In this document: piece by piece, positions 1 to 64,000 of the stretch
How positions within the stretch are numbered: position 1 is the stretch's first letter
How the letters are laid out: every line of letters starts with the position of its first letter
Source of the DNA: a virus
Taxonomy: Duplodnaviria; Heunggongvirae; Uroviricota; Caudoviricetes
Virus record (IMG/VR): IMGVR_UViG_3300020050_015720
Strand: one strand, 5' to 3'
Length of the DNA: 64,000 nt
Program-made: the position numbers and the translations under genes
Notes under the pieces: generated by a model
Databases searched by the model: none
The model's input: the letters and a program-made list of their open reading frames with translations, nothing else
Told to the model about the DNA's origin: nothing

Positions 1-21
1 GTTTCAAAGGAGAACTTTAGG

Positions 22-366
22 ATGATACTAAAACTCTACCACAACCTAATTTATCGAGAAATTGTTGCCGGAAGAATTGTTAAATTTCCACACGGAGCAG
101 GGCTCTTAGGACTATTTAAACGCCCCACAGGAAAGATAATAGACTATGGACATTACCAAAAGACAGGAGAAAAACGAATTAGAATAAATTTACATTCCGA
201 TGAGTATAGGATAGCCGCAAAGTGGTTCCACGTTAGCCCTGTCTATCTAAGAGGAGTAATGTCCTTCAAATTAAAAAGGCAACAAGCTCGCCGGCTAGCT
301 CAACACATAAAAACAGAGCCAGCAGTTTATAAATATAGAAGTTTAAATGAAAAGCATATCAATTAA
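22..366 (+). CDS. hypothetical protein (114 aa)
   Basis: ATG at 22 and TAA at 364-366. Its end overlaps the start of the next ORF. No recognisable motifs. Confidence 0.5.
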   Translation: MILKLYHNLIYREIVAGRIVKFPHGAGLLGLFKRPTGKIIDYGHYQKTGEKRIRINLHSDEYRIAAKWFHVSPVYLRGVMSFKLKRQQARRLAQHIKTEPAVYKYRSLNEKHIN

Positions 367-1048
367 ATCCGTACTTGCTGGCCTCAGTCTTTCCGTTGAT
401 GATCGTTATTGGAACGAAGCTGTCATGTTAGAGCATGCCGCAAAAGGATTTTTACAAATGAATCTGGAGAGTCGCTACGAAGCTAAGACAGCTATTGTTG
501 AGGTTGTTGAACACAAAGCAACAGCTCCAGAAGATTTAAAGTATATTGTACAAGTACTCGCCATTGATAACAACAAGACATATCGTATGCGCGCTTCTAC
601 AAATACATTTATAACAGGAATATGTGTTGACAGCACACTATGTCTTTGCAATAACTGTACCTATGAATTTCACCTTTCTCCTGGTGGTGTGTTTACTACC
701 AGCTTTAGAACAGGCCAATTGAATATAAGTTATTTAGCAGTACCTGTTGATGAAGATGGTGATATTCTTATCCCTGACGATGAGACTGTAAAAGAGGCCC
801 TTACTCATTATGTACTATATAAGTATTGGCTAGCTAAGGATCTTATGAAAGAAGAGGGAGCCACGCAGAGGGTCAGTTTCCATCTTAGTATGTGGTCAAC
901 TTTATCTAAGAAGGCCCTTAACTTAAATCTTCCTGAACTATCTGTGTTAGAAAATATAAAGAATCAACGTAATAGATTAGTCCCAAGAACACGTGCCTTT
1001 GATGGATTGTTTGGAGGACTAAGTAGTCAAGAAAACATAGGATTCTAA
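347..1048 (+). CDS. hypothetical protein (233 aa)
   Basis: Intact ORF. Its TAA stop overlaps the ATG of the next gene (TAATG at 1046-1050), which suggests translational coupling. Confidence 0.6.
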   Translation: MKSISIKSVLAGLSLSVDDRYWNEAVMLEHAAKGFLQMNLESRYEAKTAIVEVVEHKATAPEDLKYIVQVLAIDNNKTYRMRASTNTFITGICVDSTLCLCNNCTYEFHLSPGGVFTTSFRTGQLNISYLAVPVDEDGDILIPDDETVKEALTHYVLYKYWLAKDLMKEEGATQRVSFHLSMWSTLSKKALNLNLPELSVLENIKNQRNRLVPRTRAFDGLFGGLSSQENIGF

Positions 1049-4000
1049 TGGATAATTTATTTACAAAAGGCCTAAATACGGACTCTCACCCAAAATACCA
1101 AGAAGAAGGATCTTATAGGTTTGCTCTAAATGCGGTGTTAGAAACAACACAAGGCCATCTTCCTTCCATTTCTAGTGAGGGTGGCAACCAAACTTGTTCT
1201 ACAAATTTTACTGGCAACAAGAAGATAATAGGTTCTGTAGTTAACGAACATGATGATGTCATACTGTTTCTATATGATCCATTAGGTCAACACGAAATAG
1301 GAAAATTAAACTCAGCCACCTGCACTTACTCAACGATACTTGTTGCACCATGCCTTAATTTTTCTGATAAGTATCCTATTAATGCTCTGTATAAGCTAAG
1401 AAATGGGTGTGATCCTTATGTCTATTTTACTGATAATCTCAATACCTATAAAGTTCTAAATCTAAACGATCTAGCACAATACGAATTAGGAGGCAGTTAC
1501 TGGTGCCCAAAGATGGATTTCTCAAGAGATTACTTTATCCCTTGCTTTAATCTTTATAAAGGTACAAATAATTCCGGCATAGTTGAGAATGCTGGTGGAC
1601 AGCTGGAGATAGGTGTCTACTATTTTGCAGTTAGGTTTCTGGATAAATATCAGAATGCTACTCAATGGACCATTGTTACCAGACCAGTAGCAATAGCAGA
1701 TGAACCCTATAGTTATCATGGGAGCACAGCAACTGTACACATGTATGATGGGGGATCAAATGTTCCTGATTCAGACTCCTTTGTAAATAAGACCAATAAG
1801 GCCATCTCCTTTCTAATAACAGGTACAGACGATTTATTTGATTACTATCAAGTGGCTGTTATAAAGAGAACAAGCGATGAAGGAGAAATATCTGGTGTTG
1901 ATCTGCTCCATGCTCAGCCATGGATAAATGGTACAGCCGCTTTTCTGTACACAGGAACAGCTGACCAGATAAAAGGTAGTGTGACACTTGACGATATTTT
2001 AACTCCAACAGTTCAAATAAAGAAGATCGCTGCTCAGGCTTTCAACATGGACAAGCTGTTTTTAGCTAATTCATCCAAAGCTTACAAAGACTACACAAAG
2101 TACCAACAGTACGCTTCAAAAATAAAAACTGAATTTGTAAAGGTACCCATCAACTCTGATATAGATTATAAGAGCAAGATGGCTAGTTATTATTTTGGTG
2201 ACGGCTCTCTTATGGAAGATGAGGTCTACCCTTTCGGTATTGTGTATGTATTTAATACTGGCCAAGTTTCTCCTGTATTTTATACTGTAGGAAGAGCCGC
2301 TGATACAGACATTCCAGTAAATGGAGCTAACCCATATATAGGCACTGGGGGTGTTGCTACAGACGGCAATCCTTGGGATACTGGCATAAAGCAATATGGA
2401 GAGGGTACAGTCTATACTAGACGTTGGGGACAAATATCAACAGCTGTACAATATGGTGCCTCCTTAACAGGACTTCCTGGTTACCATGAATCAGATAATG
2501 CTACTTATCCTGACATACCAACTTGTGAGAATTTACCAGATGGTTACTGGGGAAGAGATTGGCACGGGAATCTTATAGTTCCAGGTGTTACCAAAATTCG
2601 TCATCATAGGATGCCAGGAGCCGAAATACGTGATGGGTCTGGCGCTGCTCATGCTTTTAGGACAGGTGTTAAGTTTTCTAATGTAGAATACCCACCAGAC
2701 GAAGACATCGTAGGGCACTACTTTGTTTATGGCGACAGAACCTTTGAGAGGCGAATACTAGCTAAAGGAGCATTTATTCCAATTCATGCAGCCTCAAGAC
2801 AAATACTTGATCCTTCAACAATATCTGCTACTGATTATGTGCCCACTCCACCACCAAATACAGGGATACTGAAAAATCTCTACGCCTTTATTAGCAGTGA
2901 TCTTTTACTAAATGAAAAGACAAGCAGAGGTGCATTTGTTAAGTTCGAGAAGATATATTGGGATGCAAATCAAATAGCAAATAATGCTTCTATTACAGAA
3001 AGCGCACTCCTCCCAGATCAGTTATTAGATCAAAATGATGACTATAAAGGAACAGTAGATGCTACCACACAATTTAGGTATTTCACTAAATATGCTAATC
3101 CCAGTGAAACTAATCTAGTGCATGGTATGCGTACCGACATCTTTTGTCCAAAGTCCTACCCTGGTGCACAAGAAGGCAATGAAGTGTATGAGCCCTTATC
3201 AAATACTACATTTATAAATAATAGTATTAATACAAATTTCCAGATAATTAGGCTCAATTCTGGCGCGGCAGACATACAAAATGCTGGCGGAAATTGGAGA
3301 GGAAAATTGTACTACGGGGCCATCTATCAATATTTAGATGTGTTCTCTAATTTATTTGAGGTGAAATTTAAACGCTTCAATAACTGCTTATCAAGAGAAG
3401 GTTCTCCTAGTACCTCATTTACTATGTATGGTGGAGACACAGCGGTTTCTCGGTTAACAATGGTTGACTTTAACTACCGTCAAACAGGCGTACCGGTATC
3501 AGGAGATAGTGATTCTGTGACTTTGGATTATGATACATATATGTTGTCTTTTCCGACACAAGATACTCTGCTTAATTATGGATTTAGACACGGTTCAAAA
3601 ACTAAAAGAGAATTCTCCTATTTCCAACCAAAGAATCCGCCTACGATGGCTGACAATCACCAGCATCTAAGGAATTACATGAAGCAGAAACTGTACAAGG
3701 TCGCAGACAAATCTTTCGCCTACTACCAAGAACGGTACCTATATAATAAATCTTATTCTTTCTTAGATGGGATAGTTTATGATTACCCAGTTCAATTTGC
3801 TTATCAATATTGTAATATGTGTATTGAAGATCACCCATATAGGGTATATGCTTCCCAAACAGATGACAATGAGAGTTTAGTTGATAAGAGTAGAATTATC
3901 TTACAGAACAATTATACGGATAAAATAGGGGGAACAACTGGACCAATAACTGACTTATTTGTAAATTTTGGACATCTGTATGCTACAACAACTAGATCAG

Positions 4001-5268
4001 TTTACAGATTACCAGTGCAAGCGCAAACGCTCCAAACTGATATAGATAATGTGTATCTAGGTACTGGGGAAGTTTTTAGTATTCCGCCAATGGAACTAAA
4101 GAACAGTAATCTTGCCTTTGCAGGTCAGGCTCATTTCTCATCTAGAATTCAAACGGAATATGGTGCTGCTTATATTGATTCCTTAGCAGGGCACCCGCTA
4201 TTATTAACAGATAAATTAAATGATTTATCCTTAACTGGAATACGTAATTTCTGGCAAGAAAATGGAGAACTTGAGTATCTAAAGCAATTTGAACAGTTAA
4301 CTAGCACAAAGTTTCCATATATATCTCACGCTTCACCTATAGGGGTTGGTTATAAAACAACCTATGATCCCAGGCATAAACGATTATTAGTGCATAAACG
4401 AGATTTCAAGTTGCTACCCCAGTGGACAAACAAGTTTGTTTACTACCCAACTGAATATGATCTTCCAGCACTGTATACTACGCCCGATAAGATATTCTTT
4501 AATGGTCACTCCTTTTACTATAATCCCCCAACAGGTACCGTTCAAAGTATTGATTTTGATAACATAACTTATTTTGAGAATAGGTCTTTCACGTTATCTT
4601 ATTCTTTTATAAATCAACACTGGACTTCTTTTCATTCGTATCTTCCAAACTATTTGTTTGCTAATTCAAATACCTTCTTTACACAAAATGGGTATAGTGA
4701 AATCTACAAACACTTCGATGGAAATTATCAGACTTTTTACGGGTCTAAGTATCCGCACATAATTGATCTCATAGCATTTAAGAATCCAAAAGAAGCGAAG
4801 GTAACCTCTTCAATAGACTACTCGGCTCTGGCTTTTGCAAAAAGTGCAAATACATTAGAAGAATATCCTACGAAAGAAACGTATAATACGGTAATATTCT
4901 ATAACAGCACCCAAAGCACAGGAGAACAACCACTTGTCCAGCCTTCTAATTTTCAGATGGATACTTTTAATACTCTATCCCTAGTCAAGAAGACCGATAG
5001 ACAGTGGCGAATAAACAACATACGCGACCTGACAATCGCACCTACGCAACCTATTTGGGATTCTTCTTGGGCAGCCAAAGCGTCCTCTCCGTTTTCCTAC
5101 ATAGATAAGACAGTTAATTTTTCAAATATAGATCCAGAAAAACCTTTATATGAAAGTGCCCGTTTTAGGGATTACTACTTAGGCGTAAGGTTGTTCTTTA
5201 ATCCAACAGAAGACAGTAAAATAACTTTAGACCTGCTTGGAACACAAATTCAAAATCGTAATCGATAA
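1048..5268 (+). CDS. large virion/tail-associated protein (1406 aa), function unknown
   Basis: 4.2-kb uninterrupted ORF in the structural-type block. TAA stop is fused to the next ATG (TAATG at 5266-5270). No catalytic motif recognised. Confidence 0.75.
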   Translation: MDNLFTKGLNTDSHPKYQEEGSYRFALNAVLETTQGHLPSISSEGGNQTCSTNFTGNKKIIGSVVNEHDDVILFLYDPLGQHEIGKLNSATCTYSTILVAPCLNFSDKYPINALYKLRNGCDPYVYFTDNLNTYKVLNLNDLAQYELGGSYWCPKMDFSRDYFIPCFNLYKGTNNSGIVENAGGQLEIGVYYFAVRFLDKYQNATQWTIVTRPVAIADEPYSYHGSTATVHMYDGGSNVPDSDSFVNKTNKAISFLITGTDDLFDYYQVAVIKRTSDEGEISGVDLLHAQPWINGTAAFLYTGTADQIKGSVTLDDILTPTVQIKKIAAQAFNMDKLFLANSSKAYKDYTKYQQYASKIKTEFVKVPINSDIDYKSKMASYYFGDGSLMEDEVYPFGIVYVFNTGQVSPVFYTVGRAADTDIPVNGANPYIGTGGVATDGNPWDTGIKQYGEGTVYTRRWGQISTAVQYGASLTGLPGYHESDNATYPDIPTCENLPDGYWGRDWHGNLIVPGVTKIRHHRMPGAEIRDGSGAAHAFRTGVKFSNVEYPPDEDIVGHYFVYGDRTFERRILAKGAFIPIHAASRQILDPSTISATDYVPTPPPNTGILKNLYAFISSDLLLNEKTSRGAFVKFEKIYWDANQIANNASITESALLPDQLLDQNDDYKGTVDATTQFRYFTKYANPSETNLVHGMRTDIFCPKSYPGAQEGNEVYEPLSNTTFINNSINTNFQIIRLNSGAADIQNAGGNWRGKLYYGAIYQYLDVFSNLFEVKFKRFNNCLSREGSPSTSFTMYGGDTAVSRLTMVDFNYRQTGVPVSGDSDSVTLDYDTYMLSFPTQDTLLNYGFRHGSKTKREFSYFQPKNPPTMADNHQHLRNYMKQKLYKVADKSFAYYQERYLYNKSYSFLDGIVYDYPVQFAYQYCNMCIEDHPYRVYASQTDDNESLVDKSRIILQNNYTDKIGGTTGPITDLFVNFGHLYATTTRSVYRLPVQAQTLQTDIDNVYLGTGEVFSIPPMELKNSNLAFAGQAHFSSRIQTEYGAAYIDSLAGHPLLLTDKLNDLSLTGIRNFWQENGELEYLKQFEQLTSTKFPYISHASPIGVGYKTTYDPRHKRLLVHKRDFKLLPQWTNKFVYYPTEYDLPALYTTPDKIFFNGHSFYYNPPTGTVQSIDFDNITYFENRSFTLSYSFINQHWTSFHSYLPNYLFANSNTFFTQNGYSEIYKHFDGNYQTFYGSKYPHIIDLIAFKNPKEAKVTSSIDYSALAFAKSANTLEEYPTKETYNTVIFYNSTQSTGEQPLVQPSNFQMDTFNTLSLVKKTDRQWRINNIRDLTIAPTQPIWDSSWAAKASSPFSYIDKTVNFSNIDPEKPLYESARFRDYYLGVRLFFNPTEDSKITLDLLGTQIQNRNR

Positions 5269-7604
5269 TGAAAACAAAATCCCAAAAAAAGTATTTTTCA
5301 GGCGGAGCCATTAGCTCTGTAGTTGGGCTAGCAACAAATGCGGCTCAACAATTATTAAGTGTAAGTAGCTATGAAGCTGACGCAACACAAGATCCCTATA
5401 AAGTGAATTGGGGTAATGTTGTGTCTTCTGGGGGTATAGGGCTAATCTCCGAACTTCTTAAAAAGAAGAAAGATGAAAGACAACGTGCTCAGATGGTGTT
5501 ATCAGCTACTCCAGGAGCATACGCAAATGGCGGCCCTGTTTATAGTCCCACTATCACCAATCCTCCCGTTTCAAATGTTACACCGACTGTTTTGCCTACG
5601 CAACAATTGAGTGTACTAAAAGCCTTAGCTGGCCAATTACAAGTACCAATAGTTAAAAAGGATGGTGTATCAGGACACAGTAAAAGTAAATCAACTTTTA
5701 GAGAAAGGGCATATGGAGGCACATTAGATCAGCAACTTTCTTCTTCGGCAGCTTTAGTTCAGGGGAATCCTCAACAAACTGATGGCAATTACTATCCTAA
5801 TCTAAATGCTAAATTAGACCATGGAGAGGTTGTAAAGAATAGATTTGTTTATTCAAATCAACTAACAGATCCAAAGACAAATCAATCATTTGCATCTTTG
5901 GCTAGATTATCAGAGATTGCTGCGGGTAAAGCAGAGAAAAGACTCAAGACAACTCCTTATGATAGTATTAGTCAGAATACTATCGAATTTGCAAACAAGG
6001 CTAATCAAAGTTTAGCTACCACTCAAGAAGGTGTGGCTACAAGATTAGGGCTAAGAGGAAACACTAATAGTTATGCTACTGGTGGCTCCATGGACCCAGG
6101 TGATCCAGAGTATCCTTATATGCTTGTGGAACAACAAAAAATGGGGTTATATACTGGAACGTATTATGATCCGTATAAGGATCGTTTTTTAAAACGGGAT
6201 AGAATGGGAGAATATTCAGTTATTAGTGATGCTGGCCCAGGATTACGCAATAAGCTTTCAAGAGAAGCGATTGAACAACACAAGCAACAATATCCCATTA
6301 ATGCTCAAACACAACAAGCAAACACACCAAGAATTCAAGAGACAGTAGATTTTGAAGATCCAATAGCCAATTTAAAGAATCAACTTTCTTTTCAGTTGAG
6401 AGAACCAAGTGGACCAACAACTCAATATTCAGCAAAAAATCCCGCTCCATATATGCTTTTAGAAAAACGTAATATGGGATTATATACTGGAAATTACTAT
6501 GATCCATATACAGACAGATTCTTAAAAAGAGATCGCATGGGTGAGTATACCGTTATAGAAGACGCAGGACCAGGGTTACGAAATAAATTAACCCGCGCAG
6601 CTATTGAACAACATAAGCGTAAGTATCCTATGGAGAACACCCAAACTCAATGGAAAGTGCCTGATGGAACGCCCCTGAGTAGCCAAGGGCAGATTATTCC
6701 TTACACTAAAGAGCCTGTAAGTCCTAATACTAAAGAGCCTGTAAGTCCTAATACTAAAGAGCCTGTAAAAGGGGCATTACCACCTACACAAAGTGCAGGG
6801 GTTCCACAATCAAGAGCAAGAACTGTAGCAGAAACTTCTCCAACGAATACTCTTGGAGTACTGCGCATGCCAGAAGATGGAAGTTTGGATAATAGTTTCG
6901 GTGTATTAGCTAATCAAGGATTGACTATGAAACCTTTTGAGCAACTGCCGATGACTAATAATAAAGTAGAGAGTATTAGAAAAACTACAGGAACAACTAG
7001 TCCTTCTGAGGCTTTAAAAGTTCTAAACAATACAACTGGACAACAGAGGACTGGTAGTGCGGAGAAATTTACAATAGGGGATGCTCTTCAGGGTGTTGAA
7101 GTATTGTCTAAATTTGGGCAATTGGCAGGAGGACCAGAAAGAGAAAAAGCTCAATATGACAATACTTCTATAACTAAAAGGATATTTGATCCTACGCAGG
7201 CTTTGTATCAAAGTCAAAGAAGTTTCGATAGCAGTCTTTCTAATTTAGAGGTTGGGTCTATAAATGCTCGTAGGGCTTTTGCTAATAGAATGCTAGCAAC
7301 AAAATTAAATGCTGACAGTCAGGTAGCAACTCAGTACGGACAAATGAATGCTGGAGCTCTAACTGAATATGAGGGAAGAATCTCCAATCAGAGGCGCTAC
7401 AATAATGCGCAAACACAAACAACAAATGAAATAAATGCTCAAAATAGAGCTGCCTATAAGGAAGCCGTAGATACAGCATTTAATTCTCTTGGTAATTTTG
7501 GACAGGCCTTAAATGCCAAGAAACAGGGATACGATCAAATTCAAATTCTAAAAAGTATGTATCCAGAAGTTTATAAAAGAATCCTAAACAGTTATGGCGG
7601 TTAA
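5268..7604 (+). CDS. 778-aa Ser/Thr/Gln/Asn-rich virion-associated protein with internal duplications
   Basis: Intact ORF with low-complexity composition. Contains a duplicated ~62-aa module and a PVSPNTKE tandem repeat. TAA stop. Confidence 0.75.
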   Translation: MKTKSQKKYFSGGAISSVVGLATNAAQQLLSVSSYEADATQDPYKVNWGNVVSSGGIGLISELLKKKKDERQRAQMVLSATPGAYANGGPVYSPTITNPPVSNVTPTVLPTQQLSVLKALAGQLQVPIVKKDGVSGHSKSKSTFRERAYGGTLDQQLSSSAALVQGNPQQTDGNYYPNLNAKLDHGEVVKNRFVYSNQLTDPKTNQSFASLARLSEIAAGKAEKRLKTTPYDSISQNTIEFANKANQSLATTQEGVATRLGLRGNTNSYATGGSMDPGDPEYPYMLVEQQKMGLYTGTYYDPYKDRFLKRDRMGEYSVISDAGPGLRNKLSREAIEQHKQQYPINAQTQQANTPRIQETVDFEDPIANLKNQLSFQLREPSGPTTQYSAKNPAPYMLLEKRNMGLYTGNYYDPYTDRFLKRDRMGEYTVIEDAGPGLRNKLTRAAIEQHKRKYPMENTQTQWKVPDGTPLSSQGQIIPYTKEPVSPNTKEPVSPNTKEPVKGALPPTQSAGVPQSRARTVAETSPTNTLGVLRMPEDGSLDNSFGVLANQGLTMKPFEQLPMTNNKVESIRKTTGTTSPSEALKVLNNTTGQQRTGSAEKFTIGDALQGVEVLSKFGQLAGGPEREKAQYDNTSITKRIFDPTQALYQSQRSFDSSLSNLEVGSINARRAFANRMLATKLNADSQVATQYGQMNAGALTEYEGRISNQRRYNNAQTQTTNEINAQNRAAYKEAVDTAFNSLGNFGQALNAKKQGYDQIQILKSMYPEVYKRILNSYGG
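6115..6637 (+). repeat. diverged tandem duplication of a ~62-aa module (PYML..MGLYTG.YYDPY.DRFLKRDRMGEY.VI.DAGPGLRNKL.R.AIEQHK..YP). Copies lie at about 6115-6300 and 6452-6637.
   Basis: The two peptide segments are roughly 75% identical when read directly from the translation of ORF 5268..7604. Confidence 0.7.
6704..6768 (+). repeat. 24-nt tandem repeat (tactaaagagcctgtaagtcctaa), about 2.7 copies, encoding (T)KEPVSPN repeats
   Basis: Near-perfect direct repeats visible in the sequence at 6704-6727, 6728-6751 and a partial copy at 6752-6768. Confidence 0.85.
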
Positions 7605-9492
7605 TAGATTTTATAAAGGAACACCCTATAAGGGATCATTATATGTTCCTCCTGTTGAGTTTGTTGCCGCAGCTTTGGAAACAGCTCAGAAGCAATACGA
7701 TGTTAACTTCGCTGAAAGTGAAGCATTAAGGAACAAATATGTAAAGGCACTTCCGCAAGATAGAGCCAGAGCTACAGAACTTGAAAAACAGCTTAGAGAT
7801 CGAATTGACCAGGTTGCGACTACTTACGGGGGTGATTATTCACAAGCAACAAAAGAACTGATTGCTTTAAAGAGGGAGGCAAATGATCTATTTTCACCTA
7901 ATGGTGAAGCAGGAGCTATTGAAAGAAACTACTCACAGGTAGAAGACTCCTTAGCCAGAGAAAGAAAACGACTAGCCTCTGGAGAGATAGATTCTGCGCA
8001 ACTTAATCTTCTTCAAAATTACTATGAGAAGCAGGGACCAACTACTTTTGATCCAAATACGCGAAGCTACTCTCAAGTACAAGTGAAGGATCTTCCAAAA
8101 ACTTATGACATTCACAAAGAATTTGAGGAGTATATGAGCAAGGTAAAGCCTAGAACTATGGAAATCTCTGTACTAACAGGGCAGAAAACTATCGATGGTT
8201 ATCACGAATTTAAAAAAGAGAAAGTAACAAAGATAGATCCAAGTGAAGCTGCTGCCGGCTGGAGAGGTAAATTAAATAACGATCTTCAGTTTCTAAGTTA
8301 CGCACAATCTCTTGCGGAATTGTCAGGAACAGACACTAATACCTTTATCGAGGGAGTTGCAAAGCAGTATGAACAGGACGTTATTCCCGCAAGAACAGGA
8401 ATCATAGAATACTCAGGAGCACTTGATTACAAAGAAGACTGGATTCAAAAAGAGAATCTTCGGTTTGCGCATAGTAAAACTTTGAAAGCTATTGAACACC
8501 GAAATGCTTTAAGTCGGATTGACTATAAACATAATCTGGATACGCAAGATCAAACAGAACTAACGCCTAGCGAGTTTACTTTAGGTAAACAGTTAGCACC
8601 TACTTATCCAGAATTAAGTAAAGAAGTGTATCAACCTGCTGGAGGAACATCCTATAGAGATATAGAGACAGGAAAGACAAGAGGCAAAACACAGCCTGCT
8701 ACGTATGCTTATTATATGTCTAATAAAAATACCAACGTTAACAAAGAGATGTTGAAGTCTATAAAAATTGCTAATCCAAATGCCTCGGATAGTGAACTTA
8801 TAGATATGTATAATGTAGCTAGAAAGGATACTAAGTATACTCGAATCCACTATTATCCTTTTAAAACAACTGCGGCACAACAAGAAGAAGCTAATAGATT
8901 ACTTCCTGGGTTAGCTGCTGGTACTTACAGAGTTTATAAGCAAGGCCCCTCAGGAGATATAGTAGAAGTAGAAAATCTTGAGGATAAGATAGAAATAGGC
9001 AGAAATTTGCGAGATAAGGATAATCCTCTAAAGTCAAAGTATCCAGCCGTAGGAAAAGCAATGGGCTTTACTGGTCACGTGCCTTCGGGCTCTACTATCC
9101 TACCCGCACAAGATGCTCTTGGAACTGTTTATTATGTAGCAGAACCAAAGACAAATATTGTACGAGCTAACGAAGAGTTAACTAAAAAGGCTTTTGGCTA
9201 TGTAAAAGACGGTCGTCAAACTGGTGACTATTTTGAAATAGGAGATAAAGCAACTGGAAAAGCTGTAGGACTAGTGGGGGTAACTCACTATGAAAACGGT
9301 GAACCTATGCGTATATTCTACGGGGCTAGAAAAGACGGCAAAGAAGTGAACTTCAATGATCCTCTAACTATTGATGGGCGCATAGCTGAACCACAAGATC
9401 TGGAGCGGCTTCTCTTTGATGATGAAACTATAAAGAAATTGTTTCCAATAAAAACTAAATCAGCTTATGAAGCTGAGTTTATAACACAATAA
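7594..9492 (+). CDS. hypothetical virion-associated protein (632 aa)
   Basis: Intact ORF whose ATG overlaps the end of the previous gene. TAA stop at 9490-9492. Next gene starts 3 nt downstream. Confidence 0.75.
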   Translation: MAVNRFYKGTPYKGSLYVPPVEFVAAALETAQKQYDVNFAESEALRNKYVKALPQDRARATELEKQLRDRIDQVATTYGGDYSQATKELIALKREANDLFSPNGEAGAIERNYSQVEDSLARERKRLASGEIDSAQLNLLQNYYEKQGPTTFDPNTRSYSQVQVKDLPKTYDIHKEFEEYMSKVKPRTMEISVLTGQKTIDGYHEFKKEKVTKIDPSEAAAGWRGKLNNDLQFLSYAQSLAELSGTDTNTFIEGVAKQYEQDVIPARTGIIEYSGALDYKEDWIQKENLRFAHSKTLKAIEHRNALSRIDYKHNLDTQDQTELTPSEFTLGKQLAPTYPELSKEVYQPAGGTSYRDIETGKTRGKTQPATYAYYMSNKNTNVNKEMLKSIKIANPNASDSELIDMYNVARKDTKYTRIHYYPFKTTAAQQEEANRLLPGLAAGTYRVYKQGPSGDIVEVENLEDKIEIGRNLRDKDNPLKSKYPAVGKAMGFTGHVPSGSTILPAQDALGTVYYVAEPKTNIVRANEELTKKAFGYVKDGRQTGDYFEIGDKATGKAVGLVGVTHYENGEPMRIFYGARKDGKEVNFNDPLTIDGRIAEPQDLERLLFDDETIKKLFPIKTKSAYEAEFITQ

Positions 9493-9494
9493 TT

Positions 9495-12400
9495 ATGCCA
9501 GATATAAGTCAATTAATTTCACCGGTCAAACACAAAGCCTATGCCAGACCTCGTAATGAGTTTGGCGGACAACCAATAGGTAGCGCTGACACCTATCTTG
9601 GTAGCTTGCTGGGGAATTACTACGATAAGGGCCTCTTGGATTATGAGAATCAAGCCAATGTCCGATATAATAATCAAGGCTATCCAACAGCAATTGCAAA
9701 CTTCTTAGGGGACTTAGGAGTAAAAACATTGTCTGGTGCACCAACAATAGTAGGCGCTTTTACAGGGCTTGTAGAAGGAAGTGCTAAAGCTCTTTCTGGT
9801 GGAGAGTTTGCTTCTGGATTTGAACATAACCCATTCTTGGATATGGGGAAGGCAATCAGTACCTGGGGTACTGAGCATTTTCCGCACTTTCAAGAGGCAA
9901 ACTTCCATGATAAAAGCTTTTGGGATCAACTATCTTCTCCTGGGCAACTAGCTACGGCTAATGTTGAAACAGTTTCTTTTTTAACTCAGAGCTTTGGATT
10001 AACAGGCTTGTTGGCAAAAGCAGCTACAGGCTCAAGGGTTATCAATGCTTTAGCAAAAGGAAAGTCATTTAGAGATGTCCTATTTAATTCGGGTAGTCAG
10101 AAGCTGGCCAAGATAGCTAGTAATATAGACGAGCTAACATTAAACACATTTTTAACTGTAAATGAATCTGCTCTTGAGGGAATTGATTCTAGGGATCAAG
10201 TAAAGAGGCAACTGGAGGTCGCAAGACAGCGTGGAGAAAATGAATTAACTGACGAACAAATAGCTGATAAAGCTAATCAGTCTTTAACCAATGTTTTTTG
10301 GTTGAACATGGCTACGGCTGGAGTTACAAACAACTTCTTCACAAAACTTGTGAAACCTATATTCAAACCTGGTGTTACTTCTACTAGGATGAATGACTTA
10401 GGACTAGGACTTGCAAAATCTTCGAGTAAGGTTGTTCAGGCCAAGGCTCCTTTGACTGCTGTTGAAAAGTTACTTTATGACCAAGGCAACTCCTATGCTA
10501 ATTTTGCAAAGTCAATTATCACTCAAACTTTTGGAGAGGGCTTAGAAGAAAATCTTCAGTACTCAATTCAAAAAGCAAATGATGCTACCCATAACCATAG
10601 TTCTTTTCTAGACGCTTCTAAAGCTTATATTAAAGATGTTTTAGAAATGGATTTCGCTGATCCAGACAGAGTAAAGGCCGCTGGTCTTGGAGCTATTATA
10701 GGTGGTGGCCAATCTATTGTTGCGGATCTAATTGGTGTAGGATCGGTCTCTCAATCTAGAAATTACCGTCAACGTCAAAAAGACGCCGAGACAAGGTTGA
10801 ATTCGGCTTATACTGATTTCTTCTCAACTGATGTTATAGAGCGTACGCCTGCAAAAAAAGGAAAGCTGGTAGCCAAGCCAAAAGAAGACGGAACACAAGA
10901 GTATTTTAATGAGATAGATGGACAGGTGCAGAAGATTGATGAAACACAGTACCAAGGATTGGCTGCTCAGTATGGAGCAGATCAGGATGGTAACTATGAA
11001 ATAGCTTCTTCTATAGTATTGGGAGATGATGGCCTACCTAAAAAGGATATGGCAAAAGCTTCCGCACTGGCCGCTGACATCACCTATCAAGGAGAATTAG
11101 ATAATTTATTTGATTTAGAAGCTGGCAGACCAAATCCTAATCCATTAAAACTAAAATATTTCCAGCTAGAAAAGTTAAACAATCTGGCCCAAACTGCCTT
11201 CAACTCTGGCACTACAGAACAGCTTATACAGAAGTTAGAAACTTTACAGCAAGCCACAGAAGAACAGGCCCAGGCAATGGGATTTTCAACAGCGAAGGAA
11301 CTACAAGAACAGGTAGATGGTTGGAAAGCACATATTGAAAGATTAGAGCAAAACTTTTTACAAGTAAATAATTCACTTCTATCGCCTACAGACGAGACTA
11401 CATTAAGAGGTTTAAAAGCTTACACAGCTAATGTTGGTGGTAGGATTGTAAATCTAAAAGCTTTATCCGAGGAAATTGGTAAAGAAATAAATGCAGTGTG
11501 GCAACAGGACCCAATTAGGGCTTCAGAAATAGCCACTGCTTTCAACGCTGGTGATATAGATGCTCTTGGTAAGTTTAAAACAAAGGATGCCCTCAATGAG
11601 CAACAGCTTGCTAATCTTCTAACCCAGCAAAAAGAAGCTGAAACAGCTTTGGAAGAACTGGGACAAGTTTATACGAAGCTAATAAAACCTAGCACAGGTT
11701 TTAAAGCCTATAAAGACGCTGTATCTAATAAAGATTTTAGTGGACTTCGAACAGTACGAGAAGGGCTAAAGACTTTATCTTTGGGGGAAGGAGCTACTGA
11801 CAAAACTGTTAATAGTTTCCTAGAGAAAAGGGCCACAGCTATTGAAACTGAAAAGAAGTTAAAGGTTGCAAAGACTTACTTTCAATCAGACGTATTAGCG
11901 GCAACAGTAAGGCTGTCAAATACAGGAAAGGATCTAGCTGATAAAATCGAATCTTTAAATAAAATAACTCAAACCCTTCAGGAAGAAGATCTTTCTATGT
12001 ACGGAGATGAGATAGACTTATTGAAGAATGAGATAGCAGAAGTGGCTGAAACTCTGCAAAAGGAAGAAGAAGCTATTTTAGCGAAACTACCAAATGGTAT
12101 CTCTGTTGAAGAGCTTCTAGAAATGGAAGCAGATGAACTACCTGATAGCATTTTAGCTTTGCTTGATGAATATGATAATATAAAAGCGTTACAGAGTTCT
12201 GCGGCACCTTTGATAAAGGACCAACAGAAAACTTTCGATACTCTTGACGCTAGAAAAACAAGTCCTGATTTCGTAGACAATATTGAAGCTAAGGAGCTCG
12301 CTGCAAAAGAAATAACTCAAGCGGCTGAACGGATTGTTGAGGTAAGTGAATTTGATGGTGAAAAGATATCAGAAGACTACACAGCACTAGAGGCAGTAAA

Positions 12401-15400
12401 GAAACAAATAGCTCATCTTGAAGCACTAGAGAAAATAAATCTTGATTCCCTTGGTAACAATGGTAAACTTATAAAAAGCAATGCTGCTATCCTACTTCCA
12501 AAACTAAGACTTATAAAAACTTTGGTTGAGGAGAATCTTAAGAACAAGGACTTAAAAAATACAAAGGAGAACTTATTCTACGCTGAGGCAACCAATGAAC
12601 TAACGCCAATCCTTACTGAAGATGTTCTAGATCCAGAATTAACTTCAATGGCGGTATTAGATACACTAGCTCAAGAACCTAAGAAAGCTATTGAAATTCA
12701 AGAGGCTTATAGGAAAAAGGCTGAAGAATTCTTACGTTCTATGAAGTTGCTTTGGACAACAGGACTTGGGCCAAGATTAACTGATGAATCTCTTGTTAGA
12801 ATATTAGACAATCCTAGTCGCGGATTTTTAGAAGTACTACGTATATTAGAGGCTAAGGAGAAATTAAATCCTCTACCAAAGCAGAATATAGATCCCTTAG
12901 TCAATTTTAATAAAAACTATGATATTGTTGATTTTAATACTGCTCTTGGTAACTATGTTGGTAACGCAACGAAGGAAGAACTAGCTGCTCTTGTAAAACT
13001 ACAGGCGCAGTTAACAGCTCTGCAACATATTCAATTGGCCGCTGAAGGTGGATTTAACCATGTTGAATTTCTTTCAAAGATCAGGAAGTTCATAAAGAAC
13101 AATCCGCTACTTCCACTACCTTCTTCAGCACAAATCAGGGTTGCTAGGGAATTGGCTACTTTCTTCTCTACCCCAAAAAATTCAGGAAAATTATATTCTG
13201 CTGGCGCAGCTTTAAGAGCTCCAGCGGGAGCAGGAAAATCCTTAGTAGTATCTAAGTTGTTGAAGCACGTGCTAGGCCTAAAGGATGAGGAAATTATTTC
13301 AGCGGCTCCATATCAACTAGCTGCCGAGAACATTGCAGAAAGTCTTGGTAATCCTGACAACACCAACACTATTGAACAAATAATAGCTAAACTAGAGTCC
13401 GATACTCTAGGTAAGGTGAGAACCATCATCATAGACGAAGCTGGGGGTCTTACTATTGAAACCATAAACAAGTTTGCTTCTGCTGTTGCTAAGTACAATA
13501 CTCTAAACGAAGAGGCACAGGTTAAGTATTTGTTTCTATATGACCCAAACCAAGTAACACCAGGAAACGTCGGTAGACCAGCACTAGATCTTGAATTTTA
13601 TGATAACTTTTCAGCTACTGAAACTGAGTATCATAATGGGGATAAAGCGGTAAAAGAGGCATTTGAGACAGGAAGAAGGCCAATAACAGCTGTTACGGGA
13701 TTACCTTTAGTAGAGAACTTGCTACAAATATCACCCTTATCGGCTACTTACAGAGCAGACTTAGATGAGTTAATAGATCTTCAGAATCAATACAAAAGTA
13801 AGGAAGAAGTAGTTGAACATAATTCATCTTCTTCAAAGGATATCTCCTTATCAGCTGAAGAGATAGAGGGCTCATTTGCAGAAACAGGCAACTCTATTGT
13901 AGATAGTTACAAACGTTCTGTAAGAAGCAATCCGGCTAGGACAAGGATTATACTGGTTGGAAGTAAAGCAAAGCAAGCTCAATATCAAGCTTCTCTTCCG
14001 GATGCTACTGTTCTGATGGTACCGGAAGCAGCAGGTATTGTTAGAGACGAGGTTTATGTGGACATTACTAAAGGGGATCAGGTAAATTTTGAGAACGTAG
14101 AAGTATATAATCAGTGGGTATATACAGCTTTATCAAGAGCAAGAAAATATGCACATCTGTCTAATGTCCCAAAGGCTTCCCACATAGTTGACCCAACTAT
14201 AGCAGCACAACCAAAAACTACAAGAACAGCTGAAGAAGTCTTAAAGCTTTTAGATGAACGCATAAAGATTTTAGAAGCATTAACTGATGTTGCTGTTCCT
14301 TCTGAAGAAGCTCCAGTACCAGAAAGTAAGCCTAAAAAGGAGAAAGAAGAAGAGGAAGAAGATATAACTTGGGAAGAAGATATTCCTATAGATACTCCAC
14401 CACAGCAGCCCGTTGTGCAAGGAGCCCATAGACTTCTTCATCCAACTAATGCAACATTTAAGCATGACCAAGGTAGAGACGGCATTAACCCACTAGTTCC
14501 TGGAGAAGTGCTTCAAATCGCCTTAGACCGTACTCCAAAAAAGGATGGTACACCAGCAAGTAGATACGTTATTCTACGAAAACTTGGAGGTGATCTTTTT
14601 GAAAGAATAGCAGTATTAGGAGAATCTGAAAATAGGAGGTTAGAGGAAAATTTAGGGATTTCCCTACAAACACTCCAACCCTCAACACTTTCTTCTACAG
14701 CTACTCCAGGTGTATTTAGGTCTCCTGGTCTTGATAGTATAGAGATCATAAACCAAGCCAGCAGTGCACCTCTCCAATACCTGTACGGTGAAGAGCCAAC
14801 GGAAGATTTTTCCTCTCTTGCAAGAGATGCTAATAGTGGAAAGATAACAGATATCCCTCTTCTGAGAAAGTATTTGAATGAGATGTGGGGTCCTAGTGGT
14901 GATGAGCAATTAGAGAACTATTCAGAAATACTAGCCAATCCTGCAAAGCATGTCACTATAGGCGTGTTTAAGTCTGCAAAGGATCTTGATAGATGGTTTC
15001 CGGATGCTACCTCAATAGAGGATAGACCTCAAATAGGTCCTCCTTATATGATGATACACGGACTACGAACTACAACTGGTAAGGTTGTAAAGACACAGTT
15101 CATTCGTCTCGCTCCAACAGTCTTAAATACAAAGACCACAAATATAGAGCCCCTTGTAAAATTCATAAAGACACTAGAACAATTTGAGAAAGCGTTGGCA
15201 AGTAGTAAATTACCAGGAGCTTACTCTACATTAAAACTAGGGGGCATGGTGGATATTGCTGGGGAGAAGTATTTTCCTTTTCACGAGCTTATCACACACC
15301 TTTCTAATACACACACGGCTCTTGTTGAAGGTAAGGAGGCTACATTGAAATTATCTCCTGCGCCGGCTCTAAATAAGTTGTTTCCCGATGTTGATGGGAA

Positions 15401-18400
15401 GAAGATTCCTAAGAAACTACTAGAGCTTGCATCCGAGTTAGATTTCTTGGTGCATGGTAATATTGAAGCTGGTAAGAGAAGATCCTATAAAGGAGAAGCT
15501 CAACTAATAATGGACTCCATTGGTAGTCAGAATTTAGTAATTACAACACATAATGGTAAGAATATAATTCTAAGAGACTACAAAGTATTAGATGAAGAGA
15601 AGGACGTAAAAGATACCAAGGGTATCAGTTTGCTTGGTCCTATTAAATTTACTAGGAAGAAAGGATTAGCCTATAATCCAAAAATAAACTCTGCGCTACT
15701 AAACCGATTAGAAGCTTATAGGGGTTCTTTAGTAAGAAGGGGAAAAGCCGGCACACCAAGATTTCATTTCATAAATGAGCTCTTAGAGACTCCAGGAAAT
15801 AAACACCTTTCTCCAATAAGCTTAGAGGACTTAAAGGATGTGTTCTTAGAAGGACAGGATAAAACAGGCACCTTTAGTAATATTTCAGAAGGATTTGGAT
15901 TGAGAACTCCTCTACCAAAGAGTTTTGATGTGAGCGCTGAGACAGCCTTAGAGAATCTACCCTTAGAGTTGGTGACTACACATTTTACAGGAGTACGCCA
16001 CACCGTCATAGATGTTGCCTTAGAAGCTGGAGTAACAAGTCCACTTGAGCAAGAACAACAAAGAGTAGAGCGCTCTGAACTAATTCGATTGAAAAGAAGG
16101 ATTGAGGAGTTTTCTAAGGAAACAAGCACTAAAACTATTGAACAAGCCATAACAAAAGAATTTAGCCAGAAGGCTACTGGGGAATTTGTTAGCGGTTTGG
16201 GAGCTATTTCGCTAATTGAAGCTGTCGAAAAATATAGAGAGGCTCACGCTCAAAGCCAATTATATGTAACACAAAATGTTGCTATAATCACTGCCCTAAA
16301 GGACGTCGCAAAACAAGAAAGCACTGCTCTCGATAATATTAAAGCAGATCTTGAAACATCCTTAGATGTCAAAGATACAGGACGAAACCAAGGCGACGTT
16401 GCTTCTAGAGACTTCATTAGAGCTTCTGTTCTTACGAGAATTTTGAATGCTATTAATGAACAAGAGGTATTTACGATTGCAGACTTTGCACGGACGGACT
16501 ATTATTCAGGTAAGAAGTTTGATAGAGCTAGATTTGATAATGACTTAGAAAGCTTGATTTATGAGTTTGAAGCTGACGAAGCTATTGTAAGACAAAAATT
16601 ACAAGAAGTTATAAATCACTACAACACACTTGCACAGCAGGCTGGATTAACCGAGCGTATAACCTATACAGAGCTAGAAGATCTCTACGACATCTTTGAC
16701 CAGTTAATACCTATTAGCTCTGCTCTTAGAAAAAAAGCAAGAGAAGGTTCTGCCTTACCAACTGTGCAGGCTTTTGATGCTGAAAGTTTAGATGTTCCTA
16801 CTGGATTCTCGGATTACTTAGAGAAGTTGGTGGCATTATCTGATTCACCAGCTGAAGAGTTCGAAGATGTATTCCAATCTAATTTCGAATATAGAGATAA
16901 GGTGCTTTCGATAAATCCTGATGATCCCATGGAAGGGGTCACAAAGTTATTGGAAGCAATTCATACTGAACGTTCAAAGAGATTCTTAGGTGAAAATCTT
17001 GGTGAAGAGTTTTCCGACGTAGATGTTGATAATTACGTGGGTAGATTCACAGGAAAAACACCTATTCAATTCTTGAAAAGCCTCTTCTCTAACAAGAAAG
17101 GAGAATTATATCAAATATTGGAATACGGGCAACTTGTCAATGCTAGAGGGGAAACTGTCTGGGGGCTCTATAAAAACGGGATAACTAGCTTTGCTAGATT
17201 AGCAAATGGTAAGATCTCTTCTAGAGTTGTAAGACACGAATTATTTCACAAAGTATTTTGGGAATACCTTACTCCAGCTGAACAGGTGCAGGCTTTAAAT
17301 CTTGCTCGTGAGGTTTATGGGGAATTAGGGGTTGTAGAATTAGAAGAGAAATTAGCCGAGAGTTTTGAGACATTTGTCAAAACAAAGACATCTAATATCT
17401 TTGAGATTCTTTGGAATAAGTTGAAACGTCTTTTAGGATTTACCTATAATAATCTAAGCAGCGTAGAGAATTTCTTTAATCTGATAGATAACAAGGCTTT
17501 CTATTTTAAGCAACGAGAGACACCATTAGTTGAAAGAGCTGCGATGAATCTGCGCTCAGAATTTAATTCTTACACAGAATATCATCAAGCAAAAACATTT
17601 ATTTTAGCTGCTTATTCTGAAATTCAAAGGAATCGGCCGACTACTCGAGTATTGAGTCAAAGTGAAATTCTTGAGTCTGTAGTAGAACGAATGAAGGATT
17701 TTGTAGAAAGTCCTAGTAAGTTTTCAGCAGGCATTACTTATACGCAGGAAGAAGCTGCTCAGCTTAGAGCCACGCTCGCAAAGATCTTAAAAAATGGAGG
17801 TCTTTGGAGAAAGCTTGTAAATCACTACTTTGGACAAACACAAACTAGAGGAGCTGTTCTGAAAGTACTGGATGCAATTAAATTAAAGGATATAGAAGAG
17901 AAAGAAGCTAAACTAGCCGCTCTCTTAGAAGGCGCTCCAGCAGAAGTAGAAGAAGGTAACGAAGAAAATGTTGACACACCAGAGTCGCTAACTTCTGAAC
18001 TTGATGCCCTACGAGCCGAGACATTTGACTCTATGCTTGTTGATCCTCACGTAAAATTAACGGGCGCAATAAAGCAAAGGTTAATCACAATAAAGTACTG
18101 GAAAAACGGTAAAGAAGATTATGCAGACTTAAACAGGGCCTATTCATTTTTGCTAGAACGTATTGCTTCAATTCCTAAGCATTCTATAAGAGGGGCATTG
18201 GAAGCTTTGAAACACAACTTTAAAGAATTCCAAGGAATAAGAAGTAAACCTAATATCCGTTGGGCTACAGGAAACGCTATGTTGAATTTGTTTCACGACA
18301 TAGAGACAAAGTTAGATGCTCCGAACAGACTAAAGAATATTTCTTTTAGAAAAGACGCAACCTTTAAGGGGGTGTATGCGATTTACTCTTTAGATGGTTC

Positions 18401-21400
18401 GTCTGTTGAAGAAGTAACCTTACATACAGCAAAGCAATTTCCTACAAAGTATGGTGTTGAACATCAACAAAGCACTACACACAGCTTCATTGAGCTCTTA
18501 GCTAATAAGGTACGAGTCCCATATAGTTCAGTAGGACAAGCATACTACTTGTTTGAAGATATGGACTTTTTAAAGAGCTTACTGGCAGCTGTAGCATCCT
18601 TGAGAAAAAGTAAGCCATTAGCCTTCATTGAGCGTTGGGATTTTGGTATTTATAAAGTAATAAACTACATAATAAAAGCAGGTGGAGGTAAAAGAGCCCA
18701 TGAAGCTAATCTCCGCTTCTTCTTTAATAAATATGTAGAAACCCGTCTTGAGGCCAAGGAAAAGAAACTCTTTCCTCAGGAATTCATGGACAAACTTTAT
18801 AATACAAATGTAAAAACAATAGAAGAGAAAAGAAGCCTTATAAAGGAGTTTCTTAATCTTATAGATGTCCATAAAAGAATAACAGATGCTTCTGCTAGGA
18901 GTGTTGAGTTATTTTTTGAACGTTTAAAACTTGTTGCTCCAAAATTGCAGGCTGGTTATGCAACAGAGAAGACAGACTACGAAACTGAAGAAGAATATCA
19001 AGAAGCTAGAAGTGGTGAAACTCTGTTAGAAAATGAGGGAAGCTTTATTGATGAATTAACAGATATGTTGAATTCCCACTTTGCTTTAGGTGAAACTCAC
19101 TCCTATACAAGAGGCGACGGTAAAAAAGCTTTTGGATGGATTGATTCTTCCTACCAGACAGATCTACTGACAAGTCTCGAAAATGCTTTACAGGGACGAC
19201 CAGCCAAGAGTTTTGATACTTTTTCTGTACAAAATGGAAAAGTGAAAAGCACCGATCCATTCCTATCTTCTAATATTTTCTTTAACGGTCTAAACACGCT
19301 GTTCTCGTATAATGAACATGATTCATGGAAACAAAAAGGGAATGAGCGCTTCGCTAAATTCCTTCGCAAAGAAAATTTAAATGACTTTAGAAAGCGCCAC
19401 ATAGTAGGTAATTTTATTTCTAGAGTAGCGGCTTCAAGAGGAAAATACTATCAAGCTCTGCCTATTCCATCAAATAGAACGACCATTGCTAATGTAGAGG
19501 TTTCAGTATTAAAAGGAGCACAGATAGATAAAGCTTTACTAGCTATTATCAACGCTCAAAAAAATAGACCTGATCCAAAGTTACTTGGAAATAATCCAAC
19601 ATATGCTAAGAATTACCAATCTTGGAGATTTGCGGGACTGACTGGTTCAACAAAAGATCTTTCAACTACTGAAGCTATTGAGGCAGTAAAGAAACACGTA
19701 ACTACTAAGGTAGCAGAACTATTGCCTGCTTTCATCAGATTACCAGAGAAAAATGCTAAGGTACCTATTTCCGACAAGGATTTAAAAGCTGCGGCTAGCA
19801 TACTGAATATTGGAACTGCTCCCGAATGGAAACGTAACATGAGTGATGAAGAATTAAATAATTATTTTGAAAAAAGAAATCAAATAGTTGAAAAACTAAT
19901 AGAAAGTTTCTACTTTAATTTCATAATAAACCAGTATTCTTTATCTCAAATTATTTATGGTGACGAGGCTTTCTTCGCTAACAAGGAAGAACAAACAAAA
20001 CGTATTCAGATAGTAACTGCTACTGGGGACACTATGCTAATAGATGCTGTACACGGGCTCCCTAAAGAATCCAAAGTATTGGTTGTCGAAGACTTAGTAA
20101 GAGAGATTCCAGAAGACCTAGAAGCTGCTATCAATGCTTCCTACGGAGCTGACTACGAAGCTTCAGATGCTGAAGGATTTATGCTACCAGAGTTCTATGA
20201 AAAGATTGCTTCTGCTTATGGAGCTGATGCTCTTGTTGATACAGTATTAAAGCCCGTATATTTCTCCATAGAAAAGGGTGTTCCAACAGCCGTAAAATAT
20301 TCTGTTAAAGTCTTGACTGACGAACTTGTTGCTGCCTTTCCTCATCTTGCCACCTATAGAGAGGCCATGCGTAATGCGAAAGCAGATCAGATGGTTTTCA
20401 AATCTGGTGTAAAGATTGGTAGACCTGCTAGTCCAGCCAAACTTGGAGAGGATGGTCGAATACATACGAATAGTATATCAGAAGGATCTTTCATTACATT
20501 AAACAATGAGAATCTACGTTTCCAGTTGAACCCAGCCCACAGTGTAGAAACAAGCGTAGCAGCCCCTTCACAGGCTACCGCTATGCAGGACACAAACGGA
20601 GAGAATACACATGAAATTTATGATCTACACTTAGCAAGTGCTACAATCATAGATAATGGTGTTAGGCAAGTCTCAAGAGATTTAAGGCTAACTAGCAAGG
20701 GCACTTTAACAGCTGCTTCTGAAAACTTATTAAGGGCAAAGTTAATTGAAAACCTAGACGGTCTTGATGGAGCAAAGGATGTTTATGAAATTCTAAAAAC
20801 AGAATCCAAAAAACAAAAAGCTTCTTTCAATCTCCCGTTAATAGCTGATCGTGTAGTTTCTAGTATAGGTTCCATGATAACAGCCGCAACAACAGGATTC
20901 AGATTTAAAGGCTCAAAGTTAGTTTTACAAGCGGATCTTGGACCAGTCGAAATTACTAATCCAGACGGTTCGAAAGAAATGCGTAATCTAAAGTGGCGCG
21001 ACTCAGAGGGTTACTGCGAAGTAATCTTACCTGAAGAGTATGCTGCTTATATGACTGTTGGTGATGTTCTTGGGCTCTCTAATGGCTTAGTTGGTTTTAG
21101 GATTCCTACTACTAACTATCACTCATTATTACCAATGAAGGTAGTTGGTTTTTATCCTAAGTCTGCGGCTTCTCAAGGAAACATTATAATCGCCCCTTCT
21201 CTTATAGTATACTACCATGGTTCTGACTATGACGTAGACAGTTTGTTTGTTATTAGAAAAGACTACAATGATATGAAGGAAGCGCTAGATTTAAATACTA
21301 TTTTAAGTAGCGTTGATCCTTCCCATGTTTATAATCCTGATCTTGTAACTCCAGTAGGGGAAGCCTATGGTTACCTAAATGGAAAACCTATCACTATTGA

Positions 21401-21782
21401 AGGAGCAAAATTGCGTGACTATTTGACGTCTAAAGTAGTATCTATCAGTCAACAAATCAATCTGTTAACAAGTCAGATGGCGGGGGCTACCTATGCAGAA
21501 CGAAGCCAGCTGAATGCCAAATTAAAGGATTTAAATGATAAGCTTTCAAAACTAAATGCAACAACTGAAACAGTTGCCAAAAATGACATTGTTCATAACT
21601 TTGCAACTAATCTTCTTGAGATGAAAAATAGAAAGGATCTTTTAACTCCTATCTCATTTGAAGATGTTGTGCGCAATAGGCATAGAATGCAAAAAGAGCT
21701 TTCCAACTTATTAACTGATGATATTAATTCTTCATTCTATAAGAAACTCGCAGAGTCCGGTTTAATTAAAATAAAATGCTAG
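9495..21782 (+). CDS. giant 4095-aa multidomain virion protein. It carries an SF1 helicase-like module, an HExxH motif and a DxDxD motif, and is a candidate virion-packaged RNA polymerase / ejected cargo protein.
   Basis: 12.3-kb ORF with no stop in the standard code. Motifs read from the translation: Walker A APAGAGKS, Walker B IIIDEAGG, YDPNQVTPG (helicase motif III-like) and YTALSRAR (motif VI-like); HELFH; DYDVD near the C-terminus. TAG stop overlaps the next ATG (ATGCTAG). Confidence 0.85.
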   Translation: MPDISQLISPVKHKAYARPRNEFGGQPIGSADTYLGSLLGNYYDKGLLDYENQANVRYNNQGYPTAIANFLGDLGVKTLSGAPTIVGAFTGLVEGSAKALSGGEFASGFEHNPFLDMGKAISTWGTEHFPHFQEANFHDKSFWDQLSSPGQLATANVETVSFLTQSFGLTGLLAKAATGSRVINALAKGKSFRDVLFNSGSQKLAKIASNIDELTLNTFLTVNESALEGIDSRDQVKRQLEVARQRGENELTDEQIADKANQSLTNVFWLNMATAGVTNNFFTKLVKPIFKPGVTSTRMNDLGLGLAKSSSKVVQAKAPLTAVEKLLYDQGNSYANFAKSIITQTFGEGLEENLQYSIQKANDATHNHSSFLDASKAYIKDVLEMDFADPDRVKAAGLGAIIGGGQSIVADLIGVGSVSQSRNYRQRQKDAETRLNSAYTDFFSTDVIERTPAKKGKLVAKPKEDGTQEYFNEIDGQVQKIDETQYQGLAAQYGADQDGNYEIASSIVLGDDGLPKKDMAKASALAADITYQGELDNLFDLEAGRPNPNPLKLKYFQLEKLNNLAQTAFNSGTTEQLIQKLETLQQATEEQAQAMGFSTAKELQEQVDGWKAHIERLEQNFLQVNNSLLSPTDETTLRGLKAYTANVGGRIVNLKALSEEIGKEINAVWQQDPIRASEIATAFNAGDIDALGKFKTKDALNEQQLANLLTQQKEAETALEELGQVYTKLIKPSTGFKAYKDAVSNKDFSGLRTVREGLKTLSLGEGATDKTVNSFLEKRATAIETEKKLKVAKTYFQSDVLAATVRLSNTGKDLADKIESLNKITQTLQEEDLSMYGDEIDLLKNEIAEVAETLQKEEEAILAKLPNGISVEELLEMEADELPDSILALLDEYDNIKALQSSAAPLIKDQQKTFDTLDARKTSPDFVDNIEAKELAAKEITQAAERIVEVSEFDGEKISEDYTALEAVKKQIAHLEALEKINLDSLGNNGKLIKSNAAILLPKLRLIKTLVEENLKNKDLKNTKENLFYAEATNELTPILTEDVLDPELTSMAVLDTLAQEPKKAIEIQEAYRKKAEEFLRSMKLLWTTGLGPRLTDESLVRILDNPSRGFLEVLRILEAKEKLNPLPKQNIDPLVNFNKNYDIVDFNTALGNYVGNATKEELAALVKLQAQLTALQHIQLAAEGGFNHVEFLSKIRKFIKNNPLLPLPSSAQIRVARELATFFSTPKNSGKLYSAGAALRAPAGAGKSLVVSKLLKHVLGLKDEEIISAAPYQLAAENIAESLGNPDNTNTIEQIIAKLESDTLGKVRTIIIDEAGGLTIETINKFASAVAKYNTLNEEAQVKYLFLYDPNQVTPGNVGRPALDLEFYDNFSATETEYHNGDKAVKEAFETGRRPITAVTGLPLVENLLQISPLSATYRADLDELIDLQNQYKSKEEVVEHNSSSSKDISLSAEEIEGSFAETGNSIVDSYKRSVRSNPARTRIILVGSKAKQAQYQASLPDATVLMVPEAAGIVRDEVYVDITKGDQVNFENVEVYNQWVYTALSRARKYAHLSNVPKASHIVDPTIAAQPKTTRTAEEVLKLLDERIKILEALTDVAVPSEEAPVPESKPKKEKEEEEEDITWEEDIPIDTPPQQPVVQGAHRLLHPTNATFKHDQGRDGINPLVPGEVLQIALDRTPKKDGTPASRYVILRKLGGDLFERIAVLGESENRRLEENLGISLQTLQPSTLSSTATPGVFRSPGLDSIEIINQASSAPLQYLYGEEPTEDFSSLARDANSGKITDIPLLRKYLNEMWGPSGDEQLENYSEILANPAKHVTIGVFKSAKDLDRWFPDATSIEDRPQIGPPYMMIHGLRTTTGKVVKTQFIRLAPTVLNTKTTNIEPLVKFIKTLEQFEKALASSKLPGAYSTLKLGGMVDIAGEKYFPFHELITHLSNTHTALVEGKEATLKLSPAPALNKLFPDVDGKKIPKKLLELASELDFLVHGNIEAGKRRSYKGEAQLIMDSIGSQNLVITTHNGKNIILRDYKVLDEEKDVKDTKGISLLGPIKFTRKKGLAYNPKINSALLNRLEAYRGSLVRRGKAGTPRFHFINELLETPGNKHLSPISLEDLKDVFLEGQDKTGTFSNISEGFGLRTPLPKSFDVSAETALENLPLELVTTHFTGVRHTVIDVALEAGVTSPLEQEQQRVERSELIRLKRRIEEFSKETSTKTIEQAITKEFSQKATGEFVSGLGAISLIEAVEKYREAHAQSQLYVTQNVAIITALKDVAKQESTALDNIKADLETSLDVKDTGRNQGDVASRDFIRASVLTRILNAINEQEVFTIADFARTDYYSGKKFDRARFDNDLESLIYEFEADEAIVRQKLQEVINHYNTLAQQAGLTERITYTELEDLYDIFDQLIPISSALRKKAREGSALPTVQAFDAESLDVPTGFSDYLEKLVALSDSPAEEFEDVFQSNFEYRDKVLSINPDDPMEGVTKLLEAIHTERSKRFLGENLGEEFSDVDVDNYVGRFTGKTPIQFLKSLFSNKKGELYQILEYGQLVNARGETVWGLYKNGITSFARLANGKISSRVVRHELFHKVFWEYLTPAEQVQALNLAREVYGELGVVELEEKLAESFETFVKTKTSNIFEILWNKLKRLLGFTYNNLSSVENFFNLIDNKAFYFKQRETPLVERAAMNLRSEFNSYTEYHQAKTFILAAYSEIQRNRPTTRVLSQSEILESVVERMKDFVESPSKFSAGITYTQEEAAQLRATLAKILKNGGLWRKLVNHYFGQTQTRGAVLKVLDAIKLKDIEEKEAKLAALLEGAPAEVEEGNEENVDTPESLTSELDALRAETFDSMLVDPHVKLTGAIKQRLITIKYWKNGKEDYADLNRAYSFLLERIASIPKHSIRGALEALKHNFKEFQGIRSKPNIRWATGNAMLNLFHDIETKLDAPNRLKNISFRKDATFKGVYAIYSLDGSSVEEVTLHTAKQFPTKYGVEHQQSTTHSFIELLANKVRVPYSSVGQAYYLFEDMDFLKSLLAAVASLRKSKPLAFIERWDFGIYKVINYIIKAGGGKRAHEANLRFFFNKYVETRLEAKEKKLFPQEFMDKLYNTNVKTIEEKRSLIKEFLNLIDVHKRITDASARSVELFFERLKLVAPKLQAGYATEKTDYETEEEYQEARSGETLLENEGSFIDELTDMLNSHFALGETHSYTRGDGKKAFGWIDSSYQTDLLTSLENALQGRPAKSFDTFSVQNGKVKSTDPFLSSNIFFNGLNTLFSYNEHDSWKQKGNERFAKFLRKENLNDFRKRHIVGNFISRVAASRGKYYQALPIPSNRTTIANVEVSVLKGAQIDKALLAIINAQKNRPDPKLLGNNPTYAKNYQSWRFAGLTGSTKDLSTTEAIEAVKKHVTTKVAELLPAFIRLPEKNAKVPISDKDLKAAASILNIGTAPEWKRNMSDEELNNYFEKRNQIVEKLIESFYFNFIINQYSLSQIIYGDEAFFANKEEQTKRIQIVTATGDTMLIDAVHGLPKESKVLVVEDLVREIPEDLEAAINASYGADYEASDAEGFMLPEFYEKIASAYGADALVDTVLKPVYFSIEKGVPTAVKYSVKVLTDELVAAFPHLATYREAMRNAKADQMVFKSGVKIGRPASPAKLGEDGRIHTNSISEGSFITLNNENLRFQLNPAHSVETSVAAPSQATAMQDTNGENTHEIYDLHLASATIIDNGVRQVSRDLRLTSKGTLTAASENLLRAKLIENLDGLDGAKDVYEILKTESKKQKASFNLPLIADRVVSSIGSMITAATTGFRFKGSKLVLQADLGPVEITNPDGSKEMRNLKWRDSEGYCEVILPEEYAAYMTVGDVLGLSNGLVGFRIPTTNYHSLLPMKVVGFYPKSAASQGNIIIAPSLIVYYHGSDYDVDSLFVIRKDYNDMKEALDLNTILSSVDPSHVYNPDLVTPVGEAYGYLNGKPITIEGAKLRDYLTSKVVSISQQINLLTSQMAGATYAERSQLNAKLKDLNDKLSKLNATTETVAKNDIVHNFATNLLEMKNRKDLLTPISFEDVVRNRHRMQKELSNLLTDDINSSFYKKLAESGLIKIKC
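13214..14160 (+). other. SF1 (Dda/RecD/Pif1-like) helicase domain embedded in the giant ORF
   Basis: Ordered motifs: GAGKS (about 13220-13243), DEAGG (about 13435-13450), DPNQVTPG (about 13540-13565) and TALSRAR (about 14124-14145). Confidence 0.6.
17235..17249 (+). other. HExxH (HELFH) zincin-like motif inside the giant ORF
   Basis: Single short motif (cac gaa tta ttt cac). No supporting third ligand was identified, so this is weak evidence. Confidence 0.25.
21225..21239 (+). other. DYDVD (DxDxD) motif. Candidate metal-binding catalytic motif of a crAss-type virion RNA polymerase.
   Basis: The sequence 'gac tat gac gta gac' in the context YYHGSDYDVDSLFVIRKDY. DxDxD / DxDGD motifs mark the two-barrel RNAPs (YonO, QDE-1, crAss-like virion RNAP). 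This is inference from the motif alone. Confidence 0.4.
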
Positions 21783-24700
21783 ATTGTAAAATAATTGTAA
21801 ACGAAAAAGAATTCTCTGTAGAGGAATTTAGGGCGTTTGTTTTCGAGAATGGATTAGGGGGCTTAAGTACTGAGCCCCTTTCTCCTCTTGCTGAAACACT
21901 AATAGAACGGTATGATCCATACGCTCAAGAACCTTCTTTATCAGAAGTTTGGGCTGCTCTTGAAAGCCAAAAAAATAACAAAGAAGTTAGGGCTTTTCAA
22001 AGTCAAGAAGAAGTTGATGCCGCTTTAACAGCACAAGGACAATTAACAGACTTCAGTGCTCAAGAACAGATAAGATATAATACCTATTCTGGTATCTCTC
22101 TTACTGGTATTGCGGCCAACTTTGGTAAGATGTTTTCATATCTTCTAAGTACAACTCCAATAGAATCTGTAATTGGTCCTGATAACTTTGTCTATATGGC
22201 AGGCAGTACCGAATTAAATAAGGTTTTAGTAGCAAATAAAGCAGCTACTATAGAAGGCCTAATACAAAAAAATATTGGGTTCAGGATTCAAAAACGAGAA
22301 GCTGTTAGACTAAAAGATATCTTTAAGACCACCGTAAATGGAACAACTATATCTGGATTTTCCAGACTTGATGAAAAACAGAAGAATGTATTTGAAACCA
22401 TAGATACAATAATCAACTTGGCTATTGACAACGTTAAGATGCAAAAACTGCACATATTAGGTATTACTAATAATAATGCTAATTTGTTCTTAACATTTCT
22501 TGGATTTGGCTTTCCGTTGAATACTGTTTCTAGAATATTTAAAACTCCAGCAGTAACTGCCCTAAGTGAGGGTGGGCGTTGGACTTCAGAGAAATTAAGA
22601 AAAGAACTCGTTAAGCTTACGGATGAGCTTATAAAAGATGATAATTGGCAAAACCGCCTTTATGAATTATACCCTGAGCAAGCGGATAAGCTCATAGGAG
22701 CCGTTCAGAAACAGAAGGGCATAAGCATGGCTTTCGGTCGATTATCGATTGAAACCTCAACACTTGATTCCATATACATAGGTAAAACAAGAGGAATCGA
22801 TAGACTTATTTCAGATCTAGTTGTACTTTCAAACCTAAGGAAACTTATCCCAGTAGGAGAAGAATTGTTTACTCATAGCCAGGTGTATAGTTCTTTGCGA
22901 GGATTACCAAACAAACGTTGGAAAGTAGATTCTGTAATAGGAAAGATTGAAAGATATACCAAGTTCGCAGATGAAAGTAACAGGGGTGCTGAACTACAAA
23001 AGGTACTTGTGGAAACACTAGCAGAAACCTTTAGGGAATCAGCAGAATATAAGGCTGCTCTTGAAGAATCAGAGGAAACAGCTGAAAAGCTACTTAAAGA
23101 GAGACTAGATAAGTATAAGGAAAATCCAGATCTATCAGATTTCTATTTTGCTCAGATCAGGGCCACTTTTGTAAACAAAATTCTTAGGAGAAGTTTATCA
23201 AGAAAGATAAAGCCTTCTGATAATTCTGCCTTTGAAAATTCTACACCTCTTAGGCTTCCACACGTGTTAGCCGCTTATAGAGCACTACTTCTTTACAAGA
23301 AGATCTTAGAAAACAGTTTCTTTGTCTATAATCCGATAGTGCAAGGATTTATAAATCGTTTTCTAAATGAGACTAATATATTCACACCGTTCGATCAACT
23401 AGAGAAGACAGATGAGGTTTCAAAAGAATTAATCAAATATCTTAGTGCTGATTTAGACTTTGATGTAAATGGTGTCCCATTCTCCACAAGCGTTCCATCT
23501 GATACTGTTTATCACACAGATAAAAAATCTTATTATGGGAAAGAAGCTTGGGGACAAAAGTTTATTTCTTCAGCCGGTAAGGTCCTGAGTATTGACTCTA
23601 GCAATGAGTTCTTAAATGCCCTAGAGATTATAACAAATAGAGATAAAGTTACAAAACTTCAAATCGTAGCAGACAAGGTAAGTGATGAGGAGATGCTAGA
23701 ACTTATAAGGGAAGACTTTGAAAAGCTTATACATAATAAAGAGGTAATACCAGGAACAGAAACATCTTGGGCTGATTTTGCTCGTGATCTATTTAAATAT
23801 TCGCTTATAAGCGACGGGATGTATTTTGAACGCACTGGATTATCACTTGTATTCCCTGCCGAATGGTCTATTGGTTATTCAAATGCTCAGGACGCAAGAC
23901 TAGAAGCAGTCATACCTAAAGACGATGCTAGAAGTGGTATTAATCTATCTCTTCTAAAAGATGCCTTTACATTTCAAATGCTTCGATCTAGACCCGATTT
24001 GGTTAGGCGCAATGATACTGCTCCAATGACTATTGCAAATGTAAAGATGTCATGGGGAAATAAGAAGATATTCCATGGAACTGCAAATTACGCCGACAAG
24101 AAGATACACTTTGACTTAAAATTTAATGTTCCTTTCTCAGATAATTCTCCTAGATTTATCCGTTTATATGGTAATGAAGTCTACATGTTAAAAAACACTC
24201 CTGGAAGTGAGTACACATACTATGTGCAACTAACAGAGCCAGGGGGTTCTCCTCACTATAGATTTTCTATAAATGATATAGATACTGCCTTTAGTTTGGA
24301 TAAATTAGAGTTTAATGGAAGAATAGTAAATAGATCTAATATACAAGGTAGCACTTTGACCGAAGCTATCGATGGTTACATTCTTGAAAAAGGAGATACA
24401 GTAGCCGCTTTTAATAGGCAAGACGCATCCGGCACAGAATTAACTATCTATGAAGTTACGCACGCAAGGCAGACCGATACTGAATACAGGTACACACTCC
24501 GATTTAAATCGAAGGTTCCATTAACAAAAACCGAGGTAGCTCCAGCTATCAGAAGTCTGGCTGGATCTTTCACATCAAGTAGAACTGGAACAACCGTTGT
24601 TGTAGATAAGATAAAGGAAATAAGGGAGAAGGCACTAAAACGGAATAATGTAATAGTCTCAACTTCAGAAATAGAAGAGGGTATAGTACTACCACTATCC

Positions 24701-25222
24701 CACATTACGAAGGATTCAACTCCTGAAGAAGTTCAAGCTGCGGTAAATAAGTCTATAACGTTATTAAATGAAATTCCTTCTAGTGCTAATGTTTACGTAG
24801 AAAAAGAATTACTAGAACCTCTAACTACTTGGCCTAATGCAAGAAGAGCTCTTGCTAGGCTTGTTTACAAAAAGACAGGTTTTTCTGATAGATACCTACC
24901 AGCAACATTGAATCACGACACTAGATTTAGTGAAGCTCAAAGAAGAGTTGAGTTGAATATACCAAGAGCTCTTGGTAGTGTGGAGGTAACATTCAACGAG
25001 GAAACAAAAGAACATACCATTCCTAGTCTTAGGGAATTTTCGGACGTAGAAGTAGGCCAAGTGGTGTATCTAAAAGAGAACACTTATGGCTACATAACAG
25101 ATGTTTCATCTCAAACCTTCTCTGTTTTAATGTTTGATTCAAAGACATTTTCAGCAATAGAAGATGGAAAATTAACCATGGAAGAATTCACTGAAGCTTA
25201 TAAAAAAATAAATAACTGCTAA
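21776..25222 (+). CDS. hypothetical virion-associated protein (1148 aa)
   Basis: Intact ORF with TAA stop. Confidence 0.75.
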   Translation: MLDCKIIVNEKEFSVEEFRAFVFENGLGGLSTEPLSPLAETLIERYDPYAQEPSLSEVWAALESQKNNKEVRAFQSQEEVDAALTAQGQLTDFSAQEQIRYNTYSGISLTGIAANFGKMFSYLLSTTPIESVIGPDNFVYMAGSTELNKVLVANKAATIEGLIQKNIGFRIQKREAVRLKDIFKTTVNGTTISGFSRLDEKQKNVFETIDTIINLAIDNVKMQKLHILGITNNNANLFLTFLGFGFPLNTVSRIFKTPAVTALSEGGRWTSEKLRKELVKLTDELIKDDNWQNRLYELYPEQADKLIGAVQKQKGISMAFGRLSIETSTLDSIYIGKTRGIDRLISDLVVLSNLRKLIPVGEELFTHSQVYSSLRGLPNKRWKVDSVIGKIERYTKFADESNRGAELQKVLVETLAETFRESAEYKAALEESEETAEKLLKERLDKYKENPDLSDFYFAQIRATFVNKILRRSLSRKIKPSDNSAFENSTPLRLPHVLAAYRALLLYKKILENSFFVYNPIVQGFINRFLNETNIFTPFDQLEKTDEVSKELIKYLSADLDFDVNGVPFSTSVPSDTVYHTDKKSYYGKEAWGQKFISSAGKVLSIDSSNEFLNALEIITNRDKVTKLQIVADKVSDEEMLELIREDFEKLIHNKEVIPGTETSWADFARDLFKYSLISDGMYFERTGLSLVFPAEWSIGYSNAQDARLEAVIPKDDARSGINLSLLKDAFTFQMLRSRPDLVRRNDTAPMTIANVKMSWGNKKIFHGTANYADKKIHFDLKFNVPFSDNSPRFIRLYGNEVYMLKNTPGSEYTYYVQLTEPGGSPHYRFSINDIDTAFSLDKLEFNGRIVNRSNIQGSTLTEAIDGYILEKGDTVAAFNRQDASGTELTIYEVTHARQTDTEYRYTLRFKSKVPLTKTEVAPAIRSLAGSFTSSRTGTTVVVDKIKEIREKALKRNNVIVSTSEIEEGIVLPLSHITKDSTPEEVQAAVNKSITLLNEIPSSANVYVEKELLEPLTTWPNARRALARLVYKKTGFSDRYLPATLNHDTRFSEAQRRVELNIPRALGSVEVTFNEETKEHTIPSLREFSDVEVGQVVYLKENTYGYITDVSSQTFSVLMFDSKTFSAIEDGKLTMEEFTEAYKKINNC

Positions 25223-25410
25223 TGATTTGTCCAAATAAAAATAGTGCGGAATGAAAAGAACTAGTAGCAAAATATGGAGAAGATCTAGCGCTAATTAAAT
25301 TTCATCAACAGCCCACCGAAATAGTCTCCCCCATAAGAGATAAAATTGCAAATGAGGTTGGAAGAGATCTTGAATATTATACTAAAAAGTATACTGACTA
25401 TTTAGGTGAT

Positions 25411-28400
25411 GTGGCAGATTTCTCTGGTGTTGTAGATCTTTTTGCGGCCAGATTTGACGGCTTAGATGCTAAGATAGATGGAGACATCGTACGCACGTCT
25501 AGTGGTACAATGGCTTTATTTCCTCCAACAAAAGAAGAGATAATTGCTACAACCGCCTTTTCCACTGGGTACACAAAAGAAGATCTAGAGAACGTACTTG
25601 TTAATTTATCAAAGAAGTTTGGATTTCCTTTTGAAACTATAAATGCCCCAGCGATAAAATGGAAAGGTAAATTCGTTCAGAGAAACGGTCAAATGTTAGT
25701 AATGGTAAACACTGCCCATGCTACAAAGGATACGCCTTTTCACGAATATTATCACCCCTTTGTAAATCTTTTGAGATTACAGAAGCCAGAAACATTTAAG
25801 GTTATATTAGATTCGGCTAATTCAAGAGATACTTCAAATCCTGAAGAAGTTGTTACAGATTATCTTGCTAGACTAGCAGTAAAGAACCCAACTTCTTTTT
25901 ATCTCAGTTATTTTCTACAATTTGTTAGAGATCTTCTTGGATTAAAAAATTCTTTAACTGCTTATTCAACCGTAGCGGATTTAAGGGGAAGAGCCCCAAT
26001 AGATGTAAGTGCTAGCGAACTTCCAGAGGCTTATCAGAGATTAGATGAAGTGGCTGATATGATGAAGAAGAAGTTTCCTGGGCAAGCTTCAGAAACACCT
26101 GACTACATTGCGGAACTATTAAAAGAATCAGCTAAGTATTCAACATCTGACACTAGTTCTTTTTACCAAGATGAGAGTGGTACTGATATTGCTAAACGTC
26201 TCACTGCCTTTATAGGCGACAAGTTATTTGGAGAATTCTCTAAGAAAGCAAGACGGTTCATGGATACTCCGGCTGAAGGGGCAGCTAAGAATTTCTATAA
26301 ACAGCGCGGAATAAACATTGATAAAATTGCTCCTAAAGATGTAACCCAATCTATAACTATCGGAGGAAATACCTATTCGTTTACAGAGATTGTTGCAGGA
26401 TTTGAAGAACGTTTTAAAGGAGCTAGATTAATTGGTAAATTAGTTCACGCATATATCTATTACAGACTGGAAGATAATGCGACCGAGAAGGCTAAAATTA
26501 AGCAACTTGCTGTTGGATATGCTCAAGAATTAGGTGAACCTTATACTACACTAGAAGCTCATCCACGCCTAAGTAAGATCCACGATAATTTTCAAAACAT
26601 ATTGGACGCTTCTGGTGTTATGATAGATACTACAGGTACAAAGGGCATTCCAAGATCTAAGCAGGACAAAGCTGCTCCAGAGATTGGTTTGGTATCAAAG
26701 TATCTAACTGATGCAGATGGAAATAAGTTGGGAACCACAGCGGATGGATTATTTGTCCATCAAAATGGAGATGTTACACTTCTTGACTGGAAAACCGGTA
26801 ATCTTACTAGTGATATGAGCACACCATATCTTATGGATTATGGTGATAAGTATGGTATAAATGATTCTAAATTATCAAAGGGTTATTTGGAACTAACCTA
26901 CCGTGCTATCATGTTAAAGGAAAAATTTCCTAACATGAAGTTTAGATCTATAAAGCTCGTGAAGGTAGACTACAAGGGGAAAGCAACTATAATGGAGCTA
27001 GACATCCAGCCGTATTTGTACACTATAGGAGACTACTACAAGCAAACTAATCCGGAGATTTATAACAAGTTAAAGGAAGCTAAGTTGTTAGAGGCGTCTT
27101 CCTATAAGGGTGAGGCTACCAGTATAATTGAGCTTCAGGATAGTATTTCTCATTTATCCACAAAGGAGAAACACCTTTATTTAAAAGAGAAATTAGGCAT
27201 CTTGCATGAGGGGAAGACAAAATCTGAAATTCAGAGTGATCCTAATATTAGAGTGCTGTCAAAGAAATATAGTGACGCCATACTCGAGCTAGAAAAGGAC
27301 GCCGCAACAGATCTGAACAGTAAATCAGAGGATCTCTCGTCTTTCTGGCAATTTAAGAACTTTTCAGATATTTCTAATCCAAAAGTCCAGACACTTCATA
27401 AGATAATTATGGATGCTAAGGCAAAGACACAGAAATATCTATTAGGAATAGAATCAGAACATGATAAGCTGTACCAAGCTGCCCTTAATAAAGAAGACCA
27501 AAGTTTACTCAAGAAGATACTTCTTGGTGGAGCAGCTGTTGCTAATGTGTATGGACTTTTCACATTTTCTCCACTATGGTTTGTCGGTAGTATTATTTCC
27601 CATAAGCTCTTATCAAGAGCCATGAACACCACAACAAAGAATCACTTTGCATTTATGTGGAGAGAATCTTCCGACTTAGAGCGTGGTGGGTACTATCTAA
27701 ATTTGCAGGATACTTATTTGAAAGATGGTGTAGAAGTGCCGCTTACACAGGCTCAAAAAAATTATAGGAGTTTTGTGTATTCTACTATGAAAAATGAGTA
27801 TGATAACTTTGCAAATACAGTAGTAGGATATAAGTTTGATAATCCATCGGTTCCATTATTCAGATATGAAAAGTTGGGCATACCTCAAACATTACCAGAA
27901 GATTTCCTGCCTAGGATACCAAAGCCTTTGGCTGAACTTCGTGAAGAAGAGGCTTTCTATGCTGGCGGTTTTGGATTTAAAACTGTTGTAGGACAGAGCG
28001 TAAAAAGAAACCTAACTAATTTCTTGGAGGATGCTTACACAAAAGAATCAGATGGTCTACCTCTGAAGTATTTTAAACATAGCGGGTCCTCTATAGTCAG
28101 TGATGTAAACCATAGTTGGAATGTTGATGCTTCTTTTAAGTATTTCATGGCTTCTTTGAAGGCGAAGGAGAGTTTGGATCCGGTATACGATATTGCGATG
28201 GGCGTCTATAATGGTCTTCAAGAAGATAAGGACGAGGCAGGAAAACCTCGTTATGATCGACTGGTAAAATGGTTAGATTCTCAAATTACTTTACAGGTTC
28301 TAGGGGATACAACTAAGGATAGTGTTTCTGCTAAAAAGATTACTCTAAAGGCTAATAAACTTACAGAAAAACTCACGGACATCCCCGAAGGGACGCCCAT

Positions 28401-29745
28401 AGTAGTGTCTCAGGATAGAATACTCCGAGCACTAAAGACTTCTGTAACATACTCTGTGCTTTCTTTTAAAGTGTGGTCTCCTATTCGTAACGCAGTTATG
28501 ATTGCAGCAGCCAATACTACGCAATCAACTAGGGGACTTGTTAACAAACTTATGTCCAACATCTTAGGAGTTCCACCAGAGTCATTTGAAACCATCAATA
28601 TAGATGGGGGAAGAGTAGCCTTAAGAGATTACATGAAAGCAAAGCTTTTAGGACAAGAAGATGACTCAAAACTCTGGAACATAGCAAAGAACTTTGATTG
28701 GTTGCCAGACAATTATCCATTTGAAGTAAACGATGATAGACTAGTTCACCAAATATCAAAGCTAAATGGTACAACTAACGCCTTCTTGTTCTACCAAGTT
28801 GGTGAAACATTTGGTGCTCTTTGGCAGCTAGCTGGGTTAATGAAGTCTATTAAAGTAAAAGATGCTTCAGGTAAAGAAGTCACATTGTGGGATGCCTACG
28901 ATAACAAAGGTAATTGGACCATAGGAGAACGAGGACAAGTCCTTCAAGCTGATGGTAGCTATGCTTCCCTAAAGGAATTAACTTCACTTGAAGTTAAGTC
29001 TCTAAAAAGAGCCTATGAGAAACTGAATGGTTCTTATCGTAAAGAAGAAAAGACAGCAATAGAAGTAAGCGTACTTGGTGATTTTGTTATGCAGTTTCAC
29101 AAGTATTTTTACCAGTACCTAAAGGTTTTATTTGCTGCTCCATACAAAGACATCACTGTGGGTAAGTATGTACTGACGGGCCAAAAACCTGATGGTATGC
29201 CTGTCTATCAATGGCACTCTGAAGTTATGGAAGGTCAATTACGTGTTCTTGTAGCTTCTATCTTTGCAGCTCTATCTGGAAAAGGTAAACAGTATCTAAC
29301 GGAAGAGAATCTTGGAGAAAATACATTGAAAGGGCACAGAGCTAGAGCTTTAGCTGGACTTTTGAATACATTTGGATGGTTTACGCTACTACTAGTACTA
29401 TTCAAGGTTGGATTAGACGACGATGAAGAAAAGTCTTATGTTGGCAGGTCTATAAAAAGAACTATTTTAGATTTAACTCGTGGAGCTCATTTAACTGATC
29501 TTGTAGATACAGCTTTAAAGCCAATTGTGGCCATTGACAAAATGGGTAAGACATCTATTGCTCTGTTTGACTTAATGGCTTCACCAGTTACTGGGAACAC
29601 TGATAGAGACGGTTGGCCCCAAGGCTTAAAGACAGTTGCTAGAGCAGTGCCATTTACTGCCGGATCACTACAGATAGCAGACGTTCTTTCTAAGGATGCT
29701 GAAGACAGTGAATATTTATTTGGGATAATACCCGTGCGCCCATAG
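25411..29745 (+). CDS. hypothetical large virion protein (1444 aa) with a C-terminal hydrophobic segment
   Basis: The ORF begins with GTG at 25411 (first ATG is at about 25507). TAG stop at 29743-29745. The segment LLNTFGWFTLLLVLFKV is hydrophobic. This is the last gene of the plus block. Confidence 0.7.
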   Translation: MADFSGVVDLFAARFDGLDAKIDGDIVRTSSGTMALFPPTKEEIIATTAFSTGYTKEDLENVLVNLSKKFGFPFETINAPAIKWKGKFVQRNGQMLVMVNTAHATKDTPFHEYYHPFVNLLRLQKPETFKVILDSANSRDTSNPEEVVTDYLARLAVKNPTSFYLSYFLQFVRDLLGLKNSLTAYSTVADLRGRAPIDVSASELPEAYQRLDEVADMMKKKFPGQASETPDYIAELLKESAKYSTSDTSSFYQDESGTDIAKRLTAFIGDKLFGEFSKKARRFMDTPAEGAAKNFYKQRGINIDKIAPKDVTQSITIGGNTYSFTEIVAGFEERFKGARLIGKLVHAYIYYRLEDNATEKAKIKQLAVGYAQELGEPYTTLEAHPRLSKIHDNFQNILDASGVMIDTTGTKGIPRSKQDKAAPEIGLVSKYLTDADGNKLGTTADGLFVHQNGDVTLLDWKTGNLTSDMSTPYLMDYGDKYGINDSKLSKGYLELTYRAIMLKEKFPNMKFRSIKLVKVDYKGKATIMELDIQPYLYTIGDYYKQTNPEIYNKLKEAKLLEASSYKGEATSIIELQDSISHLSTKEKHLYLKEKLGILHEGKTKSEIQSDPNIRVLSKKYSDAILELEKDAATDLNSKSEDLSSFWQFKNFSDISNPKVQTLHKIIMDAKAKTQKYLLGIESEHDKLYQAALNKEDQSLLKKILLGGAAVANVYGLFTFSPLWFVGSIISHKLLSRAMNTTTKNHFAFMWRESSDLERGGYYLNLQDTYLKDGVEVPLTQAQKNYRSFVYSTMKNEYDNFANTVVGYKFDNPSVPLFRYEKLGIPQTLPEDFLPRIPKPLAELREEEAFYAGGFGFKTVVGQSVKRNLTNFLEDAYTKESDGLPLKYFKHSGSSIVSDVNHSWNVDASFKYFMASLKAKESLDPVYDIAMGVYNGLQEDKDEAGKPRYDRLVKWLDSQITLQVLGDTTKDSVSAKKITLKANKLTEKLTDIPEGTPIVVSQDRILRALKTSVTYSVLSFKVWSPIRNAVMIAAANTTQSTRGLVNKLMSNILGVPPESFETINIDGGRVALRDYMKAKLLGQEDDSKLWNIAKNFDWLPDNYPFEVNDDRLVHQISKLNGTTNAFLFYQVGETFGALWQLAGLMKSIKVKDASGKEVTLWDAYDNKGNWTIGERGQVLQADGSYASLKELTSLEVKSLKRAYEKLNGSYRKEEKTAIEVSVLGDFVMQFHKYFYQYLKVLFAAPYKDITVGKYVLTGQKPDGMPVYQWHSEVMEGQLRVLVASIFAALSGKGKQYLTEENLGENTLKGHRARALAGLLNTFGWFTLLLVLFKVGLDDDEEKSYVGRSIKRTILDLTRGAHLTDLVDTALKPIVAIDKMGKTSIALFDLMASPVTGNTDRDGWPQGLKTVARAVPFTAGSLQIADVLSKDAEDSEYLFGIIPVRP

Positions 29746-29762
29746 ACGCGCAGAAAAAGTTA

Positions 29763-29800
29763 GGCCCCTTCCCACCATAACGGTGAGGAGGGGCTTTTTT
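29763..29800. terminator. imperfect hairpin with flanking A/T tracts between the convergent gene blocks, possibly a bidirectional intrinsic terminator
   Basis: The sequence aaaaag ggccccttcccacc ataac ggtgaggaggggc tttttt. The stem is GC-rich and imperfect (~10 of 13 positions pair), and A/T tracts lie on both sides. Confidence 0.6.
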
Positions 29801-30528
29801 CATTCTTCATATTTTTTGCACGCTTCTTTTAGTGAGAAGTTGTGGATGGCCTCTTGAATCTCCTTTTGATTGTAGAAAGCGGTTCCTTTTAATCGTACGA
29901 ACAATGTGTCGGCATATTCTGCCTCTGCATTCGCTTCAAGCGTGGCCAGTGTAGGTCCAAACTGCCTCACTATTTTTTCTTCAGTTATACATAGCGCGCG
30001 ATTTCGAAAATCTTGCAGGCAATCTGGGTGGATTTGGTTTACAATGTGACAATGAAAAGGTCCATCGATGTCACAGAGAGCAAGAGCCTCAAAGAGCTCC
30101 TCCATCTGTTTTAATGAAAGCTTAAAAGTTTTGGAGGATACTTTTTCAAATGTAACGATTAATTGTGTTACACCACACACATCGGGTAACTCTGTGATAT
30201 TTGAGACTACGAGATTTTGAGATAGACGGTACCTGATTGATTGAGATTTCCAATAAGTATATACGTCTTTTCCATATTGGACAGAGGCACCTAGCAAATT
30301 GGCAATTTCTTCAGGCCCAACAAAAATTGTTGTGTACAGGTCGTCATATACTGGTAGTGCTTCAAGGGGCTCGTCAGCTGGTAACACTTCTTCATATATC
30401 GGGTGCACCTCTTCAGGATATTCTGTAACTGGTGTTTTTTCAGGGACTACAGGGGATGCCCCATCAATAATTTTATCAATAGCAGCGTGACTGGTTGTGG
30501 TGTCAAAATCAATAGGATAATGTGGCAT
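29800..30528 (-). CDS. hypothetical protein (242 aa, acidic)
   Basis: ORF ending in TGA that abuts the terminator. If TGA is read through it would extend 28 codons into the hairpin, up to TAA at 29716. Confidence 0.5.
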   Translation of the reverse strand: MPHYPIDFDTTTSHAAIDKIIDGASPVVPEKTPVTEYPEEVHPIYEEVLPADEPLEALPVYDDLYTTIFVGPEEIANLLGASVQYGKDVYTYWKSQSIRYRLSQNLVVSNITELPDVCGVTQLIVTFEKVSSKTFKLSLKQMEELFEALALCDIDGPFHCHIVNQIHPDCLQDFRNRALCITEEKIVRQFGPTLATLEANAEAEYADTLFVRLKGTAFYNQKEIQEAIHNFSLKEACKKYEE

Positions 30529-31083
30529 GAATTAGTTATTTAAAAGTGAAAAAAATACCTCCCCCATTACACTTTTGTAACGAGAGAGGTTGGGAAAGAA
30601 TATTTCGACCTTAGTTCTTTAAGAGAGGTTCCTAACTCTTTTGCTAAGAATACCTCTCAATTCTGGATTAGTTGCTATGGTACCTAATATTATAACTTTG
30701 GAGGATTAAAACGGCCAAATTCAAGCCAGTATAAAATCTCTGATCGAAAGATTAGCAAGCAAAGCAATATGGTAGCTCCAATAAATCCAAAGACCTTTAG
30801 GGTAGTGAAATGAAAAGCTACCAAAACGAGTACCAGACAAAAAAGTAGGAGAATTAGTCCTCTTGAAAAGACTCTAAGCATAGTAATGTGTGTTTGCGAT
30901 TGATATGCTGGATAGAAACCTTTACTGGAGTTATGACCAAGATCACGTAAAGAAATAAAGCCGAATCTCTATCTAATAATTCAACCGTGGGTGAATGAAA
31001 ATGTGTTAAAAAATGTTGAATAAATTTAGGAGCGTCTTCTGGATTTCCTAATTTGAGGTTTGTGAGTAAGTCCGTTACAAGAT

Positions 31084-31392
31084 TCATATAACAGGCTTTA
31101 AAGATTCTTGGTACTTTTCCTCCCAAAGTTGGAGGTAGTTAAATTCGTATTCTTCCCAGAAAGCATCAATACGCTCAAGGGCTTCCATGAAATTTCCTTC
31201 AATCACAAGTACTCGAGTCAAGTATCCCAACAGAATATGTTTGAATACAAGTATATTAGTGACTGCGGGATTCTTTTTGCGCCAAGCCATGTAAAGATTC
31301 TCGGCATAATTTACGTGTTTTTGGATTTCCTCACTTAGAGATTTGGGTGGAGCAGGATTACTCCAACTAGCGATGGTAGATGAGTTTTGCAT
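31084..31392 (-). CDS. hypothetical protein (102 aa)
   Basis: ORF ending in TGA. No motifs. Confidence 0.35.
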   Translation of the reverse strand: MQNSSTIASWSNPAPPKSLSEEIQKHVNYAENLYMAWRKKNPAVTNILVFKHILLGYLTRVLVIEGNFMEALERIDAFWEEYEFNYLQLWEEKYQESLKPVI

Positions 31393-31450
31393 AAATTAAT
31401 AATTGGGAGACTCCGAAGAATCTCCCATCCTCAACATTCTGTGTGAAAAC

Positions 31451-32428
31451 TTATTGGCTAAGCAAGAAATTATTTAGCGACCCTTGCACAAAGACTTTGT
31501 TTGGGGAATTTGCTAGAGCTATCCAAGCATTGTAGGAATAGTCCAACTCCAACTTTTTTAAAAACTGCGGCGAATAAGCTTGAGATTCCAGATCAATTTT
31601 CTGCTTAGTAAGTTTCATAAGCTCAATTTCGGCCTTGGTATTTTCCATTGCAGCGACAGTCTTTTTTGTCTTCTCCTGTTCTAATAGCCTAGCATTTATG
31701 GCTGCTTGAAGTGTTGGATCAACGGAGATTTCAACGGAAAATTGTTTTAACTCCGTACCGTAAACATCGTCTATCCTCTTACGAAGACGCTCCTCCATGA
31801 TAGAGTAATAGTGTCCTCGATTTGATAGTAAAGTATCAGATACAGTGTTTTGTACTATTTGGCGACAAGACTCAACTGTTTCTTTTAGAATTGTCTGCGC
31901 CAAGGCTTCTTGGAAGTCTCTCCCATCCTTGTAGGCACTGAATTGAAGAGCAAACTTCTTACAGGCCTCGTCCGATCGAATTAATGCACAAAGAACACTT
32001 GGATCAACAAAAACTCCTACACCATCTTTACAGTACATTTGAATTGGCTCTACATGAACAGGAAAATTAGTTGCAGGAAACTGCAATGACCAGCTGGATT
32101 TTGAAAACCAATCAATAGGAAATTTACCCATAACTAATGAATAGTCGTCTATGCTTTTCCCGTAGTTTTCTACCCACACACCAATCTTGTCAGATGCCAC
32201 ATAGTCACAACTTTGCATGCAAAGAAGAAAGATTGGTAGCATGATCCAAGCTTTGATTTCACGGTAATATCGAATGATAAGTCCAATAAAAACAATGCCC
32301 AGAAGATGAGGCAAATAAGCAGCTATACCATAGAATTCAGGTGAAACTGCCATCCTTTGCCAGATCATCACGAGAATAAACCCAAGGAAGAAGACAGTGA
32401 AAAGTTTAAATAATGATTTTGGTTGCAT
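31451..32428 (-). CDS. membrane-anchored protein with an SPFH/band-7-like region and a coiled-coil tail (about 325 aa)
   Basis: Likely start is MQPKSLFKLFTVFFLGFILVMIW (ATG at 32426-32428), which looks like an N-terminal TM segment. The C-terminal half is rich in coiled-coil and resembles the stomatin/HflK family. TAA stop. Confidence 0.4.
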   Translation of the reverse strand: MQPKSLFKLFTVFFLGFILVMIWQRMAVSPEFYGIAAYLPHLLGIVFIGLIIRYYREIKAWIMLPIFLLCMQSCDYVASDKIGVWVENYGKSIDDYSLVMGKFPIDWFSKSSWSLQFPATNFPVHVEPIQMYCKDGVGVFVDPSVLCALIRSDEACKKFALQFSAYKDGRDFQEALAQTILKETVESCRQIVQNTVSDTLLSNRGHYYSIMEERLRKRIDDVYGTELKQFSVEISVDPTLQAAINARLLEQEKTKKTVAAMENTKAEIELMKLTKQKIDLESQAYSPQFLKKLELDYSYNAWIALANSPNKVFVQGSLNNFLLSQ

Positions 32429-32487
32429 AATAGTATGATTTTGAATGTTGAAGAAATTGAAAATAATGTATCTCCCCAAAGTGTTGC

Positions 32488-32805
32488 CTACAACTCTGGC
32501 TTTGATTCGATGGTTAAGGCGTACTCCATAGGGACAGCCTCGTTCCAATTAGAAACACGCTCATCTAGGTCTGCCTTTTCTTCGGCGGTTAGTTGATGAT
32601 AGGGCAGCTCGCGCGGAGTTAGTTCAAAAAGTTTTCCAGAAGGACGATGGAGCATAATCATGCGATCTAACCGCTTCCCATTCTTCATCTGGTATCGGCA
32701 ATTTGTCACGGTGATAGCATCGAATTGTTCATCAAACCCCAACTGGTCTTCTGTATATTCCATTTCGGAATTCAAATCACTGATTATTTCAGATGGTATA
32801 TTCAT
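32488..32805 (-). CDS. hypothetical protein (105 aa)
   Basis: Intact ORF with TAG stop. Confidence 0.5.
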   Translation of the reverse strand: MNIPSEIISDLNSEMEYTEDQLGFDEQFDAITVTNCRYQMKNGKRLDRMIMLHRPSGKLFELTPRELPYHQLTAEEKADLDERVSNWNEAVPMEYALTIESKPEL

Positions 32806-32825
32806 TTTATTTGTTGTGAGAAGTT

Positions 32826-32864
32826 AATAAAAAACCCCCAACCCAGTGTTACCTAGATTGGGGG
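32826..32864 (-). terminator. hairpin-plus-T-tract candidate intrinsic terminator for minus-strand transcripts
   Basis: A 7-bp stem (CCCCCAA / TTGGGGG) with a 16-nt loop. On the minus strand it is followed by TTTTTTATT. Confidence 0.55.
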
Positions 32865-32941
32865 CATGTTTTTCGTTCAATTGCAGACTAGACTGTCTAT
32901 CAACAACAGCACTACAATGTTTATTTGGTGAATGAGACCTC

Positions 32942-33400
32942 CTATCTTGTAGATTTGTTATGGGAGTTTTTAGATAATAAGTAAAGATCTACATTTATAG
33001 ACGCAAGGTCATCCGCTGTTAAAGTTTCGGGTTTCCATGTTGACATCTTTTGCTTCATCTTTTCAAGGATAATAGCCTTATTATCAGCATCTACAGCTGT
33101 TGATTTTTTGTGGTCCTCATAATAAGTGTAGGCCTGGGTTAGAAATCTTCCGAAGGACGGTGAAGAATGAGCAATTGCTCTACGAATAACTTCGCGTCTT
33201 CCCAACGTCTTTTCTTCCTCGATTCTTGTGAGGTCTGTTTCTGTAATACCTAGGACCTTTAAAGCCTCTTCCCTTTGAGATTGGGTTTGGCTAATTAGCG
33301 CTCAGCGCTCAGGACTGAAGAAACGCTGAAGTATCCCTATATATTTTGCTCCTTCGCTATAAAGAGACCTTAGCACTTCTTTGTTTTGTTTCTGGTACAT
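32942..33400 (-). CDS. hypothetical protein (about 152 aa) with one in-frame TGA (33302-33304)
   Basis: ORFs 33302..33499 and 32942..33205 are in the same frame and separated only by TGA. The likely ATG is at 33398-33400. TAG stop. Confidence 0.45.
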
Positions 33401-33911
33401 AACCGTATAATTCATTTCTGGCAAATGGTTTCGAATACACTTCTGCATCTTCAGGGAGAGAGACACCCTTTTTCTCCCACTCTTGTCGCCAAAGCTCACT
33501 CTTATCGAAAATTAACCGATTCCCGTAGAGTGAGTGACTAGGATCTGCTGGGAAGTATTTGTTCACCACTTTTCTATCCGCTTCTGAATACTTACCTTCC
33601 AAAATTTTAAAGGTGTATCCCTCTTTAACCTCCTTCGGTAACCGAAATACGAAGATACGTTTGGCCTTCTGCGGCTCGTACATCTCCACAAAGCTAGGGT
33701 GGCTCTGAAAGTATTCGGTTAGGGTTTGCGGAATTGTTTCGTTGTATTCGAGCAGAATAAAATCTCCGCTCTTTCAGTTCTTGTATTCCTCTCTATGACT
33801 GTCTCCAGAGTATGTGCTAAGGTAATATGCCGGATCATACATGTTTATTGGCGCCTTTTGCTTTAGCCCTAAGACAGGAGTGAGGAATAATGCTGTTATA
33901 GTGTGTTTCAT
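33357..33911 (-). CDS. secreted protein with signal peptide (about 184 aa), one in-frame TGA (33774-33776)
   Basis: Reading upstream of ORF 33357..33689 through the TGA gives an N-terminus MKHTITALFLTPVLGL, which is signal-peptide-like. TAG stop. Confidence 0.5.
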
Positions 33912-33912
33912 G

Positions 33913-34938
33913 CTAATTAGCAAAGACCTTTAGTGGTATTTGCCCATTATTTTCGTGAATTTCTTTTGGATATACCCATAGGTCATTTTTACTGTACCAT
34001 AGGTAATCATCTAACAATTGATATATTCCTTTGTAGTATTTTCCATCGACGAAACCACCCTCTAATCCACAATTTCTTTCATGCTGAGTGGTTGTATATA
34101 TTAATGCAGGACTTGTGGATGATGTCTTTGTTTCTGCAACAATGAATACAAAATCCTTTATAATGTAACCCTCATCAATATACTGAAGAACAGGACTCTC
34201 TTTTGTCCTTATAGCAAGATCGTAAAGAGCTGCTTGAGTGTAGTAACCAAAAGTTAAGTAACTTTGTGGAAAGTCATAAACAGATTTTCCAGTTGTCTTT
34301 AAGTCAAATGGTTCTATTGTCCTGTTTTTATGGTTTAGTCTTATCCCGTCAAGCAAGGCCTTGAATTCCTGGCCTTCAAGTTCAAAATAGATAGGAACCT
34401 GATGTAATAGTTCCTCTGTTATTCCGGATTTTACAAAATAAGGCTTTGCAAAAGGAGAGGCCAGTATTAACTCTGTCGCTTTAATTGCGGCCTCGTGCTC
34501 GTCTTTTGAGAGCACTGTTATATCCTTAGGATCAGACTGAGTGTAGTAGTACTCAACAGCGTCTGGTGTACTTCAAAACTTTTTTATCACCCAATCTCTA
34601 GACATTTTATATCCAGATGCCCAATAAGCCATCTCATAATCCTCGGCCGGAGAGTCCACTTGTATCCCCTTTGGTAAAGCTTCCACAAAACTTCCCATGA
34701 ATCCATAGGGCTTGTTTATAGTGAGGACCTTGAAACGTTTCTCCCAAGAGGTAGGATCGGTAAGTAAACAGTCAACGGCTGAACCTATTCTCAGTGCTGG
34801 GCTGTTTCACTCATATAGTTCTGGATTATCCCTTTTTAATTTTGCTGCTCTTGGATTTTGAAGGCTTTTTAGCAGACTGTTGGAAATCCTTGGTGATTTG
34901 TAATATTCTTCTATAGGATCTTTGATCTCGTTTTCCAT
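33913..34938 (-). CDS. PD-(D/E)XK family exonuclease (RecB/Cas4-like fold, QxxxY motif), about 341 aa, two in-frame TGA (34573-34575 and 34807-34809)
   Basis: ORF 33913..34515 continues in-frame upstream to an ATG at 34936-34938 if TGA is translated. Motifs: an N-terminal ISNSLLKSL segment, DLK and GYYTQAALY (QxxxY). Confidence 0.7.
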
Positions 34939-34972
34939 TTAATCATTCTTTTATAATTTCCACACAAACAGC

Positions 34973-35311
34973 TACTTGAGCTTGATTGCCAGGCATTAGG
35001 AGTATTATTTTCTTGTTTCTATATAAATACTTAAAGAGCTTTCATCTCAAATCAAAGTCAGGTCTTCTTAGTCCTTTCGTTTCTATTACTCAATCCTCAC
35101 CCATAAAGTCTGGGCTGTATATGATGTTCTTGTAGGATGATTTCTTTTCAACAAGGCCTTTTTTTGTTTTTTCAATGTTTAGACCTTTGAAAAGGAAAGC
35201 AGGCACTAATTCGATCGCTCTTTCGTAATCAAACTGAATACCTGCCTCCTCTAATAGCACTCAACAATATTTTTCAAGGTCATTTCTGCCCTTCTGATTA
35301 TTTTTTTCCAT
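34973..35311 (-). CDS. small PD-(D/E)XK nuclease-like protein (about 112 aa) with three in-frame TGA (35042, 35090, 35261)
   Basis: This region has no standard-code ORF. Read with TGA as sense it forms a single frame: MEKNNQKGRNDLEKYC*VLLEEAGIQFDYERAIELVPAFLFKGLNIEKTKKGLVEKKSSYKNIITAPDFMGED*VIETKGLRRPDFDLR*KLFKYLYENKKIILLMPGNQAQ (* = TGA). It carries a PD...(E)xK-like core. TAG stop at 34973. Confidence 0.5.
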
Positions 35312-36026
35312 TCAATGCTTTGTTTAGCATGTCTGCATAGCCCCTTATAGCAATAATGTCGCTGGGGCGAAGCATGGTTTCAATGTTGGCTATCAGCATT
35401 TCTTCTTTCGGCGTCTGAATCAAGGTCACATGACCATAATCCAATCCAATTTCATCAACACTGTTTTTGGCCATAGCAAAGGCGGCATCCCTGTCCCAAG
35501 CAGACGGAATACTATGTGATAGCACACCATTGGATGTCTGTTTTGTTCCCAGATTTAATGCTCTACCAGCCGCGTTTGGGATAACGTGCACTTGCGCACT
35601 TTGGTATCCCTGTGGAAGCTTCAACAAGGATCCCCCCGGAAGTTCTGCTGCTCCTATAAGAGCCAGAATTTCTGCGTAGTCCCCAATCTCTTTTGCCAAA
35701 GACTCGGCTATTTCCATAATGATGAAATCTTCCAAAGACTCATAGAATTCCTCAAAAGAAGAAAGATCGAACATTCCATCAGTAATGAAGGCTGTTTTTG
35801 GTGCATGATCTGGGACAACGTATCCTTCTGCTGCTAAATGGAGAAGTAGCGCCTCTTTGTCTTGAGTAAGGCGAACACTTGGTGGCGGATTAATGTGGAC
35901 TTTTTGAATGTGCTCTGGAGGAAATCGTGAGTCCTCAAAACAGCCACTTATGTTGTAAGCAGGGTTGAGCATCTGCTGGTTGATGTTCGGGTACTTTGCC
36001 CGTGTTTTCTGATCGAATTTTACCAT
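35298..36026 (-). CDS. hypothetical protein (242 aa), possibly a Rossmann-like nucleotide-processing enzyme
   Basis: Intact ORF with TAA stop. Its ATG overlaps the stop of the uracil-DNA glycosylase gene. No confident family assignment. Confidence 0.55.
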   Translation of the reverse strand: MVKFDQKTRAKYPNINQQMLNPAYNISGCFEDSRFPPEHIQKVHINPPPSVRLTQDKEALLLHLAAEGYVVPDHAPKTAFITDGMFDLSSFEEFYESLEDFIIMEIAESLAKEIGDYAEILALIGAAELPGGSLLKLPQGYQSAQVHVIPNAAGRALNLGTKQTSNGVLSHSIPSAWDRDAAFAMAKNSVDEIGLDYGHVTLIQTPKEEMLIANIETMLRPSDIIAIRGYADMLNKALNGKK

Positions 36027-36721
36027 CGTATTTTATTTTTTAAACTTGAATTAATTATTTCAAAAAACCTCTTGTCCTTGAATAGATGGTAAGAGAAAGG
36101 AGATGGGTGGGCTCCCTTCACTATGACATGGCGTGGATTTATCTTTGGTTCAAAGGCGTGAGCTTTTGTCCCCCAAAGTACCCATACGATCTGGTCACGC
36201 TTATTTAGTACCTTTATGACTTCCTCGGTAAAGGGAGCCCATATAGGCACATGACTCAAGGGTTCCTTGCTTACAACAGTTAATGCTGTGTTTAAAAGGA
36301 GCACCCCCTGTGAAGGAAGGTGCTCCAAATAACTCAACACATTCTCTGTAGCCTGGGTTTCCCCGCAATCCTTCACTATCTCCTTCAGAATATTCCTAAG
36401 AGATGGGGAGGGACGTTTCGTTTTTGAATTGTCGAAAGCTATTCCTGTAGCGGAACCATCGTGGTAAGGATCTTGGCCAATAATAACTACTCTAACGGTA
36501 TTGTATGGGGTCTCTTTGAAAGCCCTGAAAACGTTTGATAGAGTAGAAGGATATATAGTCTGTTTTTTGCTCTCCGGTGATTCCAGGTTACGTATTTCCA
36601 GCCTTTCCTTTTCGGCCTTTAGATAAGGGATGATTTTCTCCTTGAAGTAATCGAAAGCCCCACTTAAAGGTGTTAACCAAGACTCCCCAACAAAATTGGA
36701 GAGATTGTCGTGCTTTGTCAT
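36020..36721 (-). CDS. ung: uracil-DNA glycosylase (family 1)
   Basis: Carries the diagnostic GQDPYH motif (IIGQDPYHDGSATGIAF) and a C-terminal HPSP motif (KGAHPSPFSY). ATG and TAA are intact. Confidence 0.9.
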   Translation of the reverse strand: MTKHDNLSNFVGESWLTPLSGAFDYFKEKIIPYLKAEKERLEIRNLESPESKKQTIYPSTLSNVFRAFKETPYNTVRVVIIGQDPYHDGSATGIAFDNSKTKRPSPSLRNILKEIVKDCGETQATENVLSYLEHLPSQGVLLLNTALTVVSKEPLSHVPIWAPFTEEVIKVLNKRDQIVWVLWGTKAHAFEPKINPRHVIVKGAHPSPFSYHLFKDKRFFEIINSSLKNKIRW

Positions 36722-37099
36722 TTATTGGTAAAGTATCGAATCTACTATGATTCGTTGTGAATAAGGGGTCTCTTCAATTAACATTATGATGGTACTGTCC
36801 GGGCAATCCATCTCATCACAGGTTGTAAAGCACTGTGTTTTAAAGTGTTTCTTCGCTTCTTCTAAGTTCACTGTCTCAATATGGTTTGAAAAACTCATAC
36901 TAATTGAGTCCTTCGCAAATTCTACAATATCTATTCGATATGATTTTGGACTGCTTCTAACCACTTCTTGCAATTCTTCGATGGCTTTGGTTGTTTTCGC
37001 TATTTCAGGTACTAGTGCGGCCACTCCGATAGACAGACCTACGCAGAGGGTAATAATTACCAGGTTCAATTTTTCAAGTCTACTTAAGTTCTTAAGCAT
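36722..37099 (-). CDS. small membrane protein (125 aa)
   Basis: N-terminal hydrophobic segment LVIITLCVGLSIGVAALV. TAA stop. Confidence 0.5.
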   Translation of the reverse strand: MLKNLSRLEKLNLVIITLCVGLSIGVAALVPEIAKTTKAIEELQEVVRSSPKSYRIDIVEFAKDSISMSFSNHIETVNLEEAKKHFKTQCFTTCDEMDCPDSTIIMLIEETPYSQRIIVDSILYQ

Positions 37100-38037
37100 T
37101 TGGATAATAGTTTTTTTATTTTTCTGTTTGTTTGGACAACTCCAAAGTGTTTTTGGTAATCCGAAATATCCTTAAACACTGGATCTAAGTGTATGTTTGG
37201 AAGCTTCAGACGAAGCGATAATTTATTTGCAAACGTCACTCCGGCCGCGTCTCCGTCTAGGAAGATAACGATCTTTTTGAACCGTTTTCTTAGACCCGTT
37301 ATGTACGGAGCAATGGTTTCGTAGGAATCAGAACTAAGACCATACCCTTCCCCGTTTAGGGCCACAGCATTAAAACCATGCTGCTTTAAGACCATTATAT
37401 CCTTTATAGAAGATGTGATAAACAGTAGTTGTCCTCTCTGAGGTAATTGGTACAATCCTCCAATATCTTCCGCTGTGGCATTTCCACCTCATTTCTTTTG
37501 CTTATCAGGGCTGAGTGGTCGGTAAAGTTTTATTCTACCAGAAATGAACTTATAGGCAAAGAGAGGATTTTGTTTACTGCTACGTCCTACAAACGATTCA
37601 TTTTTATAGAGACTCTTTACTATAAAGCAGTATTTTGCTACTATTGTTTTTGGTATTCTGTACCTTTTCCAATAGTGCATACCATCCTCAATATCCCCAG
37701 GAATAAAGGAGAATACAGGTTTCTCGGGTTTATCTTCGACCTCTTGATCTTGGAACAAATGGGCATCCTTTTCAATCTTGGCAATTGCTTCGGAATAAGA
37801 TAGTCCAAATTTTTCTTTAACAAAATCAATTAGCGTATATTTTTTTCCAGTGCCAAAGTCTACAAATAGCGGAGTATTTGAATTTCCAATTCAAAATGAA
37901 CATGTTGGATTCTTGTCTCCTCTTAGCGGATTCTTATAATGTCGACCAAAGACTATTTCTGAATTCAAATAATACCCAAAAGCACCTAGGACACTAATCC
38001 TTTGAAGTATGTTCGTGTGTTCCTTTGCCTTTAGCAT
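37084..38037 (-). CDS. DNA primase (CHC2-like zinc-binding region plus Toprim domain), about 317 aa, two in-frame TGA (37489-37491 and 37891-37893)
   Basis: ORFs 37084..37455 and 37489..37758, plus the upstream region to an ATG at 38035, lie in one frame separated only by TGA. Motifs: KNPLRGDKNPTCSF*IGNSN (zinc-finger-like) and the Toprim motif VIFLDGDAAG. TAA stop. Confidence 0.7.
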
Positions 38038-38377
38038 CTCTATGAATTGTGACTTTTGTGATTGTTTTCGCCTTGTAAACTTCGATTAAATAGCATTCAA
38101 TCTGACTATGTGCATCGAGCCTAAAGGTTTTATTGAAAGCTACGTGTTGACGACTTACGTAACACCGCTCATTTTTTTCGTTGATAAAATCAGCTGAAAA
38201 TTCAGCAACCATAACCTCTTCTAGGAGATCAGGTGAAGAAGCAAGTACTGCCTGCAATTTGGCAAGATGCTTGAAATAGTATTCTAGTGTTAACATAAGA
38301 TAAATAAAAAAAGGGGTAGCAGATTGTAGCCTACTACCCCTAGATTTTAGCTCTGTAAAAACCTCATTTCTACCCAA
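37994..38377 (-). CDS. hypothetical protein (127 aa)
   Basis: Intact ORF with TAG stop. Overlaps the primase start. Confidence 0.45.
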   Translation of the reverse strand: MGRNEVFTELKSRGSRLQSATPFFIYLMLTLEYYFKHLAKLQAVLASSPDLLEEVMVAEFSADFINEKNERCYVSRQHVAFNKTFRLDAHSQIECYLIEVYKAKTITKVTIHRDAKGKGTHEHTSKD

Positions 38378-38414
38378 CCACGCCTAACGGTGGTAATTGT
38401 GATTAGTGAGCTAC

Positions 38415-39005
38415 TTAGACCAATGACTCTAAGTCCTCTGAAGAGGCACTGCCTGCGGCGTTCGACTTGGCAGCACGCTTCATTTCCATTTCGGAGATTG
38501 CCGCATTATCATCCTTTGATAACTTTAGGCCTGTTTCACTCCCTGGGTTGTGCCGCTCTACATACCTTGAGTAAGGCAACTCGGGATACATTTTCTCCTT
38601 ATAGTCTGGAATTACTTTCAGATTAACAGGTACATTTTTATGTGCACCTAAAAGAAGAGCTGCTTTCGCAACAAACTCCTTATAATCTGTAGCCTCGAAG
38701 GTCTCGACGATCTCTGGTCCGAGAAATACTAGCATCAAATCAGTGATTTGACCTAGGTTACGTTTTTGCTCCCTGTTATATGCGTCCTGAATAGTTTCGC
38801 CATCCTTCGGCTTACTACCAGTAGGCATGAACAGCCTTTTGTGGATTGCTCTCCCAGTGGTTGGCTCGGAGAACAGGATATCTGTCCAAGTTTGATCTGT
38901 GACAAGGCCACTGAAAACTACGGTTCCTTCGTGAATTCCTACTGGAATCTTTGTGCCACCTGTGCCGTTGTCACTGTTCAAAAATAGTTTTGCTTGTAAA
39001 CTCAT
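38415..39005 (-). CDS. hypothetical protein (196 aa) with an acidic C-terminal tail, possibly DNA-binding
   Basis: Intact ORF with TAA stop. C-terminus ends ...SASSEDLESLV. No confident family assignment. Confidence 0.5.
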   Translation of the reverse strand: MSLQAKLFLNSDNGTGGTKIPVGIHEGTVVFSGLVTDQTWTDILFSEPTTGRAIHKRLFMPTGSKPKDGETIQDAYNREQKRNLGQITDLMLVFLGPEIVETFEATDYKEFVAKAALLLGAHKNVPVNLKVIPDYKEKMYPELPYSRYVERHNPGSETGLKLSKDDNAAISEMEMKRAAKSNAAGSASSEDLESLV

Positions 39006-39010
39006 TTCGT

Positions 39011-39358
39011 TTAATTTTCTGCTGCAATTACAGCGGTTCGAACATTCTCTAGATTATTTTCAATTTTGCTTGGAAACACGTCCATAACTGAACGAGCTTC
39101 ATTGGTACCATCACTTTTGGTTATCAACTCATAGTTGAAATTACCATCAGCTCCAGCACTTATCTTTGTGTATAAATTATAAGATAGAAAGGCATTCAAG
39201 TTAATCTTTGAAAGCTTCTTTCCATTGACCATAGTACGATAATGGGTAATACCATTTACGTCATAGGCCTCGCAATGCGCTAATACGAATACTACAAAAT
39301 CATCACGCTTAATTTCACGTATTAACTTATATAGATTTCATACTTCTACAGCTAGCAC
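39011..39358 (-). CDS. hypothetical protein with one in-frame TGA (39338-39340); start uncertain
   Basis: ORF 39011..39232 extends upstream in-frame through the TGA. There is no ATG before the TAG at 39401, so GTG at 39356 is a possible start. Confidence 0.35.
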
Positions 39359-39658
39359 TATTCCCCATATTTCTATGGGGCGTGGATCATATCTTCTTTG
39401 CTAAGATTCTGCGCTTATACTAGTATCTTTTAGTGTGTAAACACAATTGCAAAGTCCTGCCATTTCGGGCTTTAAAAGTCGCCCTACTCCCCTTCGGAGG
39501 GATGATCTCTGAACGTTCCCCTGTTCGGGGCTTCGCTGCTGATTGTCCAATTCTATTATTTTTTAACTTATCAAGCTTGCCTTTATTTCAAAGCTACTTT
39601 GTAGTATAATAAACTCTAAGGATATTCCAGCAATTAGACAGGTACCGGACCTAACCTA

Positions 39659-39976
39659 TTGATCCGCCCACTTATCTCTTGAAGGAGATTCTAGGATAGC
39701 CATCTCTTCTGTTGTCATCATAGCATTTATAGTGTCTATAACAATACAGTTGATATCTTGGCGTGTCTCACTAACAGCCTTTACCACTTTATATATTGTT
39801 GTGGGATCGGCCGTCTTCGCGTAGTTTTTATTTTCCGCATTATAAGCGTTCTTTCATCCTTTCCAAGAGAGACCTTTTCCATCCGCATCAATGTAGTAAG
39901 TGCTCTTCGGGTCTAAGAAACGTGCTCCTGTAGTTTTACCTGTTGCAGGTAGTCCTGTTATTTGTACTAAGTTCAT
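39659..39976 (-). CDS. small P-loop NTPase / nucleotide-kinase-like protein (about 105 aa) with one in-frame TGA (39854-39856)
   Basis: Not in the ORF track. Hand translation: MNLVQITGLPATGKTTGARFLDPKSTYYIDADGKGLSWKG*KNAYN...DKWADQ with TAG stop at 39656. Walker A is GLPATGKT. The ATG lies 2 nt after the TAA of the upstream gene. Confidence 0.5.
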
Positions 39977-39978
39977 AA

Positions 39979-40977
39979 TTATAAATCTACTTCTTCTAGT
40001 TTATAGTGTGCAAAATTCTCAGCCAAAGCAATTACCCCAGGCTTTCCGAATCTTTCTTTTATGAGGTGCCAATAGACCATGTGTCTACTAGGCTCCTTTG
40101 GGTATACTAATGGTCAGCCATTTGGAAACTGAGTTCTTGGGGGCCCGTAACCTTTTTCTACACCATTTATGGTTCGCTTCATACCATTTACTGTTATAGG
40201 TCTATGGGACACTAAAACATAGTCTGACGTATGGTAAACAGACGAAGCAGCAAATATGTCATTTCTATTTGGGAAATGGTATAACGGATTTTCTACACGT
40301 TCAACCCGTTCGATATCCCTGTTTAATTGGCCCAAACTAATAATGAGGCAACGTAGGCCTATATGAGCACAATATTTTTTTATATCATTCAAGACATCCA
40401 TCAAAGCATCTACAATCTCTTTCTCGTTGTCACCTGTTCTACCTTTTGTCAAAAGTATGTGGTCAATTGTGATTACTAATCCTAGATTCTTTGAGAGCAA
40501 CTGCCTCTCTGATATAAAGGTTAGAATAGTTTCCTGTATTTGGGATGGTGTGCCAGGATTGTCAACGTAATAAACTGGAACAGAATTTCGCTTCTCTAAC
40601 GCTTTTTCTACCTCATCAAATGCTTCTTTAGACAATGGGCTAGCCGCAGAATACAATTCCTTTATAGTGTACTTTCCTAAAGAAGACACATAACGAGCTA
40701 GCTGATCTTCAATTAGCATCTCAAATTCAAAGGAAAGAATCTCAAAATCAGGTTTATTAAGATCAATAAAATCTTTCTTTAGTTGCTCAAGGATTGTAGA
40801 TTTTCCAGAGCCCGACTGCCCCACAATCGTAAATATTCTTCCTCAGTCAATGCCTCCCATAAGCACAGAGTTCAGTTTAGAAAATGAAGTCTTCAAGGAT
40901 TTTATCTCGCCACTCTGTCTCTTCTTTATGTATTCTAAGGTTGAGTTAACTCCATAACTAATGTGTCTATATTCCAT
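39979..40977 (-). CDS. DnaB-like replicative helicase (RecA-fold C-terminal domain), about 332 aa, two in-frame TGA (40114-40116 and 40843-40845)
   Basis: ORF 40114..40824 starts directly at Walker A (GQSGSGKST). The upstream in-frame extension through TGA reaches an ATG at 40975. Walker B is LVITIDH, and a DnaB-like C-terminal motif (NDIFAASSVYHTSDYVL) is present. Downstream read-through of the TGA at 40114 adds 45 protein-like codons to TAA at 39979. Confidence 0.65.
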
Positions 40978-41534
40978 TATAACAATCCATTATCTTCTTC
41001 TAAAGTATATACAGGAAAAACTATGTTTTCATATTCCTTATCTCTTAACCAATTGACTGAAGCTTTCATGTATTTAAAAGGGTTGGAAAGAGATGGAGAC
41101 TCTTTCTTATTTTTTATCTCTATTTCAAGAGCTTCCTGTAGTTCAGGAGCAGACAGACTATTTAATGCTAACAAATATTGCGCATAGGTTTCCTTTTTGT
41201 TCTGCCTTAATTTTCTTGTTTCTCCAAATCGATCTCACTTATCGGACGCTGGGAAGGTTTTCCAGAACAACTCAAAATCTTCTGTGTAAGTAGCTGTGGC
41301 TTCGTTAGGCAGGAGGGTTAAGTAGCGTGAGAGAAAAACGTGACCAGCATCCAACAAGTGTGTTTCTGTGCAAAGTTTTTGGGAGATTAGATTTTCTATT
41401 ATCAAGTTTTCTTCGATACTCGGTTGTGTTAACTCTCCCGTGCTTAGGTACCACAGCACGAGGTATGATTCGACCGAGATCCTGTCTTCTTTCAATTGCC
41501 TGTATATAGGCAGCGTTAAGGGTAATTGAGACAT
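40977..41534 (-). CDS. hypothetical protein (about 185 aa) upstream of the helicase; possible replisome organiser/loader. One in-frame TGA (41235-41237).
   Basis: ORFs 41235..41534 and 40977..41174 share a frame across the TGA. The joined product reads ...ASDK*DRFGETRKLRQNKKETYAQYLLALNSLSAPELQEALE... Confidence 0.45.
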
Positions 41535-41820
41535 AATTTAAAATATGTTTTGAGTAGTGTATCTGCTTTGTGTCTGCATATTCCTCATTGACTTCTAAGG
41601 ACATTTCTGTGCTATCAAAGTATTCCTGTATCCGCTCCATTAATTGGGTTGCATCCCAAATACATTGAAAATAAGATAAATAAGGAAAGGAATGCAATAG
41701 TAGATGTGACCGCCCCTTTTGAGTGTAACGAATAGAGAAAATAACGCTATAAGAGTCTGCCCAAAAGGTTGTTTGCAGGTCTTTTGTTTTTAGTGTGCCG
41801 GAGAATATTCGTTTTTCCAT
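41305..41820 (-). CDS. hypothetical protein (171 aa) overlapping the previous gene by about 230 nt in another frame
   Basis: Standard ORF from ATG at 41818 to TAA at 41305. The long overlap suggests either a frameshift (real or error) or an overlapping gene. Confidence 0.35.
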   Translation of the reverse strand: MEKRIFSGTLKTKDLQTTFWADSYSVIFSIRYTQKGRSHLLLHSFPYLSYFQCIWDATQLMERIQEYFDSTEMSLEVNEEYADTKQIHYSKHILNYVSITLNAAYIQAIERRQDLGRIIPRAVVPKHGRVNTTEYRRKLDNRKSNLPKTLHRNTLVGCWSRFSLTLLNPPA

Positions 41821-42122
41821 TATTCTGTAGTAGGGTATGTTCCACTAGAGCTGCTACACATAAAGATAGCTTCACAATCTTGTTCTTGAAATAATCTGTA
41901 CAGCGCCCTTATACTTGATTTTAGAAGTACGTGGTAGTCATAGGAACGCTGACCTTCAAAAGCTATTGTTTCACCAGCAAAGTAATATAAGGTAATTGAA
42001 GCACGAAATAATTCCTCCTCTTCTTCTATCTCTACTAATCCGCCAATCTTTCCATAGGCGTTTCTATAGTGCATGACCATCCGAAAGTATTCATTGGGAA
42101 TTTTATTGTTTGTCTTCAGCAT
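41820..42122 (-). CDS. hypothetical protein (about 100 aa)
   Basis: ATG at 42120-42122 and TAA at 41820. Confidence 0.45.
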   Translation of the reverse strand: MLKTNNKIPNEYFRMVMHYRNAYGKIGGLVEIEEEEELFRASITLYYFAGETIAFEGQRSYDYHVLLKSSIRALYRLFQEQDCEAIFMCSSSSGTYPTTE

Positions 42123-42351
42123 ATGCAAGGGCTTTTTCGATTAGATCAAACAAAGATAACATAGGCCCAAAGGTTTTACTATGATAATACGAATTATTTT
42201 TATTCCGTAAAGAGAGTTTTGCTCCGTAACGCTGTAGCCCGTCTGCGGCCCTAGTCCTGGTTTTATACAGAGACAATTTCGCATATACTTCACCATGCGC
42301 CTTTGTTAGCTCTATCTGGGCTAAAAATCTATGAGATTTGTCCGTCGGCAT
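42103..42351 (-). CDS. hypothetical protein (82 aa)
   Basis: Intact ORF from ATG to TAA. Confidence 0.45.
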   Translation of the reverse strand: MPTDKSHRFLAQIELTKAHGEVYAKLSLYKTRTRAADGLQRYGAKLSLRNKNNSYYHSKTFGPMLSLFDLIEKALAYAEDKQ

Positions 42352-42553
42352 AGCTATGAAATTTTCTTATGACGTCGAGTAAAGTAGTGTGCATGTTATG
42401 GGTTACCACTAATTTTTGGCGCTCCAGCACACGATCGTTCTGTAATATGATATAATATAAGTGAATCTCTTTCCCACTAGACTCAAATATATGCAACTTT
42501 AAATCAAAATTTCCAGAAGAGTGTATCCCTTTATACATCAAGGTTCCCATCAA
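42329..42553 (-). CDS. hypothetical protein (74 aa)
   Basis: Intact ORF with TAG stop. Confidence 0.4.
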   Translation of the reverse strand: MMGTLMYKGIHSSGNFDLKLHIFESSGKEIHLYYIILQNDRVLERQKLVVTHNMHTTLLDVIRKFHSYADGQIS

Positions 42554-43700
42554 TTAAACTGGTTGAAGGTAAAAGAGCAAAAAGTTCTTGCTTGGCTATT
42601 TCTGGCGACACGTTTTCTCTTACAGAAAGAACCTTTGAGTCCCCAGTTGACCAATATACCAGGGTAAATTTTCCAGTATCGTCCTTATAAAAGCGTAGGG
42701 TGTGTGCCTCGAGTTTCATAACTAACGGTGGATATCCCCCACCATATTTTGAACAGCATTCACAAATGTAATTACTGTCCGTGTCGAAATACTGTGCCAC
42801 TACATATTCTGGAATCAATGTAAGATCAATAAGAATGTACTGTCCACAAGATTCACATATCTCTTCCTTATGACGAATAACCGCTGTATTAGCTTCAAAA
42901 TTATCAGTACGCGCCTTATATAGTTGGCGCATATCGTGTCCAGCATAATGGAGTTTTCGTGAATCACTTGTTAACAGATCATACGTGCAAGCTCCACACA
43001 TATGCTTAAATAAGGTACCATTTTGCGTCCTAACTTCGTCTTCAAAGTTTGTAATCAAATAGTTTCCATCGCAAACAGGACAAATAGCTACTTCTGTAAA
43101 TGTTTCTACGTAGTCCTCGATAGTTCCTACTCTGAATTGCTTCAATTCATCCTCAATGAGTTTTACACAAGACAAGCATATAAGCACCTTACCACCATCA
43201 AGCCAATTTTGAGTGGCTCCCATAGGAGTATCTATCTCGTGACAAAACTCCTTCGTGTAAGGATCAGATACATTTATACGTTGTTGCACCTTACAGAAAA
43301 TACAAGCTAATTTTTTTTCCTTTGCGTTTGGCTCAATCTCCTCATTTAGGTGTTGATAATGCTCATAAGTGTGGTCAGGGAAAACCCCCTGCGACACAAA
43401 TGTTTGTATGTCATTAAACAGACCTATGGTTTTCGTATTTGTGCCACTTCTTAGTTTTGCTTCGATTTTATTATCACAATCATCACAGATAAATACTCCT
43501 GGAACACGTTCTGGTGTTTCACCACCACCTAAAGGGTAATGAAATAAAGGAATATAAGTATGCTGATTTAAACAAAAAACACATTGCTCTTCACAAGCCT
43601 GACCTACTCGGTGTTCGTCGAGTTGGCTCGGAAGCAATGCTCCCCTCATCCTTATATACTGCGTAAGCCGGTTTGCACCTCGGCCAAATGGTTTAGCCAT
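42531..43700 (-). CDS. Cys-rich multi-zinc-ribbon protein (389 aa)
   Basis: At least eight CxxC pairs are spread across the protein (CEEQC, CDDC, CIFC, CLSC, CPVC, CGAC, CESC, CECC). ATG and TAA are intact. Confidence 0.6.
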   Translation of the reverse strand: MAKPFGRGANRLTQYIRMRGALLPSQLDEHRVGQACEEQCVFCLNQHTYIPLFHYPLGGGETPERVPGVFICDDCDNKIEAKLRSGTNTKTIGLFNDIQTFVSQGVFPDHTYEHYQHLNEEIEPNAKEKKLACIFCKVQQRINVSDPYTKEFCHEIDTPMGATQNWLDGGKVLICLSCVKLIEDELKQFRVGTIEDYVETFTEVAICPVCDGNYLITNFEDEVRTQNGTLFKHMCGACTYDLLTSDSRKLHYAGHDMRQLYKARTDNFEANTAVIRHKEEICESCGQYILIDLTLIPEYVVAQYFDTDSNYICECCSKYGGGYPPLVMKLEAHTLRFYKDDTGKFTLVYWSTGDSKVLSVRENVSPEIAKQELFALLPSTSLIDGNLDV

Positions 43701-44836
43701 ATTGGTGTTAATTTAGAATTGATGAATTTTTTCTCTATCCAAGTCTTCTCCACAGTTCCGATCGTGTACAAATTAAAAAATATAGGCGTTTTACCTTCTT
43801 CAGGGCGAATAATCCTGCTTAGCTGTTGACGATTTGTTAATAACGTTGATACTCCTGAAGCACAGATTCCGCCAAATACTCTTGGCACATCTAAGCCTTC
43901 ATTTAAAGCGTCAACAGCAATTAATCTTGTTTTATCCCCAGCACTAAAAGCCTTTAAAACTTGTTCTCTTTGGGATGTTTTTTGCTTTGAATGGTACACA
44001 ACACTGTTTGGTACTTGTGTAGCTATTTTCTCCGCAAAGGCAGTTGTTTTTGTGAAAATGATCCACTTTGCACTCGGGGGATATTTCTCCAATATTGAAA
44101 TTACTGCGCCTATTTTTGCAGGGTTTTCGTACAAGACTTGCTTGCGCATAGTCATACTTGCCCAGTAAGCATTACAGGCCATTTGCACCTCTTTTTCAAA
44201 GTTTCGATGTTGAGCTGCTCTGGCTAATTCAAATATAGATGAATACTCTCTAAGATGAAATTGCTCACTCCTAAATCGAGTAAGTTTTATTATGCTCTGA
44301 GTGAATTTACTGTCAAAAACTTTATACTTTCCAGCAACTTCTTTACTAAGGGGAACAGCAAGATTGTATATTTGAGCCTTTGGTGCAAGGCCCTCATCAA
44401 TAGCGCCAGATAACTCTTTTTCGTACACAGTTGGGGCAATCCTCTCCAAAAAGCTAACGTATTCTGGGTCTTCTGGTAGTGTGGCGGTTAAACACAAAAG
44501 AGCCCTTGTCTTTATATTTGTGAACAATCTTCTGTACTCTTTTGAAAGAGCCCGATGCACCTCATCTACTATAACTAAATCATACTCACCTTCATGGAGA
44601 TAAGCACTCTTTAAGCACATGTATGTGACATCGGGCCCAACAACAACATTTTTTCACTGGTCCAATATTGGTCTACGAGAAGTAACTATCAATGTTCGTG
44701 GTGTTCCTAAAGCTTCAAAAGCCATAAGTCCACAACGAGTTTTGCCGCCTCCCGTATAAATTAATATGGTTCCCCAGTTATTTGCATCTTTTCAGGCCTG
44801 AACAGCTTCAGCCTGCATCTTATCTCTCTTATCCAT
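43652..44836 (-). CDS. SF2 helicase (DEVH-box; UvsW / type III Res-like), about 394 aa, two in-frame TGA (44654-44656 and 44792-44794)
   Basis: ORF 43652..44620 contains VIVDEVH (motif II) and later motifs. The upstream in-frame region through two TGA contains motif I (LIYTGGGKTRCG) and an ATG at 44834. TAA stop. Confidence 0.7.
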
Positions 44837-45446
44837 TATCTACTTGACATTTTGTGCACCAACCGTGGTTATCTGCAACAAGTGTGTTTTCAGAACAATT
44901 TGTACAAACTCCTCGCTCTAAATTTATTTTACATTTATGGCAGAATGAATCATATTGGCTCGCAGTTGACAGTGTTTGACCACAGCCGTGGCACACTCTT
45001 TGTGTACGTCTTGAAGCTAAGCTAACACATTCATCACAAAAAGCGGCTCCCCGTATGACAGGTTTTCCACAAGACTTGCAGCGTTTTGGTGGTTGCACGT
45101 TGTACCTGTTAAAACAATTCATGCAGAGACCCTCATTGTTAAGGTGAGACAGAATTCCGCATTCCAGGCATTTTTGCACTTTTGTGCTAGCAGGACGAAA
45201 TACTTCAAGATTTTTACAGTCTTCACAAAGTAAACTATTGTTAGCATATTCTTCAATCACCGAAGAACAATTACTGCATGTCTTCTTTAAGTTTCTAGTC
45301 TCAAAGCATCGTGCACATATTCTCGTTACTATCTTTTCTGGTTTTTCTATTCTGTAATAGCAGCTTTCACAACAAGCGTACTTATCACGAACAAAACCAA
45401 GCCAGGTTATTGTATGACAAATCTGGCATTCGTCTTGTAATCCCAC
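44829..45446 (-). CDS. multi-zinc-ribbon protein (205 aa)
   Basis: About ten CxxC pairs. TAA stop. Confidence 0.6.
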   Translation of the reverse strand: MGLQDECQICHTITWLGFVRDKYACCESCYYRIEKPEKIVTRICARCFETRNLKKTCSNCSSVIEEYANNSLLCEDCKNLEVFRPASTKVQKCLECGILSHLNNEGLCMNCFNRYNVQPPKRCKSCGKPVIRGAAFCDECVSLASRRTQRVCHGCGQTLSTASQYDSFCHKCKINLERGVCTNCSENTLVADNHGWCTKCQVDNG

Positions 45447-45538
45447 AAGCCAAGGAGGGCGTGAGAAGGTGTGGATTAATTCAAGGCCAATATTGCCGTG
45501 TATTCCCCCACACCACTCACAACTAGGTTCTCCTCGGC

Positions 45539-46636
45539 TTACATCTTTTTTGCTGCTTTAGGCAGAGTTAAGCCGCCCTTAGTCCATTTAGTAACCAAGG
45601 CTTGAAATTGAGTACGTAAACCAGCCTTAGCTTGAGGAGACGAGTTTCTTGCTGATTCATATTTCACGAGCAAATCCATAGCTTCCGCTAAGTTAGCAAC
45701 CGTATTTTGTTGGGTGCTTTTGTCATGAATATACGGAAACAGTTTCTCAGAAAATGAAGCAACAACATCTTTATCAAGTTCAGCATAAGTCAACAGTTTA
45801 CCTATCAAATCTTTTGCTTTCCTTGCTTCTTCAGTTATGTCATCTTTTGGCTTCTTGTCCTTTGCGTCATCTTTTGCTTTTGAATCCTTAGCGGGTGCAT
45901 CAACAACCAAATCAAATAAGTTGCCTAGCAAAGCATGATTTACACCTTTATGGGTTAGAGCCAGCATTAATACCGTTAGGATTTCCCAGAAGGTAATTAG
46001 GATGTGAAAGGCTGTCAAACCTAATGAAGTCACCATACCCGTTTTAAGGGAATCATATGGGGCATAGTTAGCCGGAAGCTTATTCAACGCTATCACATAG
46101 TCTAAGTACGCTTGAGGTTTAAATCCCAAACCAACTTGAAAACTTGCCCACCATACTTCAAGTTGAACTCCCTGATGAAGAGCATTTGTCATAGCCATAA
46201 GATTGTAGATAGGCGATCCAATGGTCAAAACCAAACTTACACCACTCAGCATAAAAGTTGTGCTAGCCAAGCCCAGCCAAATGCCTAGGGGTCTTTTTGT
46301 TGTTATTACGGATATGAAACTTCCAAAGTATTTTGTCATGGCGAAGGCACCAAAAGCGCCTACCATTGCCATTGCTATGTGACTGCCCATACGAGCAGCT
46401 ACGTTCATGTTTTCTTCTTGAACTGAACCCAGGAGAGCTGCTTCTGCAAGCATAGCTGAAGCCTGGAAAACAATAAAGTATGTCAGAGAATATTTAATAA
46501 AGGAACGAACAAGAATTACTCCTGGTTCAAGCCCCGCATTTTCAGGATCTTTTTTTGCTTTTTGATATCCAAAGTAGCTTACGACGCCAAGTAATCCGGC
46601 GACCATAATGTAAATAAACGTGGCTTCTAATGTCAT
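45539..46636 (-). CDS. polytopic inner-membrane protein (365 aa)
   Basis: Several hydrophobic helices and a Lys/Asp-rich loop. ATG at 46634, TAA at 45539. Confidence 0.6.
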   Translation of the reverse strand: MTLEATFIYIMVAGLLGVVSYFGYQKAKKDPENAGLEPGVILVRSFIKYSLTYFIVFQASAMLAEAALLGSVQEENMNVAARMGSHIAMAMVGAFGAFAMTKYFGSFISVITTKRPLGIWLGLASTTFMLSGVSLVLTIGSPIYNLMAMTNALHQGVQLEVWWASFQVGLGFKPQAYLDYVIALNKLPANYAPYDSLKTGMVTSLGLTAFHILITFWEILTVLMLALTHKGVNHALLGNLFDLVVDAPAKDSKAKDDAKDKKPKDDITEEARKAKDLIGKLLTYAELDKDVVASFSEKLFPYIHDKSTQQNTVANLAEAMDLLVKYESARNSSPQAKAGLRTQFQALVTKWTKGGLTLPKAAKKM

Positions 46637-46644
46637 TATTTTTT

Positions 46645-48522
46645 TCAGTGTGTACTATCTTCCGCAACAGCGGGAACAGCTATGGTTAAGAATTTGTTAA
46701 CAGCCTCGCTGCAAGAGCGCTCTAGCGCTAAACTTACAGCCTTTTTCTTCCACTCTGCACATTCCACTACATATTCATCGTGCGCAAATATCACAATATC
46801 GAATCCAATCTTTTTTGAGCGTTGCCTTAAATATATTCCGGCTTGCTTTGCTACGTCAGCAGCAGTAGCTTGGATCGGTATGTTCTGTGCCCAACGTTGA
46901 ATTTTTGCCTCTAACATTCTACAATCTCGTACCACATGTGGATGTGGTTCCCAACCTCTCCGTGTAAAGGTCTCTATATGGGCCTTCATGGTTTTATACT
47001 TATCAAAGAAAGGAATATAACTTCTTCTCTTAGTTAATTCGTTTGCCACTATGTACCCATTCTCTTTTGCGAGTTGCCCTTGTCTATCGAAATAGGGTCT
47101 TAGCTTTGGAAATCCCTTATAAACCTTCTCTATCAGCTCTTTTCCTCGTTTCAAAGGAATCCTATACTTTTCGTAAAGTGTTCCAGCACCACCCCCATAG
47201 GCAATACTGAAGTTAATATTCTTAGCTAACCTTCGTTCTTCTGAATCCTTCTGTAAGGTTGGATCTTCAAAGGCCAATCTGGCGGTCGCTAAGTGGTAGT
47301 CTCCATCATTATCAAAGGCAGCTCTAAAGTTTACATCTCCACATTTATCAGCTAGAATTCTTGCTTCAATGTTTGAGAAGTCGGCCCCAACAAATACATT
47401 TCCCTCTTCAGCTTGGAAAGCGGAGCGGTAAATTGCGCCGCGCTTTATATTCTGGATATTCGGATTTGTAGAGGATGTCCTACCCGTACGCATTATCTGC
47501 ATAAAAGAAGAATGAACCCTATTGGATATGGGATTTACATGCTTTAAAAACATTTCCCCATATACAGACGACTCTTTCGCGGACTCCTTATAAGATAGGT
47601 AACTACCAATTATGGGATCTTTCTTTATCTGCTTTTCTAATACTTGTCTAGCAACAGATTCCTTTATCGCGCCCGTCTTTTTGTCTATGATGGATGTGTC
47701 CACCCCGAAAGACTGCATTATTGGTAGAACTTGTCTCCAACTATTTCAGTTTACGGGGGCATAAGCAGAAAGCATTTCTCTAAGCTTTTCAGTAGCAAGC
47801 AATGTTTGACGATAATTGTCTAACCATTGCTTCTGATTTAGAAACACACCAACTAATTCCATATCTCCCAGAACCTTCAAATATTCATTTTCTAACTCGA
47901 TTGTCGCTTCGAGATTATCCTTGGTTATTTGTACTTGTTGAGCCAGATATGTTCTGTATGTGGCCTCAACGTCGAGAGCCGCATATAATAATTGAGCTAA
48001 GCTAAACGGGGTGTCACCTTGTTTTGTAAATGATTTTTGTAGCTCTTTTGTTATCGTAGGGAGAAATAAATTCCCTTGGCTACTATAAAAATCTATGCCA
48101 ACGCGCCTATGAGAAACTTGGGCTAGTCCATACCAGCCTTTTCGTATGCCCTCAAAACTTCCGCAGTCCAAGACTTGCTCTGCTAGCATAGTATCAAATA
48201 CATCACTCAGTTCCACCCCATAGTTCTGCTTTATGACCTGGTAATCATACTTCAGGTTGTGCCCAATAATGGGTCTTTTTATTATTTCTTTTAGGAGCTT
48301 GGTGGGATCTTTTACACGTGTGTCAATAAGATACTGCACATGCGCATTTCCGAACTGTAGTAATACTACCTTTTGAGCTAAGATGTTATCTAATCCTCCG
48401 GTAGTCTCGGTGTCTAGAGCAATAGGGCCAGTTCATTCCCGTATTGCCTTAGTAATATCTAGCCCTGAGCAAGGAGAGATTTTACTATCTCTCACGACTC
48501 ACATAGACGGCCGTATATCCAT
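46645..48522 (-). CDS. polA: family A DNA polymerase with 3'-5' exonuclease domain (about 625 aa), three in-frame TGA (47746-47748, 48433-48435, 48499-48501)
   Basis: Exo I motif (ALDTETTGG) appears only after read-through of the TGA at 48433. Exo III motif is YAALD. Polymerase motifs are A (GADFSNIEARILA), B (RRLAKNINFSIAYG) and C (VIFAHDEYVV). The exo and pol ORFs (47746..48339 and 46645..47718) are in the same frame and separated by a single TGA. The protein ends in His at TGA 46645. Confidence 0.8.
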
Positions 48523-49706
48523 TTTTCGTTCTTTTTATGCCTGTTTGAACTAGTTCTCCAGCACTTGGTTCCCCAGAAGGTGCTTTTTTTTCTTGTACCG
48601 TGGTTACGGGTTCTTGTGTCAATGTTTTTAGAGACCGGACAATCTTTGGAAAGTTATCAACGGTTCTCGTTACGATGGCCCCAATAAGAGCCGAAAAGAT
48701 TACAGTTATCATAAGTTGGAATTAGGGAGAAGTATTACCCTCTCCCAATCCCGTTAAATATTCATGTGGATGTGGTCACCCGTTGCGTTCTTATTAAAGA
48801 AGCAATATTGTGCTGCTTGAGGATGATCTAGGTACTTTCGGACCTTTTTACTTCCTGGAGCCCCTTCAATATAAAGGGTAATATCGTGTTCGGTTAACCA
48901 TCTTGTACCTTCTTCTGATATCAAAAAAGCAATTAACTCTTCATCTCAAGCTAAATCAATAGCCTTGCCGTGATAGTGGCGAGACGATGAGTCATTGTAT
49001 CTTTTTACACTTGTTACCTTAGCTTTTGGCCCAGAATATGTTGAAAGTACGTAAGCAAAATCTTTACTTATGGTTGTATCAACAGGGGTGTAAAGTAGAA
49101 ATCCAAAGAAGTTGCCTTGCGTACAAAGGCCTGTTTTCCGATTCTTTCACTTACGCGATTGATACGGATGGGTTTCTCTCAATCGAATTATTTCTTCCTG
49201 TAAGGAATCGACTTTTTGAGAAAGAGAATCAGCCCGCACAGTTTGTATGGTTTGCTCTGTTTTTAAAATCTCGATTTGTGTGTTATTTTTCACAAACAAA
49301 AATCCACAGAGACTCATAAAACCAATTATAGCAAGGCTTTTAAGTATTGTTTCCAAAATAAATATATTAATGTGAAAAGACCGGTCACTTAGAGGTTCCG
49401 GGTAGTAGCCTATTTAGTAGCAAAGCCGCAAAGCTTTGTCTAAACACCTCAATTCGGCTCTTTGAAGAGTTAAGTTGTTGTGTTCCATAGGATCAAACAA
49501 CTCGTAATAAACCTCTTCAGATGGAGACAAGTCCCCAATAATCTTACCATTAGAGATAATGGCTTTTTTAAAAAAGAGGGCCTTTCCTAGCCTATTACTA
49601 GACCATTTAAGTCCTTCTATTGTATACGAAACATTCAGAGGCTGTTTGTCTTTGACTCTTCTAAGTACTCAGAAGCGGTCTCTAACATATGCCGCTAGCG
49701 ATTTGT

Positions 49707-50261
49707 TCATACTAAAACAAGGGCCGGTTCTACTTCCTCTCCGCCATCCGGCCTTGGCAAGAGAGCCTCTGCAAATTCACAAAGGTCTTCATTTATACTA
49801 AAATTCAATAAACCACCACAATAGGGGCCCACGAAGTTGTTAGTATTTGTATCTACATTTGGGAGTTTAGTGGCTCCCCAGGATAATCCGTCAGCTCCAA
49901 AGATTAGGTTTCCCTTACAGACCTCAGCAAAGATAAGAAAACTTGAAGTCCCTATGCCGAGAATGGGCATTTTCTTCTTTACATAGTAATGCAAAAAATT
50001 TAACCTAAAGTACTCAAGGCCTGGATCTTGTGGCGGGAATATAGGAGGAAACTTTGTTTTCACATACTCCATGTTCACATTCAACCCAGCAGTATCTGGA
50101 ATAAGTATCACCGCATTCGGGTTATATATCTTCGTGTAGGGCTGCAGTTTTTCTACATACCATTCTTCCCTTTGAAATAGGGTCTTTATTTGGTGAACCT
50201 GCGTTAAATATTGGCTTCCGCTAGGTTCAAAGAGTAATAACGTTTTAGAAGTCGATAGCAT
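49707..50261 (-). CDS. hypothetical protein (184 aa)
   Basis: ATG at 50259. Ends at TGA, and read-through adds 3 codons before TAG. Confidence 0.5.
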   Translation of the reverse strand: MLSTSKTLLLFEPSGSQYLTQVHQIKTLFQREEWYVEKLQPYTKIYNPNAVILIPDTAGLNVNMEYVKTKFPPIFPPQDPGLEYFRLNFLHYYVKKKMPILGIGTSSFLIFAEVCKGNLIFGADGLSWGATKLPNVDTNTNNFVGPYCGGLLNFSINEDLCEFAEALLPRPDGGEEVEPALVLV

Positions 50262-50822
50262 TTACGCAACGCTTTTTTATAGGCTTCAGATCGATTTGCG
50301 TCATATACGACACATAACCCCAAAGTTGCCTGGTGTAATTCTACCCGATGAATGATCTTGCGATTACAGACGATAGTCTCGGATATGCGGATTCGCAAGG
50401 TACTCGAGAGCTTGTCGACGAATTCGCCGTATGTCCTCCAACCTTGGTTTTGGTACGGGAATGGAATATCTTTCCACTCGGTAATGGATGGGAGACCCAA
50501 TTTCACGATGGCCTTTTCGCTTATTTCCATTCTTGACTTGTTTTCTGAGGAGTTTTAGTTTGTACAGATCTTTGGTGTATAGATCAGTGGCACAAATTAA
50601 GGCCAATTTTTCTTTTGTAGAGAGTTGAATAGAAAAATTCTTTCTCGTCTTGTTGTTGTAAACACTATCAAGCAATTGGTTGTAGGCTTGTTTCTCAAGA
50701 CGTGTCATCTCTCTCTTACTTCTCCTTTGCTTCTCTTCAGGGGTCCCCGAGTAATAGTCCTCTATTCCTTCTGGGTCTGGGTAACGCCAGCGGACATACT
50801 GAGCCATAGCTATTCGCTTCAT
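50204..50822 (-). CDS. hypothetical gene region where two overlapping frames (50364..50822 and 50204..50530) suggest a frameshift
   Basis: Two protein-like ORFs overlap by 167 nt in different frames. The junction is unresolved. Confidence 0.3.
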
Positions 50823-51172
50823 TTTTTCTTAACGGCTGGTTTAGGTTTAACTACTGGTTTCACTGGAGCTTTCTTAGCTACTGTGGGTATTGTGGGGTTA
50901 CACTGTTGTGTGACTGTGTAACTATGCAACGAATCCCCTTTTATCAGTACTTCAAGCACTATTCGCAAATTCTCACAATGCGGTTTTGCGTTTAGCTCTG
51001 GGAGGCGCAAACTTAGTACACTATGGTCCCAAGTAACCGTTTGTGAGGGTTCAATCTCGATTGTTGGGATGGTGTCTGTTGGACGAATTGGAAGCTCATA
51101 AGCTTCGTCGCCAGGATCTCCGCATGAGAGTGCAAAGATACTAAATAATAACGCGATTGTCAAGTATTTCAT
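50819..51172 (-). CDS. putative lipoprotein (117 aa)
   Basis: Signal peptide with a lipobox-like LSC (MKYLTIALLFSIFALSCGD) and a Pro/Lys-rich C-terminal tail. Confidence 0.5.
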   Translation of the reverse strand: MKYLTIALLFSIFALSCGDPGDEAYELPIRPTDTIPTIEIEPSQTVTWDHSVLSLRLPELNAKPHCENLRIVLEVLIKGDSLHSYTVTQQCNPTIPTVAKKAPVKPVVKPKPAVKKK

Positions 51173-51668
51173 TAAAAAATTTTAGTTTAGAAATATCTTT
51201 TTGTGGGATTGGTAATCTAGCTCTCCAATGAGGAGCGAGTGATTTTTTACGACTTTTGGTTATAGGGGAATAATCTTTTGCTAAAATTTGTCTCTTTTCT
51301 GTGCTAGAGAACAAAGCAAAAGCTTCAGTTCTTTGATATAGATGTGGATGTAACCAATCAAAATAATCTTCAAGACTCCAAGTGCATGCACTGTGAGAAG
51401 GCAGGCTTGGGTCAAATATATCTATGGGTAAGGACAATGCAGCCGCGTTTGTTTTAATTAATTCGTTTACTACATTAAATATTGTCTCAATATTATGTAT
51501 GCCAAGCAGTACATACTGCTTTTCTGTTGTCTCGGTTATCAGTTTTATTGCCGGCTCAGGATTTCCTGACGTTAGTTCGTATCCCCAGTCAATAATAGCT
51601 TCTTTAGCGTGCAGGGTTTTTATACGTTGGTTTCCATCATTTGATAGATGGTGGATCGTTAATTTCAT
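51141..51668 (-). CDS. hypothetical protein (175 aa)
   Basis: Intact ORF. Confidence 0.5.
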   Translation of the reverse strand: MKLTIHHLSNDGNQRIKTLHAKEAIIDWGYELTSGNPEPAIKLITETTEKQYVLLGIHNIETIFNVVNELIKTNAAALSLPIDIFDPSLPSHSACTWSLEDYFDWLHPHLYQRTEAFALFSSTEKRQILAKDYSPITKSRKKSLAPHWRARLPIPQKDISKLKFFNEILDNRVII

Positions 51669-52480
51669 GGCTTCTCTATTAAATAAGTTGGAAAGTACGC
51701 TAAAGTAAGGTCCTCAAACACTACTATAACGTATGCTTCTTTCTGAATCTGCCTAGCGTCGTTGTTTGGTAAAATTAGAGATGATACGTATCTTCCAATA
51801 TTTTCAGTATCAAATGTATCGTAAAGAATAAATCCACGAATACGCCCTTTCCCGCAGAGAGTAGAGCCTTTTAAGGATTCTAAATGAGCTAAAAATTCTC
51901 TATAGTTATCACCCCATTTTTGACTTGTAAAAGTTCTAGTTTCTTCTTTACCATTAATAGGCGTAAGAGTGTATTCACCATTAGCGTAAAAATTTTCAGC
52001 TATGCGTAATCTGCACTTCTCTCCTGAAAGCCTATGAGTACAAAGTTGTGTGGCCTGAAGTCCAACTATACAGCCAGGATGACTAAATGGAAGATGTTCC
52101 GGCCGCATATAACTACGTTCACCCAAAGCTCCTAGGCCTAGGGGATAATAAGAAAAATCTAGAATAAGGTGGCTATGATTTAGGTATTCATTAGTTTTTA
52201 ACCAAATTTTTCCTCCTTTTGTTTCGTATTGTGTAAAAACTCCCGTATTTATATAAGCAACCGCTTGGGTTACAAACGACTGCTCTGTATTTGTGTCTGG
52301 GAATCTTCTAGTCCTTTTTGTGCCCATCGGAGCACCAACATCTATTGGGTCTCCAGCTTTTAATGTCATAGCAGAAAAAATTAGGAGAAGAGGGTTGAGC
52401 TCTTCTCCTAGGTGATAACCAAAAAGTTGTATAAAATATGGTCTTTTACAGCGACAAAGCTTTCTCCAGCTTTTCGGCAA
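51665..52480 (-). CDS. hypothetical protein (271 aa)
   Basis: Intact ORF. No confident motif. Any resemblance to thymidylate synthase was weak and is not asserted. Confidence 0.5.
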   Translation of the reverse strand: MPKSWRKLCRCKRPYFIQLFGYHLGEELNPLLLIFSAMTLKAGDPIDVGAPMGTKRTRRFPDTNTEQSFVTQAVAYINTGVFTQYETKGGKIWLKTNEYLNHSHLILDFSYYPLGLGALGERSYMRPEHLPFSHPGCIVGLQATQLCTHRLSGEKCRLRIAENFYANGEYTLTPINGKEETRTFTSQKWGDNYREFLAHLESLKGSTLCGKGRIRGFILYDTFDTENIGRYVSSLILPNNDARQIQKEAYVIVVFEDLTLAYFPTYLIEKP

Positions 52481-53843
52481 ATTGGAGTTTCTTACCTAGA
52501 CCAAAAACTCCTCCCAAAGTCATGGATTCTCCCTCTTTCAAAGGATCCCATTTCAAATCAGGATACTTAGCAACCAGTGCGTTGTATAATTTCGCAGTTT
52601 GTTCGACCGACAGAAGACCAATTTCAACGGTTAGGTCCATACGACCTTGGCGTACAAGTGTTTCGTCAACCACGTGACCAGAGTCAATTGTGCCCGCAAG
52701 GACGAAAGACAACTGAGGTTGGTCCACAATGCCTTCAATTGCGCTGTTTAAGTCCGCAATGAGTTTTGCCGGAATGCCGGATACCTCATCAATGAACACA
52801 ACAACCCCTCCTTTGTCGGAGTTTCGAACCAAGTCAGCAAAGGGTGCTGACGAAGTCTCCAACAACTTCTCTAGGGCACCTACGGTAACGGTTGCTACCT
52901 TTTGACCACATTCATTGGCCTTGTGCGCTAACAGTCGAAGGAGACGGCTCTTACCAGTACCAGCTTTACCTAAAAAGGCAATACGCACAGGAACATTTTC
53001 TTTCCACTGTTGTCCAATGGTTTCTAGTAGCCTGCGCACCGGAACCAACTTTGGCGTTGTCTCTTTGGTTTGTAGGACAGGATAACATAAATCCAGTATT
53101 GGTGCCTCCACGGGAACAACTGGCATCGTGCCATAGGTCCACGTTTTGCTTTTGTCATTGTACGACCACACAGCCATCATGCTTTTGTCAAATACCTTTG
53201 GCAGGTACTTTACACGCAGTTCGGCAGAATTGGCCACACGCTGACAAAGAGCCATTGTGTCAAGCGGGCAATCTCCCTGGCAGTCCTTCGGTGTGTAAAT
53301 CTTGAGACCCTTAATTACTGATACAAAATCTTTGTCCCTGGCATAAGGGACAAATTTTTCTGAATCTTCGATAGCTGAAAGCGGAGCCCAATCAGTAATA
53401 AATTCTAAGATTACCGTGTCCGAGAGATTTTCGGTTCCCGACGCAGTTTCGATTTTGAATAATTGCGAACGTCCACTGTCATCGGCAAATGGATCTTCCG
53501 GTGATTCGTGCAGTATCTCTTCGGTTATCTGCCCGTTGGTAGTTTTCAAGAATTCAAGGAGAAATAATTCCAGTGGGACGTTTCTGGCGTTCGATAGGAT
53601 GAGTGTGTTCCAAATTTCCATTTTCAGTAACGAGCTGACTGCCGCTTCTTTTCTGGAAAACCTTGCGCCAAGTTTTTTGATGAGTTCCTCCAACAATGAA
53701 TTTGTTTCCTGGTGTAAGGCCGTTGTGACTTCTTGATGAATGGTCGTCGATTCATTTACCTTTAAGGTAATTTTGTAATAGAGGACCATCAAAATAATAA
53801 TAACGGCAACCGTTATCATAATCAGCCATAGCATAAGTTGCAT
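52446..53843 (-). CDS. membrane-anchored classical AAA+ ATPase (465 aa)
   Basis: N-terminal TM helix (LWLIMITVAVIIILMVLYY), Walker A (GKAGTGKS), Walker B (VVVFIDEV) and an arginine-finger region VRQGRMD, comparable to the AAA RPGRFD motif. Confidence 0.7.
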   Translation of the reverse strand: MQLMLWLIMITVAVIIILMVLYYKITLKVNESTTIHQEVTTALHQETNSLLEELIKKLGARFSRKEAAVSSLLKMEIWNTLILSNARNVPLELFLLEFLKTTNGQITEEILHESPEDPFADDSGRSQLFKIETASGTENLSDTVILEFITDWAPLSAIEDSEKFVPYARDKDFVSVIKGLKIYTPKDCQGDCPLDTMALCQRVANSAELRVKYLPKVFDKSMMAVWSYNDKSKTWTYGTMPVVPVEAPILDLCYPVLQTKETTPKLVPVRRLLETIGQQWKENVPVRIAFLGKAGTGKSRLLRLLAHKANECGQKVATVTVGALEKLLETSSAPFADLVRNSDKGGVVVFIDEVSGIPAKLIADLNSAIEGIVDQPQLSFVLAGTIDSGHVVDETLVRQGRMDLTVEIGLLSVEQTAKLYNALVAKYPDLKWDPLKEGESMTLGGVFGLGKKLQFAEKLEKALSL

Positions 53844-53869
53844 ATAGATTTTAGTTTAATTGTTAACAA

Positions 53870-54065
53870 AAATTCCCTCCCCGTCCTAAGGCGGTACCAG
53901 TCCTTACTACTTATCCCGAGAATACCAGGTCCCAGCCGCTGATGGAGCAGCCAGAAAGATATGTGGGGACCTTTGCGAGGATCCGCGCGGTCAGGCCAAA
54001 TTCGGGGGAAGGGAACACTCCCAGTGAAGCAAAACCCTAGAGACGGGAGACATCCCACGGGGCAG
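53870..54065 (-). ncRNA. GC-rich (about 58-60%) structured island, candidate small RNA or regulatory element upstream of the AAA+ gene
   Basis: Sharp local GC excess against the AT-rich background, with several short G/C runs that could pair. The only ORF across it (53822..54058, 78 aa) looks like a translation artefact. No known RNA family was recognised. Confidence 0.3.
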
Positions 54066-54068
54066 ATC

Positions 54069-54569
54069 TTAATTTAGGTCGCGAGCAATAATAGCTCGTA
54101 ATTTCGTCGTGTAAAGAGGATCTTCAGCATATCTACAACCCTTGCAGTGTGGCAAGTGATCTAGTAACCATAAGTAATCATCCTCTGTCTCGATTTTGTA
54201 TTTTTTACGAGCCAAACGGAGAATCATTTTTTGGTACTTCAAGTATTCTGCCAAAGACAGTGCTGCATTTTTGTAAGCCGAATGCCCTGCGCGCACCTCT
54301 GTAGAATAGGTCCTATCTTTTCTCTTCTTCATACCAAAAACATTTTTATTATGTTGGTAAATATCAGAAGTAAAAGAACCTGTTTCTAGGATCATCTGAC
54401 TTATCACTACTCTTGGGAATTCAAATCCTTGGGACTCCATTTTTCTAAAGAGATTCTCCCAACTTGTTTCGCCATAAGCACTGAATTGTGCAGGCTCTTC
54501 ACTAGTTCTTCCAAAAAGTAAAATGGCGGCGAGAAAAACTAGCCCCACTCGAAATACGAACTTGAGCAT
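54069..54569 (-). CDS. secreted glucosaminidase-domain protein (peptidoglycan hydrolase family, 166 aa)
   Basis: Signal peptide followed by SQMILETGSFTSDIYQHNKNVFGMK, which resembles the mannosyl-glycoprotein endo-beta-N-acetylglucosaminidase / FlgJ-type motif. Confidence 0.55.
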   Translation of the reverse strand: MLKFVFRVGLVFLAAILLFGRTSEEPAQFSAYGETSWENLFRKMESQGFEFPRVVISQMILETGSFTSDIYQHNKNVFGMKKRKDRTYSTEVRAGHSAYKNAALSLAEYLKYQKMILRLARKKYKIETEDDYLWLLDHLPHCKGCRYAEDPLYTTKLRAIIARDLN

Positions 54570-54854
54570 TTACTTTCCGATTTAAATTTTTTAAACGTGA
54601 GAGCCCAGTTGCTATTTGCACTAAGGAAAATATTTCTAGCTCTATAATTATAGAACCAAAATATTCCCCCTTGCTAGAGGACTCTAGGTTAAACCGTCTA
54701 AGTCTCTCACCTGTATGCAGCATGGCCTGTATTGTTTCCTTTAACTCGTCTTGATTTGTGATTGCCCTTGACTGGTTATCACTAACAGGAATTTTAAGAA
54801 TCAGCACACTTCTGTTTGCCCCCGTTTGCAGCTGTAACTTACCATGCAGTAATA

Positions 54855-55478
54855 TCATAGCACCGGTGTATTGGTGAAGGCAATAATTTTTTGCTGCAAG
54901 ATTTCAGCATCATACACCGCAAGAGCAGCTTTGGGCAGTACTGTCTTGTGATCGATCCGTACATCCTTGCCGGTTCTGGAAGCGAGTTTGATCTCATTTA
55001 CCAAGATGCCGGCAGTGCAAATAGCCGTAGCACTCTGCGTATAGTAAACCTCCCCATTCCGCAAGATTTGCATTTTCAAATCTTGCATGTAGACAATCTG
55101 TAGTACGCTGCGCTCAATGGATTCTCCCCCTATAACGATGGAGACACGTTGCTCGATAACTTGTACGCTTTTTTCAAATGAAATATTGCGTACCCAAATC
55201 TCACCATTATGGAAATACAGTTCGCCGGTAGCGCACCATTCCCCATTCTTTGCGCTGGAGGCCTCGACAAAAACAGCCAATTCAGCTGAATCAGCTTTTA
55301 CGGCTATTACTTTTTCCTCCAATTTGGCTCCAGCACCACGATGAGTACACCGCATAGTTAGATATGGATTATTATCACCAATGCCAACTCGTAGCGCGCT
55401 GGGTATGTAGTAGGATTTGTCATCAGAAAATTGAATCTGATTTTGGCCCCACTCTGTGGTTAACATTTTTAAACTCAT
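54855..55478 (-). CDS. hypothetical protein (207 aa)
   Basis: Intact ORF. Confidence 0.5.
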   Translation of the reverse strand: MSLKMLTTEWGQNQIQFSDDKSYYIPSALRVGIGDNNPYLTMRCTHRGAGAKLEEKVIAVKADSAELAVFVEASSAKNGEWCATGELYFHNGEIWVRNISFEKSVQVIEQRVSIVIGGESIERSVLQIVYMQDLKMQILRNGEVYYTQSATAICTAGILVNEIKLASRTGKDVRIDHKTVLPKAALAVYDAEILQQKIIAFTNTPVL

Positions 55479-55542
55479 TTTTAATTGGTTGAAGGGGGCA
55501 GAGGGTTACTCCGCCCCCATGAACAATAATGTTTCGTTTCTT

Positions 55543-56265
55543 CTACACCTCAACGGCAATTTCTGCCTCTTCGATGGCTGCTGGGATTTCAGCTTCGACA
55601 GAATTTGCCTTCAAAATGGTGTCAGCAATGGCAAGGGTAGCGTTTACCAAAGCTTCAGCTTGAGCATCAGCTGCCTCCCGAGCTTGATCCAACGCAGTTC
55701 GAAGGTTTTTGGAATGTTCCAGGGCAGTTTTGGCACTTACCAGTGCATCATTCATTTGCGCTGGTAACACATTCACTGGTGTTTTCGCAGCAACAATGGC
55801 GTTATCCGCCGGTACAGGCGTTTGTTCAGGTACGGCCTCTTCTTCGGTAACTTCTGGGGCATCTTGAGATTCTTCAGTTACCAGGGTTTGGAGTTCTTCT
55901 TCCGTTGCAGGTACTGGTGCCTCATAAGTGAGGCCGGCTTCACGAAGAGTGGAAATAGCAAGCTCCTGAGCTTCTGGACTTTTGTCTTCGTGATACATGG
56001 TCACGGCGTCCTGAATTTCTTTCAGGTTATCCACAGTAATCTCTGGGGTACCAGAAAATGGCATTTCTGTCAAATCACTTTGCAGCACCAGGGAGGCAAA
56101 CTTGTGGCGGATGGTAGGCCAGTTGGCCAGTGCGTAATAGGGCTTGTCTACTTCCGTTGGTATGCCTGCACGCTCATTGTTTAGCGCAGCGATAACAACT
56201 GGAAGATTGGCTTCAGGAGAGAGGCCTAGCTCTTCTCGGGTAAATTCATACTTTTTGGTACTCAT
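55543..56265 (-). CDS. acidic Ala/Glu-rich protein (240 aa)
   Basis: Intact ORF with a low-complexity acidic C-terminal half. Confidence 0.5.
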   Translation of the reverse strand: MSTKKYEFTREELGLSPEANLPVVIAALNNERAGIPTEVDKPYYALANWPTIRHKFASLVLQSDLTEMPFSGTPEITVDNLKEIQDAVTMYHEDKSPEAQELAISTLREAGLTYEAPVPATEEELQTLVTEESQDAPEVTEEEAVPEQTPVPADNAIVAAKTPVNVLPAQMNDALVSAKTALEHSKNLRTALDQAREAADAQAEALVNATLAIADTILKANSVEAEIPAAIEEAEIAVEV

Positions 56266-56544
56266 TTATATTGTTGTTTAATAGTGAAAAATCGATTTTT
56301 AATATTCCACCAGAAATATTATTATATCTGGCAGCTTTTTGGTTTTCGGCTGGGGTTAGGTACAGAGTTTCGGTTTTTGGTTTAAAATGCTCGCTTTCAA
56401 TTAATGAGGCTTCAACTAATATTGTTGGCACACCTTCGGTCGGTTGTGTGTGGGTTAATACCCATAAAACACCGTCAGGAGTACGAAATCCAGGACGATA
56501 CTTGGCACAAGAACTGAAGGTGTTCAGATATGTGAACAGTTCAA

Positions 56545-57675
56545 TCATGTTATAGATTTATACATGGTATAATCCCCGCCACTAGCTTTACAAAGAACAC
56601 TCAAGTCTTTGTTGAATTCACCCAAACTTAATGCATGAACTGGAGCAGCGGGTTTCATTTCTCCAGGGGGATCCTCACCATCATTTATTATGAGTATGCG
56701 TGTGTCCACAGGAACTTTAAAGGTTCCAAACATTCCTTTTTGCAAATCAGTAATGACTTTGGGTAGTATGTGATTTAGATAAGTGTTTCCACCAGAACCA
56801 TCTGTCACAATTTTTTTAAACTCATTAACGCTATGGGCATTTTTTAGTTCAAAGGCCGGACCAAGTGAATACTCAAATGGAGCGATTAATAACCTTAAGC
56901 TTTCTTTTTCAACCTCTTTAAATAGCGACTCTAAAATAGCAGTTAGTTTTGGCACACGTGTGTCAGCACTCATAGAGCCAGAATCATCTAACAAAATAAC
57001 CATTGTTTTGAGATCTTGTTTTGAGCGCAGAGGAAATTTACCAATCAATTGTCTTTGAGCAAGCATTAACTCAAACACGTCGTCATCAACACACAGCTGT
57101 TTAGGGATTACGCGAGCAATCTCCTCTAGTCTGCGGATTCTTCTAAAGTGAACGGCACTCTTGGGTTTACCCTCAACTTTTTTACTATTCGTTTGTTGTT
57201 TAGCAAACACCATGGCTCCACTTTGCTTGATGTATTCTGGAACCTCGTCTACAGCGCCAAAAGGAAGAGAATAACCCTGAAAAAAGTTTCTGATACTTTC
57301 TCCACCCTTATGTCCCCCAGGAAGCATCATTTCTTTTTCAGCTTCGGCTTCCTCAATGGCCTCTTTTACAGCTTTTTCAAATTCTTCTTGAGAAGAATCT
57401 TTATGCTGCTTTATCATATACTGTTCTGCAAGAACTCTTGCTAGTGTATAGACATCTCCTTTTACCTTACTTCCAGCAATAGCCATATCGAGTGCCATGC
57501 TTTTCGTAGACTTCCCACCGCTTACCTGCATTGCTACTGAATATGGATCATTATCCATTGTTAAATGACTCGCAACAGCAGCTGCCGTGGTCAGATAACC
57601 TGTGGAAATGTAATGGTTGGCCTTTTCTGCAGCTTTTTTTAGGAGCTCAGGATCTAGGTTATAAGCTTGGTTCAT
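56545..57675 (-). CDS. von Willebrand factor A (VWA) domain protein (376 aa), partner of the upstream MoxR-like ATPase
   Basis: MIDAS motif DxSxS (VILLDDSGSMSADTR) with downstream T and D ligands. Its ATG overlaps the stop of the AAA gene (ATGA). Confidence 0.7.
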   Translation of the reverse strand: MNQAYNLDPELLKKAAEKANHYISTGYLTTAAAVASHLTMDNDPYSVAMQVSGGKSTKSMALDMAIAGSKVKGDVYTLARVLAEQYMIKQHKDSSQEEFEKAVKEAIEEAEAEKEMMLPGGHKGGESIRNFFQGYSLPFGAVDEVPEYIKQSGAMVFAKQQTNSKKVEGKPKSAVHFRRIRRLEEIARVIPKQLCVDDDVFELMLAQRQLIGKFPLRSKQDLKTMVILLDDSGSMSADTRVPKLTAILESLFKEVEKESLRLLIAPFEYSLGPAFELKNAHSVNEFKKIVTDGSGGNTYLNHILPKVITDLQKGMFGTFKVPVDTRILIINDGEDPPGEMKPAAPVHALSLGEFNKDLSVLCKASGGDYTMYKSIT

Positions 57676-58709
57676 AATTTTGGGATTTCTGTTGCATTTG
57701 CAACTTTTTGAACGTGGTCCTTTAACAGCTGTGAAAGATTCATGGCTGTATTTCGCATACGGTCAGTGTAGACACCCGTTGTTGGGATCCCCTTTATGTT
57801 TTCAAGAGCGCTCTTAGCCTTTCCAAAATGAGCAATAAAATTTGGATCGTTTCGTTCGAAGGCAAATTTTGCTTGAAGAGCTAGACTTTCGGCTTCTTCC
57901 AAGTCTCTTACAAAAGGAACCAAAGCCATCATCTTCTTTAGCTCCTCATACACTTCTGGCTTCTCATGCATGTCATCGAAAGTCTCAACACCACTTAAAC
58001 CTTCAAACTTGATAAGGTCTTGGAAGGCTAGCGCTTCCCTCGGTGCCATTGGGTAATTCATTTGATGGCATTTTTCAAGCATAGCCGCCACAAGTTTGTC
58101 AGGTCGACCTAAATGGGTTAAATAAGCATCCCAGGTGGTAATGTCATACTTGCTCCATTCTACATGAGCTCTGTGTGGAAAACGTTTCAAAAGCGCTTTG
58201 TAACTGTCGACCTCACCCGCCCATTCAACTGGATTGTGATTTGTGCAGATGAACATCGACTGTAATTTTACTGGGGAACAAACATTGTTGATGCAAAGTA
58301 CTTTTGACATCAATGGCTGCTTCATGGTTTCGAGCACGTACGGGGGAGCGTCCAAGCCTTCCTCCAATATGGCGTACTCCTTCTCCATATATATCGTATG
58401 CTCCAATTGGTAGTTGATAGTACCGTCTTCTCGGTACCGTTTCAAGTCCAAGGCACCAACAAAGGGTTCTGTAGGCATTTCCATGCCGCCGTTTGTCTGG
58501 TACACCTGCTGGTAGAACGCAACCTCACCCAAATAGAGTTTCAGGGCCGTTTCGACAATACCAGATTTTGCATGGCCAGGTGGACCATACAGAATACAGT
58601 TTTGTTTTAGTGCCAAGGCACGTATGACCGCATTTATGGCAGGGTCACTTTGGAAGTACCTCTGCTGTAATTCAGCTTTCACTTCCGTTAATTCCATGTT
58701 TATCTTCAT
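57672..58709 (-). CDS. MoxR-like AAA+ ATPase (345 aa)
   Basis: Walker A ILYGPPGHAKSG, a Walker B/DExx-like region (AILEEGLDAPP), and FICTNHNP, which resembles the MoxR 'ATQNP' sensor motif. Confidence 0.7.
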   Translation of the reverse strand: MKINMELTEVKAELQQRYFQSDPAINAVIRALALKQNCILYGPPGHAKSGIVETALKLYLGEVAFYQQVYQTNGGMEMPTEPFVGALDLKRYREDGTINYQLEHTIYMEKEYAILEEGLDAPPYVLETMKQPLMSKVLCINNVCSPVKLQSMFICTNHNPVEWAGEVDSYKALLKRFPHRAHVEWSKYDITTWDAYLTHLGRPDKLVAAMLEKCHQMNYPMAPREALAFQDLIKFEGLSGVETFDDMHEKPEVYEELKKMMALVPFVRDLEEAESLALQAKFAFERNDPNFIAHFGKAKSALENIKGIPTTGVYTDRMRNTAMNLSQLLKDHVQKVANATEIPKL

Positions 58710-58723
58710 GTTTTAAAATTTAG

Positions 58724-58789
58724 GGGTGTGGGACGGATTCGAACCTTCTATAAGTATATAATACCTATAATCACCATTAGAACCACACC
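58724..58789 (-). tRNA. tRNA-like element (about 66 nt) with canonical T-arm and acceptor stem but a compressed D/anticodon region
   Basis: Minus strand reads GGTGTGG...GAAGG TTCGAAT CCGTC CCACACC C. The acceptor halves are perfectly complementary. The middle 32 nt are AT-rich, and the only 5-bp stem I could place gives an anticodon loop ATTATAT (UAU?). No UCA anticodon is present. Confidence 0.35.
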
Positions 58790-58808
58790 TTAGGGGGATT
58801 TTGTAAGC

Positions 58809-59612
58809 CTAATCATACTTAGTTAGGTTATACCGTTTGATTACACTAATTAGTGTATTAGCATAACTTTTATCCGTTGCATAACCTACTTGCTTTAATC
58901 CTTGGGCCCAACGAACGTAGTCGCGTCCGTATTTCTTTAATTTTGCATATCGTCCCGATGACAACAGCTTTGAATGGGCTTCCCAGCTTTGTGCAGGAGA
59001 TTTGAACTTCAAAAAGAAGTCTTTGTGGGTATCGTCCTTATGATTGGTACAATGCCCCTTACCACACTTTTTTGAAAAACACTTCATGCCAAAATGATTG
59101 TTGTTTTGCACCGCTAATTTACTAGTTCCTGCTCTCGATTCAATCAGACCTTGTGCTAAACTGATACTTGCGGGTACTCCATGTTTTCTCCAACCAGCCT
59201 GTGCCGCAGCTTTGTACTTCTGAATATACGCCTGCGCCTGCGTTTTGTAAGCGGTTAAATTCTTTGCCGGAGCTGGTTCTGGTGGATTTTCATCCAGAGT
59301 TTCTTTCTCTCCTACAAATACCGAAGTTTGCGGAATTTCGGGTACAATCTCTTCTTCTGCGTCAGCCTTCTCACTTGAAGCTTGAACGACAGGTACAATG
59401 ATTGTTTTTGGTGGGTTGGTATTTATACTCACCCAAGCACCTATGGTCATAGCGCACATAAGGGTTAATCCAAGGAACACGCCAACGTTGGCCTTTTGAA
59501 TGCCCGACAATCTTTGAAAGATTGCAACAGTAGCATACAACCAATGGACAAACGTCGGTACTGCCTTTTCTTCGGTTGATTTCGACGACGTAATTTTGAT
59601 AATTTGTTTCAT
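58809..59612 (-). CDS. membrane-anchored glucosaminidase-family peptidoglycan hydrolase (267 aa)
   Basis: N-terminal TM segment, an Ala/Pro-rich linker, and a C-terminal domain with LAQGLIESRAGTSKLAVQNNNHFGMK plus a Cys/His cluster. TAG stop. Confidence 0.65.
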   Translation of the reverse strand: MKQIIKITSSKSTEEKAVPTFVHWLYATVAIFQRLSGIQKANVGVFLGLTLMCAMTIGAWVSINTNPPKTIIVPVVQASSEKADAEEEIVPEIPQTSVFVGEKETLDENPPEPAPAKNLTAYKTQAQAYIQKYKAAAQAGWRKHGVPASISLAQGLIESRAGTSKLAVQNNNHFGMKCFSKKCGKGHCTNHKDDTHKDFFLKFKSPAQSWEAHSKLLSSGRYAKLKKYGRDYVRWAQGLKQVGYATDKSYANTLISVIKRYNLTKYD

Positions 59613-59760
59613 ATGTAAAATTTAAAGATGAAAAGAATGAGTAGACTCAAGAACTTCCCTAGTGTGGACAAAACTAGCGCCGAAGTAAATTAAGTACTAC
59701 CCTAAGAACACAAACATCTTTATGCTTGAATTCTCGATAGTCCGGTTGATTACAGTATTT

Positions 59761-60045
59761 TTAACTTCCAAGTTTATCCACCGCCTCTTCTTTCTCGAGG
59801 GCCTTTAGTAACTCAAGGTAATTTTGGTAACGGTCATATGCCGCCTCCACAGAGGACAGAAAGGTGGATTTGTTTTGGTCGAGGGCAATCTCTAGTTGAT
59901 AGAGCGCCTTCTTTTTTGCCAATTGTTTTTTCGTGAGACGAGGCCTCAGTCCTCTAAGGATAAGCGTAATTCCAACAACAAAACAAACGGCAAGAATGCC
60001 GACCATGGCGGGATTTTCAATTATTGTCTGTGGAATCTGTTCCAT
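59761..60045 (-). CDS. small single-pass membrane protein (94 aa), possibly holin/spanin-like
   Basis: N-terminal TM helix (MVGILAVCFVVGITLIL) followed by a charged coiled-coil tail. Sits next to the hydrolase. Confidence 0.35.
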   Translation of the reverse strand: MEQIPQTIIENPAMVGILAVCFVVGITLILRGLRPRLTKKQLAKKKALYQLEIALDQNKSTFLSSVEAAYDRYQNYLELLKALEKEEAVDKLGS

Positions 60046-60475
60046 AGTTGAAATTTAGACCGAACCGTGTCACCTCGATGAGGGCGGTTAAGCCGGTTAA
60101 AAGATCGAATTTACCGCTGGGAGCGTAAAAAGCTACCCAGGCATCAATGACATCAGCGTGTTCACTCTCAGGAAAGTATTTTCCTACGGTGATGAATTCT
60201 TCGGCAGGTGCAGCCAAAATCCTGGCTTTTACCTCAGAAACCTCGTCAATGAGGTCTTGCATTTGGCGGGGTACGCGTACTGCGAGCGAGTTTAACTCTT
60301 TTTTTGCCTCATTTATCGCTTTAGACACGTCTTTTGTGCACGTTCTGTTTGCGCAGGCATATTGAATGTTAAGCACCAAACGATTACGCAGATACGTAAT
60401 GTTTCTGAGTGGTTCTTGAATGAAGTTTTGGGGTTGCTTAGCTCCCCAAGCTGTTATGAGGCTTGTCTCATACAT
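60017..60475 (-). CDS. hypothetical protein (152 aa)
   Basis: Intact ORF. Confidence 0.45.
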   Translation of the reverse strand: MYETSLITAWGAKQPQNFIQEPLRNITYLRNRLVLNIQYACANRTCTKDVSKAINEAKKELNSLAVRVPRQMQDLIDEVSEVKARILAAPAEEFITVGKYFPESEHADVIDAWVAFYAPSGKFDLLTGLTALIEVTRFGLNFNYGTDSTDNN

Positions 60476-60896
60476 GGTAGTAGATTTACGGTGTAAAGGT
60501 TAAAAGTTGAAAATTTGGCAACACCTCAATTTATTTCGTATCTTTGTGTATTGGCCAGGAAAGAGAGCAATCCTGGATCAGCCAAGCAGTAGGTTTGAAT
60601 AGCCTAACACGAGGTGGCTCAGAAGTCGGATTTCTCTTTTTTTGAGGTTTTCTCCGATACCAATAAGAACTAGATAAAGAATATAAATTTGTAGTGATCT
60701 GTAGAAGAGGTAGGTTGTATTACCTAAAAACTCTCCTAGTACGTATTCAATCGTGGCGTTCAGCTGTCTTACGATAAAGCAGTTTCCTTCTACAGTGGGT
60801 TTACTATCGCACTGCTACAAAAACAAATCTTTATTATGAAACAAACAGTCAATCCGACAGGTAGCCTTGGAATGGGCTAGGGGATTGGTATGCACA

Positions 60897-61244
60897 TCAG
60901 GCAACTGATAGGTTCAACACCTTATCAGCATAATCTACCGCAGCTTCGCGGTCTATAGCATAGAATGATTTTGGGTTTGACCAACTAGTGTTAATCAATA
61001 CCTCCTCAGTCGTAATACACCAAAAATTATAGTCAGCTCCATTAGAAGCTTCAAATTTCCGCTGTAGTTGGTCAAAGTCAATCAAGATACCCTTGTCTAG
61101 CCAGTAATGGATAGAGTTCCAGATTAACCTGGAAGCTGCGTCATTCATCATTTTTAGCACTACAATAGCGCCAAGAACAGTGAATGTATTCTTCTGGTAG
61201 ATCTGGCTTAAAGCTTCGGTTCTGACTTTTTGTAGGGCATCCAT
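60897..61244 (-). CDS. hypothetical protein (115 aa)
   Basis: Intact ORF. Confidence 0.45.
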   Translation of the reverse strand: MDALQKVRTEALSQIYQKNTFTVLGAIVVLKMMNDAASRLIWNSIHYWLDKGILIDFDQLQRKFEASNGADYNFWCITTEEVLINTSWSNPKSFYAIDREAAVDYADKVLNLSVA

Positions 61245-61900
61245 AGTACATTAGTGTATAGGCGTGAAATTTGTTGGAGGATGTCTACAGCGTAAGGGTT
61301 ATCAGAGCCCCTTAATTCGCGTTCTAAGACACTTTTATAGGTGGCAAGGGTATCTACCGCTGAATAGTCCAAAAGTAGCTCAGAAACGAAACTACGCATC
61401 TCTGGAGTGAAATTAGCAATGAGTTGTACCCTGGTAACTGTAAAAGCATATTTGGCGGCCCTAATATTGAAGTTTAGGTGCTTATTTGCGAAGCGTTCAA
61501 GCGTCACAACATCCTTATTAAAAGGAGATTTGGTACTTTCTCGAATATAGGTATCGAGTAGATTATACCGTAAATCCTCCATTTTAATGAAGGCAGCTTC
61601 AGATGTTAGTGTTGCATACAGAAGACCTCCAGTACCTTCTGGATAGCTTATGTACAAGTACGGAGCTGGTTGCCCATTTACTGTTGTGTACAACTTAGGT
61701 AGCCGGATGTAACCAGAAGGTACTGAGGTTGTGGCTAAGTTATACAGCATGTAGATGGCAAAGGGCATGAATGGGATGAGTATTATTAATATTGTGCTCA
61801 TAAGTTGTTCAAATATTTGCGGTAATTGAAAAGAAATCTTCCTAGAACACTGGCGTAATGATGCCCAAAAGGATACGTTCCAAACGCTTGGGATGCCCAT
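61208..61900 (-). CDS. hypothetical protein (230 aa)
   Basis: Intact ORF. Its 5' end overlaps the next ORF, so the start is probably internal. Confidence 0.4.
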   Translation of the reverse strand: MGIPSVWNVSFWASLRQCSRKISFQLPQIFEQLMSTILIILIPFMPFAIYMLYNLATTSVPSGYIRLPKLYTTVNGQPAPYLYISYPEGTGGLLYATLTSEAAFIKMEDLRYNLLDTYIRESTKSPFNKDVVTLERFANKHLNFNIRAAKYAFTVTRVQLIANFTPEMRSFVSELLLDYSAVDTLATYKSVLERELRGSDNPYAVDILQQISRLYTNVLWMPYKKSEPKL

Positions 61901-62541
61901 TCAGCATAAGTTGCCCTAGTACCAGACATCTGGACACGATGCTTTCGCATAATATGTACCAGATGTACGCGATCTTTTGGATCAAATAACTCTGGAAGTT
62001 GAAGAGCATCCATAGACCAGTCGAAAAATGGTCGGTTCGCATCAGGCTTAAAGGCAGTGTCTTTAAACAATCCAAAGATCGCAAAACGTTTTGGTAGAAC
62101 CGTGTTATAATAGTACATGTCTAGAATTAGTACTTTTACTTCGGTTGGAAGCATCCCCCTGAGTACTTTGTTCCGTTTATTGTATAGGTAGTGCCCATTA
62201 GGCCCTTGTGCAATATAACGTGTTTCATCCAGTTTTATCCACTTATGATAATCGTTTGCGTAACGATCAACAAGTAATTGGAAAATCCAGAAGAAGCTAA
62301 TTACTGGCCAAAGCAGCAATAGTATAGTTGCGCCAGCAATATCTGAAATGGCAAATGGCTTGTAGAACCAATTTGCTCCGAAATTCAGAATTGCCTCCTT
62401 GTACAATCGGGCGAAATTCACAAAGCTTTCACCAGGACATCTTAGAGTAGGGTCGTGTATTCTGTCACCTATTACAACAAGAGAGGCCATCAGTAATAGA
62501 CCAAATGACGCGTATACTAACAATATCAGTGCTAAAATCAT
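61798..62541 (-). CDS. integral membrane protein (247 aa)
   Basis: Two to three hydrophobic helices at the N-terminus. Confidence 0.5.
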   Translation of the reverse strand: MILALILLVYASFGLLLMASLVVIGDRIHDPTLRCPGESFVNFARLYKEAILNFGANWFYKPFAISDIAGATILLLLWPVISFFWIFQLLVDRYANDYHKWIKLDETRYIAQGPNGHYLYNKRNKVLRGMLPTEVKVLILDMYYYNTVLPKRFAIFGLFKDTAFKPDANRPFFDWSMDALQLPELFDPKDRVHLVHIMRKHRVQMSGTRATYAEWASQAFGTYPFGHHYASVLGRFLFNYRKYLNNL

Positions 62542-62559
62542 TTTAAAGAATTTAAAAGG

Positions 62560-62802
62560 TTAACTCAAAAATCTCCAGAGAACATAAAGCGCAAATACAG
62601 CCAATAAAATTACAAGAAAGGATACTTTTCCTTGATTTTGTTGATTCGCGTAATGTGTCTTTGGATCTCTTGAGCCTGAATTGATTGTGTTTCGCATGTA
62701 CCCTCGGGTTCTTAGCCTATACGAGTGATAGGCTAAGAAAACACCGAAAGAAAGGAACAATGCTAAAACACCGACAGCAAATGCGTCAGGTTGTTGTTCC
62801 AT
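62560..62802 (-). CDS. small membrane protein (80 aa)
   Basis: Two hydrophobic helices. Confidence 0.4.
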   Translation of the reverse strand: MEQQPDAFAVGVLALFLSFGVFLAYHSYRLRTRGYMRNTINSGSRDPKTHYANQQNQGKVSFLVILLAVFALYVLWRFLS

Positions 62803-63257
62803 GGTTCAAAAGCGATTTTTAAGTATGGATTACCCATCGAAAGGATGGTGTTTCCGCACTGGGTGACAGTAAGATGGTATTCTCCAAGCCTTTCATAGCA
62901 AACAACTTGGTACTCTGGTGAATTATCACACGATCCATAATTGTACCAGTACTTATGAATACCAATGGCACGATCATATGCTTCACCGAGCAATGATGGC
63001 TCGGCGATGGAAGTCTTGTACAGGTACAGATCCATTGAACCTGTCTGTACGTCGAGTGCAAACAAGGTATTTTGGATGACAGGTTGTGGAAGATTCGCAG
63101 CACGCTGCGTCCATGGAATACGGTAGGCTTCCCGCAGAGAACTTTGTTCTGGATTCATTCCGGTAATTGAATAGTCCACCGAATAGGTGAGACTTTGTGC
63201 GGGCAGGAAGGCAGTGAGCATTAGGCCCAATAGGCAAAAGATGAATTTTTGTTGCAT
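62763..63257 (-). CDS. secreted protein with signal peptide (164 aa)
   Basis: Signal-peptide-like N-terminus MQQKFIFCLLGLMLTAFLPAQS. Its ATG overlaps the TAA of the upstream gene. Confidence 0.5.
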   Translation of the reverse strand: MQQKFIFCLLGLMLTAFLPAQSLTYSVDYSITGMNPEQSSLREAYRIPWTQRAANLPQPVIQNTLFALDVQTGSMDLYLYKTSIAEPSLLGEAYDRAIGIHKYWYNYGSCDNSPEYQVVCYERLGEYHLTVTQCGNTILSMGNPYLKIAFEPWNNNLTHLLSVF

Positions 63258-63646
63258 TATAAGGATGGTTGTGATTTGTACTTCTTCACCAAGGCTTCTG
63301 CCTCAGTGGTAAGTTGTTTGATTGTTTGCTGTTCTTTGAACTGTTTTTCTCTTTGGGCCTTTCGGCGTTTACGAGCGGCATTTCTGTCAGCTCGTTCAGT
63401 GGAGGATAGTCTTTTCAGACTTCGGCGCTTTTGTTCAGCTTGCTGTAAGATTACAGCGTTTTCACAGGTATTTCTCGCTTCTAAAGCTTTTTCAGCCTTA
63501 GCTTTGAGAGTCGTAACCAGGTCTGCAATCTCAAGTTGAGAGACACGCTTTCCTTTTGATAACGGAAGGACGACTTTATTGTAATAAACACTCTCCGCGT
63601 CCTTTTGCAGGAGAGGGCATTTTGAAAACTTTGGGTATTTAATCAT
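63257..63646 (-). CDS. basic coiled-coil protein (129 aa)
   Basis: Lys/Arg-rich helical C-terminal half. TAA stop. Confidence 0.5.
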   Translation of the reverse strand: MIKYPKFSKCPLLQKDAESVYYNKVVLPLSKGKRVSQLEIADLVTTLKAKAEKALEARNTCENAVILQQAEQKRRSLKRLSSTERADRNAARKRRKAQREKQFKEQQTIKQLTTEAEALVKKYKSQPSL

Positions 63647-63661
63647 TGATGTGTTGTTTAC

Positions 63662-63698
63662 AAAGAAAAAGAGGCCCTATCATTGCGACAGAGCCTCT
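63662..63698 (-). terminator. candidate intrinsic terminator (minus strand)
   Basis: A 6-bp stem (AGAGGC / GCCTCT) with a 17-nt loop. On the minus strand it is followed by TTTTTCTTTG. Confidence 0.5.
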
Positions 63699-63724
63699 AA
63701 ACATGACCACCTTCAATTTTTCAA

Positions 63725-63940
63725 TCACTTTTTTGGGCCTCCTCGTTTCTTAGCTTTTGGAGATCGCAGGTGTTTTCGGTTTGTGTTTTTCCAAGCTTCT
63801 CGCAGTTCTAATCGAACCATGTTTTTGGCAATATTAGCTTGAAATTTACGATTAGCCTGTTGTTCCCAAGCTTCAATTGCTTCCTGGGTCTGTTCAATTC
63901 TTGGGTTTTCCCAAATAGCTCTGTAGCGGAGATCGCGCAT
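63725..63940 (-). CDS. small basic protein (71 aa)
   Basis: Ends at TGA immediately before the terminator hairpin. Lys/Arg-rich C-terminus. Confidence 0.45.
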   Translation of the reverse strand: MRDLRYRAIWENPRIEQTQEAIEAWEQQANRKFQANIAKNMVRLELREAWKNTNRKHLRSPKAKKRGGPKK

Positions 63941-64000
63941 ATCATGTTTCGTTAAAGGTTAAAGAAAAATCCTGGGCAAGTTTCCCTACCCAGGAAGTGT

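What the first reader, a model, noticed from the sequence alone, without database searches (positions are those of the whole stretch)
33302..48522. Pervasive in-frame TGA codons in minus-strand genes: TGA is a sense codon (probably Trp, table 4)
Adjacent minus-strand ORF fragments are in the same frame and separated only by TGA. Conserved motifs are restored only when TGA is translated. The cases I checked: polA (TGAs at 47746, 48433, 48499; Exo I motif DTETTG appears only after read-through); SF2 helicase (44654, 44792; Walker A TGGGKT recovered); primase (37489, 37891; zinc-finger region recovered); DnaB-like helicase (40843, 40114); RecB-family nuclease (34573, 34807); small nuclease (35042, 35090, 35261, where every Trp/TGA position is TGA); kinase-like (39854); secreted protein (33774); hypotheticals (33302, 39338, 41235). 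Typical contexts are CSF*IGN, IKKF*STP, ELYE*NSP, IRE*TGP and FSPER*ALI, which are compatible with Trp. Gly (table 25) cannot be excluded from context alone.
Basis: seen in the sequence. Interest (0 to 1): 0.9.

Follow-up and report, generated by a model that had tools for sequence, protein, structure and literature searches.

The report
Phage reads TGA as tryptophan
This is about 64 kb of a roughly 102-kb crAss-like phage whose DNA-replication genes use the stop codon TGA for tryptophan, while a neighbouring gene block still uses TGA as a stop and the virion genes almost avoid it. Stop-codon recoding is already known in phages, but this distribution across gene blocks and the odd suppressor tRNA are unusual.

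Summary
All 19 listed positions are minus-strand TGA codons, and they are identical in three independent assemblies. Protein domains (PolA, DnaB, SF2 helicase, PD-(D/E)XK nuclease, Sak4) run straight through them.

In two related phages at about 48% protein identity, the matching codons are mostly TGG or TGA. The rest are mostly Phe, Leu and Val, and Gly appears once. Trp is therefore strongly favoured over Gly.

The window is not uniformly table 4:
- **Sense TGA** is concentrated in the replication block (33.3–49.2 kb): 23 TGA against 43 TGG.
- **The upstream block on the same strand (49.4–64 kb)** uses TGA as a stop, often in ATGA stop/start overlaps.
- **The giant virion genes (1–29.7 kb)** have 1 TGA against 70 TGG and no TGA stops.

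Published recoded crAss-like phages show the reverse pattern, with late genes recoded and replication genes standard.

Outside the window, the same phage carries a non-canonical tRNA with anticodon UCA that standard tRNA finders miss. It has Trp-like acceptor and anticodon arms and a long variable arm. A relative carries a canonical tRNA(UCA).

Verdict: a genuine, known kind of recoding in an unusual variant.

The parts
33302..49317 (-). Recoded block C: the replication and recombination genes in which in-frame TGA is read as Trp. There are 23 sense TGA against 43 TGG, and every gene ends in TAA or TAG.
48754..49317 (-). M15-like peptidase (no family hit here). Sense TGAs at 49147 and 48946. 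This is the first recoded gene of the block.
   Evidence: The two TGAs align to TGG/TGA and TGG/TGG in R1/R2.
46636..48522 (-). Family A DNA polymerase with a 3'-5' exonuclease domain. Sense TGAs at 48499, 48433, 47746 and 46645.
   Evidence: Pfam E 4e-63 and 2e-21. R1 has TGG at three of the sites and TGA at 48433. TGA 47746 lies inside the aligned polymerase core of Taq polymerase.
43652..44836 (-). SF2 helicase. Sense TGAs at 44792 and 44654, with the Walker A motif (TGGGKT) between them.
   Evidence: 44792 aligns to TGA in R1 and R2; 44654 aligns to F in both
40977..41534 (-). Conserved hypothetical protein. Sense TGA at 41235.
   Evidence: Aligns to H in R1 and F in R2.
39979..40977 (-). 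DnaB-like helicase. Sense TGAs at 40843 and 40114.
   Evidence: DnaB_C E 2.8e-14. 40843 aligns to TGA in R1 and R2; 40114 aligns to L in both.
39011..39976 (-). Sak4-like ssDNA-annealing ATPase in two exons (39662-39976 and 39011-39355). Sense TGAs at 39854 and 39338.
   Evidence: The spliced product matches phrog_2872 at E 1.8e-38 over residues 3-215. The R1 ortholog is uninterrupted.
39356..39661 (-). Group I intron of 306 nt with no ORF. The 5' exon ends in U and the intron ends in G.
   Evidence: Rfam RF00028, 64.4 bits, E 4.8e-14. Boundaries were set from the R1 alignment.
37084..38037 (-). Toprim-domain, primase-like protein. Sense TGAs at 37891 and 37489.
   Evidence: Weak Toprim hits. 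47% identity to the R1 ortholog. The TGAs align to TGA/F and TGG/TGA in R1/R2.
34826..35311 (-). DUF1064-like small protein with no TGG. Sense TGAs at 35261, 35090 and 35042. TGA 34943 may be its real stop, because the tail after it overlaps the start of the next gene.
33913..34938 (-). PD-(D/E)XK nuclease (DUF3799). Sense TGAs at 34807 and 34573.
   Evidence: 34573 aligns to TGG in R1 and R2; 34807 aligns to G in R1 and N in R2.
32942..33911 (-). Two conserved hypothetical genes, 33357-33911 (TGA 33774) and 32942-33448 (TGA 33302).
   Evidence: The R1 and R2 alignments run across both TGAs. 33774 aligns to TGA in R1; 33302 aligns to V in both relatives.
49414..64000 (-). Block D, upstream on the same strand: bpMoxR, vWA, AAA ATPase, two glucosaminidase-domain proteins and small genes. 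TGA acts as a stop here, at 63725, 61798, 60897, 60017, 57672, 56545, 56246, 54855, 51665, 50819 and 49707. Several of these sit in ATGA or TGATG overlaps with the next start codon. No homology-supported internal TGA occurs in this block.
1..29745 (+). Virion block: the crAss ring protein and giant proteins of 1406, 778, 632, 4095, 1148 and 1507 aa. It has 1 TGA against 70 TGG, and every stop is TAA or TAG.
25252..25254 (+). The single sense TGA of the virion block, at codon 11 of the 1507-aa gene. It is conserved as TGA in R1 within a conserved N-terminus.

Best explanation
The window is part of a lytic crAss-like phage of about 102 kb that uses two decoding regimes.

In the replication and recombination block (33.3-49.2 kb, minus strand), UGA is read as tryptophan. 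The same holds in a few late genes: the large terminase subunit (TerL), which lies outside the window, and codon 11 of a giant virion gene.

The decoder is most likely a phage-encoded tRNA with anticodon UCA. In this phage it lies outside the window, about 650 nt downstream of a phage tmRNA and upstream of the GroEL and TerL genes. It has Trp-type acceptor and anticodon arms and a G73 discriminator base, with a long variable arm and an extended D-stem.

The genes transcribed first on the minus strand (49.4-64 kb and beyond) are written in the standard code and end in TGA. They would be translated by the unmodified host machinery. Once the tRNA accumulates, the TGA-bearing replication genes become translatable.

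Suppression is probably incomplete. That would explain three things: abundant or giant virion proteins avoid TGA both as sense and as stop, sense TGAs cluster in the 5' parts of genes, and TGA-terminated genes remain tolerable.

Shown here: TGA is sense and reads as Trp; TGA use differs by block; the tRNA(UCA) exists. Inferred: the timing of expression, that the tRNA is charged with Trp, and that decoding is leaky.
For: **Sense and Trp**
- Domains span the TGAs.
- In 27 aligned non-TGA cells from relatives, 14 are W and 8 are F, L or V, with G once and S once. The BLOSUM62 sum is +134 for W against -50 for G.
- R1 TGAs align to window TGG, including in a giant gene.
- The TGAs are identical in three other assemblies.

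**Phage identity**
- The contigs of the same phage carry CrAss_Ring_1, CrAss_Ring_2 and Crass_capsid Pfam families.
- The best PolA matches are crAss-like phages.
- The 1413-aa protein matches virion proteins of Flavobacterium and Cellulophaga phages.

**Block pattern**
- Block C has 23 TGA against 43 TGG; the virion block has 1 against 70 (Fisher p = 8e-8).
- 12 of 30 code-11 genes on that strand in L011 (the block D part it covers, about 54-64 kb, and its upstream extension) end in TGA, against 0 of 25 structural genes (p = 2e-4).
- Six of those 12 sit in ATGA overlaps with the next start codon.
- The vWA orthologs in R1 and R2 end in TAA within 4 residues of the window's TGA.
- The same block pattern is seen in R1.

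**Decoder**
- R1 has a canonical tRNA(UCA), 52.8 bits.
- The window phage has a 99-nt cloverleaf with anticodon loop CUUCAAA and an encoded GCCA end (L024 5388-5486).
- A second species carries a homolog with two compensatory pair changes.
- Its acceptor stem is AGGGGUG/CACCCUU followed by G73. E. coli trpT has AGGGGCG/CGCCCCU followed by G73.

**Leakiness**
- Sense TGAs have a median relative position of 0.30 against 0.65 for TGG (p = 0.005). The trend is the same in R2 and weaker in R1.
Against: - No expression or proteomic data exist, so the early/middle/late assignment is inferred from gene content and order alone.
- The tRNA scores below Rfam's thresholds. Its best family is tRNA-Sec at 26.7 bits against a cut-off of 47. 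Its fold z-score is only -1.76.
- Its long variable arm could attract seryl-tRNA synthetase.
- In several strains, including a contig that carries all the TGAs, the tRNA gene is split in the anticodon loop by an insertion of about 718 nt carrying an HNH endonuclease gene. Splicing of this insertion is assumed, not shown.
- TGA 34943 looks like a stop inside the recoded block.
- One TGA stop in an ATGA overlap (31084) lies downstream of the recoded block.
- The positional-bias statistics rest on small samples that share ancestry.
Confidence: 0.75

Rival explanations
1. The host reads UGA as Trp natively (table 4, as in Mycoplasma and Spiroplasma), and the whole phage simply follows its host. 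On this reading the C-terminal TGAs in block D are ordinary Trp codons followed by short tails.
For: Most table-4 phages in INPHARED are Mycoplasma or Spiroplasma viruses, and only 15% of table-4 phages have a detectable Sup-TCA tRNA (PMC11210395). Every gene can formally be extended to a TAA or TAG.
Against: - TGA makes up only about 25% of Trp codons on the minus strand and about 1% in the virion genes. Native table-4 genomes use 80-90% (bioRxiv 10.1101/2022.06.29.495998).
- Block D has no homology-supported internal TGA but many terminal ones, in ATGA overlaps. Read-through tails would overlap the next gene by 29-72 codons.
- The vWA orthologs stop with TAA at the same place.
- The phage and its relatives carry their own tRNA(UCA).
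- The phage encodes cell-wall hydrolases, and its closest virion-protein matches are Flavobacterium and Cellulophaga phages.
Confidence: 0.07
2. UGA is read through without a dedicated charged suppressor. The phage weakens RF2 or relies on near-cognate host tRNA-Trp, and the tRNA-like gene is not the decoder.
For: ARAGORN and Rfam gathering-threshold searches find no canonical tRNA in about 100 kb of this phage. The candidate gene is interrupted in some strains. A phage tmRNA is present and could rescue ribosomes stalled at UGA.
Against: A well-formed cloverleaf with a UCA anticodon and an encoded CCA end is conserved with compensatory changes in a second species at the same position in the gene order. 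R1 has a canonical tRNA(UCA) in the same neighbourhood. Up to four TGAs per gene would give negligible yield by near-cognate reading alone (established knowledge of read-through frequencies).
Confidence: 0.12
3. TGA encodes Gly (table 25), Ser or Sec rather than Trp.
For: The tRNA has a long variable arm and a D-arm like that of tRNA-Sec, and its best Rfam family is tRNA-Sec. From my own knowledge, seryl-tRNA synthetase recognises long variable arms. One TGA site aligns to G and one to S.
Against: 14 of 27 informative cells are TGG-Trp, against Gly once and Ser once. The BLOSUM62 sums are G -50 and S -53 against W +134. TGA and TGG interchange in both directions between genomes. More than 20 sites in ordinary enzymes, none aligning to Cys, argues against Sec; SECIS elements were not looked for. 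The acceptor stem and discriminator base are Trp-type.
Confidence: 0.04
4. The TGAs are real stops. On this reading the genes are pseudogenes or split genes, or the TGAs are sequencing errors.
For: Code-11 gene callers do produce fragments.
Against: The TGAs are identical in independent assemblies. Ten sites are conserved as TGA in relatives at 48% identity. Homology continues in the same frame on both sides of each TGA. Essential motifs (Exo I, Walker A) are lost without read-through.
Confidence: 0.01

Closest known systems
TGA-to-Trp recoded crAss-like phages (Crassvirales), for example the Zeta crAss-like phage Lera (PMC12386605) and the block-coded crAssphages described with Mgcod (bioRxiv 10.1101/2022.06.29.495998)
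   Same: A crAss-like genome in which in-frame TGAs align with Trp, only some genes are affected, there is a block structure, and relatives carry a suppressor tRNA with anticodon UCA.
   Different: In the published cases, recoded genes are mainly structural and lysis genes and replication genes are in the standard code. Here the replication block is recoded and the virion genes are almost free of TGA. The code boundary at about 49.4 kb lies inside a same-strand gene array rather than at a strand switch. The tRNA(UCA) is non-canonical.
The code-switch model of Borges et al. (bioRxiv 10.1101/2021.08.26.457843; the Agate and Jade TGA-recoded phages)
   Same: A standard-code host, early genes compatible with the standard code, and a suppressor tRNA that later permits translation of genes containing in-frame stops.
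   Different: That model gates lysis and structural genes. Here the gated set is DNA replication and recombination plus TerL. No RF1 or tryptophanyl-tRNA synthetase gene was seen in the roughly 100 kb examined (Pfam labels).
Native table 4 (Mycoplasma and Spiroplasma and their phages)
   Same: UGA is read as Trp.
   Different: In table-4 genomes TGA is never a stop and supplies 80-90% of Trp codons. Here it supplies about 25% in one block and about 1% in another, and it is still used as a terminator.
Table 25 phages of Absconditabacteria and Gracilibacteria
   Same: In-frame TGA.
   Different: In those phages TGA reads as Gly and about 90% of genes are affected. Here Gly aligns once in 27 cells and the recoding is restricted to particular blocks.
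tRNA-Sec (Rfam RF01852) and the Sec-like 'allo-tRNAs' (the latter recalled from memory: Mukai et al., 2017)
   Same: A UCA anticodon in a CUUCAAA loop, a long variable arm, and a long D-stem with a 4-nt loop.
   Different: The score is below the Rfam cut-off (26.7 against 47 bits). The acceptor plus T-stem geometry is 7+5, not 8+5 or 9+4. The acceptor stem is Trp-type. The tRNA is used at many ordinary Trp positions.

Membership tests
Stop-codon-recoded (TGA to Trp) crAss-like phage | In-frame TGA in conserved genes, aligning with Trp in homologs | tested here: met
Stop-codon-recoded (TGA to Trp) crAss-like phage | crAss-like hallmark genes: capsid, ring proteins, giant virion proteins and PolA | tested here: met
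   CrAss_Ring_1, CrAss_Ring_2 and Crass_capsid Pfam labels on contigs of the same phage. PolA is closest to crAss-like phages.
Stop-codon-recoded (TGA to Trp) crAss-like phage | Phage-encoded suppressor tRNA with anticodon UCA | tested here: inconclusive
   No canonical tRNA was found by ARAGORN or at Rfam gathering thresholds. A non-canonical UCA cloverleaf lies at L024 5388-5486 and shows compensatory changes in a second species. Relative R1 has a canonical one.
Stop-codon-recoded (TGA to Trp) crAss-like phage | Recoded block holds the late (structural and lysis) genes; replication genes are in the standard code; the switch coincides with a strand switch (as published) | tested here: not met
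   The pattern is inverted: block C has 23 TGA against 43 TGG, and the virion block 1 against 70. The boundary at about 49.4 kb lies within one strand.
Native table 4 genome | TGA is never used as a terminator and is the dominant Trp codon | tested here: not met
   TGA stops in ATGA overlaps, with orthologs that stop at the same site. The TGA share of Trp codons is 25% or less.
Table 25 (TGA to Gly) | TGA aligns with Gly columns | tested here: not met
   1 Gly in 27 cells; BLOSUM62 sum -50.
Selenocysteine decoding | tRNA-Sec reaching the Rfam cut-off, and UGA at Cys/Sec positions of selenoproteins | tested here: not met
   26.7 bits against a cut-off of 47. The TGA sites align to Trp, not Cys. 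SECIS elements were not searched for.
Group I intron (the interruption of the Sak4-like gene) | Match to the catalytic-core covariance model; 5' exon ends in U; intron ends in G; the spliced ORF is restored | tested here: met
   RF00028, 64.4 bits against a cut-off of 50. The boundaries and the spliced ORF fit. An intron-less ortholog exists in R1.

The most novel reading that the evidence does not exclude
In this lineage the stop-codon switch gates DNA replication and recombination (middle genes) rather than lysis and assembly. UGA is read by a previously unrecognised class of phage suppressor tRNA. This tRNA combines Trp-type acceptor and anticodon arms with a tRNA-Sec-like body, and in some strains carries an HNH-encoding intron at anticodon position 34/35. 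Standard tRNA finders miss it. Such tRNAs could account for part of the roughly 85% of table-4 phages that appear to lack a suppressor tRNA.
Probability: 0.35. Interest if true: 0.75.

Novelty: new variant of a known kind. Interest (0 to 1): 0.55.

Why it matters
- **Annotation.** Public code-11 annotation of this phage splits its polymerase, helicases, primase-like protein and nucleases into fragments. Applying table 4 to the whole genome would instead wrongly extend about a dozen genes in the neighbouring block. A block-aware annotation is needed.
- **Biology.** Current models say that recoding delays lysis and structural genes. A lineage in which the replication block is recoded while virion genes avoid the codon shows that the same trick can gate a different stage. 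Together with the 5' bias of sense TGAs, it suggests that suppression is leaky and that this leakiness shapes codon choice.
- **Method.** A suppressor tRNA invisible to ARAGORN and below Rfam's cut-offs gives a concrete candidate explanation for the 'missing' opal suppressors in many TGA-recoded phages.

Tried and rejected
- Megablast of the region against INPHARED phages found no match.
- tblastn of the first 3000 aa of the 4095-aa protein against phages found no match. A search for its relatives in IMG/VR also found none.
I reached the rest of the genome instead through exact-protein look-ups.
- ARAGORN with lowered thresholds gave only noise, with tens to hundreds of false tRNAs, and was abandoned.
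- A weak tRNA hit without a D-arm (L011 3158-3222, 29 bits) has anticodon CAU and a mismatched acceptor stem. I rejected it as the suppressor.
- A 107-nt tRNA-like element (L020 16246-16352) could not be read as a UCA tRNA.
- Simple ORF coverage under alternative stop sets and code-11 coding density per block did not discriminate well. Homology across the TGAs was the useful test.
- A 15-mer search for the anticodon arm in IMG/VR returned mostly chance matches. A 20-mer covering the T-arm and acceptor stem was specific.

Full report
**1. The observation**

When the TGAs are read through, Pfam domains run across them:
- DNA_pol_A (E 4e-63) and its 3'-5' exonuclease domain (E 2e-21) in the 628-aa product of 46636-48522.
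- DnaB_C (E 2.8e-14).
- ResIII and Helicase_C.
- DUF3799, a PD-(D/E)XK domain.
- Weak Toprim and DUF1064 hits.

The same TGAs are present in independent assemblies of the same phage from other samples, at 99.2-99.9% identity (L028, L029, L030). Assembly error is therefore excluded. Public standard-code gene calls on those contigs cut the genes into fragments.

**2. What the window is**

There is no close DNA match in INPHARED. The best PolA matches are crAss-like phages at about 28% identity. The 1413-aa plus-strand protein matches virion structural proteins of Flavobacterium and Cellulophaga phages.

Exact-protein look-ups recovered contigs of the same phage, the longest 102,154 nt. Their genes carry the Pfam labels CrAss_Ring_1, CrAss_Ring_2 and Crass_capsid. 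The window is therefore about 64 kb of a crAss-like phage of about 102 kb. Three related species were found in IMG/VR:
- R1 (IMGVR_UViG_3300035438_001058), with about 48% PolA identity.
- R2 (IMGVR_UViG_3300033066_001843).
- R3 (IMGVR_UViG_3300048837_000398).

**3. Which amino acid**

R1 and R2 share gene order with the replication block. I aligned them with the TGAs masked (X against a stop) so that the alignment could not be biased. Window TGA sites then fall on TGG or TGA at 14 of the 20 block-C sites covered in that run. With the table-4 alignment, which adds three further PolA sites that all fall on TGG or TGA, the count is 17 of 23.

Among the 27 aligned cells that are not themselves TGA, W occurs 14 times, F 4, L 2 and V 2, and H, A, S, G and N once each. 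The summed BLOSUM62 scores are W +134, Y +29, F +25, G -50 and S -53.

The interchange runs both ways. R1 and R2 TGAs align to window TGG. One example lies in a giant virion gene: window KEVTLWDAY against R1 KEISL[TGA]DAY. In solved polymerases, the TGA at 47746 sits inside the aligned core, opposite Leu of the Taq motif FNLNS. Trp is strongly supported. Gly, Ser and Sec are not.

**4. The window does not follow table 4 throughout**

Sense TGAs are confined to 33.3-49.2 kb, where there are 23 TGA against 43 TGG. The plus-strand virion block (1-29.7 kb) has 70 TGG and one TGA (Fisher p = 8e-8). That single TGA, at codon 11 of the 1507-aa gene, is real: it is conserved as TGA in R1 within a conserved N-terminus. 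The structural genes to the left of the window and the portal and capsid genes also have none. TerL, outside the window, has two.

In the block upstream on the same strand (49.4-64 kb, continuing to about 69.5 kb), TGAs occur almost only at gene ends. Standard-code calls give a compact array in which 12 of 30 genes end in TGA. Six of those sit in ATGA overlaps with the next start codon, for example the run MoxR, vWA, a 100-aa gene and a 240-aa gene. Reading through these TGAs would make tails of up to 29-72 codons that overlap the next gene.

The vWA orthologs of R1 and R2 end with TAA within four residues of the window's TGA. All three MoxR orthologs have TGA at the same aligned position, followed by tails that are not conserved. 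None of 25 structural genes ends in TGA (p = 2e-4). R1 shows the same block pattern.

The genome therefore has three regimes:
- TGA as a stop (upstream block D).
- TGA as Trp, with stops only TAA or TAG (replication block C, plus TerL).
- TGA avoided (virion genes).

There are two exceptions. TGA 34943, at the end of the DUF1064-like gene, is conserved as TGA in all three genomes, and the tail after it only shadows the overlapping start of the next gene. It may be a stop inside the recoded block. An ATGA-type TGA at 31084 lies downstream of block C.

**5. Comparison with the literature**

Block-wise recoding in crAss-like phages is known. In the published cases, genes with reassigned stops are late (virion assembly and lysis), and replication and transcription genes are in the standard code or compatible with both codes. 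The switch usually coincides with a strand switch (bioRxiv 10.1101/2021.08.26.457843; bioRxiv 10.1101/2022.06.29.495998; PMC12386605).

Here the pattern is inverted, and the boundary at about 49.4 kb lies inside a same-strand array. Only about 15% of table-4 phages have a detectable Sup-TCA tRNA (PMC11210395).

**6. The decoder**

ARAGORN and Rfam gathering-threshold searches find no tRNA in the window or in the rest of the roughly 100 kb of this phage. They find only a tmRNA at 76 bits.

R1 has a canonical tRNA with anticodon UCA (52.8 bits), next to its own tmRNA and upstream of GroEL and a TerL gene with five in-frame TGAs. I used the R1 tRNA as a probe. A 13-nt match to its anticodon arm led to a 99-nt gene in the window phage, L024 5388-5486. 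Its minimum-free-energy fold is a cloverleaf with these parts:
- a 7-bp acceptor stem;
- a 7-bp D-stem with one bulge and a 4-nt loop;
- the anticodon loop CUUCAAA;
- a 6-bp variable arm;
- a 5-bp T-stem;
- an encoded GCCA 3' end.

Its best Rfam family is tRNA-Sec, but at only 26.7 bits against a cut-off of 47.

R3 carries a homolog at the same place in the gene order, upstream of GroEL, TerL and the portal gene. It shows two compensatory changes, A1-U72 to G1-C72 and G-C to A-U in the variable stem.

The acceptor stem and discriminator base (AGGGGUG/CACCCUU then G73) and the anticodon arm closely resemble E. coli trpT (AGGGGCG/CGCCCCU then G73). From my own knowledge, A1-U72, G5-C68, G73 and the anticodon are the identity elements for E. 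coli tryptophanyl-tRNA synthetase. This fits Trp charging but does not prove it.

In several strains the gene is split by an insertion of about 718 nt carrying an HNH endonuclease ORF. One of these strains is contig Ga0206648_1000078, which also carries all the TGAs I checked in 35.5-56.6 kb. The repeat at the junction allows exon 1 to end at U34 and the insert to end in G. Those are the boundary rules for a group I intron, and from memory this is also the position of the cyanobacterial tRNA-Leu intron. Splicing is inferred, not shown.

**7. Hints that decoding is leaky**

Within block C, sense TGAs lie towards the 5' ends of genes. The median relative position is 0.30 against 0.65 for TGG (Mann-Whitney p = 0.005). 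R2 shows 0.25 against 0.66 (p = 0.005) and R1 0.40 against 0.58 (p = 0.10).

These samples are small and share ancestry. Even so, the trend fits a cost of premature termination, together with the avoidance of TGA in giant and abundant virion proteins and the presence of a phage tmRNA.

**8.

Rfam finds a group I intron at 39363-39691 on the minus strand (64.4 bits). R1 has one uninterrupted gene where the window has two ORFs. Removing 39356-39661 (306 nt, with U before the 5' splice site and G at the intron's end) restores a 219-aa Sak4-like protein that matches phrog_2872 at E 1.8e-38 across the junction.

**9. Verdict**

It belongs to a known phenomenon, stop-codon recoding in crAss-like phages, so it is not categorically new. 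Three features make it an unusual variant:
- the inverted distribution across gene blocks;
- the continued use of TGA as a stop in the adjacent block;
- a non-canonical tRNA(UCA), interrupted by an intron in some strains, that standard tools miss.

The timing model, the charging identity of the tRNA and the leakiness of decoding are inferences that need proteomic, tRNA and expression data.

Noticed in passing
window 39356-39661 (-): A 306-nt group I intron with no ORF interrupts a Sak4-like ssDNA-annealing ATPase gene. The ortholog in relative R1 has no intron.
   Followed up: yes
L024 5388-5486 (+), same phage, outside the window; homologs at L154 5069-5167 and L102 3870-3968: A non-canonical 99-nt tRNA with anticodon UCA. 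It has Trp-like acceptor and anticodon arms, a long variable arm and a 7-bp D-stem with a 4-nt loop. ARAGORN misses it and it scores below the Rfam cut-offs. A second species shows two compensatory pair changes.
   Followed up: yes
L020 14072-14789 (also in L021, L025, L022); absent in L024: An insertion of about 718 nt with a 172-aa HNH ORF splits the tRNA(UCA) gene in its anticodon loop in some strains. The boundaries fit a group I intron at position 34/35 (U before the insert, G at its end). This was not tested against a model.
   Followed up: partly
L020 13119-13380 (+); L019 6164-6446 (-) in R1: The phage encodes a tmRNA (76 bits) with a 32-aa tag ending in VYA, and R1 has one too. The 3' end of the tmRNA is duplicated about 560 nt downstream. 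An HNH-like ORF containing in-frame TGAs lies between the two copies (L024 4673-5269).
   Followed up: partly
window block C genes; R1 and R2 orthologs: Sense TGAs are biased towards the 5' parts of genes relative to TGG: median 0.30 against 0.65 (p = 0.005), with the same direction in the relatives.
   Followed up: partly
L011 6825-6881 (+), equal to L020 3683-3739 (-), about 2.8 kb beyond the right end of the window: A Pistol ribozyme match just above Rfam's gathering score (35.6 against 34.5 bits), in an intergenic gap of the early region.
   Followed up: no
L011 3158-3222 (-) and L020 16246-16352 (+): Two further tRNA-like elements. One is a 65-nt tRNA-like sequence without a D-arm, with a CAU anticodon loop (29 bits). 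The other is a 107-nt element with a perfect acceptor stem and T-arm but an uninterpretable middle. Their function is unknown.
   Followed up: partly
window 9495-21782 (+): A single 4095-aa ORF. Its only recognisable part is a Dda-like / AAA_30 helicase domain at about residues 1240-1357. It has no relatives in INPHARED or by the IMG/VR pattern search.
   Followed up: partly
window 57672-58709 and 56545-57675 (-): A bpMoxR-family AAA ATPase and a vWA-like protein form a pair of genes joined by an ATGA overlap. The pair is conserved in R1 and R2.
   Followed up: no
L024 8404-10008; L154 5727-8402 and 8377-11763: The phage encodes a GroEL (Cpn60). In relative R3 the GroEL and TerL ORFs are much longer (891 and 1128 aa) and match in split pieces, which suggests inteins or introns.
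   Followed up: no
window 34943-34945 (-): This TGA is conserved as TGA in all three genomes at the end of the DUF1064-like gene, whose three earlier TGAs are sense. It may be a functional stop inside the recoded block, which would imply ambiguous decoding.
   Followed up: partly

What the first reader, a model, noticed from the sequence alone, without database searches (positions are those of the whole stretch)
34939..35311. 'ORF-free' stretches in the standard-code ORF track are coding under TGA=sense (34939-35311 and 39233-40113)
A 360-nt gap (no standard ORF of 60 aa or more) encodes a 112-aa PD-(D/E)XK-like protein in which all three presumed Trp positions are TGA. The 880-nt gap at 39233-40113 contains the 45-codon C-terminal extension of the DnaB-like gene and a P-loop kinase-like gene (39659-39976). 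These would be mis-annotated as non-coding or as pseudogenes by table-11 pipelines.
Basis: seen in the sequence. Interest (0 to 1): 0.5.

Follow-up and report, generated by a model that had tools for sequence, protein, structure and literature searches.

The report
TGA-as-tryptophan replication genes plus an intron

Summary

- **First gap.** 34939-35311 is part of a T7-endonuclease-I/DUF1064-type resolvase gene (35311..34826, minus strand). The protein is 161 aa, not 112. All four of its Trp codons are TGA.
- **Second gap.** 39233-40113 holds four things:
  - the last 44 codons of a DnaB-like helicase, downstream of an in-frame TGA;
  - the start of exon 2.
- **TGA = Trp.** Across 22 related phage loci, the 22 in-frame TGAs of the replication block align with TGA (68), TGG-Trp (59), Phe (10) and Leu (9). 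They never align with Gly or Cys.
- **Not table 4 throughout.** The virion-gene block has no exonic TGA against 119 TGG. The flanking minus-strand blocks use TGA only at ORF ends, mostly in ATGA stop/start overlaps.
- **Decoder.** The same phage carries a tRNA with a UCA anticodon beside a tmRNA, 26 kb upstream of the window.

TGA recoding, block-wise codes and group I introns are all published for crAss-like phages. The unusual point is polarity: replication genes are recoded and structural genes are not.

The parts
34826..35311 (-). Resolvase gene of the T7 endonuclease I / DUF1064 type (PD-(D/E)XK), 161 aa. All four Trp codons are TGA: 35263..35261, 35092..35090, 35044..35042 and 34945..34943. 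This is the first 'ORF-free' stretch.
   Evidence: Translation. phrog_190 'Holliday junction resolvase', E 1.3e-08. Pfam DUF1064 at 20.4-21 bits, below the 24.7 cut-off. Homologs P0001 (53% identity, 159 aa) and P0002 (DUF1064, 38% identity) align end to end, with W74 and W90 invariant. In six relatives all four positions are TGA or TGG. Weak match to T7 endonuclease I, E 0.026.
33913..34938 (-). Exonuclease VIII-like PD-(D/E)XK nuclease (DUF3799), 341 aa, with TGA at 34809..34807 and 34575..34573. Its first 113 nt are overlapped out of frame by the resolvase 3' end.
   Evidence: phrog_412, E 2.5e-23, one stretch covering residues 8-283. Pfam DUF3799 at 29.8 bits against a cut-off of 26. Codon 122 is TGA in six relatives. 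The overlap is conserved in L106, L110 and L112.
39979..40977 (-). DnaB-like replicative helicase, 332 aa, with TGA at 40845..40843 (codon 45) and 40116..40114 (codon 288). The 44 codons after the second TGA fill the upper end of the second gap.
   Evidence: Pfam DnaB_C at 52.2 bits; phrog_19 covers residues 5-330. Relatives align over residues 1-332 at 59-82% identity. Codon 45 aligns with 7 TGG and 3 TGA; codon 288 with 9 Leu and 1 TGG.
39662..39976 (-). Exon 1 (105 codons) of a Sak4-like / AAA_24 ATPase, with Walker A GLPATGKT and a TGA at 39856..39854.
   Evidence: Sequence. The spliced protein matches phrog_2872 over 3-209 of 219 residues, E 2.9e-33, and Pfam AAA_24 at 34.7 bits against a cut-off of 27. 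The TGA aligns with 10 TGG and 6 TGA.
39356..39661 (-). Group I intron, 306 nt, without an ORF. The 5' exon ends in U (39662) and the intron ends in G (39356). An in-frame TAG (39658..39656) lies two codons inside the intron.
   Evidence: Rfam RF00028, 64.4 bits (gathering score 50), E 4.8e-14. Intronless alleles in L002 and L106-L110 fix the junction at residue 105|106. L111-L114 carry an 870-nt intron at the same site. Its core is 89-94% identical to this one and it holds a GIY-YIG-type ORF.
39011..39355 (-). Exon 2 (114 codons plus stop) of the Sak4-like ATPase, with TGA at 39340..39338.
   Evidence: Contiguous with exon 1 in intronless relatives. The TGA aligns with 8 TGG and 2 TGA.
33357..49356 (-). 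Replication/recombination module in which TGA encodes Trp: 22 in-frame TGA against 42 TGG, and every gene ends in TAA or TAG. Besides the genes listed above it includes primase (37084-38037), an SF2 helicase (43652-44836), family A DNA polymerase (46636-48522), and the ORFs 33357-33923, 40977-41534 and 48754-49356.
   Evidence: Coverage is 70.0% under code 11 and 94.5% with TGA as sense.
22..29745 (+). Virion/cargo gene block (crAss ring protein, ORFs of 1406, 778, 632, 4095, 1148 and about 1500 aa). It has no in-frame TGA and only TAA/TAG stops, so it reads the same under either code.
   Evidence: With the upstream extension from the same phage the block has 0 exonic TGA against 119 TGG. Fisher test against the replication block gives p = 5.7e-12.
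49695..63646 (-). Block of mostly uncharacterised genes (bpMoxR ATPase, vWA-like protein, glucosaminidase) in which Trp is TGG and TGA occurs only at ORF 3' ends. Examples of ATGA stop/start overlaps are at 57675..57672, 51668..51665 and 50822..50819.
   Evidence: Nine of 11 terminal TGAs are in ATGA context, against 6 of 22 sense TGAs. The overlap at the AAA/vWA junction is conserved in L002.
29716..33205 (-). Distal end of the minus-strand unit. Here too TGA occurs only at ORF ends: 29802..29800, followed by a GC-rich inverted repeat, and 31086..31084 in an ATGA overlap.
   Evidence: The terminator scan found nothing, so the hairpin is a sequence observation only.

Best explanation
The window comes from a divergent crAss-like phage that uses two genetic codes in blocks.

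**Shown**
- In the 16-kb replication/recombination module (33.3-49.4 kb, minus strand) UGA is read as tryptophan.
- With that reading the first ORF-free stretch becomes a 161-aa resolvase of the T7 endonuclease I / DUF1064 type.
- The second stretch is the C-terminus of a DnaB-like helicase plus a Sak4-like ATPase gene split by a 306-nt group I intron.
- Outside the replication module TGA is either absent (virion genes) or sits at the ends of genes as a stop.
- A tRNA with anticodon UCA is encoded by the same phage about 26 kb upstream of the window, next to a tmRNA.

**Inferred**
- That tRNA is charged with Trp and competes with the host's release factor 2.
- The intron splices itself out of the mRNA to restore the ATPase frame.
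- Translation of the replication proteins therefore depends on, and is throttled by, the phage suppressor tRNA. Virion genes are immune to the switch, and the TGA-terminated genes acquire at most short tails.
For: **TGA = Trp**
- The 22 window TGAs align in 22 related loci with 68 TGA, 59 TGG, 10 Phe, 9 Leu and 4 Tyr.
- Conversely, the relatives' in-frame TGAs align with window Trp in 36 of 61 cases (first seen).
- Resolvase W74 and W90 are invariant, including in a homolog annotated DUF1064 from a bacterial bin.
- The C-terminal TGAs of PolA (codon 626) and of the resolvase (codon 123) are also Trp in homologs.

**Specific to TGA and to one block**
- Coverage of the replication block rises from 70.0% to 94.5% only under TGA-sense.
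- TGA/TGG counts are 22/42 in the replication block and 0/119 in virion exons. The other minus-strand block has at most 3 internal TGA against 83 TGG.

**TGA as a stop elsewhere**
- TGA is the first stop in 14 of 32 genes of that block.
- Nine of 11 such TGAs are in ATGA context, with the ATG starting the next ORF.
- Tail lengths after these TGAs match the null distribution after true stops.
- The L002 homolog of window gene 54069-54569 has a TGA where the window gene has its TAA.

**Decoder**
- tRNA(UCA) lies at L025 3666-3763, in a contig that joins the window through overlapping assemblies 99-100% identical to it. It follows a tmRNA.
- Related phages carry tRNA(UCA) at the syntenic place. 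One is a clear tRNA-Trp look-alike scoring 55.7 bits against the Rfam tRNA model.

**Intron:**

**crAss-like identity**
- Pfam CrAss_Ring_1 and CrAss_Ring_2 hit the gene at 347-1048 and its upstream neighbour.
- The portal protein is 28-29% identical to gut crAss-like portals.
Against: - No protein or RNA data exist. Splicing and UGA decoding are inferred from sequence alone.
- The tRNA(UCA) of this phage is atypical. It is 98 nt long with a long variable arm, and its best Rfam match is tRNA-Sec at 34.7 bits, below the gathering score of 47. Its amino-acid identity is therefore not established from the tRNA itself.
- The tRNA lies outside the window, on a contig joined to it through overlapping near-identical assemblies.
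- A few TGA positions align with non-aromatic residues: exonuclease codon 44 with D/K/N, and PolA codon 30 with S.
- That the terminal TGAs in the other blocks truly terminate rests on ATGA overlaps and unconserved tails, not on direct evidence.
- The early/middle/late timing of the blocks is assumed by analogy with studied crAss-like phages.
Confidence: 0.85

Rival explanations
1. The whole phage, and perhaps its host, uses table 4 uniformly. Every TGA is Trp, and the TGAs near ORF ends simply add Trp-containing tails before the true TAA/TAG stop.
For: TGA is Trp in 11 genes. Two TGAs close to C-termini, PolA codon 626 and resolvase codon 123, are demonstrably Trp. No gene in the replication or virion blocks needs TGA as a stop.
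Against: - There is no TGA among 119 Trp codons of virion exons, and at most 3 internal TGA against 83 TGG in the 49.7-69 kb block. The replication block has 22 against 42.
- In that block TGAs cluster in the last 40 codons of 14 of 32 genes. Nine of 11 are in ATGA context, where the ATG opens the next ORF.
- The tails are not conserved in length or sequence with L002. The ATGA overlap at the AAA/vWA junction is conserved.
- Table 4 does not raise coverage outside the replication block.
Confidence: 0.1
2. TGA is decoded as something other than Trp (Sec, Ser, Cys or Gly), because the phage tRNA(UCA) has a tRNA-Sec-like shape.
For: ARAGORN labels the tRNA 'SeC'. Its best Rfam family is tRNA-Sec at 34.7 bits. 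It has a 6-bp D stem with a 4-nt loop and a long variable arm.
Against: - Aligned residues are Trp (59) or aromatic/hydrophobic: Phe 10, Leu 9, Tyr 4. Ser appears 3 times. Cys and Gly never appear.
- Twenty-two codons in 11 unrelated enzymes do not fit a selenoprotein pattern.
- Invariant structural Trp positions in the DUF1064 family are TGA here.
- Short-form tRNA(UCA) genes in relatives look like tRNA-Trp, with A1-U72 and G73.
Confidence: 0.04
3. The interrupted frames are pseudogenes, assembly errors or chance ORF fusions, and the stretches are non-coding.
For: None beyond the table-11 ORF gaps themselves.
Against: - The sequence is identical in the JGI contig, and the TGAs are kept in an independent assembly that differs by 16 SNPs.
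- Full-length, single-stretch matches to family profiles run across the TGAs.
- TGA and TGG interchange at the same columns in relatives at 35-92% amino-acid identity.
- The TAG-sense and TAA-sense controls do not raise coverage.
Confidence: 0.01

Closest known systems
crAss-like (Crassvirales-type) phages with block-wise stop-codon reassignment, TGA to Trp or TAG to Gln (Yutin et al. 2021, PMC7886860; Mgcod preprint 10.1101/2022.06.29.495998; Borges et al. preprint 10.1101/2021.08.26.457843)
   Same: - crAss-like gene content, including the ring proteins, the portal and giant virion proteins.
- In-frame TGA aligning with TGG or TGA in relatives.
- Recoding confined to part of the genome, with another part readable under either code.
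- A phage-encoded tRNA that reads the stop codon, placed at the head of the virion-gene unit.
- Fragmentation of these genes by table-11 gene callers.
   Different: - Those papers place the reassigned codons in late structural and lysis genes and describe replication genes as unrecoded or variable.
- Here the replication/recombination module is the recoded one, the virion genes have no TGA at all, and a third block still ends genes on TGA.
- The phage is distant from those described. Its portal is under 30% identical to any GenBank phage, and there is no nucleotide match.
[quoted passage not shown] 2021, PMC7886860); classic phage group I introns carrying GIY-YIG homing endonucleases
   Same: - Rfam group I model above its gathering score.
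- A U at the end of the 5' exon and a G at the end of the intron.
- Present or absent at one exact site among relatives.
- A relative's copy carries a GIY-YIG-type ORF.
- The major capsid gene of the same phage is also interrupted.
   Different: The copy in the window has lost, or never had, the endonuclease ORF (306 nt against 870 nt). I did not test whether the interrupted ATPase is the same gene as 'ATP_43b'. The relative's intron ORF itself contains in-frame TGA.
Phage T7 endonuclease I / DUF1064 (PF06356) Holliday-junction resolvases
   Same: Shared motifs LE..L...GI.FEYE and Y(S/T)PDF...(I/V)ETKG, with the D...E-x-K catalytic triad. Similar size and a basic C-terminal tail.
   Different: The Pfam score is below the gathering cut-off and the PDB match is marginal (E 0.026). 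All four Trp are encoded by TGA. The gene overlaps the downstream nuclease gene by 113 nt.
Bacterial code 4 (Mollicutes and some endosymbionts)
   Same: UGA is decoded as Trp through a tRNA with a UCA anticodon.
   Different: In code-4 bacteria UGA is never a stop and makes up 80-90% of Trp codons (Mgcod preprint). Here TGA makes up 34% of Trp codons in one block and none elsewhere, and it serves as the first stop in other genes.

Membership tests
Stop-codon-recoded phage genes (TGA to Trp) | In-frame TGA in conserved genes, at columns that are Trp (TGG) or TGA in homologs | tested here: met
   68 TGA, 59 TGG, 10 Phe, 9 Leu and no Gly or Cys over 22 codons and 22 loci. In reverse, 36 of 61 relatives' TGAs align with window Trp.
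Stop-codon-recoded phage genes (TGA to Trp) | Coding density rises specifically when TGA is read as sense | tested here: met
   The replication block rises from 70.0% to 94.5%. TAG-sense gives 65.5% and TAA-sense 67.1%. The other blocks do not change.
Stop-codon-recoded phage genes (TGA to Trp) | Phage-encoded suppressor tRNA with anticodon UCA | tested here: met
   Found by ARAGORN at L025 3666-3763, in the same phage but outside the window. Rfam supports it only below threshold, as tRNA-Sec-like. Relatives carry it at the syntenic place. No tRNA lies in the window itself.
Multi-code crAss-like phages as described in the literature | Reassigned codons concentrated in late structural and lysis genes, with replication genes in the standard code | tested here: not met
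   Virion exons have 0 TGA against 119 TGG. Replication genes have 22 TGA against 42 TGG.
Uniform genetic code 4 | TGA is never used as a terminator | tested here: not met
   TGA is the first stop in 14 of 32 genes of the 49.7-69 kb block. Nine of 11 are in ATGA context, and tail lengths fit the null distribution. This is indirect evidence; there are no protein data.
crAss-like phages (Crassvirales-type) | Signature virion genes | tested here: met
   Pfam CrAss_Ring_1 on 347-1048 and CrAss_Ring_2 on the gene upstream. The portal is 28-29% identical to annotated crAss-like portals. The major capsid gene is present in the same phage.
Group I intron (Rfam RF00028) | Covariance-model score at or above the gathering threshold | tested here: met
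   64.4 bits against 50, E 4.8e-14, full model 1-253.
Group I intron (Rfam RF00028) | Splice-site rules (5' exon ends in U, intron ends in G) and exact restoration of the host ORF | tested here: met
   The junction GAU|C...G|CUA was fixed from intronless alleles. The spliced protein matches phrog_2872 end to end. Rfam's own P1 placement, 20 nt upstream, disagreed and was rejected.
Group I intron (Rfam RF00028) | Self-splicing activity | not testable with these tools
   Needs in vitro transcription and splicing, or RT-PCR.
DUF1064 / T7 endonuclease I-like resolvase (PD-(D/E)XK) | Pfam PF06356 gathering score | tested here: not met
   20.4-21 bits against a cut-off of 24.7.
DUF1064 / T7 endonuclease I-like resolvase (PD-(D/E)XK) | Catalytic D...E-x-K motif and homology to family members | tested here: met
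   D68, E77 and K79 are invariant in alignment A1. P0002 carries PF06356 and is 38% identical over 95% of the query. phrog_190 gives E 1.3e-08.
Sak4-like / AAA_24 ATPase | Pfam AAA_24 gathering score and a Walker A motif | tested here: met
   The spliced protein scores 34.7 bits against 27, whereas exon 1 alone scores 24.5, below the cut-off. Walker A is GLPATGKT. phrog_2872 gives E 2.9e-33.
DnaB-like helicase | Pfam DnaB_C gathering score, with full length restored by reading TGA as sense | tested here: met
   52.2 bits against 27. phrog_19 covers residues 5-330 of 332. Relatives align over 1-332.
Selenocysteine insertion | TGA at Cys/Sec columns in a few selenoprotein families | tested here: not met
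   No Cys is aligned to any of the 22 TGA codons, which lie in 11 replication enzymes. No SECIS search was done.

The most novel reading that the evidence does not exclude
This phage lineage uses stop-codon recoding with the opposite polarity to every recoded phage described so far.
- UGA-to-Trp decoding gates or throttles the replication/recombination enzymes.
- Virion genes are kept strictly free of UGA.
- A third set of genes still terminates on UGA.

The published idea that recoding times late and lysis gene expression cannot apply here. The switch may be driven by an unusual Sec-shaped tRNA(UCA). Its long variable arm ends in a conserved (G/U)UCCAAA loop that copies the anticodon loop of tRNA-Trp, and it is encoded next to a phage tmRNA.
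Probability: 0.35. Interest if true: 0.65.

Novelty: new variant of a known kind. Interest (0 to 1): 0.42.

Why it matters
**Annotation.** Table-11 annotation of this phage group breaks the polymerase, helicases, primase, nucleases and the Sak4-like ATPase into fragments or leaves them as 'non-coding'. Blanket use of table 4 would instead fuse or extend genes in the blocks that end on TGA. Correct annotation needs block-wise codes and intron-aware gene models.

**Biology.** The published rationale for phage recoding is control of late structural and lysis genes. A lineage that recodes only its replication module and keeps virion genes free of TGA is a natural counter-example. It suggests other uses of recoding, and these are testable if a host or isolate is found:
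- making replication depend on a phage tRNA;
- keeping catalytic proteins at low levels;
- protecting the module from expression in the wrong context.

Tried and rejected
1. **Splice site from Rfam.** I first took the 5' splice site from Rfam's P1 alignment (exon ending at 39682) and built a trial junction from it.
2. **Fourth resolvase TGA as a stop.** The TGA at 34945..34943 sits 4 nt before the next gene's ATG and looked like a stop. Homologs align through it and the 38-aa tail.
3. **PolA C-terminal TGA as a stop.** The relatives have TGG at that column.
4. **Backup stops after terminal TGAs.** I tested whether terminal TGAs are followed unusually soon by TAA or TAG. They are not, compared with the control after true stops (Mann-Whitney p = 0.16).
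5. **Nucleotide context.** The base after TGA does not clearly separate sense from terminal TGAs (A/G/T/C = 13/7/1/1 against A/T/G = 7/3/1). Only the base before differs, through the ATGA context.
6. **Terminator after 29802..29800.** The consensus scan found none, so only an inverted repeat seen by eye remains.
7. **Searches with no hits.** Megablast of 33000-42000 against GenBank phages found nothing. IMG/VR scans with the bpMoxR ATPase and the 465-aa AAA protein also found nothing. Comparison of the TGA-terminated block therefore rests on one relative, L002.
8. **Naive ORF coverage.** Whole-window coverage does not discriminate between codes, because any stop read as sense raises it. I replaced it with a same-strand, per-block measure with controls.
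9. **Literature on the tRNA.** A search for a suppressor tRNA with a Trp-anticodon-like variable arm found nothing relevant.
Full report
**1. The observation**

Under the bacterial code, the ORF list for 33000-42000 has no ORF of 60 aa or more inside 34939-35311 or 39233-40113. Only fragments of 40-58 aa are present.

The minus strand from 35311 reads as one frame broken only by TGA:

MEKNNQKGRNDLEKYC*VLLEE...SPDFMGED*VIETKGLRRPDFDLR*KLFK...EIIKE*LNGKR...KIKKG

The gap is therefore real.
- There are four in-frame TGAs, not three.
- The frame runs 161 codons, not 112.
- There is no TGG in it.

In the second gap the DnaB-like frame continues for 44 sense codons after the TGA at 40116..40114. A P-loop ORF starts at 39976.

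**2. Is TGA sense, and which amino acid?**

I fetched related phage loci using the polymerase, the Sak4-like protein and structural proteins as queries. I then aligned every protein of the 33.3-49.4 kb block against them, masking each TGA as X.

| Aligned with the 22 window TGA codons (22 loci) | Count |
|---|---|
| TGA | 68 |
| TGG (Trp) | 59 |
| Phe | 10 |
| Leu | 9 |
| Tyr | 4 |
| Asp | 4 |
| Ser | 3 |
| Gly or Cys | 0 |

- In the reverse direction, in-frame TGAs of the relatives align with window Trp in 36 of 61 cases.
- For the resolvase, a database search gave a 159-aa homolog (53% identity) and a 151-aa protein annotated DUF1064 (38% identity). Both align over the whole 161 aa. W74 and W90 are invariant. 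W17 aligns with W/F and W123 with W/I.
- The fourth TGA lies 4 nt before the next gene's ATG and looked like a stop. It is a Trp codon. The gene ends at 34826 and overlaps the exonuclease gene by 113 nt. Three relatives keep this overlap.
- The TGAs are not errors. The JGI contig is identical to the window, and an independent assembly differing by 16 SNPs keeps all six TGAs that could be checked.

**3. What the recovered genes are**

| Gene (minus strand) | Identification | Evidence |
|---|---|---|
| 35311..34826 | Resolvase, T7 endonuclease I / DUF1064 type | phrog_190 E 1.3e-08; Pfam DUF1064 just below cut-off; marginal T7 endonuclease I match covering both motifs; D68/E77/K79 |
| 34938..33913 | Exonuclease VIII-like nuclease, DUF3799 | |
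| 38037..37084 | Primase | |
| 40977..39979 | DnaB-like helicase | DnaB_C 52.2 bits; relatives align over 1-332 |
| 44836..43652 | SF2 helicase | |
| 48522..46636 | Family A DNA polymerase with 3'-5' exonuclease domain | |

**4. The second gap also holds a group I intron**

- Rfam finds a full-length group I intron at 39691..39363 (64.4 bits, E 4.8e-14).
- The relative L002 carries the ATPase gene uninterrupted (...ESPSRDKWADLATDVWNLYKL...). This fixes the window junction at ...GCG GAU(39662) | intron 39661..39356 | CUA GCU....
- The 5' exon ends in U and the intron ends in G. The last five exon bases can pair with GUCCG just inside the intron, with a U-G pair at the splice site. I read this pairing from the sequence.
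- The spliced 219-aa protein matches the Sak4-like family phrog_2872 over residues 3-209 (E 2.9e-33). It passes Pfam AAA_24, which exon 1 alone does not.
- Six relatives lack the intron.
- Four others carry an 870-nt insertion at exactly residue 105|106. Its ends are 89% and 94% identical to the window intron, and its middle encodes a GIY-YIG-like protein.
- The window copy is therefore a version of a mobile intron without the endonuclease ORF. The TAG that seemed to end the 'P-loop kinase' lies two codons inside the intron.

**5. TGA is not sense everywhere**

I joined the window to near-identical contigs of the same phage, giving about 103 kb in all. Counts per block are in the table.

| Block | In-frame TGA | TGG | Stops |
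|---|---|---|---|
| Virion block (plus strand, to 29745) | 0 in exons | 119 | TAA/TAG only |
| Replication block (33357-49356) | 22 | 42 | TAA/TAG only |
| Minus-strand block 49.7-69 kb | at most 3 internal | 83 | TGA is first stop in 14 of 32 genes |

- The only TGAs in the virion block lie in ORFs inside two insertions in the capsid gene, and upstream of a probable true start.
- Fisher tests against the replication block give p = 5.7e-12 for the virion block and p = 2.8e-06 for internal TGAs of the 49.7-69 kb block.
- Nine of 11 terminal TGAs in the window are in ATGA context, against 6 of 22 sense TGAs. In at least eight cases the ATG opens the next ORF.
- The overlap at the bpMoxR/vWA junction is also present in L002, as GTGA, at about 33% amino-acid identity.
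- The L002 homolog of 54069-54569 has a TGA where the window gene has its TAA.
- Tail lengths after terminal TGAs match those after true stops (p = 0.16). That fits termination, and it also rejects my idea of selected backup stops.
- Per-block coding density agrees. Table 4 helps only the replication block.

**6. The decoder**

- No tRNA lies in the window or its immediate flanks.
- About 25.9 kb upstream of the window start, the same phage encodes a tmRNA (Rfam 53.4 bits). It is followed by a 98-nt tRNA with anticodon UCA.
- Rfam matches this tRNA best to tRNA-Sec, at 34.7 bits, below the gathering score.
- Relatives carry tRNA(UCA) at the same place. Some are ordinary tRNA-Trp look-alikes of 72-75 nt. 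Others are 94-100 nt long, with a variable arm whose stem co-varies and whose loop is a conserved (G/U)UCCAAA. That resembles the tRNA-Trp anticodon loop.
- The alignments, not the tRNA, are what show that Trp is inserted.

**7. Comparison with what is known**

- The phage is crAss-like. Pfam CrAss_Ring_1 and CrAss_Ring_2 hit its ring-protein genes. The portal is 28-29% identical to gut crAss-like portals. There is no nucleotide match to GenBank phages.
- Yutin et al. 2021 describe TGA-to-Trp and TAG-to-Gln reassignment in parts of crAss-like genomes, suppressor tRNAs, and group I introns in core genes. Mgcod and Borges et al. describe block-wise codes.
- All three place the reassigned codons in late structural and lysis genes. 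They describe replication genes as unrecoded or variable.
- Here the polarity is inverted, and relatives at 35-92% identity share it.

**8. Verdict**

- The finding is real, and its core interpretation (TGA is sense, and the stretches are genes) is correct.
- It belongs to a published phenomenon.
- It needs three corrections: the gene length and TGA count, the missed intron, and the block-limited rather than window-wide use of table 4.
- The inverted polarity and the odd tRNA are the parts worth following up.

Noticed in passing
L025 3281-3542 and 3666-3763 (same phage; window coordinate = L025 position minus 29568). Also L028, L029, L031, L033, L044, L045, L050, L055, L079 and L081.: A phage tmRNA is followed by a tRNA with anticodon UCA. 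In several phages this tRNA is 94-100 nt long and Sec-like in shape. Its variable-arm hairpin has a co-varying stem and a conserved (G/U)UCCAAA loop that resembles the tRNA-Trp anticodon loop. Relatives L045 and L079 have ordinary tRNA-Trp-like forms of 72-75 nt. I did not find this described (two literature look-ups only).
   Followed up: partly
L015 2869-6219 (same phage, upstream of the window): The major capsid protein gene is split into three pieces (residues 1-214, 210-333 and 322-498 of the uninterrupted L016 homolog). The two insertions are about 0.8 and 1.0 kb. Each carries an ORF with in-frame TGA. They are probably further introns. Rfam at gathering threshold did not flag them.
   Followed up: partly
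window 34826-34938 (minus strand): The resolvase 3' end and the exonuclease 5' end overlap out of frame by 113 nt. Both frames are conserved at protein level in L106, L110 and L112.
   Followed up: partly
window 5268-7604 (plus strand): This virion-block gene varies in length among near-identical strains: 778 aa here, 660 aa in L011 and L013, and 917 aa in L012. The alignment breaks at about 5544-5780 and 6280-7063.
   Followed up: no
window 9495-21782 (plus strand): A single 4095-aa ORF with a Dda-like helicase / AAA_30 segment near residues 1240-1357. It is flanked by other giant ORFs of 1406, 1148 and about 1500 aa, none with an in-frame TGA. I did not look for crAss-type RNA polymerase domains.
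   Followed up: no
L111-L114 9131-10000; L112 4115-4952: The relatives' intron ORF (GIY-YIG-like) itself contains in-frame TGA. In L112 the SF2 helicase gene is also interrupted, by about 840 nt.
   Followed up: no
window 56455-58709 (minus strand): A bpMoxR-type AAA ATPase and a vWA-like protein form a pair joined by an ATGA overlap. The pair and a 4-nt start/stop overlap (GTGA in L002) are conserved in L002. Their function in the phage is unknown.
   Followed up: no
window 49414-49782 (minus strand): A small ORF at the edge of the recoded block. If it starts at the ATG at 49710, which overlaps the preceding gene's TGA, it has one internal TGA. It is unclear whether it belongs to the recoded set or is spurious.
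   Followed up: no
window 52001-56000: G+C is 0.44 here against about 0.38-0.40 in the rest of the window.
   Followed up: no
P0002: The closest named homolog of the resolvase is annotated as coming from a 'Candidatus Dependentiae bacterium' MAG, on a 43-kb contig. It may be a phage contig binned with that genome.
   Followed up: no

What the first reader, a model, noticed from the sequence alone, without database searches (positions are those of the whole stretch)
52446..59612. Cluster of a MoxR-like AAA ATPase with a VWA/MIDAS partner and a membrane-anchored classical AAA+ ATPase, bracketed by two glucosaminidase-family hydrolases
MoxR-VWA pairs (RavA-ViaA, CoxD-CoxE, NorQ-NorD types) are chaperone-like metal-insertion or remodelling modules and are not a standard phage component. 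Here the pair (57672-58709 and 56545-57675, start/stop overlapping as ATGA) sits with a TM-anchored AAA+ gene (52446-53843), an acidic protein, a tRNA-like element and two cell-wall hydrolases. This could be a lysis or envelope-remodelling module, or an anti-defence system of an undescribed type.
Basis: partly seen in the sequence, partly recalled or inferred. Interest (0 to 1): 0.6.

Follow-up and report, generated by a model that had tools for sequence, protein, structure and literature searches.

The report
Phage MoxR ATPase with VWA partner
The cluster is real, but its core is a self-contained two-gene unit, an ATP-driven remodelling enzyme plus its adaptor protein, that recurs in many uncultured phages with no known target, while the cell-wall enzymes and the membrane ATPase next to it are neighbours in only one phage lineage.

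Summary
They are:
- a MoxR-type AAA+ ATPase (57672-58709);
- a VWA/MIDAS protein (56545-57675), joined to the MoxR gene by an ATGA start/stop overlap;
- an acidic protein;
- two exported GH73 glucosaminidases;
- an N-terminally membrane-anchored classical AAA ATPase (52446-53843).

The "tRNA-like element" is only a tRNA-like remnant that scores below the tRNA threshold (58724-58789).

I compared 88 viral contigs that carry this MoxR family. The VWA gene lies directly downstream in 82 of them; four of the six exceptions are cut by a contig end. No other gene family accompanies the pair in more than 30 loci. The GH73 genes occur with the pair in 17 loci. The membrane AAA occurs with it in about 14 to 17, depending on the cut-off. 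These are essentially the window's own phage lineage. Elsewhere the pair sits among helicase, DnaB and DNA polymerase genes.

The family is closest to Pfam bpMoxR. It is not CobS/CobT or RavA/ViaA, and it has no match in cultured phages. MoxR-VWA pairs are already known in phages, so this is a new, uncharacterised variant of a known kind. Its mechanism (a hexameric motor plus a MIDAS adaptor that remodels an unknown target) is inferred. A lysis or envelope module, or an anti-defence role, is not excluded but has no specific support.

The parts
59761..60045 (-). Small single-pass membrane protein (94 aa, transmembrane segment at about residues 7-34, helical charged tail). It lies directly upstream of GH73a and is a possible holin-like partner.
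   Evidence: Hydropathy. A 79-101 aa single-transmembrane ORF sits directly upstream of GH73a in L002, L003, L006, L007, L016 and L017. Weak homology to the L002 ORF. The role is inferred.
58809..59612 (-). GH73a: a membrane-anchored GH73 N-acetylglucosaminidase (267 aa). It has a Gly/Ala/Thr-rich transmembrane segment at about residues 41-63, a linker, and the catalytic domain at 135-263.
   Evidence: Pfam Glucosaminidase 1e-31 and PHROG endolysin families down to 2e-33. The catalytic-Glu motif LIESRAG, NNHFGMK and GYATD are conserved. Transmembrane segment.
58724..58789 (-). Degenerate tRNA-like remnant in the 99-nt spacer between GH73a and MoxR.
   Evidence: Rfam tRNA 17.6 bits (gathering 29), E 0.29. 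Not called by ARAGORN. Acceptor stem GGTGTGG/CCACACC and GGTTCGAATCC are read. The close relative L090 keeps the element but has a 268-nt insertion between it and the MoxR start.
57672..58709 (-). MoxR-class AAA+ ATPase (345 aa): an AAA_5 core followed by an all-helical C-terminal domain.
   Evidence: Pfam bpMoxR 2e-9. Conserved motifs: Walker A GPPGHAKS, Walker B ILEEGLD, sensor-1 T156-N157, Arg finger R176. PDB profile hit to RavA 6e-9. Model pLDDT 88.5, with best folds NorQ, CbbQ, RavA and CHU_0153.
56545..57675 (-). VWA/MIDAS partner (376 aa): an N-terminal region of about 220 aa of unknown fold followed by a C-terminal VWA domain. Its start overlaps the MoxR stop (ATGA).
   Evidence: Pfam VWA 5.9e-5. 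MIDAS D230xS232xS234...T298...D332 invariant. Profile hits VWA structures at about 1e-4. ATGA overlap. Found at position +1 in 82 of 88 loci.
56246..56548 (-). 100-aa ORF that corresponds to the N-terminal part of a single, roughly 350-390 aa acidic protein in relatives.
   Evidence: Alignment with L002, L003, L006, L007 and L017. The split is also present in the independent assemblies L090 and L091.
55543..56265 (-). Acidic protein (240 aa, pI 4.23), the C-terminal part of the same split gene. No known domain.
   Evidence: pI. No Pfam, PHROG, PADLOC or NCBIfam hit. An acidic ORF of about 350-410 aa sits at +2 only in the window's lineage, including L082/L083.
54855..55478 (-). Conserved lineage-specific protein of unknown function (207 aa).
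   Evidence: Orthologues in L002, L003, L006 and L007. No family hits.
54069..54569 (-). GH73b: a small exported GH73 glucosaminidase (166 aa) with an N-terminal signal or anchor at residues 1-23.
   Evidence: Pfam Glucosaminidase 5e-14. ILETGSF, FGMK and YAEDPLY conserved in orthologues. Hydropathy.
53844..54068 (-). Conserved spacer of about 200 nt upstream of the membrane AAA gene. It is non-coding and likely holds that gene's promoter or 5' leader.
   Evidence: A spacer of 95-250 nt is present in most lineage members. It is nearly identical in L090 and L091, and a 2-nt indel is tolerated there. No Rfam hit, fold z-score 0.04, and no consensus structure.
52446..53843 (-). Membrane-anchored classical-clade AAA ATPase (465 aa): transmembrane segment 1-30, a novel middle domain of about 250 aa with a CxxxC motif, and an AAA domain at about 285-430.
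   Evidence: Pfam AAA 4.6e-8. Profile hits Cdc48/p97/AFG2 at about 1e-20. Walker A GKAGTGKS, Walker B FIDE, and R398xGR401. The transmembrane segment is conserved in the lineage's full-length orthologues. The middle domain has no PDB match. The model is poor, pLDDT 47.
52382..52410 (-). Terminator-like hairpin followed by a T-run, just after the membrane AAA stop codon.
   Evidence: Consensus scan only.

Best explanation
The functional unit is the two-gene pair of MoxR ATPase (57672-58709) and VWA/MIDAS protein (56545-57675). It belongs to a large, phage-borne and so far uncharacterised branch of the MoxR family whose nearest Pfam family is bpMoxR.

Inferred mechanism, by analogy with NorQ-NorD, RavA-ViaA and CbbQ-CbbO: the ATPase forms a hexameric ring. 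The VWA protein docks on the ring and uses its metal-ion site (MIDAS) to grip an acidic residue of a target protein. ATP hydrolysis is then transmitted through the adaptor to remodel, assemble or take apart that target.

The pair is transcribed in the early/middle, replication-gene arm of the genome. I therefore think the target is an intracellular host or phage complex handled during genome replication or host takeover, not a virion part. The target is unknown.

The other genes in the finding are neighbours specific to one lineage and probably have their own jobs:
- a small membrane protein plus membrane-tethered GH73a, and a second exported GH73b, for cell-wall cutting (lysis or local peptidoglycan remodelling);
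- a separately transcribed, membrane-anchored classical AAA ATPase of unknown substrate.

Shown: gene content, intact catalytic motifs, translational coupling, and strict pairing across phages. Inferred: ring and adaptor mechanics, timing, and target class.
For: - Intact ATPase and MIDAS motifs, invariant across orthologues.
- The start and stop codons overlap as ATGA.
- VWA lies directly downstream of MoxR in 82 of 88 viral loci. Four of the six exceptions are cut by a contig end. One (L015) has a DxSxS-bearing ORF at +1. Only L029 truly lacks the partner.
- All-against-all clustering of 2,940 neighbouring ORFs finds no other family in more than 30 of the 88 loci.
- In other phages the pair lies next to an SF2 helicase, DnaB, SF1 helicase, DNA polymerase A, AAA_24, PARP and SPFH genes. 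In the window it lies upstream of, and on the same strand as, DNA polymerase A, helicase, DnaB and UDG genes.
- The family is large: 249 clusters (at 50% identity) match at E <= 1e-30 over the full length. 28 of 30 members hit bpMoxR.
- The fold matches NorQ, CbbQ and RavA.
- The ring-plus-VWA 'finger in the pore' mechanism is taken from NorQD work (PMC9976466, PMC13036017).
- The membrane AAA gene has its own ~200-nt upstream spacer and a terminator-like hairpin after it.
Against: - No experiment, expression data or interaction data exist for any member, and the target is unknown.
- Within the window's lineage the whole block (small membrane protein, GH73a, MoxR, VWA, acidic protein, GH73b, membrane AAA) keeps its order even where MoxR identity falls to about 27-30% (L020, L082). 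A lineage-specific functional link therefore cannot be excluded.
- The neighbourhood survey sees only 10 kb on each side and only contigs retrieved through one peptide pattern.
- The early/middle timing is inferred from gene position alone.
Confidence: 0.55

Rival explanations
1. In this phage lineage the whole block is one envelope-remodelling or lysis machine. The MoxR-VWA chaperone would activate, assemble or time the two membrane-tethered GH73 hydrolases, possibly together with the membrane-anchored AAA ATPase and the small membrane protein.
For: - The gene order is kept across the lineage despite deep divergence.
- Five products are membrane- or periplasm-directed: the small membrane protein, GH73a, GH73b, the membrane AAA and the lipoprotein-like p117.
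- GH73a directly abuts MoxR in most lineage members.
- No other lysin was seen among the window ORFs I scanned.
Against: - Roughly 70 other loci carry the pair with no GH73 or membrane AAA within 10 kb.
- GH73a is 5 genes away in L082/L083, and no GH73 was detected in L088.
- Conserved order within one phage family is expected from common descent alone.
- The MoxR and VWA proteins have no membrane segment or signal peptide, whereas the GH73 domains act outside the membrane.
- The membrane AAA appears to be a separate transcription unit.
Confidence: 0.15
2. The pair is a counter-defence device. It would have been captured from, or be related to, bacterial MoxR-vWA 'ternary' conflict systems (the beta-propeller or FtsH types), and would be used by the phage to dismantle or jam a host immune complex.
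For: - The nearest Pfam family is bpMoxR, defined on predicted conflict systems of Bacteroidetes, Planctomycetes and others (PMC7159879).
- The P-loop GPPGHAKS resembles the GxxxTAKS variant noted for those systems (PMC7159879).
- Planctomycete proteins are among the strong family hits.
- The pair sits in the early/middle arm, where phage anti-defence genes often lie (my own knowledge).
Against: - No PADLOC match for the pair.
- There is no beta-propeller, TPR or double-FtsH third component.
- The pattern scan of 185,579 species genomes found only one weak relative, although that scan depends on one peptide pattern.
- The bacterial systems themselves are only predicted to act in conflict.
Confidence: 0.15
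3. The pair is a virion- or tail-assembly chaperone, as proposed for the MoxR/VWA proteins of Acidianus two-tailed virus and of T4-like jumbo phages.
For: Acidianus two-tailed virus ORF618 is among the best viral structural matches. The proposals are in PMC7824862 and PMC7159879.
Against: - The pair lies in the replication arm, on the strand opposite to the structural genes. In other phages it neighbours helicases and polymerases.
- The structural match is limited to the generic AAA core.
Confidence: 0.1
4. The pair is a CobS/CobT-type chelatase motor that hijacks host CobN to boost cobalamin synthesis.
For: The architecture is the same (AAA+ followed by VWA), and cobST pairs are common in phages (PMC8651126). 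3 of 30 family members weakly match the CobS PHROG.
Against: - The window proteins hit no CobS or CobT model in Pfam, PHROGs or NCBIfam.
- 28 of 30 members match bpMoxR instead.
- The VWA partner lacks any CobT-specific region.
Confidence: 0.03

Closest known systems
bpMoxR (Pfam PF20030): the MoxR component of the MoxR-vWA-beta-propeller ternary systems (Kaur et al. 2020, PMC7159879)
   Same: It is the best Pfam match for the window protein (2e-9) and for 28 of 30 family members. The Walker A has Ala before the Lys (GPPGHAKS, compared with GxxxTAKS). It is paired with a divergent VWA protein that has an N-terminal extension.
   Different: The phage VWA protein ends right after the VWA domain, so it has no beta-propeller. 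There is no third TPR/beta-propeller component. The pair is carried by phages among replication genes.
FtsH-type MoxR-vWA ternary systems (PMC7159879)
   Same: They combine a MoxR, a VWA protein with an N-terminal extension (a large all-helical domain in the simpler published systems), and a classical (FtsH-type) AAA ATPase.
   Different: The phage AAA has a single AAA domain plus a novel, non-AAA middle domain (hhalign probability 0.1%). It lies six genes downstream of the MoxR gene, with five genes between it and the VWA gene, has its own upstream spacer, and occurs only in one phage lineage.
NorQ-NorD, CbbQ-CbbO and RavA-ViaA (characterised MoxR/VWA chaperone pairs)
   Same: Same fold class, adjacent genes, and an intact MIDAS site. 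These pairs are the basis for the inferred ring-plus-adaptor mechanism (PMC9976466, PMC13036017).
   Different: There is no RavA LARA domain, and no NorD- or CbbO-type partner architecture. The target is unknown, and the genes are phage-encoded.
Phage and archaeal-virus MoxR/VWA pairs: cobST of cyanophages, T4-like phages and haloviruses; Acidianus two-tailed virus p618/p892
   Same: They are viral AAA+ (MoxR-class) plus VWA two-gene units (PMC8651126, PMC7824862). They are structural neighbours in the viral library.
   Different: This is a different sequence family. The window protein does not hit the CobS PHROG, and there is no tblastn match in 50,697 phage records. The VWA partner carries no detectable peptidase domain.
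GH73 (FlgJ/AcmA-type) endolysins with membrane anchors, such as signal-anchor-release endolysins
   Same: GH73a and GH73b have the GH73 catalytic motifs and N-terminal hydrophobic segments. GH73a has a small membrane protein directly upstream.
   Different: There are two paralogues, they lie in the early/middle arm, and they flank non-lysis genes. Release from the membrane is untested.

Membership tests
MoxR class of AAA+ ATPases | AAA_5-type core with Walker A, Walker B, sensor 1 and an Arg finger; sequence and fold closest to MoxR members | tested here: met
   Motifs are invariant. Pfam bpMoxR and AAA_5. PDB profile hit to RavA 6e-9. Foldseek top hits are CHU_0153, NorQ, CbbQ2 and RavA.
MoxR class of AAA+ ATPases | Adjacent gene for a VWA/MIDAS partner | tested here: met
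   ATGA overlap. MIDAS motif invariant. VWA at +1 in 82 of 88 loci.
MoxR-vWA-beta-propeller ternary system | VWA protein with a C-terminal beta-propeller of about four blades | tested here: not met
   The VWA domain spans residues 225-370 of 376, leaving no room for a propeller, and there is no propeller hit.
MoxR-vWA-beta-propeller ternary system | Third component with a variable N-terminus, a membrane segment, and TPR plus beta-propeller regions | tested here: not met
   No such protein among the neighbours. No third family is conserved across the 88 loci.
FtsH-type MoxR-vWA ternary system | Third component with two FtsH-type AAA domains, the N-terminal one inactive | tested here: not met
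   There is one AAA domain. The middle domain shows no similarity to the AAA domain (hhalign probability 0.1%) and has no PDB match. The structural model is too poor to settle the fold.
FtsH-type MoxR-vWA ternary system | The three genes form a conserved operon wherever the system occurs | tested here: not met
   The AAA gene lies 5-7 genes downstream, has its own spacer, and is absent from roughly 70 of the 88 loci.
CobS/CobT cobaltochelatase pair | Match to CobS- or CobT-specific models | tested here: not met
   The window proteins hit no CobS or CobT model. Only 3 of 30 family members weakly match the CobS PHROG.
RavA-ViaA | RavA C-terminal triple-helix and LARA domains (a protein of about 500 aa) | tested here: not met
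   The protein is 345 aa with an all-helical C-terminus. The RavA match covers only the AAA core, residues 5-178.
Classical AAA clade (Cdc48/FtsH/AFG2-like) | Walker A and B plus the second region of homology with two arginines (RxGRxD) | tested here: met
   GKAGTGKS, VVVFIDE and R398-Q-G-R401-M-D are conserved. The profile hits Cdc48/p97/AFG2 at about 1e-20.
Classical AAA clade (Cdc48/FtsH/AFG2-like) | Conserved aromatic-hydrophobic-Gly pore loop 1 used for substrate threading | tested here: inconclusive
   Read by eye from the alignment: no conserved aromatic-hydrophobic-Gly motif lies between Walker A and Walker B. No reliable model is available to locate the loop.
GH73 peptidoglycan N-acetylglucosaminidase | Pfam Glucosaminidase domain with the catalytic Glu and the YATD-type motif | tested here: met
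   1e-31 and 5e-14. The motifs are conserved in all orthologues of both paralogues.
Signal-anchor-release endolysin with holin | The anchor is released from the membrane on depolarisation, and there is lytic activity | not testable with these tools
   Only the Gly/Ala/Thr-rich anchor and the upstream small membrane protein are seen.
tRNA gene | Scores above the threshold of a tRNA detector or covariance model | tested here: not met
   ARAGORN finds none. Rfam tRNA scores 17.6 bits against a gathering score of 29.

The most novel reading that the evidence does not exclude
In this phage lineage the MoxR-VWA pair, the acidic +2 protein, the two exported GH73 hydrolases and the membrane-anchored single-domain AAA ATPase would act together. 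They would form a phage-built, ATP-driven envelope machine: a viral counterpart of the bacterial MoxR-vWA-FtsH ternary systems. Alternatively, the pair would be a captured conflict-system chaperone that dismantles a host immune complex. Either case would be the first function assigned to a large, phage-specific MoxR/VWA family.
Probability: 0.12. Interest if true: 0.75.

Novelty: new variant of a known kind. Interest (0 to 1): 0.4.

Why it matters
MoxR/VWA pairs are ATP-driven remodelling devices, and each characterised example has one dedicated target, such as an NO reductase, Rubisco or a respiratory complex.

This work delimits a sizeable phage-borne branch. It comprises at least 88 viral contigs and 249 clusters (at 50% identity) with strong full-length matches. 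It has no cultured representative in the phage collection searched, no annotation and no known target, and it sits among replication genes.

Finding its target would show what a whole set of uncultured phages (probably phages of Bacteroidota-like hosts) remodel in the cell during infection. It would also test whether phage MoxR/VWA pairs in general are metabolic hijackers, assembly chaperones or counter-defence tools.

The lineage-specific membrane-anchored classical AAA ATPase, with its novel middle domain, is a second uncharacterised protein worth a structural look.

Tried and rejected
- tRNA and structured RNA: ARAGORN and Rfam (gathering thresholds) find no tRNA. The 225-nt spacer before the AAA gene has no Rfam hit, a fold z-score of 0.04, and no consensus structure over 7 relatives. 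I rejected it as a structured RNA. It is non-coding, because a 2-nt indel is tolerated in L091.
- Is the middle domain of the membrane AAA a degenerate second AAA domain, as in FtsH ternary systems? hhalign probability is 0.1%. A profile of 9 orthologues finds nothing in the PDB.
- The AlphaFold2 model of the membrane AAA (3-sequence alignment) has pLDDT 47 and is unusable, so I ran no fold search on it.
- The word-index homologue searches for the AAA protein were swamped by generic AAA proteins. They returned only 1 and 2 hits.
- PADLOC and NCBIfam give nothing meaningful for the pair.
- DNA and protein searches against cultured phages found no match for the region or for the MoxR. A more distant family member hits only generic archaeal-virus MoxRs.
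- The single-protein scan of viral contigs found nothing. The alignment-based scans worked.
- The scan of bacterial and archaeal genomes returned one weak hit, and it is limited by its peptide pattern.
- I looked for a conserved third component at positions -2, -1, +2 and +3 across all loci and found none.
- The promoter scan gives no more sigma-70-like sites than shuffled sequence, so it is uninformative.

Full report
**1. What is in the sequence**

All genes between about 50 kb and 64 kb of the window lie on the minus strand. The window is a phage genome. Its plus-strand half holds very large virion-type ORFs. One matches a PHROG virion structural protein at 4e-92, and its nearest cultured relatives are Flavobacterium Fipvunavirus and Cellulophaga phages at about 26% identity. 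Its minus-strand half holds DNA polymerase A, helicases, a DnaB-like protein, UDG and an SPFH protein. The same sequence is on record as JGI contig Ga0206648_1000078.

**2. Checking each item of the finding**

- MoxR (57672-58709): Pfam bpMoxR 2e-9 and AAA_5. The Walker A (GPPGHAKS), Walker B (ILEEGLD), sensor-1 (T156-N157) and Arg finger (R176) are conserved in close and distant relatives. A family profile hits RavA in the PDB at 6e-9. An AlphaFold2 model with pLDDT 88.5 has the MoxR-class ATPases CHU_0153, NorQ, CbbQ2 and RavA among its best structural matches.
- VWA (56545-57675): Pfam VWA only reaches the cut-off. However, the complete MIDAS signature D230-x-S232-x-S234...T298...D332 is invariant in seven orthologues down to 20% identity, and the profile finds solved VWA domains. 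Its ATG overlaps the MoxR TGA as ATGA.
- Membrane AAA (52446-53843): a classical-clade AAA with Walker A, Walker B and RxGRxD. Its profile hits Cdc48/p97/AFG2 at about 1e-20. Its N-terminal transmembrane segment is kept in the lineage's full-length orthologues.
- Both GH73 proteins keep the catalytic motifs and N-terminal hydrophobic segments in all orthologues.
- The acidic protein has pI 4.23.
- The 'tRNA-like element' is a remnant that scores below the tRNA threshold, in the GH73a-MoxR spacer at 58724-58789. It has a perfect acceptor stem and T-loop but scores only 17.6 bits against a gathering score of 29, and ARAGORN does not call it.

**3. Is it one module?**

This was the key test. Exact-match and homologue look-ups gave a few relatives whose contigs show the same order: GH73, MoxR, VWA, x, x, GH73, membrane AAA, and so on to DNA polymerase A. 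I then used alignments of the MoxR family to pull 88 loci from IMG/VR. I called ORFs and searched them with profiles of each component. The results were:

- The VWA gene is the next gene downstream in 82 of 88 loci.
- Of the six exceptions, four are cut by a contig end. One (L015) has a DxSxS-bearing ORF at +1. One (L029) truly lacks the partner.
- GH73 genes occur with the pair in 17 loci. The membrane AAA occurs with it in 17 loci at E <= 1e-3, or about 14 at stricter cut-offs. These are essentially the window's own phage lineage.
- A reverse search with the membrane AAA alignment returns only contigs of that same lineage.
- All-against-all clustering of the 2,940 neighbouring ORFs finds no family other than MoxR (88 loci) and VWA (82 loci) in more than 30 loci.
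- No conserved family occupies positions -2, -1, +2 or +3.
- In the other phages the pair sits beside SF2 and SF1 helicases, DnaB, DNA polymerase A, an AAA_24 protein, a PARP-like protein, homing endonucleases and SPFH proteins.

The evolutionarily stable unit is therefore the two-gene pair. The rest of the finding is lineage-specific synteny. Within the lineage that synteny is deep: the same order holds at 27-30% MoxR identity (L020, L082). A lineage-specific functional link is thus not excluded, but conserved gene order within a phage family does not demonstrate one.

**4. Size and place of the family**

- An exhaustive profile search finds 2,428 representative clusters at E <= 1e-3 and 249 at E <= 1e-30. 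Nearly all of the 150 best listed match over most of the protein's length, including the helical C-terminal domain.
- The members I sampled are almost all unnamed metagenomic proteins on contigs of 15-145 kb, plus a group of 690-aa planctomycete proteins.
- 28 of 30 members match Pfam bpMoxR.
- Only 3 of 30 touch the CobS PHROG, and the commonest PHROG hit is a weak match to an unnamed 'ATPase' family.
- No cultured phage in 50,697 records matches the window protein.
- A pattern-limited scan of 185,579 species genomes gave one weak hit.
- The pair has no PADLOC or NCBIfam match.

**5. Comparison with what is known**

MoxR/VWA pairs are well known as dedicated remodelling chaperones. For NorQ-NorD, cryo-EM shows a VWA 'finger' inserted in the pore of the hexamer and force transmitted through a linker in the adaptor (PMC9976466, PMC13036017). 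That is the basis for the mechanism I infer here.

They are also not new to viruses:
- cobST pairs are reported as widespread in tailed viruses (PMC8651126).
- A MoxR-vWA pair is described in T4-like jumbo phages and compared with the tail-development pair of Acidianus two-tailed virus (PMC7824862).
- The viral structure library returns many phage MoxR-like ATPases.

Kaur et al. (PMC7159879) define bacterial MoxR-vWA ternary conflict systems, including the beta-propeller type that gives bpMoxR its name and an FtsH type. The window cluster superficially recalls the FtsH type, because it has a MoxR, a VWA protein with an N-terminal extension, and a classical AAA. It nevertheless fails the defining features:
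- the AAA has a single AAA domain;
- its middle domain is unrelated to AAA;
- the gene is not adjacent to the pair and is not co-distributed with it;
- there is no propeller, TPR or ubiquitin-like component.

**6. Best explanation and rivals**

The pair is an autonomous, ATP-driven remodelling module expressed alongside replication genes, acting on an unknown intracellular host or phage complex (confidence 0.55). The gene content, motifs, coupling and pairing are shown. The mechanics, timing and target class are inferred.

The GH73 genes are best read as cell-wall hydrolases for lysis or local peptidoglycan remodelling. GH73a always has a small single-pass membrane protein directly upstream, and its own anchor is rich in Gly, Ala and Thr. 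The membrane AAA has its own ~200-nt non-coding upstream spacer and a terminator-like hairpin after it. Its substrate is unknown, and I saw no conserved aromatic pore loop in the alignment.

The rivals are:
- an integrated envelope or lysis machine specific to this lineage (0.15);
- a counter-defence device related to the bacterial conflict systems (0.15);
- a virion-assembly chaperone (0.1);
- a CobST-like chelatase motor (0.03).

**7. Verdict**

The pair is not foreign to phages, and the five-part module is not supported by the comparative data.

What remains of interest is a sizeable phage-specific MoxR/VWA family with no cultured member and no known target, together with a lineage-specific membrane-anchored classical AAA that has a novel domain. 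I rate it a new variant of a known kind, of moderate interest.

Noticed in passing
window 39363-39691 (-): A group I catalytic intron (Rfam RF00028, 64.4 bits, E 4.8e-14) lies in the replication arm, downstream of a DnaB-like ORF (40114-40824). I did not work out which gene it interrupts.
   Followed up: no
window 55543-56548 (-); L002:11697-12752, L090:2731-3745, L091:1118-2124: The gene after VWA is one acidic ORF of about 350-390 aa in relatives. In the window it is split into 100 aa and 240 aa, with a 20-nt overlap at an A-run (CCAAAAAG). The split is also present in two independent assemblies, so it is real rather than a sequencing error. A +1 shift at the A-run would restore collinearity with the L002 protein.
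   Followed up: partly
window 58709-58808 (-); L090:302-569: The close relative L090 (MoxR 99% identical) has a 268-nt insertion exactly between the tRNA-like remnant and the MoxR start codon. This suggests an indel hotspot next to the tRNA-like sequence.
   Followed up: partly
L091:3604-5211 (NCBI JAHZTJ010052327.1): The public record annotates the membrane AAA as 535 aa. A 2-nt indel near the true ATG puts the upstream spacer in frame, so the 70-aa N-terminal extension is probably an annotation artefact.
   Followed up: partly
window 53844-54068 (-): The spacer before the membrane AAA gene carries the motif TAAGTAGTAAGG, which is kept (with one substitution in L003) in relatives whose AAA proteins are only 20-36% identical (L002, L003). 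It is followed by a TTTTTGTT...TAAACT stretch. This may be a promoter or regulatory site. No RNA structure was detected.
   Followed up: partly
window 31451-32548 (-); e.g. L061:13722-14639: The window encodes an SPFH/Band 7 protein. SPFH proteins also lie 3-7 genes downstream of the MoxR-VWA pair in 13 other phage loci. This is the only membrane-associated family that recurs near the pair outside the window's lineage.
   Followed up: no
window 9495-21782 (+): A 4,095-aa ORF in the structural arm has an SF1-helicase-like P-loop domain (AAA_30 2e-10) at residues 1238-1334. The neighbouring 778-aa ORF has a weak match to the crAss cargo protein 1 domain.
   Followed up: no
window 45539-48339 (-): DNA polymerase A appears as separate ORFs: a 3'-5' exonuclease of 197 aa (47746-48339) and a polymerase domain of 357 aa (46645-47718). 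In the relative L002 both domains are in one gene.
   Followed up: no
window 50819-51172 (-): A 117-aa protein has a lipoprotein-type signal (...IFALSC) and a Lys/Pro-rich tail. It is conserved downstream of the membrane AAA in the lineage and may be a spanin-like or exclusion lipoprotein.
   Followed up: no
L013:5902-7110: In a distant phage that carries the MoxR-VWA pair, a PARP-like ADP-ribosyltransferase with a WGR domain lies about 3 kb upstream of the pair.
   Followed up: no
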